This document shows positions 1 to 64,000 of a DNA stretch of 64,000 nucleotides, piece by piece (positions within the stretch are counted from its first letter, which is position 1; each line of letters starts with the position of its first letter). The translations under genes and the position numbers were made by a program. The stretch spans positions 21,144,001-21,208,000 of the forward strand of contig CM075987.1 in NCBI GenBank assembly GCA_038087875.1, given 5' to 3'. Source of the stretch: Malacoraja senta (lineage: Eukaryota). The notes under the pieces were generated by a model that worked only from the letters and a program-made list of their open reading frames with translations, searched no databases and was not told where the DNA came from.

Positions 1-2881
1 GAAATATTTAAAGAAGAGTTTTATTGCACTTTCACATTTATACAGATAATTCTGACTTGAAAGTATGGAGAACATGCCACAGAGATGTTAAAAATTCAAT
101 TGGATTGTTTTTAGTTGTTTTTCAAATCTGAGAAGGGAGATGAGGAAATTTAGAAAATAAATTCCTTTCTTTATGGTCTTGGAATATGATGGTGCAATCA
201 CCAATGGAGGAGAAATTAAATGCACAGATAAGCCTGAATTACAGGAGCCTGGAATCTGAGGTCATCAAACTGGAAACTATTGAGGCCATCCAGTGATGAT
301 GATGAGGATGACTGATATACCAACATTAAGCGTCAGGAGGCTGTTGAGGTTGGAAATAGTCATTGTGGTGGAGATGTACAGTTGGTACAGAGTTCATCTT
401 GGAGCTGACGTGATATCAAGGTTGCAAATAGCTTGGTTCAATTTCGAGTGGTTGCAAGGAAAAGGTATGCTTTTGGAAGTTTGATGTATGCCATAGGTTT
501 CTGAGGTTGCTCTCAGTCTTCCTCGTGTTTTGAACGTGGAAATTGCTGCTCATTTTGTTCATGTTGTTGGAAAAGCCATCTAATAATTTGCTGTGTGTCG
601 AGGTGAAAAGAGGTGGCAGTGAAGTTGAGCAGGCTCAGTGTCCATGTACATATCAATGCAGTGGTTTCTGCTAGGAAGAAGTTCTGTTCTCAGCTAAGTG
701 ACAGCCTCATGCATCACAAAAAAGCTTACGGCATTTGTATCAAGGATATTTTGGCTCAATGTTTTCAGTGTGCTTAAAAGGTACTAAATGCTCATAACAG
801 AATGTACTGTTGTAAAAAAGAGTCAACATACTTTCTGGAATCCAGTCAATTGTTACTGAAAGTTATTAAATTATATAAACTTTTATTTTAGAGGATAAAC
901 CTGGCTGATTGGGCATTGGGTTAGGCTGACCTGTGCTTTAGGATCTTGCATTAATGTTGTTTTCCATTGTAGCAATACGCAGATTAACATTAACCAATAT
1001 GAGAACTCTGTGAAATATGAATGGTAGAAATATAATTTTGCACCCGTCTGTGGTTAGATTTTTGTATTTAGAACAATCTAACCTGTTTGTTTTTGTTTCT
1101 GGGAAGGCCTTGAGAGAGTAAGAGAGAGATTTATTAAAAGGATTTAGCAAGCAATTCCTAATGCATAAATCATCCTGCAATAAATTTATTGCTGTCAAAG
1201 GCTAAGAAGATTGGAAATATTCAACTGGTCAGTCACATCTGAAGAAAGGTCATCGTGTGGAAATATTAACTGTTTCTCTCTCTATACATACTGCCCAACC
1301 TGATGTGTATTTAAAGACATTTGAGTTCTTACTTGCCCTTGATACATATTTGCCATTCAGTCTCTCAAATCTTTATTCCCATTCTGTTCAATTGGAATGA
1401 TTTGTATCTCCGTTCTATTTTCCTGTCTTGGCTCCAAATCTAGAATTTTCAATTAACCCACTGTCCTGAACCTCTTCCGTTAGCAGAGGGAGGCTACATG
1501 CAAACGGGAAGAACAGCGCCTCATATTCCACTTGGGTAGCTTACAATTCAACAGTATGAACATTGAATTCTACAGTTAGTTGGTGTGCCGATGTGGTTAA
1601 CAGTCATAAAAGACCATTTTGGCCAATTGCATTTATGGCCATGCTGCTGTAAACACAAATCCACCTCTGTAGCAGATTTTGCCATCAAACTTAATTTAAT
1701 CTGCCAAAAGTAGTTTGAGGGCACTGGATTAATTTAAGAAAAAGGCTTGAATGTTATCTCTGCTTCTGATATTGGGAAAATTAGCTTCTTTTGGGTCAGT
1801 GAAATTTTTTTATTAGCAGATTTGTAGTTTAATGCACCTCATAACTCATTAAGGCATGAGGGGGAAGGAAGTGGGTGAATGGTTGGGAATTAGCCCCGAG
1901 TAGCAACTGTGTGAGGGTTGTTGGACAATGGTATGGGCATAGCTCTTGTTATCCTTTCAGGCTTTACAATCATCTGTGTGAGAGGGAGGAAAAGAGAGCG
2001 AATTTTGAGTTGATGCAGCATTTTGAGTTGAGTTAATGAAAGTGGTGGAACTATGCAGCAGGTGTTGGCAATGTTCTAAATACCATGCTCTGAAAATGGG
2101 ATTGGTACATGGAAATGCTATCAGTTATTGAAATTAGGTCAGTTAAAACTACGGAAAGCTAAGTGAACTTCTCCAATTTGTTTCTTCGCAGAATGTTAAA
2201 TGTGTGGGTCTTGATATTTGAGCCAGTCTTTTGAAGCTAGCAACGAAGAAGGAATAACAAATCATCAATGTTGTTGAAATTATCCAATACCCAAATTCCC
2301 TCGGTGCTGTGCTGGCCAGCAATACCCATCTGGTTTCATTTATCATGAAAGTCAATTTCTGGAAATGCACTTTTTAAAAAGATTTCACTCCCTTTTTGTG
2401 TGAGTGTAATCCGTATAATCAGGCCCTGGAGTGGGTGGGTCTTGAAGAGTCTTGCTATAATACATCTGAAATTGGGATCATTCTTGTCTTTCCTTAACCA
2501 TTCTTTTGATTCCCTGCTTTCCTGGGACAACTGTTTCTCAATTGAACAGTTTGGTAATACTGTCTGTAAAGTGGAATAATGAAAAGATATTGACTATTTC
2601 AGCATTTGCATTGATTGAGTGATCTGTAAGTGCAGAAATGATGCGCAATAAAAAATTGTAAAGTTCAAAATTCGCTCCTACAAGCAATTCTCTTTAAACA
2701 TTTTTAAACTAAATATTCACAAGACAGTTTGGAAGATTTTTTTATTTCAGCCATTCTAAAAGGTAACCCTGCAGTCCTGCTGTAGCAACATCCAGCCTAA
2801 ATTAGCCAAGTATTGTCTTGAAACTACTTTTGGCAACGTGTTATTCTGCCCGTAAATTTCTCTTTGGATTTTAGAATCATA

Positions 2882-3982
2882 CTAGACCAAGTGCAGGGTC
2901 TGCTCCCCCAACGCACCCGTTCCCTACCCGTAGCCCCCATGGGAGGCGTGGTCCTCCAACTCAAGCAGTTCCCGAATGTAAGATACAGCACTCCCCTGCC
3001 TCCATCAGCAGTGGGCTTTAAAAAAAAATCCAATTGCACCTCCCCTGCGTGTTGCAATAGCAATTCGCCCTCCCCCTCCTGTGAACTGAAAGGTTCAGAG
3101 TGTTCCTGTGTCGCAACATTCTATCGAAGTGTGTTGGAAGCTGGCAGGAATGATTTTAATGAAAAATGTGAATCAGAATATGTCTGCTCCCCCAATGGTG
3201 AGTCTCCCAACGCAATATTCCACCACTCAGCTGTTTCCCCCATCGCAACTTAACCCGTTCCTGAACGTAAGATTCCAGCACTCCCCTGCCTCCCTCAGCT
3301 TTGGACTTAAAAAAAATTCCAATTGCACTTCCCCTGCCTGCCGCACCAGTTCCAACTGTAATACTAATTGGCCCTTCCCCTCCTGTTGAAAAATCCCATT
3401 GAGGTGAAAAGTTCAGAGTGTTTCTGTCTTGCAACTTTGTATCGATCTTCAGTGAAGCTGATCGCTGTTAGCTGAGCCATTGTGACATCATCAGTTGAAG
3501 CTGGTCGTTTTAAATTTAATGTCTTTTGATTTTTTTTTAAACTTTAATCAGCAATGTCAACAAATAACGCATAAAATGTTCAGTGAAGGTGATCTCTGCC
3601 TAGAGGGGAAATGTGTGAATCAGAATATGTAAAAATCTTGTTAAAGTTGGCATTTTTAACACCTTAATTGCGAAGAGGGAGTTAGATGTGGCCCTTGTGG
3701 CTAAAGGGATCAGGGGGTATGGAGAGAAAGCAGGTACAGGATACTGAGTTGGATGATCAGCCATGATCATATTGATTTTTTTAAACTTTTTATCAGTAAT
3801 AAGTCGAGAATAAGTAGAGAAATAAAGCATAAAATGTTCAGTGAAGGTGCTCTCTGCCTAGAGGGGAAAAATGTCAATCAGAAGATGTAAAAATGTAATC
3901 GTTACCGTATAGTGTTTGTGCGAATATGTAAAGACAACCGCATATATACACATACAAGATCAGAGTTTTAATAAGTATATGA
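2882..3982 (-). mobile_element. Probable non-autonomous Helitron with internal duplications and a nested CR1 tail
   Basis: On the - strand it starts A|TC (3982) and ends CTAG|T (2882). Duplicated internal blocks at ~2970-3125 vs 3255-3445 and 3530-3640 vs 3775-3900; CR1 3'UTR piece at ~3665-3775. Confidence 0.65.
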
Positions 3983-6900
3983 TGATATAATATGATTTTC
4001 ATAATGCCAGGCCTGGATTCCGTTCTGCACGTTTTTTGTTAGCTTGTTTTTTTCCTCTGTTACAATGCATTTCCCGCATGATATTAAGGATCTTCAACTT
4101 ATCTGGTCGTTCCTCTTGGATCATCCTTTCAAGACTGGGTTTTACACTCTCACTGACTTGAATGCCTTGGCAACTCAAATTGTAAACGTTACACTTGTGC
4201 TCAGTGACTTAACAGCACACAATAACTTCAAGGTTTGTATTGAAGGGTTGTAGTCAACTTGCTTGTTTGTTACTGTTTGGACTTATTCTACAGAGACCAA
4301 TCGCACTCCTTAGCATTTGTCCACATTGAACTGCTTGCACTTTCAATTAGACCAAAGGCAAGTAAGTTGTTCCATTGTCAGATGTTAATTGCTTGATTTG
4401 AATACAGAATCTCTCAGAATTTTGTTTTGATAAAGCAGTCTTTTGGGACAATTCTGTTAATTTTCAGAATGCTGTGTGAATACTTTATATGTCACAGTTA
4501 AGAGTACAAGTGTTCAGGCACAAGTAATAAATTCAGTATTTCACTCTTGTGCCAATTAAACTTAAAAGGGGAAATTACACTAATCAGTTACTCTGACGCT
4601 TTTCTGCAGTCAAATTAGTTTATCGAATAAAAATCCTTTGCCTCATTGTAAAAAACATTTTGTCTGGTATCATCTTCAAAAGCATTTACATCTGTTTCAT
4701 TACAGGCTGAGTTATTCAGTGCAGTTCTTCACCTTGATTTTCAGCACAGTCTCCCTTAAAGTTGCTGATGGTTCCAGATGTCATGCAGTTTATGTTTGGG
4801 AAAGTAATTGCTCTTTAACGGGGTAATTATTTTCCCAGATATCAATAGCTATATCGTTACCTCACACTGACACCACTGAGCAAATGTTCTCATTATCAGG
4901 ATTATCACTGGTCATTATGTATGCACATCACATTCAAAACTTATTGTTCATTTATGAATAAAAGGTTAATTTGTGTTTTATTTTGTTTGCAATTAAATCA
5001 TTGATAAATTACCATAACTTCTCTCGTCGTTCTGCTCACCCAGTGAATTTGTCAGATAGCTGTGTGCCTTTCAAAACACACATGGTATGTTAAATTGAGT
5101 TTGCTTTTCACTTCAATAATGAGTCGCTCCCCTGCCAGCTAATTTAATCAATTTTAATAATGACCAAGTAAACTGGAATTTCCATTGGATACACACCTTT
5201 CCAAATAGTGTGCTGTTCTTTAAGGTACGTTGTATTTATATGCAGATGCAATAAATGACATGGAATATATGTGCTTCCCCCACCGTGGGAGGATGTTCTT
5301 TTTGTGAAAATAATATTTTGTCAACAAGAACTGTTGGATTGTTGCTTTCCAAGAGGATGGTCCATATTAAGATTTTTCACAACATAAATATGTGGTCTTG
5401 TAAAGAAATACAAGTTGTAACATAAACTTGTGCTTATTTACTATTTACTGGTGGTTTAGCTGCTCTATGAGGGAGGGGATGGGGTGGGGGACAGTGGTTC
5501 ACCAGCAGCACCTGGAAATTGTTATGATCAGGATATCCTTTCTCAAATGCTTTGAAAGGTTGTTTCTGGAGTACTGTAAAATGTTTGAATGTATGATTTA
5601 ACTGCATAGTCAAGCTGCATTAATTGAATAACAGTAAATCTGATAAGTTTGGCTTTTTTCTTATTGCTCTCTTATAGACACATGAAACTGTTCGGTGCTC
5701 GTGCCCAAAATAGATTTTTCTTTTTAAAAATAGTGATGTGTGAACTTTTGTGTCCCTGTGTGCAGATGAATGTACTGTCAATTAAATAATTTGTCTGAAC
5801 AACAGGCCTCCAATGGAGTGATATTTCCTCATTATTGCAGTGTGCTGATTAATCTGACTTCTGTGCTTCAATGTCTAACTTGGAATAGATGGTTACCAAC
5901 CAATCTTGACTGACAATTTGCTGTTGCACAAAGAGAAAAAATCTGACTCTCTTAAACAAATACTCTTTTTTTTTTTCTGGCAGCGTTGAATAATCTAGTC
6001 GTGTTGTACAGTCAGTGCTAGTTACTGGAGATACTGACTTTTAAGGCTGCCTGGAGCTCTGTTTGCCTGGATGGATAGGAATGTTGTTCCACTTGCCTTG
6101 TGATTCACTTGGCAGAGTTTCAGTGATCATTGACCTCCGGCTACAAACATTGAAAATGCAGTGCTTGCGTAATGTAGCCTGTTTTATCTCCGAAGGGATT
6201 GTACAGCTCGTGTTTCTGTAAAAATATTTTTGTTTAGTCAAGGAAAGTTAACCGAACTGTGCAGTGAATGCTTTTATTGGGAGGGGGAGGGTGAATCTGG
6301 AAGTGCACATGTATCCTGAAGATTCATGCGAAAGCTGTGTTTCATGTCAACTTCTTAGTTGGGCGTTATTATTTGTAAATACCTGGGTAGAATTATTTGA
6401 TTCTAGACACTTCCAGCAAAAAGTTTTTTGTTATTCTGCACTGCGTTTGTTATCTCTCCCCAAGTTCTTCCTTTAAATTTATCTTGCTCATTCTGTGATG
6501 TGCCACTGTGTTTACATCCAATGATTTCTTTGGAAATGTAGTCAATGTTTTATGCTGTGGTGAAAATGCAACCAATGTATAGACACAAGAAATCAGAAGC
6601 AAAACTGCTGTTGTCAGTGTTAGTGGAGAAGGAAGAGCGATAGCTGAACTATTTGGAGAATTCTCTTCTAGAATAGTGATGTGGGAACTTTTTATCCAAC
6701 TGAACAGGCCGGCATGACTATGTAAGTTTTTGAAAATATGGTGTGCCAAAGTGTGACCTGGGTTACGACCTTCAAGCGTTGAATGATGCTGGTACCCAGA
6801 AATCTCAAGCAACCAAGTTGAAGTCTTCTTTGTTCCGGCTTATCGCTGGGAAAATAAGCTTGTTTTTTTGGGGGGTTTTGCCCAAATCTGCCGAAAGTTA

Positions 6901-7127
6901 CCAAATTGGATTCATTTCATTTACTCACATTTAGTCTGGTTAATTTATGGCGCCTTGCCCCAAGAACAGTGGCCCAAATAAACTTTAGTGTTGATGTACG
7001 TTTTATATGATTGAGCGCAATACATCTCGGCCTCTTGAGTATACATTATTTGAATGGTGCATTTGAGTATTACAGAAAAATTTACTTTTTATTGCCTTCA
7101 CTCCTTTTCCCATTTTCATGGATTTTC

Positions 7128-8445
7128 TTCAGATTCAGATTCAGATTCAACTTTATTGTCATTGTGCAGTGTACAGTACAGAGACAACGGAATGCAGTTA
7201 GCATCTCCCTAGAAGAGCGACATAAATATGAGCAATAAATAAATCTATTTACGTGCATACAGTCATAGTATTTTTCCTGGTGGGAGGAGTGTCTGGGGGG
7301 GGGGGGTGATTGGCAGTCACCGAGGTACAGTGTTGAGTAGTGTAACAGCCGCAGGGAAGAAGCTGTTCCTGGACCTGCTGGTCCGGCAACGGAGAGACCT
7401 GTAGCGCCTCCCGGATGGTAGGAGGGTAAACAGTATGTGGTTGGGGTGAGAGCAGTCCTTGGCGATGCTGAGCGCCCTTCGCAGACAACGCTTGCTTTGG
7501 ACAGACTCGATGGTGGGGAGTGAGGAACCGGCGATGCGTTGGGCAATTTTCACCACCCTCTGCAGTGCTTTCCGGTCGGAGACAGAGCAGTTGCCATACC
7601 ATACTGTGATACAGTTGGTAAGGATGCTCTCGATGGTGCAGCGGTAGAAGTTCACCAGAATCTGAGGAGACAGATGGACCTTCTTTAGTCTCCTCAGGAA
7701 GAAGAGACGCTGGTGAGCCTTCTTGACCAGAGTTGAGGTATTGTGGGTCCAAGAGAGGTCATTGGAGATGTTGACCCCCAGGAACCTGAAGCTGGAAACA
7801 CGTTCCACCTCCGTCCCGTTAATGTGGATGTGGGTGTGCATGCTGCCCCTAGACTTCCTGAAGTCTACAATGAGCTCCTTGGTCGTCTTGGAGTTAAGGG
7901 CCAGGTTGTTGTCAGCGCACCATGCTGCTAGGAGCTGGACCTCCTCCCTATAGGCCGACTCATCGTTGTTGCTGATGAGGCCAATCACAGTTGTATCATC
8001 TGCATGCTTGATGATGGTGTTAGTACCATGTACAGGTGTGCAGTCGTAGGTGAAGAGGGAGTAGAGGAGGGAGTAGAGGAGGGAGTAGAGGAGGGAGTAG
8101 AGGAGGGAGTAGAGGAGGGAGTAGAGGAGGGAGTAGAGGAGGGGGCTCAGCACACAGCCCTGTGAAACGCCGGTGTTCAGGGTGAGGGTTGAAGAAGTGT
8201 GCTTGTCTAACCTAACAGACTGGGGTCTGTTGGTTAGAAAGTCCAGTATTCAGTTGCAGAGGGAGGGGTCGATGCCCAGGTCACCGAGTTTGGTGATCAG
8301 TTTAGAGGGTATGATGGTGTTGAATGCTGAGCTGTAATCGATGAACAGCATTCTTACGTAAGTGTCTCTGTTGTCGAGGTGGGAGAGGGCGGAGTGAAGT
8401 GCCGTTGAGATGGCATCCTCCGTACTCCTGTTCTTGCGGTAGCAT
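7128..8445 (-). mobile_element. 5'-truncated Rex1/Babar-type LINE (RT C-terminal part)
   Basis: ORFs 8250..8486 and 7317..8153 ([29 protein letters not shown]); (TCTGAA)n tail at 7128-7150. Confidence 0.9.
8058..8141. repeat. 12-bp tandem repeat x7 (GGAGTAGAGGAG) inside the LINE RT
   Basis: 84 nt encoding (LLYS)7 on the - strand. Confidence 0.95.
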
Positions 8446-10503
8446 TCTTTTCTCCATATCCATGCCAGTTTATGTGAACCCATCACATATTACTTCTGGA
8501 ATAAATGCAATGAATAAATTATTTAAGTGTGTTTTAATTAAACTGGTAAAGAAGGGATGAGTTAGCCTGTAACCTGTAATTTTCCCCACACGCTGTTGAG
8601 TACCTTATGTTGCTCACTGAAATTAACACTCGAATCAACATTTGCAATATCTATTGCAGTCCTTGAATCTGAAGCGCTGCAAAGAGCAAAATGGAATAAT
8701 GCAAGAAGGAGATTGAAAACCAAGCTGAAGAGATGAATTTTAAGGTACTTTGTCTTGAGCAACAGAAACAATGAGGAAAGTGGCTTTGATACATGGTAAT
8801 GGTGGAGACACCGGGAACTGCAGATGCACAAATCTTGAGCAAAACAGTGCTGGAGTAACTCAGCGGGTCAGGCAGCATTTGTGGAGGGAAAGGATAGAGA
8901 ATGTTTTAGGTTGGAATCCTTCTTCAGACTTTGGGTATAATTATGCATTCTTTCAAGGGCAATGAATTCATAGAGGCCTTAAAATGGCCCACTGCCCCCT
9001 ACCAACATAAAAGAACATATTTAAAAATGGGACTGTGGATGGGAGATCTGCCAACTCCGATGTGGGATTGGGAGCCACCAAAAGGGATGACCAGGGAGCT
9101 ACAACCAATGAATCGGAAGTATTTGAGATCTGGGACCCACAGCCTGAAGGTGAGGTGAGTCCCATTAAAACATCACCTTGCTGAAACAAGATTTGAAAGA
9201 AAAACCGATGTGGAATTTGAGCGATTGTGTTTTGTGGAGTTTCGTGGACTGAAGGTAGTGTAATATATTGCAAAAGGTATAAAGGTGGCCGCAATTGTTG
9301 CACATGCAGTAAAGGACAAGGATATCCATGAGCTTTTATGAATAAACAAAAAAGATTTGCATATATATTGTGCATTCATAACATTTGTGTTGTCCTCGCC
9401 TACATTACAGCATATGAAGTGCTTTTGAAGTGCAGTCACTGCTGTGATGTAGGAAATGTGGCAACTGACTTGCATGTAGCAAATTACCACAAATATCCAT
9501 GAGATGACTAAATGTCTGATGATAATGTTGAGCAAAGATATTGACTGTGGAAAAACTCCCTTTCCCTCTTTTGAAATAGTATGCATTTTTATGTTCATCG
9601 TACAAGGCAGTCAGGACTATGGTTTAATGTGTCATCTGATAGGCAGTGCCTCTGACAGTCCAATTAAATAATCAAAGAGTCCTCCATGTGCTTGGTGTTT
9701 GGGAATTAAAGGCGTGGGAAAAAAAAGTAACCTAACAAATCCTTGTCCTCTGGAATGATCACTTAGATAAAGAGAAATCAGAGCATAAGCAATGTCAGCA
9801 ACCTTTTGAGCCTAATGGTGTGTTTCCGTGCTGTAAAAGCTATATAATTGACATTGATTACATACATTATTAATAATGTATCTGCTTGAGTAAAAACAGA
9901 TTACTAAGGTAGAGAAAATGAGTTTCAAAATAATGCGATGTGTTCTGAAATAGAATCGGTGGACTACAGAATAATAGGATGACTAGAGGCATTTCTAGCC
10001 GTGTAAGTGGATTTGAATTGCTTTTGGGACAAAGAGCAGAAAATAATCATGCGATCATTTAATCAATATTCACATTCCTTTATGAATTTTGCACTTTTTG
10101 ACAAAAGCACATAATGGAAATTCAGTTGACTATGTCGCACAGATGATGGGATTGGGACAGGCATCATCCAGATGAATTGCATATTGGTATTTATGTTTTG
10201 TATGTAAATCAGGAGGAACATTCAAATTTAATTAGCTATATTGTTAAATGATATTCCACAAATGCCGTTTGAATTAAGTTATGAATGAATTATGAACATT
10301 GTAAAAGTAGACATTTTTAGACAAAATTGTACAAAACATAAATTTGCCATGTTGTTGACACTTAAAGACATGCTTTAACTGTCAACAACATGACAAACAT
10401 AACTTCACATATGGAATTAACTTCAAGTACTGTGCAAAGCTCTCTAAAATTTTGAGTTTTGGACAGCTTGGTTATTCTTGCTGCACAGGGATTTACAAAC
10501 TAA

Positions 10504-10630
10504 CTAGACCAAGTGGGACCCGTTGGGCCCCCCCCCCCCCCCAATGCAGGAGGGCTGGTCCCCGAACACAATATTCCATCACTCACCCATAGCCCCCAAC
10601 TGCGCAGGCACTGCTGACGGGTTCCCATTG
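10504..10630 (-). mobile_element. Helitron-like 3' end
   Basis: Minus strand reads GGGCCCAACGGGTCCC (hairpin)-ACTTGGT-CTAG|T; shares sequence with 2882-2945 and 3205-3225. Confidence 0.6.
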
Positions 10631-11224
10631 TTACATGATATACACACGCACGCACGTAATTAAGTCTCTGAAGTGCTTTAAAGATGCCGTTGTCATCTGA
10701 AATGGAATATATAGTAACAATGAAGAACCTTAAGAGTTGCTCATGTCAATCTAAAATTGAAGCTCGTTTGAAGATCAAATTGGTATTCTCAGTGGTTGAG
10801 AATTAATTTCTTAGACTTTTGTACATGAGGGATGAATGGATGTCAACTTTTGAATTTACAATGAAAACATCTCAAAGGAACAACCAAGATATCAATTACT
10901 TTCTGAAGTCTTCAGAAGAAAAGTTCTTTGCAGATATATTGATAAACCATATGGGACAATAATTCCCTCTGAAGTGAGGCTGAATCAGCAGAATTTCATA
11001 TATTCTCTTCAATTAAAAAAAATCAAAACTATATGTAATTTGAAGAAGGCCATTTATATTTATTTATTTGTCTTAATTTACTCCATAAAACGATTTGTCT
11101 ATCCAATCATTGCTCCCCATTCCAAATATACAAATACTCTCATTTCCAGGACAGATCACCAGATAAGTGTTACGACCTGAAACACTACCTGAATTTTTCC
11201 TTGTATTTAATCAAGATGGTGAGA

Positions 11225-11470
11225 CAGTTTTGTGCAACACTGAGAGAGTTGCACTGTCAGAGGTGTTGTCTTTCAGATGAGATGGTAAGCTGAGTCCTTG
11301 TTAGCCATCTCGGATGGTTGCAAAAGATTCCACGCTATTTCAGTGAGGAGTAAGAGTGATGCCACTGTTGTCATTACAAGCATTAATAGCTGAACCAACA
11401 TCCTTGAAACAGATTACAACATTGTCGTTATCATGTATTTGTGGGAGATAGCATACCATTGTGAAAGATC
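11225..11470 (+). mobile_element. Deu-domain SINE (SacSINE1/AmnSINE1-like); related copies at ~9395-9660(-), 26870-27180(+), 53850-54075(+), 61620-61820(-)
   Basis: TGCACTGTCAGAGGTGTTGTCTTTCAGATGAGA... resembles the recalled Deu-domain consensus; similar blocks recur at the listed sites. Confidence 0.6.
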
Positions 11471-13747
11471 TTTTACTTGCTGTTGAACTTGGTTGTCTCA
11501 AAAAAGGTAAATTATTTTCCGCTTTATATACCGAGTCTTGCGCTTTCCATTTCATCAATGGTATTAGTTTTACCATGTAACCATGGCCATCATGACCTTG
11601 GTATCCCAAAATGCTTTACAACCAAGGTAGGGTAATCACTGTCTTGGTGTAGGAATAACACAATGGATAATTTGCACACAGTTTTTCATTTTCCCCCATC
11701 TGTCAACTGCTCATGTACAGAGTACAGTGGTCCTATGTTGATCCCCATATCTAGGTTGTGTTCCAATGAATTTAAAACCACATCTTTCCAGTATATTTTT
11801 TGTTAAATTTAATGTCCTCTTTTCCTGACTAGTCAAGAAGCAAATGCTAAATTAGAATATATGACTTATCATTTAGCATTGTTCAACTAACTTTCAGAAT
11901 ATGGTCAGTTGAATCTTATTGTGTGCTGATCTGAATGCAAAGCAGAGACCATCACTTTTCTCAAACCTTTGGGTTCATTTGCTGCAATGAATTTGGACTA
12001 TTTTTGTCCAGTTGAACCTCTAATTAGCTGAACCAAGCAATGATGACACAAGGAACTTCAGATGCTGGAAACTTGAACAAAACATAAAGTGCTGGAGGAA
12101 CTCAGCTGATCAAGCAGCATCTGTGGAGGTAGTGGATGGGCAGCGATTCTTGTTGGGACCCTTCTTCGAGCTGATTGTCTCCCGCCTTCTACATGTCGTC
12201 TGTCCATTCCTGCCATAGATGCTGCTTATCCACTGAATTCCAGCATTTTGTTTTTAAAATATGGAATGTTAATGTTTGATCGATGATTTATATGGTTGAA
12301 AGATGGGTAGTGCCGGGATACTGCAATCAGCTTCAATTGACACTGGAGTCAGTTGAGTGACAATAGCAGAACCCATTTGAATATGGTTGTGTAAATTTAG
12401 AATCAGAGAGTGATTTATTTTTGTATTAAAGATAAACCTAAATGCATCCCTTTCTGGCTAAATGGAATCTAGTGTATATTAAGTTTCAGAGAATGATGTC
12501 TCTTTGAATGAATTTTACAATCCGTCCTACTACCCTGCTCTCTCAGAGTTGTAAAACTTTCCTTGTCCAATTTATATTTGGTATAAATATCTCATTCACT
12601 TTTGAATATCTTTATTGAATCTCTCTATAGAATTATGTTGCTTGATATAAGAGGTAATTTTGATATGGAGAGAATAAAACTCAATAATGCTGCTACAATT
12701 GAGCATTTTGGAAACTTAGGAGAGGAAGAAAAGTTACAAGACAAACAAAAATATATGAATTTATTTAACATGGAACATTGTAATTTTGCAGGAAGAGATT
12801 TTTTGTTGAGTTGGGCAGCATCTCTGGAGAACATGGATAGAGAACATGTGCAGGAAGGAACTGCAGATGCTGGTTTACACTGAAGATAGTCACAAAAAGG
12901 AACCCAGCATGGGGGGACTGCCGTGAGGGACGGTGGGAGAACAAAGGGGGACCCGGTGTGGGGGAGGGACAATCTTGTTTTAGAATCCTCTGCCCAGGGG
13001 GATAAGGCTGTGTTTGTTTGTTCGTTTGTTCCGGTTAAGGCGCTGTGCACACGGCAGGCAGCCGACAGTCGCTTGTCTTTTTCTTTTTTTTCCCTCACAC
13101 TTTTAATTTAATTTTAATTTCAAGTTTTCGTGTAGCTTATGTGTTGTGACTGTTAGCAGACTAATTTCCCTCCGGGGATGAATAAAGTTTTATCGTATCG
13201 TAAAATGCTGGCGTAACTCAACAGGTCAAGCAGCATCTCTGGAGAAAAAGAATAGGTGACGCTTTAGGTCTGAAGAAGGGTCTCGACCTGAAATGTTTAC
13301 CTATTCCTTTTCTCCATAGATGCTGCCTGACCTGCTGAGTTACTCCAGCATTTTCATAAGATAATAAGTGATAGGAGCAGAATTAGGCCATTGACACATC
13401 AAGTCTACTCCGCTATTCAATCATGGCTGATCTGGCTCTCCCTCTTAACCGCGTTCTCCTGCCTTCTCCCGATAACTTTTGACACCTGTTTTGTGTCTTT
13501 CTTATGGATGGACAACATTTTAGGTTGGGAACAGGCAACATCAATGGCATATGAAGACTGCCAGTTATGATTATTTACAGTGCGCTGCATTCTATCGCGA
13601 GATTCAATAAAGATATTCAAAAGAGAATGGTCCTGACCCAAAATGTAACCTATCCATGTTCTACAGAGATGCTGCCTGATGCAGTTACTCTAGCGTTTTT
13701 GTGTTTTTTGCTCAAGATTCCAGCATCTGTGGTTCCGTGTGTCAATT

Positions 13748-15492
13748 AACCATATATAACCATATAACCATAACAGCACGGAAACAGGCCATCTCGGCCC
13801 TTCAAGTCCGTGCCGAACATTTAAATTTTTTTTTTTTTTTTTAAATTAAAAATAAAATACTTCCCCCTAGTCCCATCTACCTGCACTCAGACCATAACCC
13901 TCCATTCCTTTCCCGTCCATATACCCATCCAATCTATTTTTAAAGGATAACATCGAACCTGCCTCCACCACTTCCACTGGAAGCTCATTCCACACAGCTA
14001 CCACTCTCTGAGTAAAGAAGTTCCCCCTAATGTTCCCCCTAAACTTCTGTCCCTTAATTCTCAAGTCATGTCCCCTTGTTTGTATCTTCCCTACTCTCAA
14101 TGGGAAAAGCTTATCCACGTCCACTCTGTCTAACCCGCTCATAATTTTAAAGACCTCTATCAAGTCCCCTCTTAACCTTCTGCGCTCCAAAGAATAAAGA
14201 CCTAACTTGTTCAACCTTTCTCTGTAACTTAGTTGCTGAAACCCAGGCAACATTCTAGTAAATCTCCTCTGTACTCTCTCTATTTTGTTGACATCCTTCC
14301 TATAATTAGGCGACCAAAATTGTACTCCATACTCCAGAATTGGCCTCACCAATGCCTTGTACAATTTTAACATTACATCCCAACTTCTATATTCAATGCT
14401 CTGATTTATAAAGGCCAGCACACCAAAAGCTTTCTTTACCACCCTATCTACATGAGATTCCACCTTCAGGGAACTATGCACAGTTATTCCTAGATCCCTC
14501 TGTTCAACTGCATTCCTCAATTCGCTACCATTTACCGTGTACGTCCTATTTTGATTTGTCCTGCCGAGATGTAGCACCTCACATTTGTCAGCATTAAACT
14601 CCATCTGCCATCTTTCAGCCCACTCTTCCAAATGGCCTAAATCTCTCTGTAGACTTTGAAAATCTACTTCATTATCCACAACACCACCTATCTTAGTATC
14701 ATCTGCATACTTACTAATCCAATTTTCCACACCTTCATCCAGATCATTGATGTACATGACAAACAACAGTGGACCCAACACAGACCCCTGAGGCACCCCA
14801 CTAGTCACCGGCCTCCAACCAGACAAACAGCCATCCACCATTACTCTCTGGCATCTCCCATTCAGCCACTGTTGAATCCATCTTGCTACTCCACCATTAA
14901 TACCCAGCAATTGAATCTTCTTAACCAACCTTCCATGAGGAACCTTGTCAAAGGCCTTACTGAAGTCCATATAGACAACATCCACTGCTTTACCCTCATC
15001 AATTTCCCTAGTAACCTCTTCGAAAAATTCAAGAAGATTAGTCAAGCATGACCTTCCAGGCACAAATCCATGTTGACTGTTCCTAATCAGACCCTGCTTA
15101 TCCAGATGCTTATATATATTATCTTTAAGTATCCTTTCCATTAATTTGCCCACCACTGACGTCAAACTAACAGGTCTATAATTGCTAGGTTTACTCTTCG
15201 AACCCTTTTTAAACAACGGAACAACATGCGCAGTACGCCAATCCTCCGGCACTATTCCCGTTTCTAATGACATTTGAAATATTTCTGTCATAGCCCCTGC
15301 TATTTCTACACTAACTTCCCTCAATGTCCTAGGGAATATCCTGTCAGGACCTGGAGACTTATCCGTTTTCATATTTTTCAAAAGTGTCCGCACCTCCTCT
15401 TCTTTGAATCTCACAGTTTCCATTGCTACTCTGCTCGTTTCCCTTACCTCACATAATTCCATATCCTTCTCCTTCGTGAATACCGAAGAAAA
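13748..15492 (-). mobile_element. 5'-truncated CR1-clade LINE with uninterrupted RT ORF
   Basis: ORF 13867..15573 has KSPGPD, NYRPVSLTS, DFSKAFDKV, GVPQGSVLGP, YADD, ERRRLRGDL; TTATATGG-type short-repeat tail at 13748-13774. Confidence 0.95.
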
Positions 15493-16983
15493 ATTAGTTT
15501 TTTGATGATCTGTATTTATTGTTAAAGAATAGTATACAGTCATTACACTTAGAAGAGAAATGCAAGTGGCCACTATATAGCTGGTAACACAGAATTAAGC
15601 ACTTAATCATATATGGAAGTCAGTTTGGTTCTTCTAGGCTGTGAGTAGCAGTAGATAGGTACAAATGTTTTTGAGCTGTGCTATTTTGCAGATTATTTCA
15701 ATTCGTTTTTTAAAAAATATTCTGCCACTGCTTTCTTTTCCCATAAATTACACGGGGCTGTGATTTATTGTTTCTGGAGGTCATCACTGTTGCTGTTGCT
15801 TTAAGTTATGTCAAATTTATTTCCAGAAAAAATGAATTTAATCCAACATATCAGTGCATATAGTTACGAATGTCCTCCTGTGTTTGATTGAGTATTAGTA
15901 TTCCCTTAAGTGACTAAAAATAACCTATCTATTCTTTAAACTCAAGAGAAAAACAATGTCTGGTCATTGCTCTTGATCTTGACTTGGATGTCAGTCTTAA
16001 TTTGATATACTAACTGTTGGTCACAACATTAGTCTTATTTATGCTAAAAGGACACTGCTAATGGCAAACACGCAATGCCCGTTTACTTGAAAATGCAAGA
16101 AGCTAGATTCCCCGGATTCCAGCATCATTGAAAATCTATTTGTGTAAATTTTATGAATTATTGTTGGATTTACCAGCTTTAATTTCCTCCAAATCTAAAG
16201 ATTGATTTTCAGTCCAACCCAGGTAAGCACATTTGAAGTATTGTTGGTGCTTAGAAAAGTCCATTTGGACATTGCAAACAGAGTTGTGATGAATATCAGA
16301 TAACATTTTTTTAGTGAAGTTGGATAGGTCCATAATCTGACTTCCTGCTATGAAATGTTGATCTAAATGGACATTTGTTTAAGGTTACACCCACTGTCTC
16401 AAATGACAGCCAAGATTATAAAGGTTTCAACCCACAATCTTCTGATATAGATGCAAGAGCACTGTCAACTGAACGGAGCCATAGATGAAGCTGTAATGAA
16501 GAACAACATTAGGGATAAAATATTTTTTTTTAAAGTGGGGTCCTTTGGACGGCAGCAATGAAGCAATTCTTGAATTCTCTACAGCAAGTTAAAAGCACAT
16601 TTAGTGGTTGACTGAAAACTGGTATCAAAGGGTAAATTTGGCAAAGTCAGTACAGAGGGCCACGGGCCTATTACATGGAATGGCTGGGTTGGTTGATCTT
16701 TGTTCCCAATCAGTGGTAGAGGTTACACTGCAAAATCTGCAAGGGAGGTGATAGAAACCATAACACAGAAACTGCCTGACCTTAATCTGCACTTGGCTCA
16801 AACTTCTGATCCACACTGCCTGACAGTGTTGCAGAACATGTTTGGAGATCAAATTTCAACTTGGCAAAGCAAACAAGTTTTTTTGGTAAGATGTTTCACT
16901 GCATTAAATATTTAAAGGGACTTGTTTAAGCATCCTGCGTCCATCAGAACTAATTATCCCTGGATAGGTGGACTGAGAATATA

Positions 16984-18637
16984 CAGTGCCCTCCATAATG
17001 TTTGGGACAAAGACCCATAATTTATTTATTTGCCTCTGTACTCCACAATTTAAGATTTGTAATAGAAAAAAATCACAGGTGGTTAAAGTGCACATTGTCA
17101 GATTTTAATAAAAGCCATTTTTCGACATTTTGGTTTCACCATGTAGAAATTACAGCAGTGTTTATACATAGTCACCCCCCCCCCCCCCCATTTCAGGGAA
17201 CCATAATGTGTGGGTCACATAAATGTCATGTAAATGAAAGTAGCCATGTTTAGTATTTTGTTGTATATCCTTTCCATGCAATGACTGCTTGAAGTCTGCA
17301 ATTCATGGACATCACTAGTTGTTGGGTGTCTTCTCTGGTGATGCTCTGCCAGGCCTGTATTGCAGCCATCTTCATGCTTGTTTTGGGGGCTAGTCCCCTT
17401 CAGTTTTCTCTTCAGCATATAAAAAGCATGCTCAATTTGGTTCAGATTGGGAGATTGACTTGGCCACTCAAGAATTGACCATTTTTTAGCTTTGAAAAAC
17501 TCCTTTGTTGCTTTAGCAGTATGTTTGGGATCATTGTCTTGCTGTAGAATGAACCGCCAGCCAATACGTTTTGAGGCATTTGTTTGAACTTGAGCAGATA
17601 GGATGTGTCTATTCACTTCAGAATTCATTATGCTACTACCATCAGCAGTTGTATCATCAGTGAGATAAGTGAGCCAGTACCTTCAGCAGCCATACATGCC
17701 CAGGCCATAACAACCCCACCACTGTGTTTCACAGATGAGGTGGTATGCATTGGATCTTGGGCAGTTCCTTCTCTCCTCCATAATTTGCTCTTGCCATCAC
17801 TCTGATATAAGTTAATTTTCGTCTCATCTGTCCACAAGACCTTTTTTTCCAGAACTGTGGTTGCTCTTTTAAGTATTTCTTGGCAAACTGTAACCTGACC
17901 ATCCTATTTTTGCGGCTAACCAGTGATTTGCGTCTTGCAGTGTAGCCTCTGTATTTCTGTTCATGAAGTCTTCTATGGACAGTGGTCATTGATAAATCCA
18001 CATCTGACTCCTGAAGAGTGTTTCTAATCTGTCGGACAGGTGTTTGGGGATTTTTCTTTATTATAGAGGAAATTCTTCTGTCATCAGCTGTGGAGGTCTT
18101 CCTTGGCCTGCCAGTCCCTTTGCGATTAGTAAGCTCACCAGTGCTCTCTTTCTTCTTAATGATGTTCCATAAGTTGATTTTGGTAAGCCTAAGGTTTGGC
18201 TGATGTCTTTAACAGTTTTATTCTTGTTTCTCAGTGTCATAATGGTTTCTTTGACTTTCACTGGCACAACTTGGTCCATGTGTTAACAGTAATAAAAGCT
18301 TCCAAAGGTGATGTAAAAACTGGAGGAAAGACTAGGTGGCTGAGAGCTCTCTTATACCTGCATTAAGGAGGCAATGAAACGCACCTGAGCAATTACAAAC
18401 ACCTGTGAAGCCATGTGTCCCAAACATTATGGTGCCCTGAAATGGGGGGACTATGTATAAACACAGCTGTAACCTCTACATGATGAAACCAAAGTGTATG
18501 AAAATGCCTTTATTAAAATCTGACAATCTGCACTTTAACCATGAGTATTTTTTTTCTATTACAAATCTCAAATTGTGGAGTACAGAGGCAAATAAATAAA
18601 TGATGGGTCTTTGTCCCAAACATTATGGAGGGCACTG
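16984..18637 (-). mobile_element. Full-length Tc1-family IR/DR DNA transposon with frameshifted transposase
   Basis: TA|CAGTGCCCTCCATAATGTTTGGGAC...GTCCCAAACATTATGGAGGGCACTG|TA; ~230-bp inverted repeats with inner direct repeats. The transposase is split over ORFs 18061-18279, 17729-18001, 17628-17837 and 17215-17628 (WTDETK, QQDNDPKH, SPNLNQIE). Confidence 0.96.
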
Positions 18638-19907
18638 TATGAGAATAACATGGTACCATTTTTATTTTTCATACATATTTCAATAAAGAAGGTATTCATC
18701 TCCCCTTTCAAGGTTGTTTTTCCATTTTTTTTTCTCTTTTTAAGAGTAAAGAAGATCTCATCTCTTGAGCATTGCACAATGTGTTCCAGGGATGGGGACT
18801 CTGATTCCGGATATTTGGCTGCCGTAAAATGGGAGTGAACTTTTTTATAACAGTAGAGGGAATAAGCTGGAACAAAACACCAGTTTTTCCGTTTTAGTTT
18901 GAATTGCAAAGGCTTTGCCTTTTGGTGATTCGAAGCTGTGAAAATCTGCAAGATTTGTATTTGCGTTGCAAATGTCTAACCAGTATATTATAAGACAATA
19001 TCTTGCACCGAGCCAAATAAGGATTTATTAATAAAGCTGACCAAAACCTTGGTCAAAGAAATGGATGTTGAAAAATATCTGAAAGCAGCACAGACAAACA
19101 AATTTAGGGAGGGAATTCAAGGACTCATTAATTTTTGATCCTTTCAGCTGAAGTGTAAGAGGTATTAAATAGTGTTGTCTTAGAGCTCTGGTACGCAAGA
19201 GAACTTGCGCCAGGAATGCATTGGAATAGTTAAATCTAGTGCTAATACAATCATCGGTGAAACTTTTTAACAGTAAATTGGCTGAGGTCAGATTGAGTTG
19301 GGGAAATTTAAGAGGAAAGTTTGGACATAAAATGACTTAAAATTACAGGTTGGGGTTCAAGACTTTGCAAGACTGTGTTCTTAGCCCTTTACTGTATTCC
19401 CTATACATGTGACTGCAACCAAATTATGTTCCAATTCATTTAAAGTTTGCAGAGTGGGCAGGATTACAAATAATAACGAGGCAGAGTACGGGAAGGAGAT
19501 CGAGAGCTAAGCTGCATGATGTGAAGCGAACAAACTGTCCCTCAATGTCAGAATAACGAAGTAGCTGGTCATGGACTTAAGGAAGCGGGGTGGAGTACTT
19601 AGGGTGTGGAATTTGAAGTTTGGCCATAACAAAGTAGATTGGGAGATGAAGAATTCATCTTTACTTGCAAGAGGATTATTGAATTCTTACTCTCTCAATT
19701 CACCTCATTGCAGTACTTGCACTTATTTATCTACACTTTCTCTGTAGCTGTAACACTACATTGTTTTTCATTTTTGCATTACCTCGATGTATGTACTTAT
19801 ATATGGCCGGATCGAACACAAAACAAAGTTTTTCTCTGTATTGCGGTACACATGACCATAATAATGACCATGTCACTGTGCTAGCGTATTCAAGTGTTAA
19901 TAGCAAT

Positions 19908-20710
19908 GAGTCTGAAGAAGGGTCCCAACCCAAAACATCGCCGACAATGTCCTCCAAACTTCCTGCGACTCCATCCAAGATATTTCCTCCCTCGACTCCG
20001 TCCAAGGACCCTGACAGTCTTTCCAGGTGAAGCAAAGGTTCACTTGCACCTCCTCCAACCACATCTACTGTTCCAGGAGTGGACTCCTATATATCAGCGA
20101 GACCAAGCGCAGGCTTGGCGATCATTTCGCTGAACACCTCCTCTCAGTCTGCCTAAACCTACCTGATCTCCCAGTTGCTAAACATTTTCACTCCCCCTAC
20201 CATTCCCACACTGACCTTTCTGTCCTGAGTCTCCTCCATTGTCAGAGTGACGCCCAGCGCAAATTGGAGGAACAGCATCTCATATTTCGCTTGGGCACCT
20301 TGCACCCCAGCGGTATGAACATTGACTTCTTTAACTTCAAGTAACCCTCTATCTCCCTCCTCTCCCCCTCCCTCTCTCCCCACTTTATCTGTTTCCTTTG
20401 TTGTCACCTTCTCCACGCTAACAATGATCAATTATTTTTTTTTGCTTGGTCTACACCTCTTTTGAAGTCTTGTTTTCACACTTTACTCTTCCTTATCTTT
20501 GTGTCTCCCTCTCCCCTGACTCTCAGTCTGAAGAAGGATTTTGATCCGAAACGTCACCCATTCCTTCTATCCAGAGATGCTGCCTGTCCCGCTGAGTTAG
20601 TTACTCCAGCATTTTTTGTGTGCTCCAGACATATTGCCTAAACTGCTGAGTTACTCCAACACTTTGTGTTCCACACAAGATTCCAGCATCTGCAGTTCCT
20701 TGTGTCTTCT
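19908..20710 (+). mobile_element. Penelope-like element 3' fragment with GIY-YIG remnant
   Basis: ORF 20027..20344 (LLYISETKRRLGDHFAEH...LIFRLGTLHPSGMN); terminal sequence like 28430-28530 with hammerhead-like motifs at 19912 and 20528. Confidence 0.85.
20525..20558 (+). ncRNA. Putative minimal hammerhead ribozyme
   Basis: CTGAAGA-A-GGAT(TTTG)ATCC-GAAA-C-GTC; stem II differs in sequence from other copies but still pairs. Confidence 0.65.
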
Positions 20711-22387
20711 GCTACAGCTTCTTTCTGAAAATGAAAACTTAAATTCTTATCAAGCCCTGGATACTAAGCAAAATTGATATCCATAAGCATACAGTTGTTG
20801 GGGAATTTAAAATTGATAGAAATTGTAATTGACCTATGGGTCAGGAAATACGGCTGCACAGTAATGAACAGTTTAAGGCAGTGTTTTACAACATTTGTTC
20901 GATAATGTGGCAGAGCCAGTTTTATCTTGGTTTGGTTTAATATTATAAATACATTTTTCAAGAACTTTGATTTTGAACAATTTACCAATTTACCTCCCAT
21001 AATGTGAAACTCTCCGTATTGCATACTTTAGCTGAGTAGTCAGGACAAAATCCAACAGATTTCGACAACAGCTGTCGATGCATTTCATGATCAGCCAACA
21101 GGAAGTATGACTCAAGCAACATGAGGTGGCCAATTACACTGTAGAACACCTCAGTTCTTCCAGTCACCCAACAAGGAACAGACCACATTCATCCAAATAA
21201 GGTAACTATGATCTCAGTAACAGGAAGCCATACGTTTAAACTAACTTCTTACTTCTGAAGACGTGCATTAAAGTTCTTCATCTGTCTCCATTTTTCTGTT
21301 TAGGATTCACAAGCTAAAGTGTTATGTAGGCAAACACTGCAATCAATCTGCACATCGCAAGATCAAACAAACAGACAGGGCTACAGCATTACAGAATTCA
21401 CTTAGTGTTGCACTGAAGTTTCAGTTTGATTTGCTTACCGAATGCTGGACTGACTTAACAGAGGCATATGCACTGCATATTTTATTTTATCGGTAAGAAC
21501 ACCAAAGCTGTATGGACATACAAACCTCTTGGTGCCCTTTCACCAAGGGGTCGTATTATCGCAGTTTGTGGACCTTTACTACTGTATTCAAATAATCTCA
21601 TAAATGAAGGCCAACATCTCATTTGGCTTCTGAACGGCTTGCTTCAACAATATATTGGTTTTCGGTTATATATAAAACAGACCCTCAGTTCCTTTAAACT
21701 TCAACTTTACCCAAAATCTCACAATTAAAAAATCACTGTTTTTTTGATTTATGCATCAAAATGGATGTTCACTTTCCACATAATTGAATTGAATACTTAA
21801 TTGTCACATGTGACAAGTCACAGTGAAATTCTTTGCTTGCATTCCCAAGGTATGCAAATAGTCACCCATAAAGGGTACTTTATATTGTATTATAATGTAT
21901 TGCATTATTATATTGCATCTGTCATGTTCTTAAACATTCAGCTTCACCATATCCTTTTTGAGCCCCTTCACGCCCTAGTCCTTGCACTCAATCTCACTGA
22001 CCTTGTATCATTAACAAACTTGGAACTATAACATTTCATCCCCTCCATCAAATTGGCCATAATGCGACGCACATTACTGTCCAGTGGAAGCATATAAATT
22101 TATTGGTGGCGATTAGTTGCTTTATTTAACATGAAAAAAACAATAGGCTGTTTCCATGATCAGTTGTTCACAAATTTAAATGAATGGAATTAATCACACT
22201 TAAACAAGCCTTTCAACATGGGAAATGACTCTGGTCTTTTTTGTTTGGCTGGATTATGAAGATTGTAATTCTGTACTTGTACCTTCTCATTTCACGGGCA
22301 CATAACTGCAGAGCTCTTCCCATTTGTGGCATTGTTTTTCAGGTTGTATAAATGGAAATAGTTACTCTTCTTTACACTTTGCAATGT

Positions 22388-22680
22388 TTAGTTTAGAGAT
22401 GCAACATGGAAACGGGCCCTTCAGTCGACAGAGCCAATCTCCATCCATCGATCACCCATTTACACTAGTTCTATATTATCCCACTTTTGCATCCACACCC
22501 TACATACTAGTAAAAATTAACAGAGGGCAATTAACCTTCAGACCCACGCATCTTTGGGATGTGGGAGGAAACCCATGTGGTCACAGGGAGAATGTGCAAA
22601 CTCCACACAGACAGCACGAGGTCAGGATCGAACCAGGGTCTTTGGTAATGTGAGGCAGCAGCTGTTTCAGCTGCACCACA
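22388..22680 (-). mobile_element. tRNA-derived V-SINE (HE1-like)
   Basis: Minus strand has an A box (TGGTGCAGCTG), B box (GGTTCGATCC), V-domain-like TGTGTGGAGTTTGCACATTCTCC...CTCCCACATCCCAAAGA and a CR1-like tail. Confidence 0.75.
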
Positions 22681-23499
22681 GAAATAAAGATTGCCACGAA
22701 CTTGCACCAAATATGAAATATTGGAATCCAATGGAAAAATAATGATTGGAGAGAGGTAAAAGCCCAGAAAGGTACTGGAGATATTTAGCAAAATGGTTTA
22801 AGATGAGGGAATTAAGTTGATAGTTTGGAGAAGCTGGCAAGTTCTCCCTGAATCAGAATAGTTATGATGGAGCTAAATAAAATAATCAAGTCTATTCAAA
22901 AGATAGAGAAAACAGGTTAGAAATTTTAACCTTCGTGGAGTCCAGGAATATTAGGACTATACATTAAAAGAGTAAAGTAGAAGAGTTAATTAAATTATGG
23001 ATTGGTAGAAAGATCAGGGGGGATTTTCACACAGAGAATGAGGGGTGTTTGGAGCTGGCTGCTTGAAAGTAAGTTGGAGTAGAAACTCCCACTGCATTTC
23101 AACGCCCTTGAAGAGCTGTAATCTGTTAGGATGTGGGCTGGTAAAGAGGGGTTAGGTTGTATTAACTGGCCCAAACATGATGGAGTGTACAGGTTCCTGA
23201 GTAATACATTTTCTCTGAACCATTGAATCGAATCAGCTAAGAAAGAGTCTCGACCCGAAATGTCGTCTGTCCATTTCCCTCCACAAGATGCTGCCTGACC
23301 CGCTGAGTTCATTCAGCAGTTCTTTTGCTCAATAATCCAGCATCTGCAGTCTCTTGTGCCTCCATAACGCTAATAATTCGCAGGTTTAGGATCAGGCTCA
23401 TGCTAGCCCGTTTAGCATTCTGCAAAAGTCAAGCGTACTTAACTGACAATGGGACAATGCATGTGTTACTTGCAGCAGTATAACGGACCGAAAACAAAA

Positions 23500-24139
23500 T
23501 AATATCAGGGCTTGATCGAAGGGCTTTGGGGCGAGTGCAGGGCATTCTTAGACGTTTTGTACAACGTTAAGCAGCAAATATATCATTGTTCGTATTTTCT
23601 CCCTCCCGCATGTAATTTGCTGGAGAGTGAAGACCAGAAACGCAAGAGTGATGTGGCCGTGCTTCGACTGGCTTTTATTAAATCCAGTGTGGGTGGCTCC
23701 AGTCTGCTGATGTCACCGATGGAAGCCAGGCAGGAGCTTCAAAGGCCTTCATTGTTGGTTGTGGAGCGTAAGCGAGTCTCCCAGTGCTGGGGTTGTGCAT
23801 GCGTGGGGTGGGCAGCAGGCTCGTCTGTCGTGCCCCGTTTCTCCGCCCCTTCGAAAAACGAATTCCGTTGGAGAACGCTTTCAATAGGATTTGAATCACA
23901 GCTACGGGGGAAAAAAAAAAGAATGGGTGCGGCGTGTGTTCGCTAAGTTTCAGACCCGACTGGAAAAACAACTTAAATCAGTTGTTCACCACTTTCCCCG
24001 CTGCTGCTTCTGAGTTTGAAGCAGACAATCCTGGAGCAGGGTTGAAATTTGATTTTTTTTTTTATCGAACTCGGGAGACTTTTTAAAAAGGAAAAGAAGG
24101 GGACGAAACAAAAAGATTACTCGAATTGAAGTTTAACAA
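23500..24139 (+). promoter_or_regulatory. Probable promoter / 5'UTR of ABL1 exon 1a
   Basis: Visibly CpG-richer, repeat-free stretch directly upstream of the exon 1a ATG. The TSS cannot be located from sequence. Confidence 0.5.
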
Positions 24140-24145
24140 ATGAAA

Positions 24146-24224
24146 ATGCTGGAGATTTGTCGTAAACTGGTGGGGTGTAAATCAAGGAAGACTCTCTCTG
24201 CTTCATCCAGCTGCTACTTGGAAG
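24146..24224 (+). CDS. ABL1: ABL1 alternative first coding exon 1a ([26 protein letters not shown])
   Basis: Translation matches the recalled human ABL1 1a N-terminus ([26 protein letters not shown]). It has 79 coding nt ending in G|GTAAG (phase 1) and joins exon 2 in frame. There is an in-frame TAA at 24134 and an extra in-frame ATG at 24140. Confidence 0.93.
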
Positions 24225-27200
24225 GTAAGATTTTAAATGCCTTAGGAAATCGGGCAAGTCGAGTGAGAGAGGCCCTGAAGTAAATTCCTGAGCTCTGGAA
24301 AAAAAAAATCCTTTTCAGAGGCCTCTGCTCTCGTGTGGGTGAGGAGGGGGGAAGAGAAAGATAGCAGTTTGCGTAAGCACAGACGTAAACAGCACAATTT
24401 TGGAAGACATTTTGCTCATGGTCACCGGAATAGCACTTGTGATTTGCCTCACTCTTCCAGACTCTTGGGGGATTTTCCTAAAATCCAGTTCTGCATAGCA
24501 TTGTATTAAGCTCCACGTACTTCCTTCTTAATTCTTTAACTTTTAAGATATGAATTTTCATAACCGTGGAAAGTTTTATTTTAAGTGTACCCAAAAAAAA
24601 TGTAGAGTTCGTTGTTCCGAGAAAAGTGCAATTCTTTATAAGTCTTTCAGCTACTCTGAATCTTGGCTTCTTCGTATTGTTTTTATTAATTCTCTTAGTT
24701 CATAATTAGTTTTACAATCAAGACTTTTAATGGAACTGTTAAAATATCAAATGTGATTTTGGGGGAGCATCACCATTGTGACAATGTCAATTGACACCGC
24801 CCAACTGTACGAATTCATGTACTTATCAAGGTACTGAGTGAATGTTGCTCGTTTCTTTGTGATATTTGACTACCTTGAGAGTAAATTAATTTGCCAAATG
24901 CCAGAACTGTTCAGAACCTCTTTGCTGAATAGGTAATTGCAGAATCATTTTAAGGTTTGAAATGACTGCTGTGGACATGGATCCTGTCGTGTGGTCATCA
25001 CTTCCGAAGAGTCCACCAGGGACTATAGCCATACCTGAGCCATGATGATGGGAGATTTCAAAGTGGTGATCTCCGAGAAATTAGATGAACCTTTTGCTTT
25101 TAACATGCTGGAATAAGTCACAGTGGGCTAATCAGTGACATTGGTTTGAAAGGTATCTGGCTAAATCCACAGCATGAATTGTGAAAGTTTTCAATTTGAC
25201 AGTCGGGGGAAGTTCTCTTAACTCATACCAAAGAAACTCAGTCCCAGTTTTTTGGTGCCAGGTGCCGAAAGGAATGTTGGCAGAGATGGATAGATACTTG
25301 ATTAGTACAGGGTAATGGGGTTAGGAGGGAGAGATAGTTCAGCCATGATTGAATGGTGGGCTGAATGGCCAAATTCTGTTCCTATCACTTATGACCTTAC
25401 ATTTTTCAACAGTAGTAGAAATGAGAGATATTCTGATTCAACTAATCATGAGAACTCTAGTTGATTCTATTTTGAAAAGCTATGTTGCAAAATGCTTTTA
25501 TAATAACGCACACTTGTGTATTGAATTTAGTCTGAAAACTTGGATTGTATGCAAGCATTAGCCATGCAAACATGTTTTGTGCACTATCGTCATCCTCTTC
25601 TGAGTCTTGGGTGGGTTCAATTGATTGGTGAAAGGTTCTTCATCTTATTATGGTGTGAGAAGAAGTGACCTGAATGTAACAACTGAGTCGGAATTTGATA
25701 CTGAGCTTTATAGGAGAGGACAGTGCCCAGGATGCTTGGCAAAATATATGCTTTCTACATTTTATATTAGAAAATGAGAGCATAGGAGGAGGCTGTGACG
25801 TTTACTAAATCCATTTCAGCTTCATCTGTCTTCCACATGGGCATGCCAAAATGCTGTAGCATTCTACTTGTGTGGAAAAATGTCTGTAAGCAACTTGAAA
25901 ATAGCAATTTATACTAAGTAACAAGAGAATCAGGAAAGTTACAAAGAATGGTGGTCAAAAACTGATACCGTAAAATTGAAGTTTGTGAGAAAAGAGCATT
26001 TTGTAGAGATTTCAAGGAGTTTCTAAGCACAAGATATTTGAACAAATTCAGAGCTAAGGTGGAAATTAATAATTAATGCACAAGATGGGAGAATTAAGAA
26101 GTAGCCAGAGATAAGTAAAACTTGTTGGAAAATGCATCACCTAGTCGGTTTGTTTTGCAGTGCATTAATTGCTGTGTAAATTGGTTTTGTTCTGTGCTAA
26201 TAGTGCTCAAACTTGAGTGGTATTTATTAGTGCAAGAGAGAGCATTCAGCTCCATGGATTCCATGGCATGTTATTCATCATTTATTTGAAGAAGTAGATA
26301 AATAATGACAACTTGGTTAATTTACAGCTCTGTCAGTGCTGTTCTGAAATGTCAATCCAGATTTGTATATTTGTGCAGAATAAAGTTTTGAATGCTCAAT
26401 GTTCTGACGATCATCAGTGCAGCCAAATCTAGTTCTTCAATATTATGGGCCATCTAGTGCCATCTAAGAGGTAATGCCTAGCTTTGCAGCAACAGATTGT
26501 ATTTATGCATCTTAATGTAGTTAAGCATCCATGGCACTTCAATGAAGAGTTTTAAAACCATATTGCACCAAACCACAGGGCATTTGAGGTAATAGTAGTT
26601 TATAAGGAGTATGTTAATGAAGGAGGCAGAAGCATAGAGGTTTAGGAGGAGAATTCCAGAGCCTGAGTGCTTGGCATTCAAAGGCTTGTTCCTAGGCTGC
26701 TATATAAGTTTGTATTTCAATAGAGTGGTTATGAATATACTCAAATTTATGTACTTAAAGCTGAGAAATATGAAAATGCAAGACCAAATATATTGGCAGT
26801 TGTTGGAATAAGCTTGCTTGTAATGGTCAAATGTGTGCCTCCATGTGTAATTCTTTCTTCTGAGTCGGAGTTCTAGTTCTAAAACTAACTTCAGAGGGAC
26901 TTCAGTACAGTACAAATGGCTACTCAAAGGTGCCCTATCTCAGATAGGACAATACACTGAGGCCTGTCTATTCTCTTTAAACATAAGACAAATTCTCCAG
27001 CACTGTTTCGAAGGAGAGCTAAAAGCCTTTATGTTGGGATATATTCGTTTCTCAATCAAGATGATAGAAAAATGTCCATTAGGTTATCTTATATTTTGTG
27101 AGAGTTTGTGTGTACATTGCCATGTTGTCTTCAAAGGTATTTGCCTCACTGTAAAAAGAGTTCTGGGATAACTTGTAACATGATGTTATTTTCCAGATCA

Positions 27201-27578
27201 CTCATGAAAATTGAGTAGTGTGAGCAATGGTCACTGCTCATAATGTGTCCATGAAAGTATCTATTTTGCACAGCGTGATTGATATTTGGGGTACATATCC
27301 AGAGGTGATAGTGGAAAGAGGCATTTAGACTGGCATATGAATAAGCAAAGTATAGGAAGGTACATACCTAATGTGGGCAATTGAGGTTAGTATAGATGGG
27401 TAAAAAAAATGCCATGGACTGGTGGAGAACATTGACTGGTGAAGTACTGTTAGCTAAGTCAATGCAGTGCAATGTATAGTTGGCATACTCTCTGCAGCCA
27501 CACTGCGTGTTGGTAAAGAGAATGAACATTTAGGGTAGTATTTAAAATATACTACTAGTCAAACAGGAAGAATATTAT

Positions 27579-28530
27579 GTTAAAGAAGGAACTGCAGATG
27601 CTGGAAAATCGAAGGTACACAAAAATGCTGGAGAAACTCAGCGGGTGCAGCAGCATCTATGGAGCGAAGGAAATAGGTAACGTTTCGGGCCGAAACCCTT
27701 CCTCAGACTGATAGGGGGTGGGGAGAAGAAAGGAAAAAAGGAAAAGGAGGAGGAGGAGCCCGAGGGTTGGGGGAGGGGAGGAGACAACCAGATGGCTGAT
27801 GAAGGGGAGGGGACAGCCAGGGCTAGCAGAATTGGGAGAATTCAACGTTCAGGCCACCAGGGTGTAGACTGCCCAAGCGGAATATGAGGTGCATTTCCTC
27901 CAATTTACGGTGTTGCTCGCTGTGGCCATGGAGGAGACCCAGGACAGAGAGGTCAGATACGGAATGGGAGGGGGAGTTGAAGTGCTGAGCCACCGGGAGT
28001 TCAGGTTGGTTATTGCGGACCGACCGGAGGTGTTCGGCGAAACGATCGCCAAGCCTCCGCTTGGTCTCACCGGTGAGACCAAGCGGAGGCTTGGCGATCG
28101 TTTCGCCGAACACCTCCGGTCGGTCCGCAATAACCAACCTGAACTCCCGGTGGCTCAGCACTTCAACTCCCCCTCCCATTCCGTATCTGACCTCTCTGTC
28201 CTGGGTCTCCTCCATGGCCACAGCGAGCAACACCGTAAATTGGAGGAAATGCACCTCATATTCCGCTTGGGCAGTCTACACCCTGGTGGCCTGAACGTTG
28301 AATTCTCCCAATTCTGCTAGCCCTGGCTGTCCCCTCCCCTTCATCAGCCATCTGGTTGTCTCCTCCCCTCCCCCAACCCTCGGGCTCCTCCTCCTCCTTT
28401 TCCTTTTTTCCTTTCTTCTCCCCACCCCCTATCAGTCTGAGGAAGGGTTTCGGCCCGAAACGTTACCTATTTCCTTCGCTCCATAGATGCTGCTGCACCC
28501 GCTGAGTTTCTCCAGCATTTTTGTGTACCT
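27579..28530. mobile_element. Penelope-like element insertion forming a perfect palindrome (27613-28530), with 14-bp TSD
   Basis: Mirrored identical ORFs (27823..28254 - and 27889..28320 +) with a GIY-YIG endonuclease C-terminal remnant (GETKRRLGDRFAEH...LEEMHLIFRLGSLHPGGLN); centre at 28071/28072; AGGAAGAATATTAT at 27565-27578 and 28531-28544. Confidence 0.92.
28434..28468 (+). ncRNA. Putative minimal type I hammerhead ribozyme (mirror copy on - strand at ~27675-27709)
   Basis: CTGAGGA-A-GGG(TTTCGG)CCC-GAAA-C-GTT: the CUGANGA / stem II / GAAA / NUH layout known for Penelope-like element hammerheads. Confidence 0.65.
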
Positions 28531-28714
28531 AGGAAGAATATTATATAAGGACTTTGCTTATTAGCTGCAGAGATTTTGGGTTTACTGTTGTATAACATTT
28601 GTTGTTCTGTGGCCAGAGCTCATGTAAGCATCTTTCTCTTTTTCTCTGCACTTTTGGGCATCCTGTTCCGCATCACATAATAGAAAAAAAATGTCTTGCA
28701 ATTTACTCACATTG

Positions 28715-29472
28715 ATGATTGTTATCTAAATGGTGTCAAGTTGGGAAAAGGGAAAGTACAGCGGGATCTGGGGGTCCTTGTTCATCAGTCAATGAAAGTA
28801 AGCATGCAGGTACAGCAGGCAGTGAGGAAAGCGAATGGCATGTTGGCCTTCATAACAAGAGGAGTTGAGTATGGGAGCAAAAAGGGGTCCTTCTGCAGTT
28901 GTATAGGGCCCTAGTGAGACCACATCTGGAGTATTGTATGCAGTTTTGGTCCCCTAATTTGAGGAAGGACATTATTGCTATTGTGGGAGTGCAGCCTAGG
29001 TTTACAAGGTTAATTCCCGGGATGGCGGGACTGTCATATGCTGAGAGAATGGAGCGGCTGGGCTTGTATACTCTGTAGTTTAGACGGTTGAGAGGGATCT
29101 TATTGAAACATATAAGATTATTAAGGGTTTGGTCACGCTAGAGGCAGGAAACATGTTCCCGATGTTGGGGGAGTCCAGAACCAGGGGCCACTGTTTAAGA
29201 ATAAGGGGTAAGCCATTTAGAACAGAGATGAGGAAACACTTTTTCACAGAGAGAGTTGTGAGTCTGTGGAATTCTCTGCCTCGGAGGGCAGTGGAGGCCG
29301 GTTCTCTGGATACTTTCAAGAGAGCGCTAGATAGGGCTCTTAAAGATAGTGGAGTCGGGGGATATGGGGAGAAGGCAGGAACGGGGTACTGATTGGGGAT
29401 GATCAGCCATGATCGCATTGAATGGCGTTGCTGGCTCGAAGGGCGGAATGGCCTACTCCTGCACCTATTGTG
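28715..29472 (+). mobile_element. CR1 LINE 3' fragment
   Basis: RDLGVLVHQS and RTRGHCLRIRGKPF...FFTERVVSLWNSLP remnants followed by the CR1 3'UTR (GATGATCAGCCATGATC...GGCCTACTCCTGC). Confidence 0.9.
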
Positions 29473-29972
29473 TAATGCCAGTTTTTTGCTGTAACAGGGT
29501 GCAAAATGTATTGTTTTCCTGGAGCTAACAACTGGTTTCAAGTGGTATTGTTTTGAGTGGGTGTGTTTACCTGGCCTGTCAGCTGCAGATTCTGGAGGCT
29601 CTGGGCCTGGAGCCTCAAGCAACCTCACAGCAAATGAAATTCTTGTTTTTTTCCCCAGCCGAACTTGATTTTTCAATCTCTCACAAATAAGCGAGTTCAG
29701 TGTTCCGACTGCGCATGCCCAGGTCATAGGTCACAAGCGAAAAACAGTCTCGATGTTGTGTGCAGACTTGCGTTTCGTCCGTGGTCGGGGTCGGGCCCGG
29801 CTCTCCGTAACTGCGGGTGCTGTTCAGTTACTGTTGGGCCGTCCCTGTCCGGAGGTGTACGGGGTGGCCCTGGGTTAGCGGGGCAGCCCCAGACTTGCAG
29901 CTGCTGGCTCTAGCTCGGCTCTGCCTGTCCCGCCGGGTTGGCCGGCAGCCCTCCACCTCCACCCCCCTCCCC

Positions 29973-30600
29973 TCAGTCCAACACCGAGATCCTGCTGAAG
30001 ATGGGCAGCCGCCGACCCTGCTCGAAGTCGGGTGATTCGGCGCCGCTGCTGCTGAAGTTGTCCTGCTCAGAGAGAGAGTCTGTGGACGGGCTCCTGCCGG
30101 CCATGGGCAGGCCGGGCGCCCGCTGGAGCTGCTGGTGCTGTTGGTGATGGTGGTGCTGGCAGCAGCAGCAGCAACCTCCTCCCCCTCCCATGCCCAAGCC
30201 CAGACTATGGGCAGCTCCAACTCCAGGTCGGGGCTGAAGGCGAGCGCTGGGCCGGAGGAGGCTAATCCCAGGCCAGGGCTCTCGCTCCTCCACGGGGGTG
30301 TGGATGAAGTGGCAGCGGGAGCAGAAGCCAGTGGTGTGGAAGGTACGGCTCGGCTCCGTCTTGTGCTTGGGGTGGCGGCTGAGGGAGTGCAGCTCGGCCA
30401 GGCCGTGGGCGAACTGGCACTCGTAGGGGAGCGGGTTCCTCTGGAGTTGGAGCGGGGTTGGGCTGGAGTTGGTGCTGGCTGTGGGCCTGTGGGTTCTCTG
30501 TGCTGGCTGTGGGCCTGGGGCCGCTGGTGTTGTTGGTCCGGGCTGTCGGTTGGCTCGGCGGGAGAGGCGGAGATGTGCTGGGTTGGCGCTTGTATATATA
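29973..30600 (-). pseudogene. Degenerate ZFP36/TIS11-family (ZFP36L2-like) gene copy, antisense in ABL1 intron 1
   Basis: ORF 29973..31043(-) contains CQFAHGLAELHSLSRHPKHKTEPSRTFHTTGFCSRCHFIH (damaged tandem CCCH fingers), an H/Q tract, DSLSEQD and the C-terminal GRRLPIFSRISVLD* motif. Zinc ligands are lost and there are small deletions. The 5' limit is approximate. Confidence 0.85.
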
Positions 30601-31056
30601 TGTATATACTCCGCACTGGCTGTGGGACTGGGGGAGCTGTGTTCCGGATGGATGGGACACTCGTTTGGGGGGGGGGGGGGGAACTGAGGACGGTCCAGTG
30701 TCGGTTCGGCAGTGCTTGCGGCGCCGGGGACACGGGTTCGATCCTGGCTGCGGATGAGGCGTGATTCTAGTGTATGAGGCTGCCGAGAGCCGTCCAGTCT
30801 CCCACTCGTCTCTGCCCCCTCTATCTGCCCCCTGACAAATACAAACTTGGAAAAAGAAAAAAAACGAACCCAAACTACACTACAGTGCTTTGTTCGATTT
30901 TTTTTTTTATAGCGCTTGACCTTTGACAAATCCCATGATTTTTTCGGAATACCGAACTCGCTTATTAGTTTGGCCGTCTTTGATGCTGCAGTAAATGTAG
31001 AGCTTTGCATTAAAACGCTGTGGGGGAAACATGGGGGAAACACTGAAATCTACCCC

Positions 31057-31071
31057 CACATATATACACAT

Positions 31072-31107
<36 letters not shown>

Positions 31108-31159
31108 GTGTATATGTATATATGTGTATATGTGTATATATATATATGTGTGTATATGT
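31057..31159. repeat. (TA/CA/TG)n microsatellite
   Basis: Directly visible. Confidence 0.95.
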
Positions 31160-32819
31160 CAGGGCTCGAAATTAGAGGTTGCCCGGGTGCCACTGACCAC
31201 TCAAAGCGCCGCCGGGCAACCTAAACACCGAGTCATTTTGCCCGGCTTGGCAACCAGATACTAGTTTGTACCGAAGATAGACACAAAAAACTGGAGTAAC
31301 TCCGCGGGTCAGGCAGCATCTCTGGAGAAAAAGAACGCAACGTTTTGTGTCGGCGGTGACGGCTGTATTGCGTGGGAAAGATACTATGTGCGGGGTGAGG
31401 AAGGGTCGGAGCGAACGACAGGCCCCGCACAGCAGCAGCAGCGGCTCCATCTTCTCCTCCCGCACCCCGCCCGCCCTGATAAGGGCCTCTGCTTGTAAAT
31501 CCGCTAACGGCGATAACCGCTTTCAAAACAAACCCTCCCGCACGCCAAGGGAGGGAGGGGGAGGCCTCGGCGTGCAGGAGGGTTTGTTTTGAAAGCGGTT
31601 ATCGCTGTTAGCGGGTTTACAAGCAGAGGCCCTTATCAGGGCGGGCGGGAGGAGGAGATGGAGCCGCTGCCGCTGTGCGAAGCCCGTCATTCGCTTCGAC
31701 TCGTCTGAAGCAGCTGCACCAAAGATCTTATAGCTATAGGATCTCTGAGCTGCACTGCCCGTCCCCGCACCTTGCTGTTGGCTGGCAGAGGAGGGAGGCG
31801 GTGGCGAGGAGTTCCCATCGGCCAAGGCAGCGGGGCGATGTTGTCCGAGGAGCGCTGACCTTCCTTCCTACACACCTCTCTCTCTCTCCCCCTCTCCCTC
31901 CCCCTCTCCCTCTCCCTTTTCCTTTCCCTCTCCCTCTCCCTCTCCCTCTCCCTCTCCCTCCATCCCGCACTGATCCCCATTCCCGCGTCTATTCAGTCCT
32001 CACTGACATCCCCCTGTGCTCCCCTCCACATCTACCCCCCCCCCCATCTATTCATCCTGCGCTGATCACCCTATCCACCTCGCATTGATTCTCCTGCCAC
32101 CCCCCCATCCATCCTACACTGGTTCCCCAATACACCCTGTACTTACCCCTTTCCCATCCATCCTGCACTTCTCCTCCATCCATCCTGTACTAATCCACGC
32201 ATTCATCCCGTACTGACCCACCCTCCATTTACCCTGCACCTTCCCCCCTTCCCATCATTCATCCTGTAGTGATCTCCCATTCATCCTGCACACCCTCCGA
32301 TCCACACTGTACTGACCCCCCCCCACCCAATTCATCCTGCGCTGATATCCCCCCCATCCATCCTGTACTGATCCTCCCATTCAACAAGAATGGGGGGAAC
32401 CGTCTGAAGGGTCTCGACCTGAAACTTTGCCTATTTCCTTCGCTCCATAGATGCTGCCTCACCCGCTGAGTTTCTCCAGCACTTTTGTCTACCCCCATCC
32501 ATCCCATACTGAACCCCCCCCATTCAACCCCACTGACATCCCCTGTGCTCTCCCCTCACAATTTTACCTACTCCAACCAACACGTACTAATTCACCTGCC
32601 TCAATCTATCCATTCTGCACCGACTGCCTTCTAATCCCCCACCCCCGCCATCTCATTGAGTATAATTCCGACTGGTAACTACGCACTTCGTCCGAGCACA
32701 TTATCGCACGCATCATGCAAGCCATCTTAAATGACCACCTAAACTGTCATTTGGCAACCTAAAAAGCTGCCTAGGTTGCCCGGCTGGCAACAGGGAAAAA
32801 AAGTTAAGCGAGAGCCCTG
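31160..32819. mobile_element. hAT-like non-autonomous element inserted in a microsatellite
   Basis: Termini CAGGGCTC...GAGCCCTG; repeated GGCAAC/GTTGCC subterminal motifs at both ends; flanked by (TA/TG)n so the TSD is ambiguous. Confidence 0.7.
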
Positions 32820-32842
32820 TATGTGTGTGTGTATAATATATA

Positions 32843-32901
<59 letters not shown>

Positions 32902-32958
32902 ACACACACACACTCACACACTCACACACACACACACTCTCACACACACACTCACACA

Positions 32959-33044
<86 letters not shown>
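32820..33044. repeat. Compound microsatellite (TG)n then (CA)n
   Basis: Directly visible. Confidence 0.97.
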
Positions 33045-33046
<2 letters not shown>

Positions 33047-33064
33047 TAAACAGATAAAATGCAA

Positions 33065-33470
33065 TAGGCTGTTATAGTTCAGAGTTTGTTCGAAGTTGTG
33101 TTTAATAGTCTGATGGCTGTGGGGAAGTAGCTGTTCCTGAACCTGGATGTTGCAGATTTCAGGCTCCTGTACCTTCTACCTGATGGCAGCTGAGAGATGA
33201 GTGTGTGGCCAGGATGGTGTGGGTCCTTGATGATACTGCCAGCCTTTTTGAGGCAGCGACTGTGATAGATCCCCTCGATGGTATGGAGGTCAGAGCCGAT
33301 GATGGACTGGGCAGTGTTTACAACTTTTTGCAGTCTTTTCCCCTCCTGGACACTCAGGTTCCCTTACCAAGCCATGATGCAACCGGTCAACATGCTCTCC
33401 ACTGTGCACCTGTAGAAGTTTGAGAGCGTCTTCCTTGACATACCGACTCTCCGTAATCTTCTCAGGAAGT
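33065..33470 (-). mobile_element. Rex1/Babar LINE 3' fragment
   Basis: Reverse complement resembles 52325-52700. Confidence 0.8.
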
Positions 33471-33686
33471 CCAAAAATACTGAATTCAATTGTCCAGAAA
33501 CACTCAAGCCTGTCCAAAGGAGGAACTGAAACGGAAGGAGACAGCAATGGGAGATTGTAGGGCAGATTTAAAGAAAGCAATGAAAGAGTAACTTGAAAGA
33601 AACCATAGGAGTCCTGCAGTTGTTTTGAATGCCTTTAGATTAATGAAACAATGTAGATGGGAAGCAGCATATATTAGAGTGCAGTT

Positions 33687-33929
33687 AGACACAAAAAGCT
33701 GGGGTAACTCAGCGGGTTAGGCAGCATCTCTAGAGAGAAGGAATGAGTGACGTTTCGGGTCGAGACCCTTCTTCAGACTGATCAGTCTTTTTCAGATCAG
33801 TCTCAAGAAGGGGCTCGATCCGAGATGTCACCCGTTCCTTCCCTCCAGAGATGCTGTCTGTCCTGCTGTTACTCCAACTTTTTGTGTCTACCTTCGATTT
33901 AAACCAACATCTGCAGTTCTTTCCTACAC
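33687..33929. mobile_element. Short fold-back PLE-terminus element with 16-bp TSD
   Basis: Imperfect inverted arms around ~33790; ATATTAGAGTGCAGTT at 33671-33686 and 33930-33945. Confidence 0.85.
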
Positions 33930-36469
33930 ATATTAGAGTGCAGTTGATTACCATTGCAGTCTATCTTCTTCCATTCATTGTTACATTCAGTTGCTTTTGT
34001 CTTACTTTCCTCAGCATAAACATTAATTGCTTGTGATGATGTTCAAATACAGACTTATTCCTATTATTACCTTATTACCTATTCCATCGCGCCATAGATG
34101 CTGCCTCACCCGCTGAGTTTCTCCAGCAATTTTGTCTACCTTCAAATACAGACTGAAGTGTATGAACATATTTTGATTGACTTTCTCATATGAAAGCACT
34201 TGAAATTCAAATGCTACAAAGGTTAAACCTTGCAATGCAACCTAAGGGTGTAATCTAAGGAAATCGCTAGTCTTGTATTAAGGGAGCGCTGTGTCGTTTG
34301 AGATGTTCACACTCAAGTGTGATGTAAACCATTTCATTTGCTTTCCCAAATAACTGCTGAAAATCCTGCACCATGAGGACCAGGATTCTTGTGTTCTGAC
34401 ATAGTTCATCACTTAGTGGTATTTTCCTATGCCACACATTAACACAGACCTTTTTTATCCTTTGCTCTTCCACATTCTTTCTGTACATCTCAAATCTAAT
34501 TGCCTTTTGTTCTGATTAGAGAGTGTGACTAAAATGTTAACACAGTCTCTGTGCCGATGTTTCCTCTCTGTGAACTTTTAAGCTGTTTTTATTTCCTTGT
34601 AACTGCAAACACATTTCACTGTTGCTTTTTCAGGAAATTACCATGTATAAAATGTCACTGCTCATTATTAAATGTTTTTGATCTATTGAAGGATGTATTA
34701 CAGGACTGTCAAAATATTATCTTGCTTTAGTTGCTGTCACAGATTTCCTCTTGTTTTGTAATTCTTTGGAGATGATCTGCAGAACTGGCAGTGATTTTGT
34801 GAGGAACTCCTTTGTACCGTAACCTCAGTGCTTGCTTCATTGAAAACTTGAAATTAATATTCATGACAAAACACGGAAGACTGAGGAATTTTAATTGCCA
34901 TTGTTTCCACCCTGATGTTGTTCTAGACATAGAATCATAAAGTAACAGCACAGAAAATGTTGATTAGGCAGTGCTGAATCTTTACCAGGGCACGCCAATT
35001 AATCCCAGTCCCTGCTCTTTCCCCCGTTACCCTGAAAATATTTTCTGAATCTGCTTAAATTCTTTCACGTTGTCTATTCTAAAAAACACTACCTTGTTTA
35101 CCTCAAATTGTTAATCACAAATTTGTATTCTGGTTATCGATCCTCATATGAAGTGGTGTTTTTGAACTTGCAGGTAGAGATGGAGGATTGTGCACTGGAG
35201 GGTGGAATGTGCTTGCAGCAAAATATGCACAATTTCTACCACCAATAACTAAATTTTGATCTGGTGATTTATATGGCATACAGGAAAATTTGTCGAGGAT
35301 GTTTTTAAATGGTCTGCAGGTCTATATAGAACTGCGCTGAAGTCGTTGCACCTTTTATTCAGCCGAGAAAGTGCTTATTATTGAAAAAGGTAATCTGAGA
35401 TATTATGGAAGGCATGCTTGATATTTAAATAGTGCTTTATGTCTGTATGTAATTTGCGCATTGAATTCCTTTGTATTAAATAATTTGATTACAATCTAAA
35501 TGGCAGGCTTGAACTTTGCTTCTCAATGACATGCTAGTTTTTCAGTTTTAAATCACGCTCATCAATGTTTTGTCTTTACAAGTATTGGGTGTGACGATGA
35601 GCTATAATTTTAAAGGTAATTAAAGACTTGGGGTAGGAAATGGGTGTGTTATGCTACAGGTGTCCAAGTCTTGACACTTTGCCAGGCATCACCAGTGGGT
35701 ATTGTCACCCTCCAAAAACTTTGATTTATTGTCAACTTTCAAAGGCTTTGATTTGTCAATTTCATTTTTTTATGTTGGAAGCACTTGCCTCAAATTTCAG
35801 AAATTTAAAACGTTTACTTTTCCCGTGTATGTTCTGTCATCGAGGTACCAGTGCAGCCAATCCCAAACCCCGAAACTAGTAGATCATAAACACAACCCGA
35901 AGTTAGTTCAATCCTGGGGCAGATTAGAAGGCAGCGTCTGACAGTTTTATAGCTTTGCTGGGTTGGGGAGGCATCAAATAACAGGTTAGCAAACAAAGGA
36001 TTTGCAAGGCAGAAGTGGCATTCAGCACAACTGTTCAATGTTAACTTTTATGGGCTGCATGATCCAATTTCCATTGTGCCTCTCATCTAATGCGAAGATA
36101 TGAAGCTTGGAAGTTTCTCATAACAAATGAGGGCAGGAATAGCTTGTCTGACCCTTTGAGCCTGCTCTATTATTCATCGAGATTATGACTGAGAATTTCT
36201 TCCAGCACCATCTCAATATCCAAAGATTCCCTAGCAGGGAGAATTAAGATACTATGCCCAGAAATCCATTCATTTCTGTCAGAAATTAACAGAATACCAG
36301 AGCTTCTACAGATGTCTGAAGAAGAGAATGCCAAAAGAACAAAGTCCTCTTAAGTGAATAAACTTCCCCTTATCTCAATCCTAAATGTCCCACACTTTAT
36401 TCTCATATTGTATCCCTTGATCGAAATGCAAAGTGCTGGGTTAGGTAGTATCTGGGGAGGGAGTAGACT

Positions 36470-36720
36470 GGATATTTAGAACTGAGATGAGGAAAAACTT
36501 TTTCACACAGTTTGAATTCTCTGCCTCAGAAGGCAGTGGAGGCCGATTTACTGGATGCATTCAAAAGAGAGTTAGATAGAGCTATTAGGGCTAGCGGAAT
36601 CAAGGGGTATGGGGAGAAGGCAGGAACGGGGTAGTGATTGTGGATGATCAGCCATGATCACATTGAATGGTGGTGCTGGCTCAAAGGGCTGAATGGCCTA
36701 CTCCTCCTGCACTGTCTATG
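36470..36720 (+). mobile_element. CR1 LINE 3' end fragment
   Basis: Near-copy of 29215-29470. Confidence 0.85.
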
Positions 36721-36794
36721 TACCTTTGTATGCATTTGGTAGAAATCCTGGGAGGGGTGGGGGCGTGTCCCCACCCCATGTTTTGTGACTTGGG

Positions 36795-37235
36795 CGCTAC
36801 AGCCAGTCCCAGGTCAGCTCGCCTGCCTCAGGACTGGTTGTAGTGCCCAGGTCGTCTGCCTGCCCCGGGACTGGCTGTAGCGCCCAGGTCAGCTCGCCTG
36901 CCTCAAGACTGGCTGTAGTGCCCAGGTCAGCTCGCCTGCCCCGGGAATGGCTGTAGCGCCCAAATCGGCTTGCCGGCCCCACACTCCAAAGACGTGCAGG
37001 TTAAGTGCTTCGGTAAATTGTAAATTGTCCCTAGTGTGTCGGATGGTACATGTGTACGGGGTGATTGCTGGTTGACGTGGACACGGTGGGCCACAGGACC
37101 TGCAGTTCCCAGGTCGCCTACCTGACCAGGTCTGCTCGCCTGCCCCAGGTCTGGCTTTAGCACCCAGGTTGGCTGGTAGGTCTGGCTTTAGCGCCCAGGT
37201 TGCCTGCATGACCCCGGACTGGCTGTAGCGCCCAA
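36795..37235. repeat. GC-rich ~40-bp minisatellite interrupted by a SINE fragment; hAT-like end at ~37255-37302
   Basis: Repeated GGACTGGCTGTAGCGCCCAGGTCAGCTCGCCTGCC units; followed by ...TAGGTTGCCAACCCCTG. Confidence 0.75.
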
Positions 37236-39674
37236 ACTAATTGGAAAAAAAATACGCCTGCGGGCTGGATCTGGCCAGTGGGCCTTAGGTTGCCAACCCC
37301 TGTCCTAGATGGCAGGCCTCATTGTGGGCCCCCCCCCCCCATGTTTTAAAAACGATTTGTATGTATCTATGATATGCTTCAGATCTTCTGACCCTGATTC
37401 TAGACACTCGACCAATGGAAAAATCCTTCCTTCATCTAGCCCATGGAACCTTTTTAGAATTTTTGATGAAATGTTTTGTCCTAATCTCTCAAGAATACAT
37501 TTCACTTTCTCCCCCCTTTTTCAGCAAACCCACCAACCCTGATGTTACAAGTGAATTGTTACAAGTGTATCCGTTCTTGGGCAAGGAGACTAAAACAATA
37601 CGCATCATAGGCAAGCTCCCCTGTTATTATAACTGTTTAGGTAATGGAAATTCAGGCTTTGAGTTCACAAATCTTGACCCAAACAATTGGAATAAAATTT
37701 GCTTTTTCAAAATTAACGTGGAATAAAAAGTAAATACCAATTTTTTTTCTCTAACATTCATTTCTTGACGCATGCGCAGGTGATGCTGCTTCGCATTAGG
37801 GAAAGTTGCAATATGGACTGTTTTCACGGAATGTAAAACCCACCTATCCTCAATAACGCAGGGTAATCTACACTGCAGGTGAGATCTCACCATAGCCCTA
37901 CCTAATAGCAAGATGACTTCCTTACCCTATCAATATTTTTTTGTCCTCGGCCATTTCTTAGCTTGACCCAATAAATTCCAATTCTGCATCTTTATTATGT
38001 ATGTCAAGATCACTTCAAGCAACTGTACCAATCTTATTTGTTAATAATGCTAACCAACCCCATTTTCCTTTCTGTCTGTCCTTATTGTTAAATATCCTGG
38101 AATCTTAAGTTTCCAGCTTTGGTCATTCTGGAGCTATGTTTATGAAACATCAATTTGCTTCTGTTTTCTGCTATGAATTCACCATTAAATCATTTACCTT
38201 GTTATGAATGCAGCAAGAATTCAGATTAGAATTTTGTCATGTTAACATTTTTCTAAACATTACTTAAATTTCCTCCGAGCCACTATTTTTGTATGCCTTC
38301 CGTCAGTGTGTAACATGTGGTTTAATTTCCTTTCATTAAATCTAATGAATCAATCTTTCAAGCCATTCCATTTGCCAATAGTATTGATGTTTTTCATCAG
38401 CTTTGAGGGGCAGTTTGAAATTCGTAGAAATATTGTTAGCTATTGGTCATGCTGTTACTTTTGGTTTTGCAAAGCAGTGGTGTCTAGATACTGACTGATT
38501 TCGCTGATACTTTGGCAATAAATAAAGAAACTTGCACAAGCAGAAAATACCTTTAATGTGGAAAAACAAGTCTTGACAATTCAAGACAGAAGAAAATGAA
38601 GAGTCAAGAAGATGTGATTGTAGCTCTTTGAATCCTGGGATTAAGAGTGGGACAGGAAGATTTTGCCTCTTGAGCTATGAATTGTGGCTGCATGTTAATA
38701 CATGAATGTTCAAAGGCATTTCTCAAAGTGATTATAAATTCCTGCAATAACTACATTTTCACAATCCTGCATCTGAGATGCGGAAATTGGATCCTGTTGT
38801 GAACAGAAAAATATGTACTTAACATTTTATTTGGCTTCTCTATGATGGGGTAGAAAAAATTATGTTATGATAATTCAATTGTATGATGGAGAAGGTTTAT
38901 AGCTCCAATGGTATTTGATATTTGATTCTATAAAGCTATTACATAAAAAGTAATATAAAATAATTAAATGTAGAAATAAAAATGTTCTTATGGTACAGAT
39001 GGTGTTGAGATACACATTAATAATTCTACTTTTACATTCTTCTGAAGCCCTCCTGTCTGAAGTTTGACATAAATAATGGATAAATTAGGTGTTGCAGAAT
39101 ATTAAGCAACTGACTGCAGATAGCAGAGAAGGGACACTGGGCACTTTCAACTAAAAAAAAAAAAAAAAGGATTTTGAGTAAAGTTGGGAGAAGAAGCTCA
39201 AAAAAGTTAATAAATATTGCTTTGTTAAATATAAATTGAAAATATATGAAGCACTCAGCTAGTTAAACCAAGTGTAAAGATTTTCACAGAAGGTCTTTTC
39301 TCAACATGTCACAACTACGAGATTTAAATGTTCTCTGTGGATTTGCGTTTGGAACTACTGAGACCTGTCACCTATTCCAGTTTATAATTCCACTTCGTAG
39401 CATCTGCATTATTTTACCTTTGTTGTTTAGGCTTTGTACAGAAGAATCAGAAAAGAAGGCTCTTGACCCAAAACGTCACCTATTCCTCTCCAGAATTGCT
39501 GCCTGTCCCACTGAGTTACTCCAGCTTTTTGTGTCTATAATCTGAATTAATTAATGATTTGCACATTTGCTTGGTATTTCGTGTTTTTAGAAACCCAAGT
39601 TCACAATGGGTAAATGTAAAGTGTGTTGGAATGAGAAGAATTAGGAGGCAAGTTGAGCTTTGTTGCAGTGAGGC

Positions 39675-39705
<31 letters not shown>

Positions 39706-40635
39706 GCAAGAGTTTTGGGACTACAAATGTGAGCAAAACTTTTTGTTTTTAGGGTGTTGTTGTTTTTGCACAAACAGAACATATTTTCATGCGAAAACAA
39801 GTTTTGACAATTCACCCGACCGCCATGATAGAAGAAATCTTTTGCAATCTCCATCACAGAGTGCTGTAAATGCTAAGTCCTTGAGTATATTACAAAAACT
39901 AGGCTGATAGATGTTTAGACTTTGAAGTCATGTATGAATACAGTGTTCAGTCAACCTGGGTCTCCATGACTGACTAGTCATGCCCCTAAATGTATTAAGG
40001 GGGGGGGGGGGGGGGGGGGGGGGGGGGTGTATAGTCTACTTTTATTGCTAATGAAAGGCTTGCAGCAAAAATAAAACAAGGTTGAAATCACCATATTTAT
40101 GTAAAATTTACCCAGTCCCATCACAGCAATCCTTTCAAACAAAATTGGGTACCATGTTGCATTGGGGAATATGGCAATAAGCTTGTTCAAAGTGTAGATC
40201 TCAAGCTGTCTCTTGCAGGAGCAGAGAAAGGCGGAGAGATTGAAGGAGGGAATTCCAGCTCGCTGTAAAATCGCCTGAAAGCACGATTGCTGATAGTGGC
40301 GTGATGAAAAGATGTCAGAACTGGGATTCAATGTTGTTCAAATTATTTTTCATGCCAAGCCTGAAAGCTTACGCTACTGTCACTCTTTTCCATGATTCCA
40401 TTTTCATTTGCTATTGGCACAAAGTTCAGCAATCTGTCAAATTGATGCTAAATAATTTGAGGAATGACATTTTGACCAACTGTGAGGAAAAATAATTAAG
40501 ATTCTCTCATCGGAGGCTTGCACAGTAAAGCTTCCTGTCGAGTGATTCATTAAATTCCCCTAGCCCACATTTAACTTGCACATCTACAAGTAAAAAGGAG
40601 CAATTTAAAGAACTCTAAAGAACTTTAAACATCTT

Positions 40636-42272
40636 CATGATGTTTGGGACAAAGACCCATCATTTATTTATTTGCCACTGTACTCCACAATTTGAGATTT
40701 GTAATAGAAAAAAATCACATGTGGTTAAAGTGCACATTGTCAGATTTTAATAAAGGCCATTTTTACACATTTTAGTTTCACCATGTAGAAATTACAGCAG
40801 AGTTTATACATAGTCCCCCCCATTTCAGGGCACCATAATGTTTGGCAATGTCATGTAAATGAATGTAGTCATGTTTAGTATTTTGTTGCATATCCTTTGC
40901 ATGCAATGACTGCTTGAAGTCTGTGATTCATGGACATCACCAGTTGCTGGGTGTCTTCTCTGGTGATGCTCTGCCAGGCCTGTATTGTAGCCATCTTTAG
41001 CTTATGCTTGTTTTGGGGGCTAGTACCCTTCAGTTTTCTCTTCAGCATATAAAAGGCATGCTCAATTGGGTTCAGATCGGGTGATTGACTTGGCCACTCA
41101 AGAATTGGCCATTTTTTAGCTTTGAAAAATTCCTTTGTTGCTTTAGCAGTATGTTTGGGATCACTGTCTTGCTGTAGAATGAACCGCCGGCCAATGAGAT
41201 TTGAGGCATTTGTTTGAACTTGAGCAGATGGGATGTGTCTATACTCTTCAGAATTCATTATGCTACTACCATCAGCAGTTGTAGCATCAATGAAGATAAG
41301 TGAGCCAGTACCTTCGGTAGCCATACATGCCCAGGCCATAACACCCCAACAACTGTGTTTCACAGATGAGGTGGTATGCTTTGGATCTTGGGCTGTTCCT
41401 TCTCTCCTCCATACTTTGCTCTTGCCATCACTCTGATGTAAGTTAATCTTTGTCTCATCTGTGCGCAAGACCTTTTTCCAGAACTGTAGTTGCTCTTTTA
41501 AGTGTTTCTTAGCAAACTGTAACCTGGCCATCCTATTTTTGCAGCTAACCAGTGGTTTGCATCTTGCAATGTAGCCTCTGTATTTCTGTTTATGAAGTCT
41601 TCTACAGACAGTGGTCATTGACAAATCCACACCTGACTCCTGAAGAGTGTTTCTAATCTGCCGGACAGGTGTTTGGTGTTTTTACTTTGTTATAGAGAGA
41701 ATTCTTCTGTCATCAGTGGAGGTCTTCCTTGGCCTGCCAGCAGTCCCTTTGCAATTAGTAAGCTCACCAGTGCTCTATTTCTTCTTAATGATGTTCCAAA
41801 CAGTTGATTTTGGTAAGCCTAATGTTTGGCTGATGTCTCTAACAGTTTTATTCTTGTTTCAGTCTCATAATGGCTTCTTTAATTTTCATTGGCACAACTT
41901 TGGTCCTCATGTTGATAAACAGCAATAAAAGTTTCCAAAGGTGATGTAAAGTCTGGAGGAAAGACTAGGTGCTGAGAGCTCTCTTATACCTGCATTAAGG
42001 AGGCAATGAAACACACGTGAGCAATTCAAACGCCTGTGAAGCCATGTGTCCCAAACATTATGGTGCCCTGAAATGGGAGGAGACTATGTATAAACACAGC
42101 TGTAATCTCCACATTGTGAAACCAAAATGTATAAAAATGGCCTTTAATAAAATCTGACACGGTGCACTTTAACCACATGTGATTTATTTTCTATTACATA
42201 TCTCCAATTGTGGAGTACAGAGGCAAATAAATAAACGATGGGTCTTTGTCCCAAACATTATGGAGGGCACTG
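40636..42272 (-). mobile_element. Second copy of the same Tc1 transposon; DD34E catalytic domain open, left tip missing
   Basis: ORF 40875..41630 has TDETK, QQDSDPKH and SPDLNPIE with 34 residues between D and E. The right TIR ends CACTG|TA; the left TIR lacks its terminal ~12 nt. Confidence 0.95.
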
Positions 42273-44489
42273 TACCTACAATAGAAATGTCTGCGGGACA
42301 TTAGAGCACGTTGCTGGCCTGACTGTTCCATTAGCTTGCAGTCTTGTTGCTGTTCAGAGTCCCTTGAGAAAACTGAATTGAAGGCTAGTTCATAAATTGT
42401 TGCTTTGGTTTAATACCAATGAATTCACTTACTTTTTATTTAATCCCTGAATTTGTTTCGCGTGTTTAAAAAAAAATTTAAAAAAAGATTTAGTGTCAAA
42501 GACAGCAGGGACCAGTTTGAGGCATCCAGCTACTGGGCTCCAACCTGAACAAAGTTCAGTGTCACAGTGGCAAAAGAGAATCTCACTTGGATCAGTTGTC
42601 ATGTGTGGAACAGCAAAGTATAAATCTTACAGAACAGAACAATGAATGATAAGAATTGTGCGAAGGAAAGAGTAAAACTTGTTTACTGGGGGATACTTGT
42701 TTACAAATCCTATTTTTCCAACTTTAAATCTTTGTGATGGATGCCTAAAATTAAGCCTTTAATAGGGAATAGATTTTTTTAATTGAAATTTTGAATTGGA
42801 ATGGTTTTACTGTATTTGCAGGTCACGTCTAATTCTAATTGGTTGCAAAGTGAAGGACAAATTCTACTGGTCAACAATACCTTATTCCTCAACACTTCTA
42901 GTAAGATAGTTTATTGTTCATTCCATCCAGTATTCTGAGGTTTACTCTCGAAAGTACTGAGTTTTGGCCTAACTTTTTAAACATTGTCTAGTAATTATTT
43001 GAATTAGAGTTGATTATTGTCAAACAGAAAAAGCTGGAGCTGTGCATTAGAACAGGTAGTATCTCTCGTGAGACAAATAGAATGAATATTTTAGTCAAAT
43101 GTGCCTTTCTTGTTTGGTCTGCATTGGTCTGTGTTCCCAGAAGAATGAGAGTGATAATTTAAACTCTTATCGGCTTCATCCACTGGATTGGTTAAACAAA
43201 TGATGTTGTCTCTTGCTTGTACTTAAAAAGACAATGGAGGCCATTTAGCCCATCATGCCCGCCCCAACTCCCAATGTTGAATCCCATTAGTTTCATTCGC
43301 TCACTCCATTACTCTTGCAATTTATTCTCCTCCATTTATGCCCATTAAATGCCCATTTTTGATTCTTTAATATTAATCTACGAAAAGGAATAATTTGTAG
43401 TAATCAACTAACCTACCAACATGACACTACTGCATCACTGCCATCCATGGACCCATATCCAGTCCTGACGTTTGGTGGTGTGCTGTGTTTGTACATTCTT
43501 AATGTTTGTACACCACAAGTTTTGTCCATGTGCTCTAGTCTCTCATCCCAAAGGCTTTCTGGTTGATTAGTTGGCAGCTGACATTACCTTGTACACAATG
43601 GTCCTGTTGTGGTGTCGCCAAGGCCTTATAGAATTGAGAGAAAAAAAATATTACTTGAGTCAAATCCACAGGCACGAAAGGCCAATGCATTATTTGCCTT
43701 CCTAATTGCCAACTGCACCTGCATATTGGCTTTCGGTGTAATGGACAGAAAAAGTCTGGGAAACAATAGTTTTTTCTAAATTTAAAATTTAAAGCCTACA
43801 TGTTTGCTATTTTACTGATGTGGATCTCTTTTTTTACACAGATTGTATTCCACCTGCCATATTTTTGTCCACTTACTTAACTTGTCCATACCCGATTGAA
43901 ACAAGTTTATATCCTATCATTCTCGCTCAGCAAATGCGGAAATGTTTCATTTTATATCTTCTTTGATGTAGAAAGAAACTGGGGTGTGATTATTGTGCAT
44001 ATAAGGACATGATTGTTGGTCTTTTGACAAAAATCAGTGAGCCCACTGGAATAGTCTGATAAGCCATTTTCATGCTTGTAATGGCGTCATAGTTTGTATA
44101 TTACACAGACATTGCTATATACCCCCAGACTGCTTGTGCCTGAACTGCCATTTTAAGAATAAATGCTGATGCACCATAGCAAATGTCAGCTGCCTTTGGT
44201 TTCTCCTTGTTTACTTTTACAGAATTAATTTTAGGAGATTCAAGCTAAGGTTTAACTAAATAGTTCCTCGGTAAGAAAACTAATTTTTAAAACATGAGAT
44301 TTATTGTGTGCATAGTATATAATGTGTAATTTTATTTATGTTGCACGATAATATCATTACATCCTGTAATCACATGGCTTAATTACATAACTATATACAT
44401 CTTCACTAAAATCAGAGTATGGCCCGACTCTTGGAATCTACTGCATCCCTGAGTGTACATGTAGGTTTAATACATATTTTCAGAGATGT

Positions 44490-45012
44490 TGTAGCGGGGA
44501 TTCGCAGGAGTCCAGCCAAAAACTAATCGGACACGAGCTGTGTGCACTAGACGAGTTTATTCTCTCCAATACAGCTCCTTACTCCCTCAAGGTCACGGGC
44601 GTTGCCCGGCCTTAAATACCAACTCGGGTAACGACCCTGTGACTAGCGCCTCCCACACCATGACGCCGCCCTCTAGAGCCGATGGTTCGTTGTGCCCTTG
44701 GATTGCCACCAGGTGCCGCGACATGACCCCCCCCCCCCCAGAACCAGAGGCACCAAACCGGACGGGACGCCGAACGAGGCAGCCCGAACACATAGATACA
44801 ATCCCACGCCCCAGGGGCTTGCTCGGATCGTAAGAATCTCCGGGAGCCCGGGACGGCGGATGCCCACGATGGGCAATACGCTGACCTCCGCCCCGGTGTC
44901 CACCAAGAATCTGAGCCCCGTGCGCATGCAGGCATACAGTCGATGGATCCTGCCGGCCACCGCGGAAACGAACATGGCTGCTGAACCCCAGCGCTGGTGG
45001 TAAAAACACCAC
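44490..45012 (-). mobile_element. Internally deleted Gypsy LTR retrotransposon remnant with one LTR (44490-44723)
   Basis: Aspartic protease motif FLVDTGAEVSVLP and gag-like WCFYHQRWG in ORF 44673..45107. A poly-G PPT (44727-44739) abuts a TGT...ACA-bounded 234-bp LTR with TATA-like and AATAAA signals on the - strand. Confidence 0.85.
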
Positions 45013-45489
45013 ATCCTTCTCCTTGGATCTCCTGGGTCCTGCTCAGCCATCCTCTTCTCCTGTGCCACTTGTCTGACTCTAGCAGCTATGAATTGTAAAA
45101 AGAACAAATGAACAACTGTAAGCCACTTGGCTCCAAAGACCTCTTCTTGCTTGATCAGATATCCCTCAATACCTATAAATGCAAAAACGTGTCAATTCCA
45201 GTTTTAATGTTACAATTGGCCCAACATTAATTACTTGCAGGGAAGAATGTTCCAGACTTCTGTCTTTCATTTTTCCTAACAGTACATAAAACACTTCTTG
45301 CATGTTTTGCAGCCATAAAGAAGTTATTTTCCTTTATACATATTTATATTGTAGCTGATGTTGGGTTCCTTAGGTGCTAAAATATATTTTATTCCTTGTG
45401 TTTTAATTTAAATTTTCAAGAGCAATTAACTCAGACAGAATCTTATCTCCGTTCCAGAATGATTTCCGACAACTAACGCATACTGGAAA

Positions 45490-47190
45490 GAGGCTGGAGT
45501 AAAAATGCAACTACTGGAAAAACTCAGTGGGTCAAGCAGCATCGATGGAGGCAAGGGCATAGTTGATCTTTTGGGTTGAGACGTTGCATCCAGACTGGGT
45601 GTACAGAAAAGAAGGCCAGCATAAGATGTGAGAGAGAGGGATGCGACAGAGTCTGGTGGATGATAGATGAAACCAGATGATGGGCTGTTGGAGCCAGTTG
45701 GGAGAAGGAGTAGAGGAGCGCTGAGACAGCGAGTAGTAGGTTAAAAGTGGAAACACAAGAAATAAAATTTGTCAGATGGAGCCAGGGATGGGTAAGGGTA
45801 GAGACAGCGGTTAAATCATAAGATAGGGATGGATGATGGGTACATGGAACCAGGTGGGAAACAGAACAGGAAAAGTGAATAAAGGGAGAAAAAACCCAAG
45901 GTAGCTGGGTATGTGGTTGATGGCCAGATGGAAGATGTAGCATGTAGTGGTGGAATCCCAGAGAACTGTTGGAAGTGGTGAAGGATGATATTCTGGATAC
46001 AGAGGCTAACAGGGAGAAATGTGAGAACCAGAGGAGCTCTGTCTCTATTCTTACCCAGAGGAGAGGAGGATGGGGGAATGAGAGCGGATGTGTGGGAAAT
46101 GGAGGAAATTCACGCGAAAGAACCAACTGCAGTGAGCAGGCCATATTTTCTGGAGGATGTAATTTCAGAAATCGTAGTAGCGTAGACAGAGAAACTGAGG
46201 ATAAGGGATGACATCTTTGCTGTAAATCTACAGGCTCCCACAGCTACCTCAACAGCACCTTCGCCCACCCTATCTCCAGAAGTAATCCCTTCTATTGTGG
46301 CTCCATCTCTACTGCATCTTTTCTCAAGATGGGGATTTCCGTTCTACGACTTCTTGCATGACCTCCTTCAGAAATTGTGGCTTCTCCTCAGCCATAGTTG
46401 ATGGAGCCCTCGCATGCACTTCCTCCATTTCCCACTCGTCTGCTATCACCTCTTGCCCCAATCCTCAAACTGAATAGAAATCGAGTTCCCCGGCCACGAG
46501 CTTTTACCCCATTAACCTCCATGCATAGCCTATCATCCTTCAACACTTCCACCAGCTCCAATAGGACCCTGCCACCAGCCACATCTTCTGTTCTGCCCCA
46601 TTTCTGCTTTCCGCAGGGGGCAGTCTATCCATAACTTCCTGGTCTGTTCATACTTTCCCTTCCCATTTCCATCCTTTGATATTTTCCCCTGCAAAGAAAG
46701 GATGTGTAACATTTGCCACTGCAACGCCACCTTCCCTCTCCAGAGAAGACCTAAACTGCACTTCAATGGGGTGTAGCAAGATAATTCACGTGCACCTTTC
46801 CCATATTAGTCTGTTGTATTTGGTGCTCATGGATGCAGTGGCTTCTATGTTGACATGACCAAGCATAGTCGGGGTCATCATTCTGCAAAACACCTAGCTT
46901 CTGTCTGCAACAGTCATCTCAAGTTTTCTATCACTTCTTTACCCTCCCTATTCCCACATTGACCAGTCTGTTCTGTGCCATCTTAACTGCCACGACGAGG
47001 CCAGGCGCAAAGTGGGATAACATCTCATATTTCACTCGGGTAACCTGCACCCAATGGTTTAAATGTTTAATTTTCCAATTTAAGGTTACCCACTCCCCAT
47101 GTTCCTTTCCCATTCCCACTTGTCCACCCAGCGTATGTGTCTCTGCTCACCTTTTCCATTCCTTCCCAGCATCTGCAGTCTCTTGTGTCT
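45490..47190. mobile_element. Old divergently arranged Penelope-like remnants
   Basis: Left part resembles the PLE end in minus orientation; 46220-47190 resembles decayed RT-end/GIY-YIG sequence plus the terminus in plus orientation. Confidence 0.65.
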
Positions 47191-47504
47191 CTATTGTATA
47201 GAGGTTATTCCATCATAAACCACACTGACCATGAATTCAAATAAATGAACTGTCTTGATTATGTTGGCAAGCTGTTGGTCAGATCAACACACTGCCAGCT
47301 AGGATCCAGCCTTTGTGAGCTCTGTGGCCTTGTGTAACCCGACATCTGGAAAGTGATTTTTGCTCGGTTCAGTCTCAAAACATTGCGGCATTATCAGTAG
47401 TTCCAATATTGACCATCTTTTTATTTCAATGGAAAATCCAAAGGTCTGAAATGATGTGTGTAGCTTAATTTCTCAACATTGAAGCAAAAATCGAGTGCAT
47501 TTAC

Positions 47505-48544
47505 TTGCAATGTTACAACATTTTGAGATTTTAAACATAAAGTCTGCAATTTATCCCATCAGATAAAGCATAAAAAGAAGTTTAATTTGACACCTAATTC
47601 ACTTTCATATCTTTAGTATTAAAGAAGTTATGGCCATTTTCATTCTCGGAAATTAGCATCTTGTTCCCTATTGCTTTTCCATTGACTTAACACAAAAGCT
47701 GTGATCGAGGACAGTCAAAAGCCCATAACTTTCTTAAAAATTAAGATAACTGAAAGAAATTTTCAGTTATTATAGATTGAAGCATTCTGAAACAAATATG
47801 AAACAATCTTGCTTAGAAGACATGAAAGTAAAGCATATAATGAGTTAGTTACCTAATTGTAGCTAATTACAAAATTCAATTACTAGATCTAAACATCTAT
47901 CAATTTCTTAAGAATAGATTAACATTTTTAAATAGCCTAAGTGTCCAAATAACATTCACACAATAATTCACAATATAACATAATTTTTAAATCTCATTTT
48001 CATGAATTTACAGGCCAAATGGAAGGAATTGAATGTTTAATACCTGTAAATTAATGGGCATTTAAATCATCTTGCGAGTGAGGATTTCTGGAACGCGATC
48101 TTTTGGAACGTTCATTTGCGGTGAATTTAACCCCGTATCGGCATGAAAAATACTGCCGTTAGTTCGGGGAATAAAATCACCGTGTCGCATGAAAAAATGT
48201 GAATTAAAGGCTTCTTAAGAAGCACTTTTATACATTTAAATAAACCACTTTCGTTTACCTGTCCCGTGTGTGAAATCCGTCCCCGTTATCGGCGTTGACG
48301 CTTCAGGAGCTGCTTTTAAAATTACTCTAGCGCTGACATTGACGATTTAATAAAAATTAAAAATACACAAAACGCCACTAGGAACGATTCTTCAGCCAAG
48401 GCTTGTACTCCAACAAAATATTAACCAGGACAAGGGAGGAGAAACCCGCGTTTTAACCCCGCCCCCCTTAAAGGCGCCGAAATCGCGCACACGGCCAGTG
48501 GCAGAATTACAGCGCGACTGAAGGTAAGTTTTGTAACATACCTA
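47505..48544. mobile_element. Unclassified ~1-kb insertion with imperfect terminal inverted repeats
   Basis: Ends TTGCAATGTTACAA...TTGTAACATACCTA; CATTTAC direct repeat at 47498-47504 and 48545-48551; right part is CpG-rich relative to the flanks. Confidence 0.55.
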
Positions 48545-49144
48545 CATTTACCCGACAATGACAGTCAGACCTTCAGTGTAAAACTGAGAACTACTTTTAG
48601 TCCTGTAGGGTGTTCCTGTATAAACATGCCACAAGTCTGTGGCTTTTCACTGTTTTATCTGTTTGAGAGACTAGAACTGGTTTCCCTCAGTTGTGATTTG
48701 TGATAACCTAAGGTGCCAGTGAATAGTTTTAGTTCCTGCTGCAGGATTGCTTGTCTAGTTGTTACTTGTATATCTTAAAGCTCTTGGTTAGTTCTGGAAT
48801 CCTGCCTTTTACATGGAGGGAGTGAGAGGGGTGATTGAATTCTGATTGCCCAATTACAAACTCAGTGTAGTGGTACATGCGGCCATCTCTCGCGTTACAG
48901 GTGGGGTGGCGTTCCTAGAAAATGGGCTGTATAGCAATTTTCCACAATACAAAGCCATGTCATCTGCGGGCATGCATCAAGAAACGCGGGTTGAAGAAAA
49001 TTAATTTTGTTCATTTTTATTTATATTTTTACCTCATAAATACTGAGTGACTGTTATTCTGTGCCTAATTTGTGGGCAGTGATGTGTGAATTCTGTGTGA
49101 GCAAATATCTGTAACCAAATAGTCATAACATGGGGGTTGCCTGT

Positions 49145-49445
49145 ACTGCTGATAGTGCAGCAGCCTCACAACTCCAGCAACCCTGGTTGGATTTTGACTT
49201 CCGATGCACCCGCATGGAATTTGCACATTCGTCCTGTGATCATGTGTTTCCTCCCACATCCCAAAGACATACTGGTTGTTAAGTGAATTTGCTGTGTGAT
49301 TTATTCTTTGTGTAGGTGGGTGGTGGAGCACATAACCATATGTGAGAGAATAGGTTACAGGAAAATAATTGGGGGAATAAGATTGACAGCATTGTTTTGA
49401 CAACTGGTGTGGACTTTAATAGGTGGGTAGGCCTCCTATATCATA
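49145..49445 (+). mobile_element. Degenerate V-SINE
   Basis: TGGAATTTGCACATT...TTTCCTCCCACATCCCAAAGAC core shared with the 22388-22680 copy. Confidence 0.65.
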
Positions 49446-51184
49446 AGAAAATATGAATATTATGCTTAATCCTTTGGAGCTTAGCTACCATTGTAATGTA
49501 GGAATACAGACTGGATAGATCTAGGGAAGATTGAGTGTTACAAAAATAGTATACTGGCTAATAAATCAGGAAATTGGGAGAAACATTTATCCAGTTTGCA
49601 GTGCAGGTAAACCACCTGACATGGGAGTGTTTAAGAGGAATCTAGATAAAGACAAGGCAAAAACAATTAGAAAAATATGCTGTTTGGGTGATTTAAGATG
49701 CAGTGGGAGGAGATATATGTGCCCTATGATTTCTAGTCTAAGAAACCTACCATTTTAAAAGGAAGCCTGAATATCTAGGGTAGTCAGAAATGTGAAGATA
49801 TAAAGGCCTGTTTATGCCAGTGACTCACTGGGAATAAATTAACATCCAATACAGAATAATTTACTGCACGACAGATGATAACATTGCTCTCACTGAGCAC
49901 CAGTGCTATCAAATTACATTACAGCAAAATAAGCTATTTTCTTTTTGAAAAAACGGATTTTGCACTTTGATATAAATATTATAAAGACCCATGCCACAGG
50001 TCTGATATCTGTTCCAACAAATACAGTCAACTAACGGTAACATTTTTTGATGAATGGAATGTTGAATTTGAAGGGCTTTGTTCTAAAATGCCATCATGGC
50101 TGTTGCAAGGTGCTCAACTCTCACAAGTGCATTTAACATTGATTCTTAAGCAAGTGATCCGAAGCAAAAGTTTGCTACAGATTTTGGTTTCTTCTACCCT
50201 GGCTTGAATATGAAGCTTAATTTATTTAGCACATGGAAAGAAACCCAGAGGATAAATTTAGTTTTGAATTCCAAATTACTGCTGAACTATAATTATTTCC
50301 TTGCACATAACATTATACATTAAGCTTTGAAACAAACTGGTCTGGATGTAATGAATCCCATATTCAAAGACTTCCATTCCACCTCCCTTATTCTTTCAAA
50401 ATAACGCAGAATATTTTTTTCTAGTATTTACCAAAAAAATTACAGTAATGGGTTTCAAAATTAGCTTAATTAATCAGTTTCACAGCTACTAGAAATGCAG
50501 TTATTATTTTTTTTTTAACTATTTCCGTTCAAGATTGCATGGCATTGATCATCCACAGGAAGCCGTGTCAAAATGTTGCTGGAGACTTTTTGGATTATTG
50601 GATAAAAGTAATGTCCAGCTGCTTTGGGTATTTCCAGATCTCAACCTGTACAGTGGAAAATGTAATGCCGCTTTTGGGGGAAAAAGTGAAATGTTTGAGC
50701 TAAGTCCAAATACATTATTCATGAATTACTAGCACTTTGCATGAAATTTAGCACAGAAACATGTCAGAAAGCCCAAATAGTTTAGACCAGAAATTATGGT
50801 GTTCGTCTCTTGATTTTTGAGCAGCCAGAGCTGCTGTTATATAGTAACCTTAATGAGGTATTGTGGAGTCTTATCCAACAAAAAAATGACTGCTAATTAT
50901 GTGGGAGATATTAGAATAGGAGACCAGAAGGCTGGTCAAAGAGGGAAGTTTTTAAGCAACAACAACAATGATGGAACGAGAGTTTTGATGAAGGGATTAG
51001 AGTGCTTTGGCCCTAAATAGTAAAAGACACGGTGACCAATGTGGAGCAAATCAAATCTGGGATAGGCCAAAGCTGGATTTTAAAGAATGCAGTTTGTAAG
51101 GGGGTTGGACGCTGAAGAAGGTTTTGGAGAAAGGTAGAGGAGACTGCATGGAAGAGGTGACAATCAGGGTTACCATTTCGCCTA

Positions 51185-52895
51185 TAAGGAGGTAGCTCGT
51201 ATGTCGGCGTAGCATCACTTCCTGACGAGCTCAATGCGTTTTACGCACGCTTTGATAGGGAGAACACTGATGTGCCTTCTCGACCCCCATTCGCTGTGAT
51301 GGTATTTCAGTCACAGTTACAGAAGCCGGCGTCAGAAAATCCTTCAGAAGGGTGAACCCTCGAAAAGCGCCTGGACCTGATGGTATACCCGGTCGTGTTC
51401 TAAAAACCTGCGCGGACCAACTGGCTGGAGTTTTTACGGACATTTTCAACCTCTCACTTCTGAGGTCTGAGGTTCCCACCTGCTTTAAAAGGACATCAAT
51501 AATACCGGTGCCCAAGAAGAGCAAGGTGACGTGCCTCAATGACTATCGACCAGTGGCACTAACGTCGGTGGTGATGAAGTGCTTCGAGAGGTTGATCATG
51601 GCGCAAATCAACTCCTACCGGCTCGACAAAAACCTGGACCCACTGCAGTTCGCTTACCGCCACAATAGATTAACGGTGGATGCGATCTCGCTGGCTCTCC
51701 ACTCCTCTCTGGAACACTTAGATAACAAAAACTCATGTGTCAGGCTGTTATTCATTGATTACAGCTCGGCATTTAATACAATCATCCCTTCCAAGCTGGT
51801 TACCAAACTCGCAGAACTGGGTCTCTGCGCATCTCTCTGCAATTGGATCCTCGACTTCCTCATTCACAGACCACAGACTGTTCGAATTGGTGGAAAGGTG
51901 TCAGCATCGATAACAATCAGCACGTGGAGCACCTCAAGGCTGCATGCTCAGCCCCCTGCTGTACTCACTCTATACTCATGACTGCGTAGCTGGTCATAGT
52001 GCGAACTCCATCATCAAGTTCGCTGACGACACCACTGTTGTGGGACGTATCATTGATGGGGACGAGTCAGAGTATAGAAGAGAGATCGACCGACTGACCA
52101 AATGGTGCCAGCACAATAATCTGACCCTCAACACCAGCAAAACCAAGGGACTGATTGTGGACTTTGAAAGAGGTAGGATGGGGACCCACAGTCCCGTTTA
52201 TATCAATGGGTCGATGGTGGAAAGGGTCAAGAGCCTCAAATTCCTGGGCGTGCACATCTCTGAAGATCTCTCCTGGTCCGAGAACACTGATGCAATCATA
52301 AAGTAAGCACATCAGCACCTCTATTTCCTGAGAAGATTACGGAGAGTCGGTATGTCAAGGAGGACTCTCTCTAACATCTACAGGTGCACAGTAGAGAGCA
52401 TGCTGACCGGCTGCATCGTGGCTTGGTTCGGCAACCTGAGCGCCCAGGAGCGGAAAAGACTACAAAAAGTAGTAAACACTGCCCAGTCCATCATCGGCGA
52501 GGGGATCTATCGCAGTTGCTGCCTCAAAAAGGCTGGCAGCATCATCAAGGACCCACACCATCCTGGCCACACACTCATCTCCCCGCTACCTTCAGGTAGA
52601 TGGTACAGGAGCCTGAAGACTGCAACATCCAGGTTCAGAAACAGCTACTTCCCCACAGCCATCAGGCTATTGAACTCAACTCAAACAAAACTCTGAACAT
52701 TAATAGCCCATTATCTGTTTATTTGCACTTTATCTGTTTTATTTATTCATGTGTGAATATATTTATACAATGGTATATGGACACGCTGATCTTTTCCGTA
52801 TTCATGCCTTCTATAATTCTGTTGTGCTGAAGCAAAGCAAGAATTTCATTGTCCTATCTGGGACACATGACAATAAACTCTCTTGAATCTTGAAT
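51185..52895 (+). mobile_element. 5'-truncated Rex1/Babar-type LINE, frameshifted
   Basis: ORFs 51352-51981, 51944-52306 and 52352-52696 ([23 protein letters not shown]); AATAAA followed by (TCTTGAA)n tail. Confidence 0.92.
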
Positions 52896-54099
52896 CATGA
52901 AGATTTCAAGTATGGGATGCCACAGGAGTGGAGTTTGATGAACCATGGTACATCCAGTGTACTGATAAGAAAAAATATGGGTGTCAGGATGTAATTTTGC
53001 TTTTTGTGAGCATAAATATTGCAATCATTAATCGGTTGGATGAAAGGCGGATAGTTAAATTTTGTCATGCATTTTAAATTTTGAAGCTGTTCTGCCATGA
53101 TTGAGATGGGAAGCAAACTTTGAAATGGGAAGTTGCAGGACAAATCCTAAATGTTATATATTTTGAAGATATGTTACAGCCACTCAGAACGATATAAAAC
53201 CATATGACATATAATGTAAATGAAAATCTGAGGAGGGCACAAGGCCCCTTGAGTTGACTCTACACCTAATAATATTGTTTGGTTGATATTTTGTCTCATT
53301 TCCTCTTTTGTACACAAAATTCCTTCTTTAATATACATGTTTAAAAATCTCTGATTGTACAAAGTGGTGTTGAATAATGGTTTCCATACTTAAGTGGGCT
53401 GCAAGCAGAGAATGAATAAAATTCTGCTTATCTTTTTGTTAATCTCAGGCTGCTACAGTGCAGTGCGCTGATTGACCCAAGGGCCACAGGTTGAGAGCAA
53501 TTGTGGAATTAAGTTATGATTGCTCAATTTGTCAAGATTCATTAGTGGTTAAGTATTGTGAGATGTGTGCAAATTGGATGTCACAAAATGTTTTGAAAAT
53601 GTGCCAGATGACTAGTTTTCCTTGTGTTGCTTCGATATAAAATATGACAATTGCAAGACCATTTTTAATGCAATTTTTTAAGTTTGTAAAGGTACATGAG
53701 ACGATTGAACAATGATATCTGCCAACTTCCACAAGTCTGCCTGCAATAATGTTTAATAAAATAGAGATATTAAAATTGTATTATCATTGCTGATAGTGGT
53801 TTAGTGAAAAGCATTTTCACGTGTGAGACTTAATTAATTCACTAGGTTTACACTCAAGGCCAATAGTGAGGGAATGCTGCACCATTGGAGACATCATTTT
53901 TTTTGGATGACATTTAATCAGAGACTCTGTTCGCTCTCAGTAATGGACCTCACTGCACTGGTTTGCAGCAGTGTAGAGGAGTTGTTCATGATGTTTTGGC
54001 CATAAATACCCTTTAATCAATTTTATTGAATGACCAGATTAAAAAATCTCATAGCTGTTAACAGAAGCTGATAACTAAGCAATATTGGATGTAATGATG

Positions 54100-54286
54100 G
54101 TAGACAAAAGTGCTGGAGAAATAGGCAACGTTTCGGGCCAAAACCCTTCTTCAGTCTGAAGAAGGGTTTCGGCCCGAAACGTTGCCTATTTCCTTCGCTC
54201 CATAGATGCTGCCGCACCCGCTGAGTTTTTCCAGCACTTTTGTCTACCTTCGATTTTCCAGCATCTGCAATTCCTTCTTAAACACA
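54100..54286. mobile_element. Short fold-back PLE-terminus element with 14-bp TSD
   Basis: Inverted arms centred at 54155 (CTTCTTCAG-T-CTGAAGAAG); TGGATGTAATGATG at 54086-54099 and 54287-54300. Confidence 0.88.
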
Positions 54287-54852
54287 TGGATGTAATGATG
54301 ATTACTTTGAGACATATTGAGATCCAGCGAAGGTAGGATAGTATGAGGTTGTTAAAATACAAATCTGACGTTATTTGTAAATGCTGCGGCAAATCCAAAT
54401 GGGACAAAACAAAATGGAACTTTACACCAAAAGTAATTTCCTGGGCTTCATGAGTTAAGATGCCAGGGCAGCACATACCCTGAGATCAAATTTTGGGCAT
54501 AGGTTTTCAGACCATTAGTTTATCCTGCATCAAACGTGGAATGTTATTTGGGGAATCTCAAGAAGGCAGCGATCAGATGCCATGCAAATCCTTGGATTTA
54601 AAAAAAAACTTTTAAAATAATTTTAAATATCTTAAACTTATAATTTAATTACCAATTACCAGTGAACACTTGAAAGCGGCAGTTATTTTACCAGCTGTTG
54701 GGTGTATTTTGTGATACGAGGCATGTGTAAAATTACGTGGGCTGGTAATCAAATTGAATGCACAACATATGACAGAAGTTGCAGATTTAACTATGCAATT
54801 GATTGCATTCTGCATGCAACATGTTATAATTTTAGCTCTGTTTTCTTTCCAG

Positions 54853-55017
54853 AAGCCCTACACCGTCCGGAGTTTGAGTCCCAGGGTCTGAATGAAGCTG
54901 CCCGGTGGAATTCCAAAGAGAACTTGCTTGCCTGTCCCAGTGAAAATGATCCCAACCTTTTTGTTGCACTGTATGATTTTGTTGCCAGTGGTGATAACAC
55001 TCTCAGCATAACAAAAG
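54853..55017 (+). CDS. ABL1: ABL1 exon 2 (cap region and start of SH3: [55 protein letters not shown])
   Basis: Polypyrimidine tract plus AG at 54851-52 and GTGAG donor at 55018. Peptide matches ABL1 ([15 protein letters not shown]3 motif); phase 1/1. Confidence 0.97.
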
Positions 55018-56049
55018 GTGAGCAACAAATAGCTAATCCATTCAGGCATCAAACACGATGCAATATTTCAATATACCTGAGAACCAGACTTTAACCTGAA
55101 TAAACAATGCATGCTAAATGATACCATGCCTAGAGCACAAACTGAAACAGCAGTGCAAGTTGGGAGTAAAGATAAATTGGTCTTAGTTTTTAGCACTAGT
55201 CCTGATTAGCCATCTGAAGTTATCCCTGGACTTGTTTCATGTTCTTGGATCTTGTTTGCTATATCTTTTATGCATGACTCCAGCAATATGTTACTGATGC
55301 ACCTATTTGGGGATTTTAAATTGATTTAGTATACAAAAAATAAAACCCTTTTTCTGTGTATTAAATTCTGCATGTAGCATTATACTGTTACTATTCAGCT
55401 TTCCTCTGAAACTTGCTGTTCCTTTCAGAATCTTCCCATATATTAATTGTATGAATTCTATAATTTGGTTTGACACATCCAGAATAATATATCCTAAAAA
55501 GTATATTCCCCTGCAAGTGATTTACAGAATGCAACTTGGATTAGAAAACAGTATCCTTGATTCTGAATATCAAAATGCAGTTAAAATGGATACTTTTAAT
55601 TGGATACAAACGAACTTTGTGTACGCATCATCAAAGGCAAGGATGTTTAAAACCCTTAAACATGAACGTTTTTGGAGGCCATTTTATATCTGCTTTGAGT
55701 TCCACGCCCAACCATGGTCTGGACTAATCGCAGATGGTGTTTATATTTCTCTTCTTTGCCCAGATCCGGGAAATGACATGCCAGTGCCTGAGAAGTGAGC
55801 CTGTTCCCTATATGCGTGGTTGGTTAGCAACCGAGTGAAATTGGTCAGGAGCTTGTGACTCAACTGTTTGAGGTAGATTGGGGAATTTTGGGAGAGGGCA
55901 GGAGGGACTGCAAATACCTGTGTGTAATGTTAAACTATTTCTAAAACTAAATTAAAGAAATTAACATGTATTCGCAGTGTAATTATAGGAAAAGTAGAAC
56001 ATACTTCAAAATCTAATCATGCAGAATAGAAGTGTGTTTTCTATATTGA

Positions 56050-56439
<390 letters not shown>

Positions 56440-59400
56440 TGAAAGCAGTGATAATGTAGCATTTGTTTCTATATTAACAATGAGGAATTCTATAAAAAGT
56501 TAATTATCATTTAACATACTCATTAAACGTGTATAATTATATATCATCCAACACCTAAAACATGTTATAGAGAAGAAACAAGGAATTGCTGGTTAATACA
56601 CAAAAGGACGCAAAGTACTGGTGTAATTCGTCAGGTCAGGCAGCATCTCTGGAGAACATGGATATGTGACACTTTGAGTTGACCCCCTTCTTCAGATTGA
56701 TGGTGGGGGGCAAGAAAGAAAGCTGGAAGAAGGGAGAGGCAGGGCAAATCGTGATAGGTAGACGCAAGCAAGGGTTTTTTTTGATAGGCAGATGGTTGAA
56801 ACAAAGACCAGAGATAAAAGCAGAAGGTGTGAGACAAGGTTGAAGAGTTGAGAATTGCGAAGCTAGAGGGATGAAAGTAGGAGGAGGGGAGGGGAACATA
56901 GGTTGGAGTCTAGGTTGGGCACAGGAGTGAGTTGGGGGAGAAAAGTGCTGGGGTGGGGGGAGCGGTTTAAAAGGAGGTTATCATGGTAAACAGGTTGTCA
57001 TCCAAGCTGATCTATCAGTGTTTATACATCATGTGAGTCTTCCATACACCAATATCTGTACCAAAGCTTTCAGTATGTGTGGTCTTATGTTTATCCAGCT
57101 TTCATTAAATTCTAAGCAGTTTCTTTCAACTGTCTCTGGTTTCGGGTGGAACTTCTACCAAACGCTGGGTAATTTCCCCAGAATTTTCTGTTGGGTTCAT
57201 TCGTGATTATCTTGCATTTCTAATCTCAACTATTGTTCTCCCCTCCGAGAGGGAATATCTCCCCCGCAGATCTGCTATAAAAATGATTCATAATTGAGAA
57301 AATCTCAATTAGGTAACTTTTGAGTTTTATTTCTAAAAGCGATGCCCATTCTTTTCTGTTTCCCGATAATTGTATCCTCTGTTGCAGTGTAATTCTTGGG
57401 AAGTCACTTTGTACCTCAACCTTTTTCATAATTGTTGGGATCAGAAGTATTAATAGTGCTCTTTACTGATATAACAATACATGCATAAATCCTGATATTC
57501 AGTTTTATCACTTCAGGCATGAAATGTATTGCTATTTTTTTGGTCACTTTATTGATGTCTGTCAGCTGTGATTTGCTTATCTGCAGCTCCCTTTTCACCC
57601 CATTTTGGCTTCAAATCCATGCAGTTTGTCATTTCTCCATTCGTCCAGGAAAAAGCACCATTTCACATTTTCAATTACATGCCAGTTCTACAAATTTATT
57701 TACACTTATTACACTTTGCTGAATTCCGTCATTTTATTATTTACTGTCTGAAATTCCCCAACCAGCACTTTAGAAAAAGTAGAGCAGATGAGAGGGAATA
57801 TATGTTCTTGCCTTTAATGTTACTATTTCAAATAACGTGATGAAAAATAAAAGTGCAAAGTTAAAAAAAAAAATGTTTAGTGTCATTTGTCTTTATGGAT
57901 CAAATTGTGGAACTAAACAGTCTAGAAGAACATCTGTTGAAGTTCTCTCCAATGATCTAGAACATGTTACTTAAAGAAACAATAGTCTAATTTTTCAGTG
58001 AACATTGAAATTGAAAGGGTGAGTTTAACATTGAAATTGAAAGGGTGAGTTTAACATCCTGAACTGCATTCCTGCCTGAAATGTAGTTGTAATGCAGGTA
58101 TCTACCCAAAGAAAATTTGAGTTTATGGTTGTACAACATCATATTATTTTTAACATTTTAATCAAAAGGCAATGCTTTGCGGGATATGCTGCCAGTGCAT
58201 ACTCTTTCTTTACAAATCCTATTTCTCGACCTCCTTGAAGATTACATGAGAGAAAAGTATTTGTATCCTCCAGGCAATTGTCTCTGTTTTATTTCTTGCA
58301 ACCATTGGGCCTTCTTGAATTTAGTTTGATTGTCATGCAGAACAACATTTATGATATTGCCTTGAATATATAATGGTTTGATGTCAATAAGAGCATTTTA
58401 TTTGACTAACTTGATTTTGAAATCGAGGCATTTGAAGGTATTAATAAATGTTCTAAAATATCAACTTGAACACAGCCTCCTGCAGACTCCAATAAATAGA
58501 AGAGAGACTTCCATTTATATTGTCGGAGTCGCTCAGAAAACGCTCAGACCAACTTGCTTGCTCCGAGTCATATTCAGCTTCAGGAACAGTTAGGTTCATG
58601 GGCAAATTCGTAAGTGTTATACATCCCTTACTCCATTTGAATGAGCAACCATTTACCCTAGGTTTGAGAGAAGAATGTTTTCCTCAGCACTGAAAAAAAT
58701 CTCTTCTTCCATACAACTTGTTTAATGGGGATTTTGGCATACCCAATGCTCTTTCCCTCCATTCTATTCCAGGATCAGCCTAAACCATCAGTGTCCAAAA
58801 CATCCAGCATGTGAAATCCAGTTTAGAATTACATTTATCTGTTTTGATACTGATGCCTCACTGATAGAAAAGTCTGAATTCACAGCACTCGAGATGTGTT
58901 TGTGTCAGCAACTGAGGCATAAAACTTGAATTTATGTCCCTTGAGGCTTCAGTATGTACAACTTGACTATCTCATAAGAACACGATGCTCATAATAGCAT
59001 AGTAGCTGCTTGCCTGAAACCTTGACCTTCTGCGTGAGATAGCACTACCCATGTCAAACTGACATAACTTGGGCTTCTTGAGCACTTTTCCAAATGATGT
59101 GGATCAATCTGTTGTTTTTATGTTTCAAGGTCATGACTGCGAGACAATGTAACAATGCTCAGCGGTTACTTTCCTGTTGATCTCAAGCTTCAGTTATTTT
59201 AATCATAGGCGATGTAGGAGATTAGTTTAACTGTAGAATGTATTAAATGGGCAAAATGCCTGGAAAGGAAGAGTATCTGATTTATGCAATGGGACAGCAT
59301 CTCTAGCAGGCAGGCTTTGTTTTGTGGTCAGGTGCAGGAAGTAATAATGTTGTCATCTTATTGCAGAGTTGCAAGGAAATTTGATTTATGCTCGAATATG

Positions 59401-62400
59401 TTTTGTCATATATATCCAAAGTTCTAGAATAAATAAGTTTCCAGAAGAACCTATGACATATTTCCATTGGCAGTGATTTAGCAGGATGTATAGAGGTTAA
59501 AAGGTAAAGGCATATAATGAGCTGAGAATACAGTAAATTTCAACAAATCTGATTCGGATTAATTAACAGCGTGGAAACCAGTTATTTGTTTGGTTCCTTG
59601 AATATTGTGAGGGGGAGCAGTTATTGAATCCAAACTTATTATTTCCTATATACTTGCTTGCTTGCTCTGGTCCAAATAGGATCATCACTTGAGTTTGGGA
59701 GTGGGGTGGTAGAACTCCTTTGTGTAAAGCTCTCTCCTTGGCCACATTAAGTCTGACAGGAGCTTGACATTATATTTCTTTGAAACATGGAGGAGCTAAT
59801 GGTGCCTGGCTCGAGTCCAAAGGCAATCTCATGAGACTCAGGCCTCCTAACCCAAGCAGACCTTGTAGATGAGTCATTCTTGCTGGCTGCCAGATATAGG
59901 GATTAAAATCTAAAAAGTTGCCATTTGAGTATTGTTTTGAAGAAATAAAAAATAATGAAGTTGGAAGTGCAGAAAAGATCTGTGTGAAGATCCAATGTAT
60001 CTCATAAATATTGTCAAATTTGGTGCTGATCTTATCTATGGTTGTTGAATGATAATTGTGCTCAATGAGCCTCACCCTGGACATTCCCTCACCTCTCTCA
60101 TCAGGCAAAGGTACAGAAGTGTGAAAATGAATACCTCCAAATTCAGGGACATGAAACAGAAACTGGCTGAGAAAGCTTTTGGGATACTTTCCTTTAGTAG
60201 CCAAAGCATAGAACAGAAGATAGAGAGTTTGTTGGAACAACATTGAAGACTAATTGGGCCATTGCTAAAGCACTGCATCCAGTTCTGATCACATCATTAC
60301 ACTATGGACTTCACTGCATTGAAGAGATATGAGGCGGTTTATAAAAATATAGGGAATTTAACATTTGAACAGGCTTGAATATGCTAGAGTTGTCCCTGTT
60401 ATTAAAGAAATGTGTGGATATGTAATTGAAATGTATAATGTTAAGTTGGGGCCTAGATAGAATAGAAAAATATGTTTTGTTAAGCGAAGCGTTGTTCACT
60501 AAGAGTAAAAGATTTGATGTGGTTGGTGGAAGAACTAGAGAGGCATTGAGAATTTTTTTTTCCACGCAATGGGTCTAGACTTTGGGGATAGAATTAGGGT
60601 TAGCAAGAAAGCCTCAACAAAAACCCTTTTTTACCAAATGTACACTTGATGTGCATACCAAAATCAAGCTTTACGTCATCCAACTGAATCAACATTCCAA
60701 GTTATGTGTTGGCAGCCACATGGCTTGTCATCCAGGGCCATTCAAGGGTCTTTGTAGAATTTGATCACATTAGTCACGGAGAAGTAAAGGAACAATTTTG
60801 CAGACCAGGAACGGTAAATTTGTAGTAGTCTGTGTGGCATTTTTAGCCGTCTTAAATTTCTGATTCAGCGTTTTGAGCATCCAACCTCATTTTAGCAAAT
60901 AATTGTAGAGAAACTGCTCTGCATTGATCTGAGAAAAAGCCCCTATTTGTGAATAACTGGCTCCACTTCAATTTCTGCTTGTTAGCCATCGTATAGATCA
61001 AGTCAAGAGTTTAAACTGTTTTTTGAAGAAGGAAAGAAAGATTCTACATGGTCTTTTTGACTTCTTAAGGTGAGGGACTTTCTTTGAAATGCAGTAATTT
61101 GGGTACATAAATGCAATAGCCAGTTGGATCCAACATTGCCCAAGCACCAGAAAGTAAGTTATTTTTTTGTTCAGGGAAGAATGCAAGATTCACAAAATGA
61201 GTCATCCTCAATTTGTGAGAGAGTCCTGAGGAAGAAAGGGGTTATGGGCAACTTAAATGTTACCTAAACACATTTGGAGTTTTACTCAAAATCCCAATTA
61301 ATTTCTTTGATTAATATTTGCAGACATTGCTCTGCTGATGTATGTGCCATTAGCAGAGCCAGAATATTCAAAGAAATCTTTGTAAAACTTCAGGCCAGAT
61401 ATATCCAAACAGAAGAAAATTAATCAATGAGAAATAATTGGCAAAGTAGAAATTTGTTGACTCTACCGACTAAAAGTTGGGATATCCCAGGTTTTAATAG
61501 AATTTTAACAACCTACATTTATTTGCACGGATTTAAAATTTGTGTAAATATTTTGATTTGACATATAACACTTTGGATCTTTCTTTAACATTTTTCAATT
61601 TTTAAATGTCCTTCATGACCTTAGTGCACTTCACAGCCCATATTTTACTTTTGAAATCTAGTTATTACTGTTGTCAAGACATTATGGCAGGCAGACAGCA
61701 GGTGCCCACAAGCTGCACTGTAAGAATGATTGGTTGAATTGGGACTGTGGCTTGGTAGTAAATAGTGGCAAGGACTTCCTTACTCCTTCAATACTGCTGC
61801 GCAACCTTGTACATCCACATTTATTATATTTTCAGGGTAATTAACTGGAATTAAGCCAAATTTTGTTATCAAATCAAATACACATTTGAGATATTTATGA
61901 TATTATTTAGTTCTTAAGTACTTTTGAAGTGCGCTGTTCTGTTAATGAATGAAATGCAGCTGAGAATTGTACTCCCAGAAATGTTTTAAGTGATGTTGTA
62001 TGGGGGAAAAGCAGGAATGTGGTTCTGATTTTAGATGATCAGCCATGATGGTGGTGCTGGCTCGAAGGGCCAAATGGGCTACTCCTGTACCTTTTTTTTC
62101 TATGTTTGAGGGATAAATCTTTGCTCCCTTGCCAGGCATAATCCCACCTATCCTCTCTTTGAAATTGTGTCTTGGGATCTTTTGCATCTATTGGTGAAGG
62201 CAGCAGATTGCAGTTCAGTGGAGGAAAGTCCATTCCAATCCAGTGGCTGTTGGATGTCTTTTGACGTTGGTACAAAAGTCTCCCGGTGTTTATATTATGG
62301 GAAAAGCCGAAATATTGAGAGAAAATGAAGAATGAAAAAAATATTCATTTCTGATCGGCCTTTCATGATTTCAGGGTGGCCCAAAGATCTTTACGGACCA

Positions 62401-62529
62401 TGATTTGAGCTTACCGCTGAGCTTACCGATCACTGCTGTAACAAGAGAAATCGCACAACAAGATTCCACAAAGTTTGTTTCCAAAAAGAGCCATGTGTCA
62501 GCAATGTAACATTGATAATGGAAAATTGT

Positions 62530-63005
62530 TTAACATGGAGGCTTTGGAGGGAGTGCAGAAAAGGTTTACAAGTGTGCTGCCTGGATTAGAGAATATTAGC
62601 TAGAAGGAGATATTGAGCAAACATGGATTAGTTTCTGATGGGAGACATGATAGAAGTATGTAAAAATTATGGGAGGCAAAGATAGGGTAAACAGTCAGAA
62701 TATTTTTCTCAGGACAGAAATGTGAAATGCTAGAAGGCATACCTTTAAGGCGAGATGGTGAAAGTTTAGAGGAGATATGCGAGGCAAGTTGTTTTTAAGA
62801 GAGTGATAGGTGTCTGGAACACACTGGCAGAATGGTGATGGAAACAGATATGATAGAGGTGTTTGAGAAGTGTTTAAATAAGCACATGGAATGGAAAGAT
62901 GTGGATCGTGCGCAGGCAGAAGTCATTAGTTTAATTTGGCATCACGCTCAGCACAGACATCGTGAGTCAAAGGGCATGTTTCTGTGCTGCATTGTGCTAT
63001 GTTTT
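62530..63005 (+). mobile_element. Old CR1 LINE 3' fragment
   Basis: Degenerate ERVQRRFT...WNxLP-coding sequence and 3'UTR similar to the 13748-14300 copy. Confidence 0.7.
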
Positions 63006-64000
63006 GTGTTTAATATTTAATATTACCGATATCTCTGCATATTTTGTGTTCATATATTCTAGAGTGGATTAGTTTATAAGGCTTGGAGGAATTAAAGAAT
63101 ATTTGAATTGTGTGAACTAGTTAAAATTATACGATCCTGTGAAAATCCTCAATAAATAATTCTGCTTGTAATACAATTCTGAGTAGAATTAATTCTTCCA
63201 ATGACCTGACTTCATTATGTTGCAGATGTTGGAAAAAAACCTTTATATTTTGTTTATCTAGGTCTAATTGCCATATGCCTTTCTCTGTAATAAAATCAGT
63301 AGTCAAAATCAGTACACCATGACAAGTTAAATCATGAATCCTACACTCTTTGATATTGTCAACACTCAAGCTTTAAAAAAAAACAGGTTTTGTTTGCACA
63401 TTGGTATCTTAGCTTGCATTCACAATTATAACTAATTTGTAACTAATGTATAGTAGCTTGATTCAATGAAATGGTGAGACACGACCATAGATGATATTAA
63501 TCACTTGCATGGCCAGGACCAAGTAATCCCAATCTGAAAAATTAGAATGCGCCCAGAAATAAAATTAATTGCAGAACCAAGGAGCATACAGTAATCACAA
63601 ATTAACGTATTTCTTTGTTACAGACTTGTTGTTTGTTGAATGTTGCATTTAAAAACTGCTGGCTTAGGTTATTGAGTAGTATATGAATTGACAAGTTAAA
63701 ATCATGCAAAGGTGCCCTCGTTTAAACCAAATGACTTGCTGATTACCAAATCTTCACCACTTTTGAATTTGGTAATAGTTCCAGTAACAGGCAGTGAAGG
63801 TTGTACAAAAGACACCACAGATTGAACAGCTCTGGATTTTACCATGCAAACCCACTCATTTGACCATTCATTTGGCTTCTCTTCAAATCGGTTGCCTTGT
63901 ATTTTAGTGTCCATTTTCTCTCTGTGTACTTCCAGACTTCGTTCTGCATAGATTATGTTGTAAACACAGTGGGATTGCAGCAGTTTTACATTAGCACAGT

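Follow-up and report, generated by a model that had tools for sequence, protein, structure and literature searches.

Short sequences resembling hammerhead ribozyme cores recur around ABL1 exons in the 64-kb stretch of DNA analysed here (the window), which raises the question of what these cores are and whether they act on the ABL1 transcript. They are very probably minimal type I hammerheads from the pLTR of an abundant Neptune-type Penelope-like retrotransposon (PLE), with a fold selected in the parent elements and copies that are inert at this locus. Seven descriptor-complete matches (CTGANGA-N-stem II-GAAA-NN-TH) are present, at 13270, 20528, 28437 and 54156 on the plus strand and at 27706, 33776 and 54154 on the minus strand, i.e. 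at every position where the first-pass annotation had placed an intact core. Its six decayed copies (1239, 19912, ~23237 and ~32403, and ~8925 and ~56690 on the minus strand) are present as well. The seven matches stand for five insertion events, since 27706/28437 and 54154/54156 are each the two arms of one insertion. Among 200 dinucleotide shuffles of the window, 194 gave no descriptor match and six gave one; the looser pattern CTGANGA-N(4,34)-GAAA occurs 19 times, with 6.6 ± 2.3 expected. That the copies are chance matches, or else an assembly artefact, is scarcely conceivable. CTGANGA alone does behave as chance would have it, 44 of its 56 window matches lying outside the repeat family, near the chance level of 36.7 ± 5.7, but no shuffle gave more than one descriptor match against seven in the window, and the reversed window contains no match to the repeat profile.

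Helix II is closed by G10.1-C11.1 in the hammerhead matches, with G-U at 10.1-11.1 in 13270, and all seven carry an extra A between A9 and 10.1. A palindromic ACGT without loop 3 is found in six (ATGT in 13270), helix I has two to three contiguous pairs in five and none in two, and ACGT together with at least two stem I pairs is kept only in 20528, 27706/28437, 33776 and 54156. The 13270 core carries C11.1>T and C15.2>T and is without contiguous stem I, and the 54154 (-) core has lost stem I. Stem II is better taken as 4 bp with a tetraloop (CUCG, UUUG or UUCG), a 2-nt loop not being feasible as its closure. The same CUGANGA, extra base before G10.1, G10.1-C11.1 pair, GAAA, palindromic positions 15.2-16.2 without loop 3 and short helix I characterise the min-HHR of metazoan PLE pLTRs (PMC4209133, Cervera & De la Pena 2014), which likewise occur mostly as solo copies of truncated PLEs and in opposite-strand pairs. 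Helix II of the window copies, 4 bp with a tetraloop, differs in lying at the short end of the published range, and their two to three contiguous helix I pairs compare with a published range that includes 2 bp. The proposed identity, a minimal hammerhead of PLE type in which a palindromic ACGT replaces helix III, is borne out, the need for a dimer being taken from the literature (PMC4209133); no shark or skate example was found in supplement file 2 of that paper. Rfam returned no hammerhead family among 43 window matches at E ≤ 10, which would say nothing on min-HHR membership because the minimal form has no helix III.

A profile search finds 25 copies of one ~135-nt repeat in the window, 14 on the plus and 11 on the minus strand (Table 1). 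The family of minimal cores described previously is real as a motif, but the motif is not free-standing: it belongs to a longer element, and the family is larger than listed. Judged by its sequence, the repeat corresponds to the pLTR at the 3' end of a Neptune-type PLE. It is continuous with ORF remnants in three insertions, and the hammerhead lies 3' of the ORF, the GIY-YIG remnants of two insertions ending at the stop 183 nt before core 20528 and 116 nt before core 28437. Homologues of these remnants carry RT, a C-X4-CxxC linker and GIY-YIG, and the linker also survives in the window. Pfam GIY-YIG scores above cut-off in two of nine scanned homologues and below threshold in the other seven; the two window peptides themselves have no Pfam match. 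Of the related PLE loci, 41 extend 300 nt or more past the endonuclease. In 14 of these a minimal hammerhead stands on the sense strand 87-200 nt downstream, 27 show none on that strand, and eight of the 41 give weak antisense matches with a relaxed descriptor; the strict descriptor yields 21 sense, two antisense and no reversed-control matches over all 80 related loci. Distant PLE relatives, as far as their sequences tell, bear the same ribozyme at the equivalent place. The PLE link drawn earlier is now direct: GIY-YIG remnants adjoin the repeat, and tails, inverted arms and target duplications accompany it. No full-length ORF flanked by pLTRs occurs within the 64-kb window, which holds fragments only, so the parent element is rebuilt from fragments and relatives. 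Its putative assignment to Neptune rather than Nematis is based on its linker and on the host being a vertebrate; PMC8557442 gives the CX2-5CxxC linker as common to both. As an ordinary repeat family it widens the range of PLE minimal hammerheads to include a skate- or ray-like genome, with the caution that hammerhead motifs in fish introns are usually transposon ends.

Table 1. PLE-derived copies, ribozyme cores and ABL1 exons in the window (positions within the window; cut sites and hairpins are predicted).
Feature	Position	Strand	Remarks
Very decayed copy	1237..1305	+	stem II broken; separate endonuclease fragment 1461-1571
Decayed copy with tail	8804..8931	-	G12>A
Older inverted pair	12042..12257	.	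minus core near 12170 apparently dead; plus arm starts ~4 nt 5' of cut site
Tail joined to fragment	12811..12898	-	fragment starts 1-3 nt 3' of cut site
Older head-to-head pair	13191..13355	.	plus core 13270-13297 CpG-damaged, without contiguous stem I; predicted hairpin -99.6 kcal/mol
Decayed copy truncated within core	13624..13744	+	
PLE copy, 5'-truncated	19906..20712	+	hammerhead 19912 decayed (G12>A); remnant of linker/GIY-YIG interrupted by in-frame stop; UTR rich in pyrimidines; hammerhead 20528; internal duplication of 54 nt; tail
GIY-YIG endonuclease remnant	19964..20344	+	57% identity over 129 aa to shark PLE protein P0003, tblastn E 8e-40
Intact minimal hammerhead core, C3 to C17	20528..20555	+	4-bp stem II with UUUG loop; two contiguous pairs in stem I; cut predicted after 20555
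Decayed copy with tail	23235..23363	+	one base lost from 5' core, C15.2>T
ABL1 exon 1a, coding part	24140..24224	+	
PLE insertion, two head-to-head arms	27578..28530	.	arms form a perfect 459-bp palindrome (27613-28530) without spacer; tail of 35 nt confined to left arm; target duplication of 14 bp at 27565-27578 and 28531-28544
Inverted-arm twin of core 28437	27679..27706	-	antisense to ABL1
C-terminal GIY-YIG remnant	28072..28320	+	mirror on minus strand 27823-28071; identity 85% with a Leucoraja erinacea protein and 65-68% with RT+GIY-YIG proteins of sharks
Intact minimal hammerhead core, GUU site	28437..28464	+	predicted to be masked in sense RNA by 459-bp hairpin
Copy truncated within stem II	31255..31353	-	
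Decayed copy	32398..32491	+	3-nt core deletion; sits in 22-23-nt tandem array
Short head-to-head pair	33671..33945	.	16-bp target duplication; tail on plus arm only; minus core 33749-33776 intact; plus core at 33802 presumably dead (G5>C, A14>G)
Short copy, no core	34042..34154	+	14-bp target duplication; starts ~2 nt 5' of cut site, after stuttered junction
Decayed copy	39450..39539	+	G12>A; lacks the 5' core
Old decayed inverted PLE pair	45501..47191	.	RT-thumb, C-X4-CxxC linker (46597-46716) and endonuclease remnants
Short head-to-head pair	54086..54300	.	14-bp target duplication; tail on plus arm only; ~560 nt before ABL1 exon 2; plus core 54156-54183 intact, within predicted hairpin of -112 kcal/mol; minus core 54127-54154 without stem I
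ABL1 exon 2	54853..55017	+	
ABL1 exon 3, SH3/SH2	56120..56415	+	
Decayed copy after exon 3	56572..56760	-	G12>A, A15.1>G; pyrimidine-rich UTR

Three head-to-head pairs combine target duplications of 14-16 bp with a tail on one arm only; an inverted 5'-truncated arm, a one-sided tail and a target duplication also make up the PLE layout given in the excerpted text of PMC8557442 and PMC3846280. Target duplications of 14-16 bp occur in four of the 16 insertion units examined, the other 12 showing no target duplication, and a comparable match was found in ~0.06% of ~3000 random window pairs. As regards an artefact, e.g. a fold-back read that made the 918-bp palindrome, the two 459-bp arms are indeed 100% identical and without spacer, but the outer ends of the palindrome are unequal and it is bracketed by a direct duplication of 14 bp, neither of which a fold-back would give. 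According to the same excerpts, Neptune EN+ PLEs share the C-terminal GIY-YIG, the CX2-5CxxC linker, strong 5' truncation, the inverted 5'-truncated arm, a 30-40 bp tail at one end and target-site duplications, whereas the latter measure 8-10 bp in the rotifer examples there, against 14-16 bp in the fragments of the window. The tailed and the tail-less arm at 27578 differ by 35 nt, and two RT start points one tail apart, by analogy with Poseidon_Ac of Anolis, would explain the presence of both kinds of arm. Poseidon_Ac also has a pLTR hammerhead, but belongs to a different PLE clade; its ORF begins in stem II (PMC11167929). Under the preferred explanation the element's endonuclease would nick AT-rich DNA and RT would start in the 3' tail, as in Anolis. 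Copying would mostly stop early, leaving insertions that keep just the last ~135 nt and start with the ribozyme, often together with a second inverted arm, both of which are observed.

The RNA template is reflected in the 5' ends. About 12 of the 25 copies begin within ~5 nt upstream of C3 and bear an uncut ribozyme, a clustering contrary to the prediction of random truncation, and three (12193, 12847 and 34075) start within 4 nt of the predicted cut site. The 40 nt upstream are 25-65% pyrimidine in short copies vs 75-95% in copies keeping the long UTR, so the long UTR is really absent from the short copies. In long copies the boundary reads pyrimidine tract-CAG/TCTGA, which would fit a 3' splice site as well as an initiator-like TCAGTCT. 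It is possible, if rather unlikely, that the ~135-nt unit is a non-autonomous family of its own, SINE-like or retrozyme-like, copied in trans by the Neptune enzyme from a short RNA that starts at a fixed point immediately 5' of helix I (pLTR start site or splice acceptor) and carries an uncut ribozyme and the RT-initiation tail. Origin and inertness at the locus would be shared with the best explanation, and the RNA template would differ. Such a family would suit the clustered 5' ends, the missing long UTR and the boundary motif, and it has parallels in a D. virilis PLE intron that ends at the 5' end of helix I (PMC4209133), in the initiator-like TCACT of a rotifer pLTR (excerpts of PMC3846280) and in the reported derivation of retrozymes from pLTRs (bioRxiv 10.64898/2026.07.22.740005). 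Yet the unit forms no tandem array in the window, no tRNA-derived head was detected, it is continuous with ORF remnants in three insertions, and identical clustering would result if RT stalled or folded back where the template is structured and self-complementary; the 5'-end observation is, moreover, post hoc and drawn from one window. Non-LTR retrozymes (PMC7229834; bioRxiv 10.64898/2026.07.22.740005) are similar as short non-coding units with a type I hammerhead related to PLE pLTRs, but their units follow one another head to tail in tandem, consecutive ones each having a complete ribozyme, whereas the window copies are solo or head-to-head. No retrozyme-type head-to-tail array is present in the 64-kb window, and the upstream core of the only direct pair, 19912/20528, is apparently dead.

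The short elements had also been suggested to be ribozyme-processed mobile RNAs, with cleavage setting the ends and the cut (or circular) RNA serving as insertion template. This is quite improbable. The three copies beginning near the cut site would agree with it, one start being a stuttered junction in a clean 14-bp target duplication and one lying directly behind a tail, and 19912 and 20528, 616 nt apart, have a layout that would release unit-length RNA. However, three cases among the few copies truncating in this region are weak and post hoc evidence, 19912 itself is presumably inactive, and most copies hold the whole uncut ribozyme and end at the tail rather than at the cut site; uncut RNA was also the dominant template of the Anolis element in vitro (PMC11167929). 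A pile-up of 5' truncations at the cut site would be a fossil record of in vivo cleavage, and one just upstream of helix I would indicate a defined short RNA. The in vivo role of PLE hammerheads is unsettled (PMC8557442, PMC11167929), and an abundant family with clean target duplications may be of modest use for this question.

Stem II covariation among the window copies, for which the differing but paired stems had been taken, does not rise significantly above shuffles (15 rows; 43/500 for paired cells, 116/500 for score), the variation consisting of one double change in one copy (20528) and G-U wobbles. Between PLE families there is covariation in both stem I and stem II (91.9% paired; 0/500 shuffles) in a set of 11 rows from ~5-6 families; this set was picked by a descriptor requiring stem II, so that only stem I is a non-circular test. 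Two stem I pairs hold in 11/11 of these rows, with both sides changed in 4 and 6 rows. The cross-family covariation points to selection of the ribozyme fold in active parent elements, in which tandem copies may dimerise through ACGU, dimer cleavage being known from the literature. After insertion the window copies appear, at low power, to decay neutrally and mainly by CpG transitions, the core changing at about the rate of its flanks. A core base is changed in eight of 15 aligned copies, non-CpG core positions are changed in 18/150 cells vs 61/513 in the control (p = 1.0), and the ribozyme's two CpGs show 20 changes, of which 17 are C>T or G>A. Twelve variants of the decay test gave p values of 0.06-1.0, i.e. 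no significant excess of core conservation at this low power; the most favourable, with 11/130 in the core vs 71/475 in the control (p = 0.06), tends toward core conservation.

Regarding ABL1, 11 copies (6 plus, 5 minus) lie in intron 1a and one after exon 3, but 13 lie 5' of exon 1a, so that a distribution throughout the ABL1 introns applies to part of the family. For the 13 to be intronic, exon 1b must lie 5' of the window, where we place it because shark isoforms have exon 1b and the window does not. The two sequence-intact sense cores of intron 1a (28437 and 54156) are each preceded by their own antisense arm, behind which the predicted stem II probability is 0.000; for all four sense matches in context it is ≤ 0.001, and bringing the masked sense copies into a dimer-ready form has a predicted cost of 68 and 46 kcal/mol. 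Because these two copies are 25.7 kb apart and each zipped by its antisense arm, the models make cleavage of the ABL1 pre-mRNA unlikely. The idea that sense copies pair up and cut the intron is not supported, with both intact intron 1a copies masked and core changes in more than half of the aligned copies. By folding and geometry the pre-mRNA would not be cut meaningfully, and the copies probably do nothing for ABL1.

Core 20528, 5' of exon 1a, alone among the intact sense copies has no antisense arm next to it. It is very improbable that sense copies dimerise via ACGU, in cis or with other PLE-derived RNA, and cut ABL1 pre-mRNA meaningfully often, for example through cleavage by 20528 of the 1b transcript on the 5' side of exon 1a. 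In favour, the window has three intact sense cores, helix III pairing is possible between any two of them in the model, and 20528 retains its core, one stem II pair having gone from G-C to A-U, within an otherwise decayed element; PLE protein enabled cleavage of an Anolis PLE hammerhead in vitro (PMC11167929), and the Cpeb3 intronic ribozyme does tune mRNA levels (PMC10919898). The masking of 28437 and 54156 speaks against it, however, and the nearest direct neighbour of 20528 (19912) carries G12>A. Even unmasked, 20528 favours another hairpin (stem II probability ≤ 0.001; predicted 8.5-9.3 kcal/mol to open), its stem I has two contiguous pairs only, and in a model that ignores core contacts and Mg the active dimers are 13-37 kcal/mol less favourable than the best folds of the dimer. 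Published minimal hammerheads showed no monomer and low dimer activity (PMC4209133), eight of nine Xenopus dimer elements were uncleaved (bioRxiv 10.64898/2026.07.22.740005), and RNA-seq gave no ends at the Anolis site (PMC11167929). A very faint prospect, likewise, is that selection kept 20528 and that its dimer with PLE-derived RNA, perhaps aided by PLE protein, cuts ABL1 1b pre-mRNA ~3.6 kb upstream of exon 1a and shifts the 1a/1b balance. If true, the head-to-head insertion would be a built-in antisense lock making the other intronic sense copies harmless, and control of ABL1 through a trans-dimer ribozyme would be something new. Intronic host ribozymes are single-copy, self-folding and conserved across species. 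The window copies share with them (CPEB3 HDV-like, excerpts of PMC10919898; conserved amniote intronic hammerheads, PMC4209133) a sense-strand ribozyme motif in pre-mRNA, but they are repeats that need a partner and show no sign of post-insertion selection.

The heptamer CTGANGA occurs 56 times in the window, with 36.7 ± 5.7 expected. Only 12 of these matches fall in copies of the repeat family, and the bare excess was dismissed as a signal, the other 44/56 being near chance level. The longer pattern CTGANGA-N(4,34)-GAAA is present 19 times (expectation 6.6 ± 2.3). A strict descriptor, i.e. core, stem II of at least 3 bp, GAAA, two complementary bases and TH, recovers precisely the seven sites at which the first-pass annotation had claimed hammerhead cores: 13270, 20528, 28437 and 54156 (+) and 27706, 33776 and 54154 (-), the core positions by which copies are named here. 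Among 200 shuffled windows, 194 have zero matches and six have one, and the claimed sites stand. They represent five insertion events, because the arms 28437/27706 and 54156/54154 pair up within head-to-head insertions. Their assignment to the minimal hammerheads (min-HHRs) of Penelope-like retrotransposons (PLEs) also holds, as they fit the published consensus with an extra base after A9 and a palindromic ACGU (PMC4209133).

A repeat profile seeded with 13 window copies, which match by construction, yields 29 matches at E <= 1, among them 25 copies at E < 0.001 (14 plus, 11 minus; 2,367 bp in total); the reversed window yields none. The Rfam scan of the window gives no hammerhead match at E <= 10; its best matches, microRNA models on microsatellites and hairpins, were rejected, all lying under the gathering score. 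The family pattern has 0 matches in each of the metagenome, prokaryote-genome and viral collections. A tree of 14 copies has no starred branch, and 28437/54156/32403 is the sole subfamily that it suggests. Thirteen of the 25 copies are located 5' of ABL1 exon 1a, 11 in intron 1a and one after exon 3; those of intron 1a (six plus, five minus) have no strand bias, in a comparison of little power. ABL1 proteins with 1b-type starts are known from sharks, and no matching exon was found in the window, hence exon 1b is probably located upstream of it.

Positions of ABL1 exons and of insertions with target duplications in the window
Feature	Position	Strand	Duplication
ABL1 exon 1a, coding part	24140-24224	+	
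ABL1 exon 2	54853-55017	+	
ABL1 exon 3	56120-56415	+	
Head-to-head pair	27578-28530		14-bp direct, outside
Head-to-head pair	33671-33945		16-bp direct, outside
Head-to-head pair	54086-54300		14-bp direct, outside
Solo copy	34042-34154	+	14-bp

The repeat unit is ~135 nt long and consists of the ribozyme, a conserved 60-nt stretch and an optional tail of ~35 nt. A tRNA-derived SINE head was considered and rejected, no tRNA gene being found. Cores 20528 and 28437/27706 are preceded by C-terminal portions of an ORF for a GIY-YIG endonuclease, which end 183 nt and 116 nt, respectively, before C3, the first core base. The two endonuclease peptides have no Pfam match. The peptide of the repeat matches best a Leucoraja erinacea protein (85%), which makes a skate or ray the probable source of the DNA. 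The relatives of the peptide are RT + GIY-YIG proteins, and their alignment includes YIDD and the endonuclease as well as a C-X4-CxxC linker. Remnants of RT-thumb, linker and endonuclease persist on both strands in an older copy at 45.5-47.2 kb. This type of linker is characteristic of Neptune and Nematis PLEs (PMC8557442). The host element of the min-HHRs is an endonuclease-bearing (EN+) PLE, putatively of Neptune type as judged from the linker.

The motif is linked to PLEs also outside the window. A protein-alignment scan gave 315 confirmed relatives, 80 of which were analysed; 45 of these loci possess an endonuclease end, 41 of them with at least 300 nt beyond it. A sense-strand minimal hammerhead is located 87-200 nt downstream of the endonuclease in 14/41 loci, and weak antisense matches of another form occur in 8/41. 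Over the 80 of 315 relatives, the strict descriptor finds 21 sense, 2 antisense and 0 reversed matches. The zebra shark protein model P0004 continues into residues that look like a translation of the ribozyme region, an indirect suggestion of the same motif there.

A cross-family alignment combined three window copies with eight motifs from related loci (7 of the 23 strict matches and the locus L008, picked to span families), i.e. about 5-6 families. In this alignment 91.9% of cells are paired, 7/9 pairs are changed on both sides, and the pairing score is reached in 0/500 shuffles. Since the rows were selected for stem II, stem I provides the fair test, and its inner two pairs are intact in 11/11 rows. 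Stems covary across PLE families, and the alignment argues that the ribozyme is under selection in the parent elements. The window copies themselves, for which stem II covariation had been claimed, have no significant covariation (15 rows, with one arm per identical pair and copies lacking most of the core excluded; the share of paired cells is reached in 43/500 shuffles and the score in 116/500). Non-CpG core cells are changed in 18/150 cases and control cells in 61/513; twelve variants of this test range from p = 0.06 to 1.0, the lowest toward core conservation, so that weak selection on window cores may exist. Changes affect 20/60 cells of the two ribozyme CpGs, and 17/20 are C>T or G>A, the sign of methylation-driven decay. 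The window copies undergo CpG decay, and their divergence is presumably neutral.

Target duplications flank three head-to-head pairs and one solo copy; the remaining 12/16 insertion units examined lack them. Matches of at least 14 arise in about 0.06% of random window pairs (~3000). The tail is restricted to one arm in all three duplicated pairs (35 nt at 27578). PLEs are described with 5' truncation, an adjacent inverted copy and a one-ended tail of 30-40 bp (PMC8557442, PMC3846280), which is the layout of these three pairs. Related PLE loci outside the window, L032 (minus 1789, plus 3960) and L048 (minus 2372), show the same layout, with the same min-HHR on an inverted copy upstream of the ORF. 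An Anolis element is reported to start reverse transcription at two sites that lie one tail apart (PMC11167929), and by analogy the window's repeat family may do so too. The pair 28437/27706 includes a perfect 459-bp hairpin (27613-28530) within ABL1 intron 1a, which would make the pre-mRNA form a long double-stranded stretch, a likely substrate for editing or siRNA production. Youth, conversion or assembly polishing may account for its identical arms; a fold-back artefact as source of the palindrome was rejected, given unequal outer ends and a duplication outside.

Numbered with C3 as +1, the cut precedes +29. Five copies extend into the long UTR or ORF, ~12 start at -5 to 0 (two assigned by eye owing to core deletions), three within the core or stem II and three at +25 to +32; of the final two, one is a tail fragment and the other an internal duplication. 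The 3' ends are located at the tail or immediately ahead of it. Plain random truncation fails to predict one feature only, the cluster at -5 to 0, which could derive from RT stalling or fold-back, from a transcription start site or from a splice acceptor. The three starts close to the cut hint at cleaved templates, but weakly and post hoc. In 12811-12898 (-), the tail is joined to post-cleavage sequence at or near the predicted cut, and the solo copy 34042-34154 (+) has a stuttered 5' junction at or near it, inside the target duplication. With ~12 starts at -5 to 0 and three at +25 to +32, the copies are mostly not the ribozyme-processed mobile RNAs initially proposed.

Self-cleavage of the intron by paired sense copies, likewise proposed, is not supported. 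A min-HHR monomer cannot close helix III. Intact sense cores within intron 1a are 28437 and 54156, separated by 25.7 kb, each downstream of an antisense arm of its own that is transcribed earlier. The masking hairpins are the perfect 459-bp one (28437) and one with a predicted energy of -112 kcal/mol (54156); the predicted stem II probability is 0.000 for both cores. Freeing 28437 would cost a modelled 68.0 kcal/mol versus 10.0 without the arm, and freeing 54156 45.8 versus 5.6, and the sense cores are presumably masked in vivo. The damaged core 13270 is also within a hairpin. Core 20528 is intact and unmasked and is located 5' of exon 1a; another local hairpin is preferred there (8.5-9.3 kcal/mol to open in the model), and its direct neighbour 19912 carries G12>A. 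Active dimers are modelled at +8.4 to -11.2 kcal/mol and the best dimer folds at -19.8 to -39.4, values that are indicative only because neither core contacts nor Mg enter the model. PLE hammerheads cleave as dimers according to a review (PMC6765202). Reported activities are low: the schistosome motif has no monomer and weak dimer activity (PMC4209133), 1/9 Xenopus dimers is active (bioRxiv 10.64898/2026.07.22.740005), and the Anolis hammerhead depends on protein for cleavage, RNA-seq showing no ends at its site (PMC11167929).

The window motifs work like, and belong with, the min-HHRs in terminal repeats (pLTRs) of EN+ PLEs. Retrozymes, as described, need tandem complete units (PMC7229834, bioRxiv 10.64898/2026.07.22.740005), of which the window has none. 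The region 19906-20712 (hammerhead, endonuclease fragment, hammerhead; cores 616 nt apart) is retrozyme-like in layout, but its upstream core is dead. The copies have no sign of being host ribozymes of the CPEB3 type, as characterised in PMC10919898. Among the limited set of papers searched, none on hammerheads of elasmobranch PLEs or on this family in sharks or skates was found, which is weak evidence; a 2026 preprint sampled a single chondrichthyan (bioRxiv 10.64898/2026.07.22.740005).

Several other elements are present. A 575-aa open frame at 13867-15594 (-) contains a reverse transcriptase domain (Pfam RVT_1, E 2e-36) and presumably represents a young CR1-type LINE, with related fragments at 29084-29460 and 36514-36705. 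Fragments of a second non-LTR family, with RVT_1 and a C-terminal motif labelled ALKBH8_N in Pfam, occur at 7317-8249 (-), 51271-52696 (+) and 33063-33634 (-), the latter two 89-91% alike. Two Tc1/mariner copies (16981-18640 and 40633-42274 (-), 92-94% alike) both possess long terminal inverted repeats and transposase remnants. Copy 32403 lies in a degenerate array of 22-23-nt units (31953-32519); further repeats are a (TG)n(AC)n fold-back microsatellite (32849-33044) and a 38-nt minisatellite (36808-36981). A MITE-like hairpin (31466-31649; 85-bp inverted arms, 95% complementary, 14-nt spacer) is located in a GC-rich part of intron 1a. Antisense within the same intron, 29830-30430 (-) is a GC-rich ZFP36L1/L2-like remnant, probably a pseudogene or captured fragment, whose zinc-finger match near 30295-30425 (-) is to the TIS11d tandem CCCH structure 1RGO (E 3e-13), with some finger residues changed.
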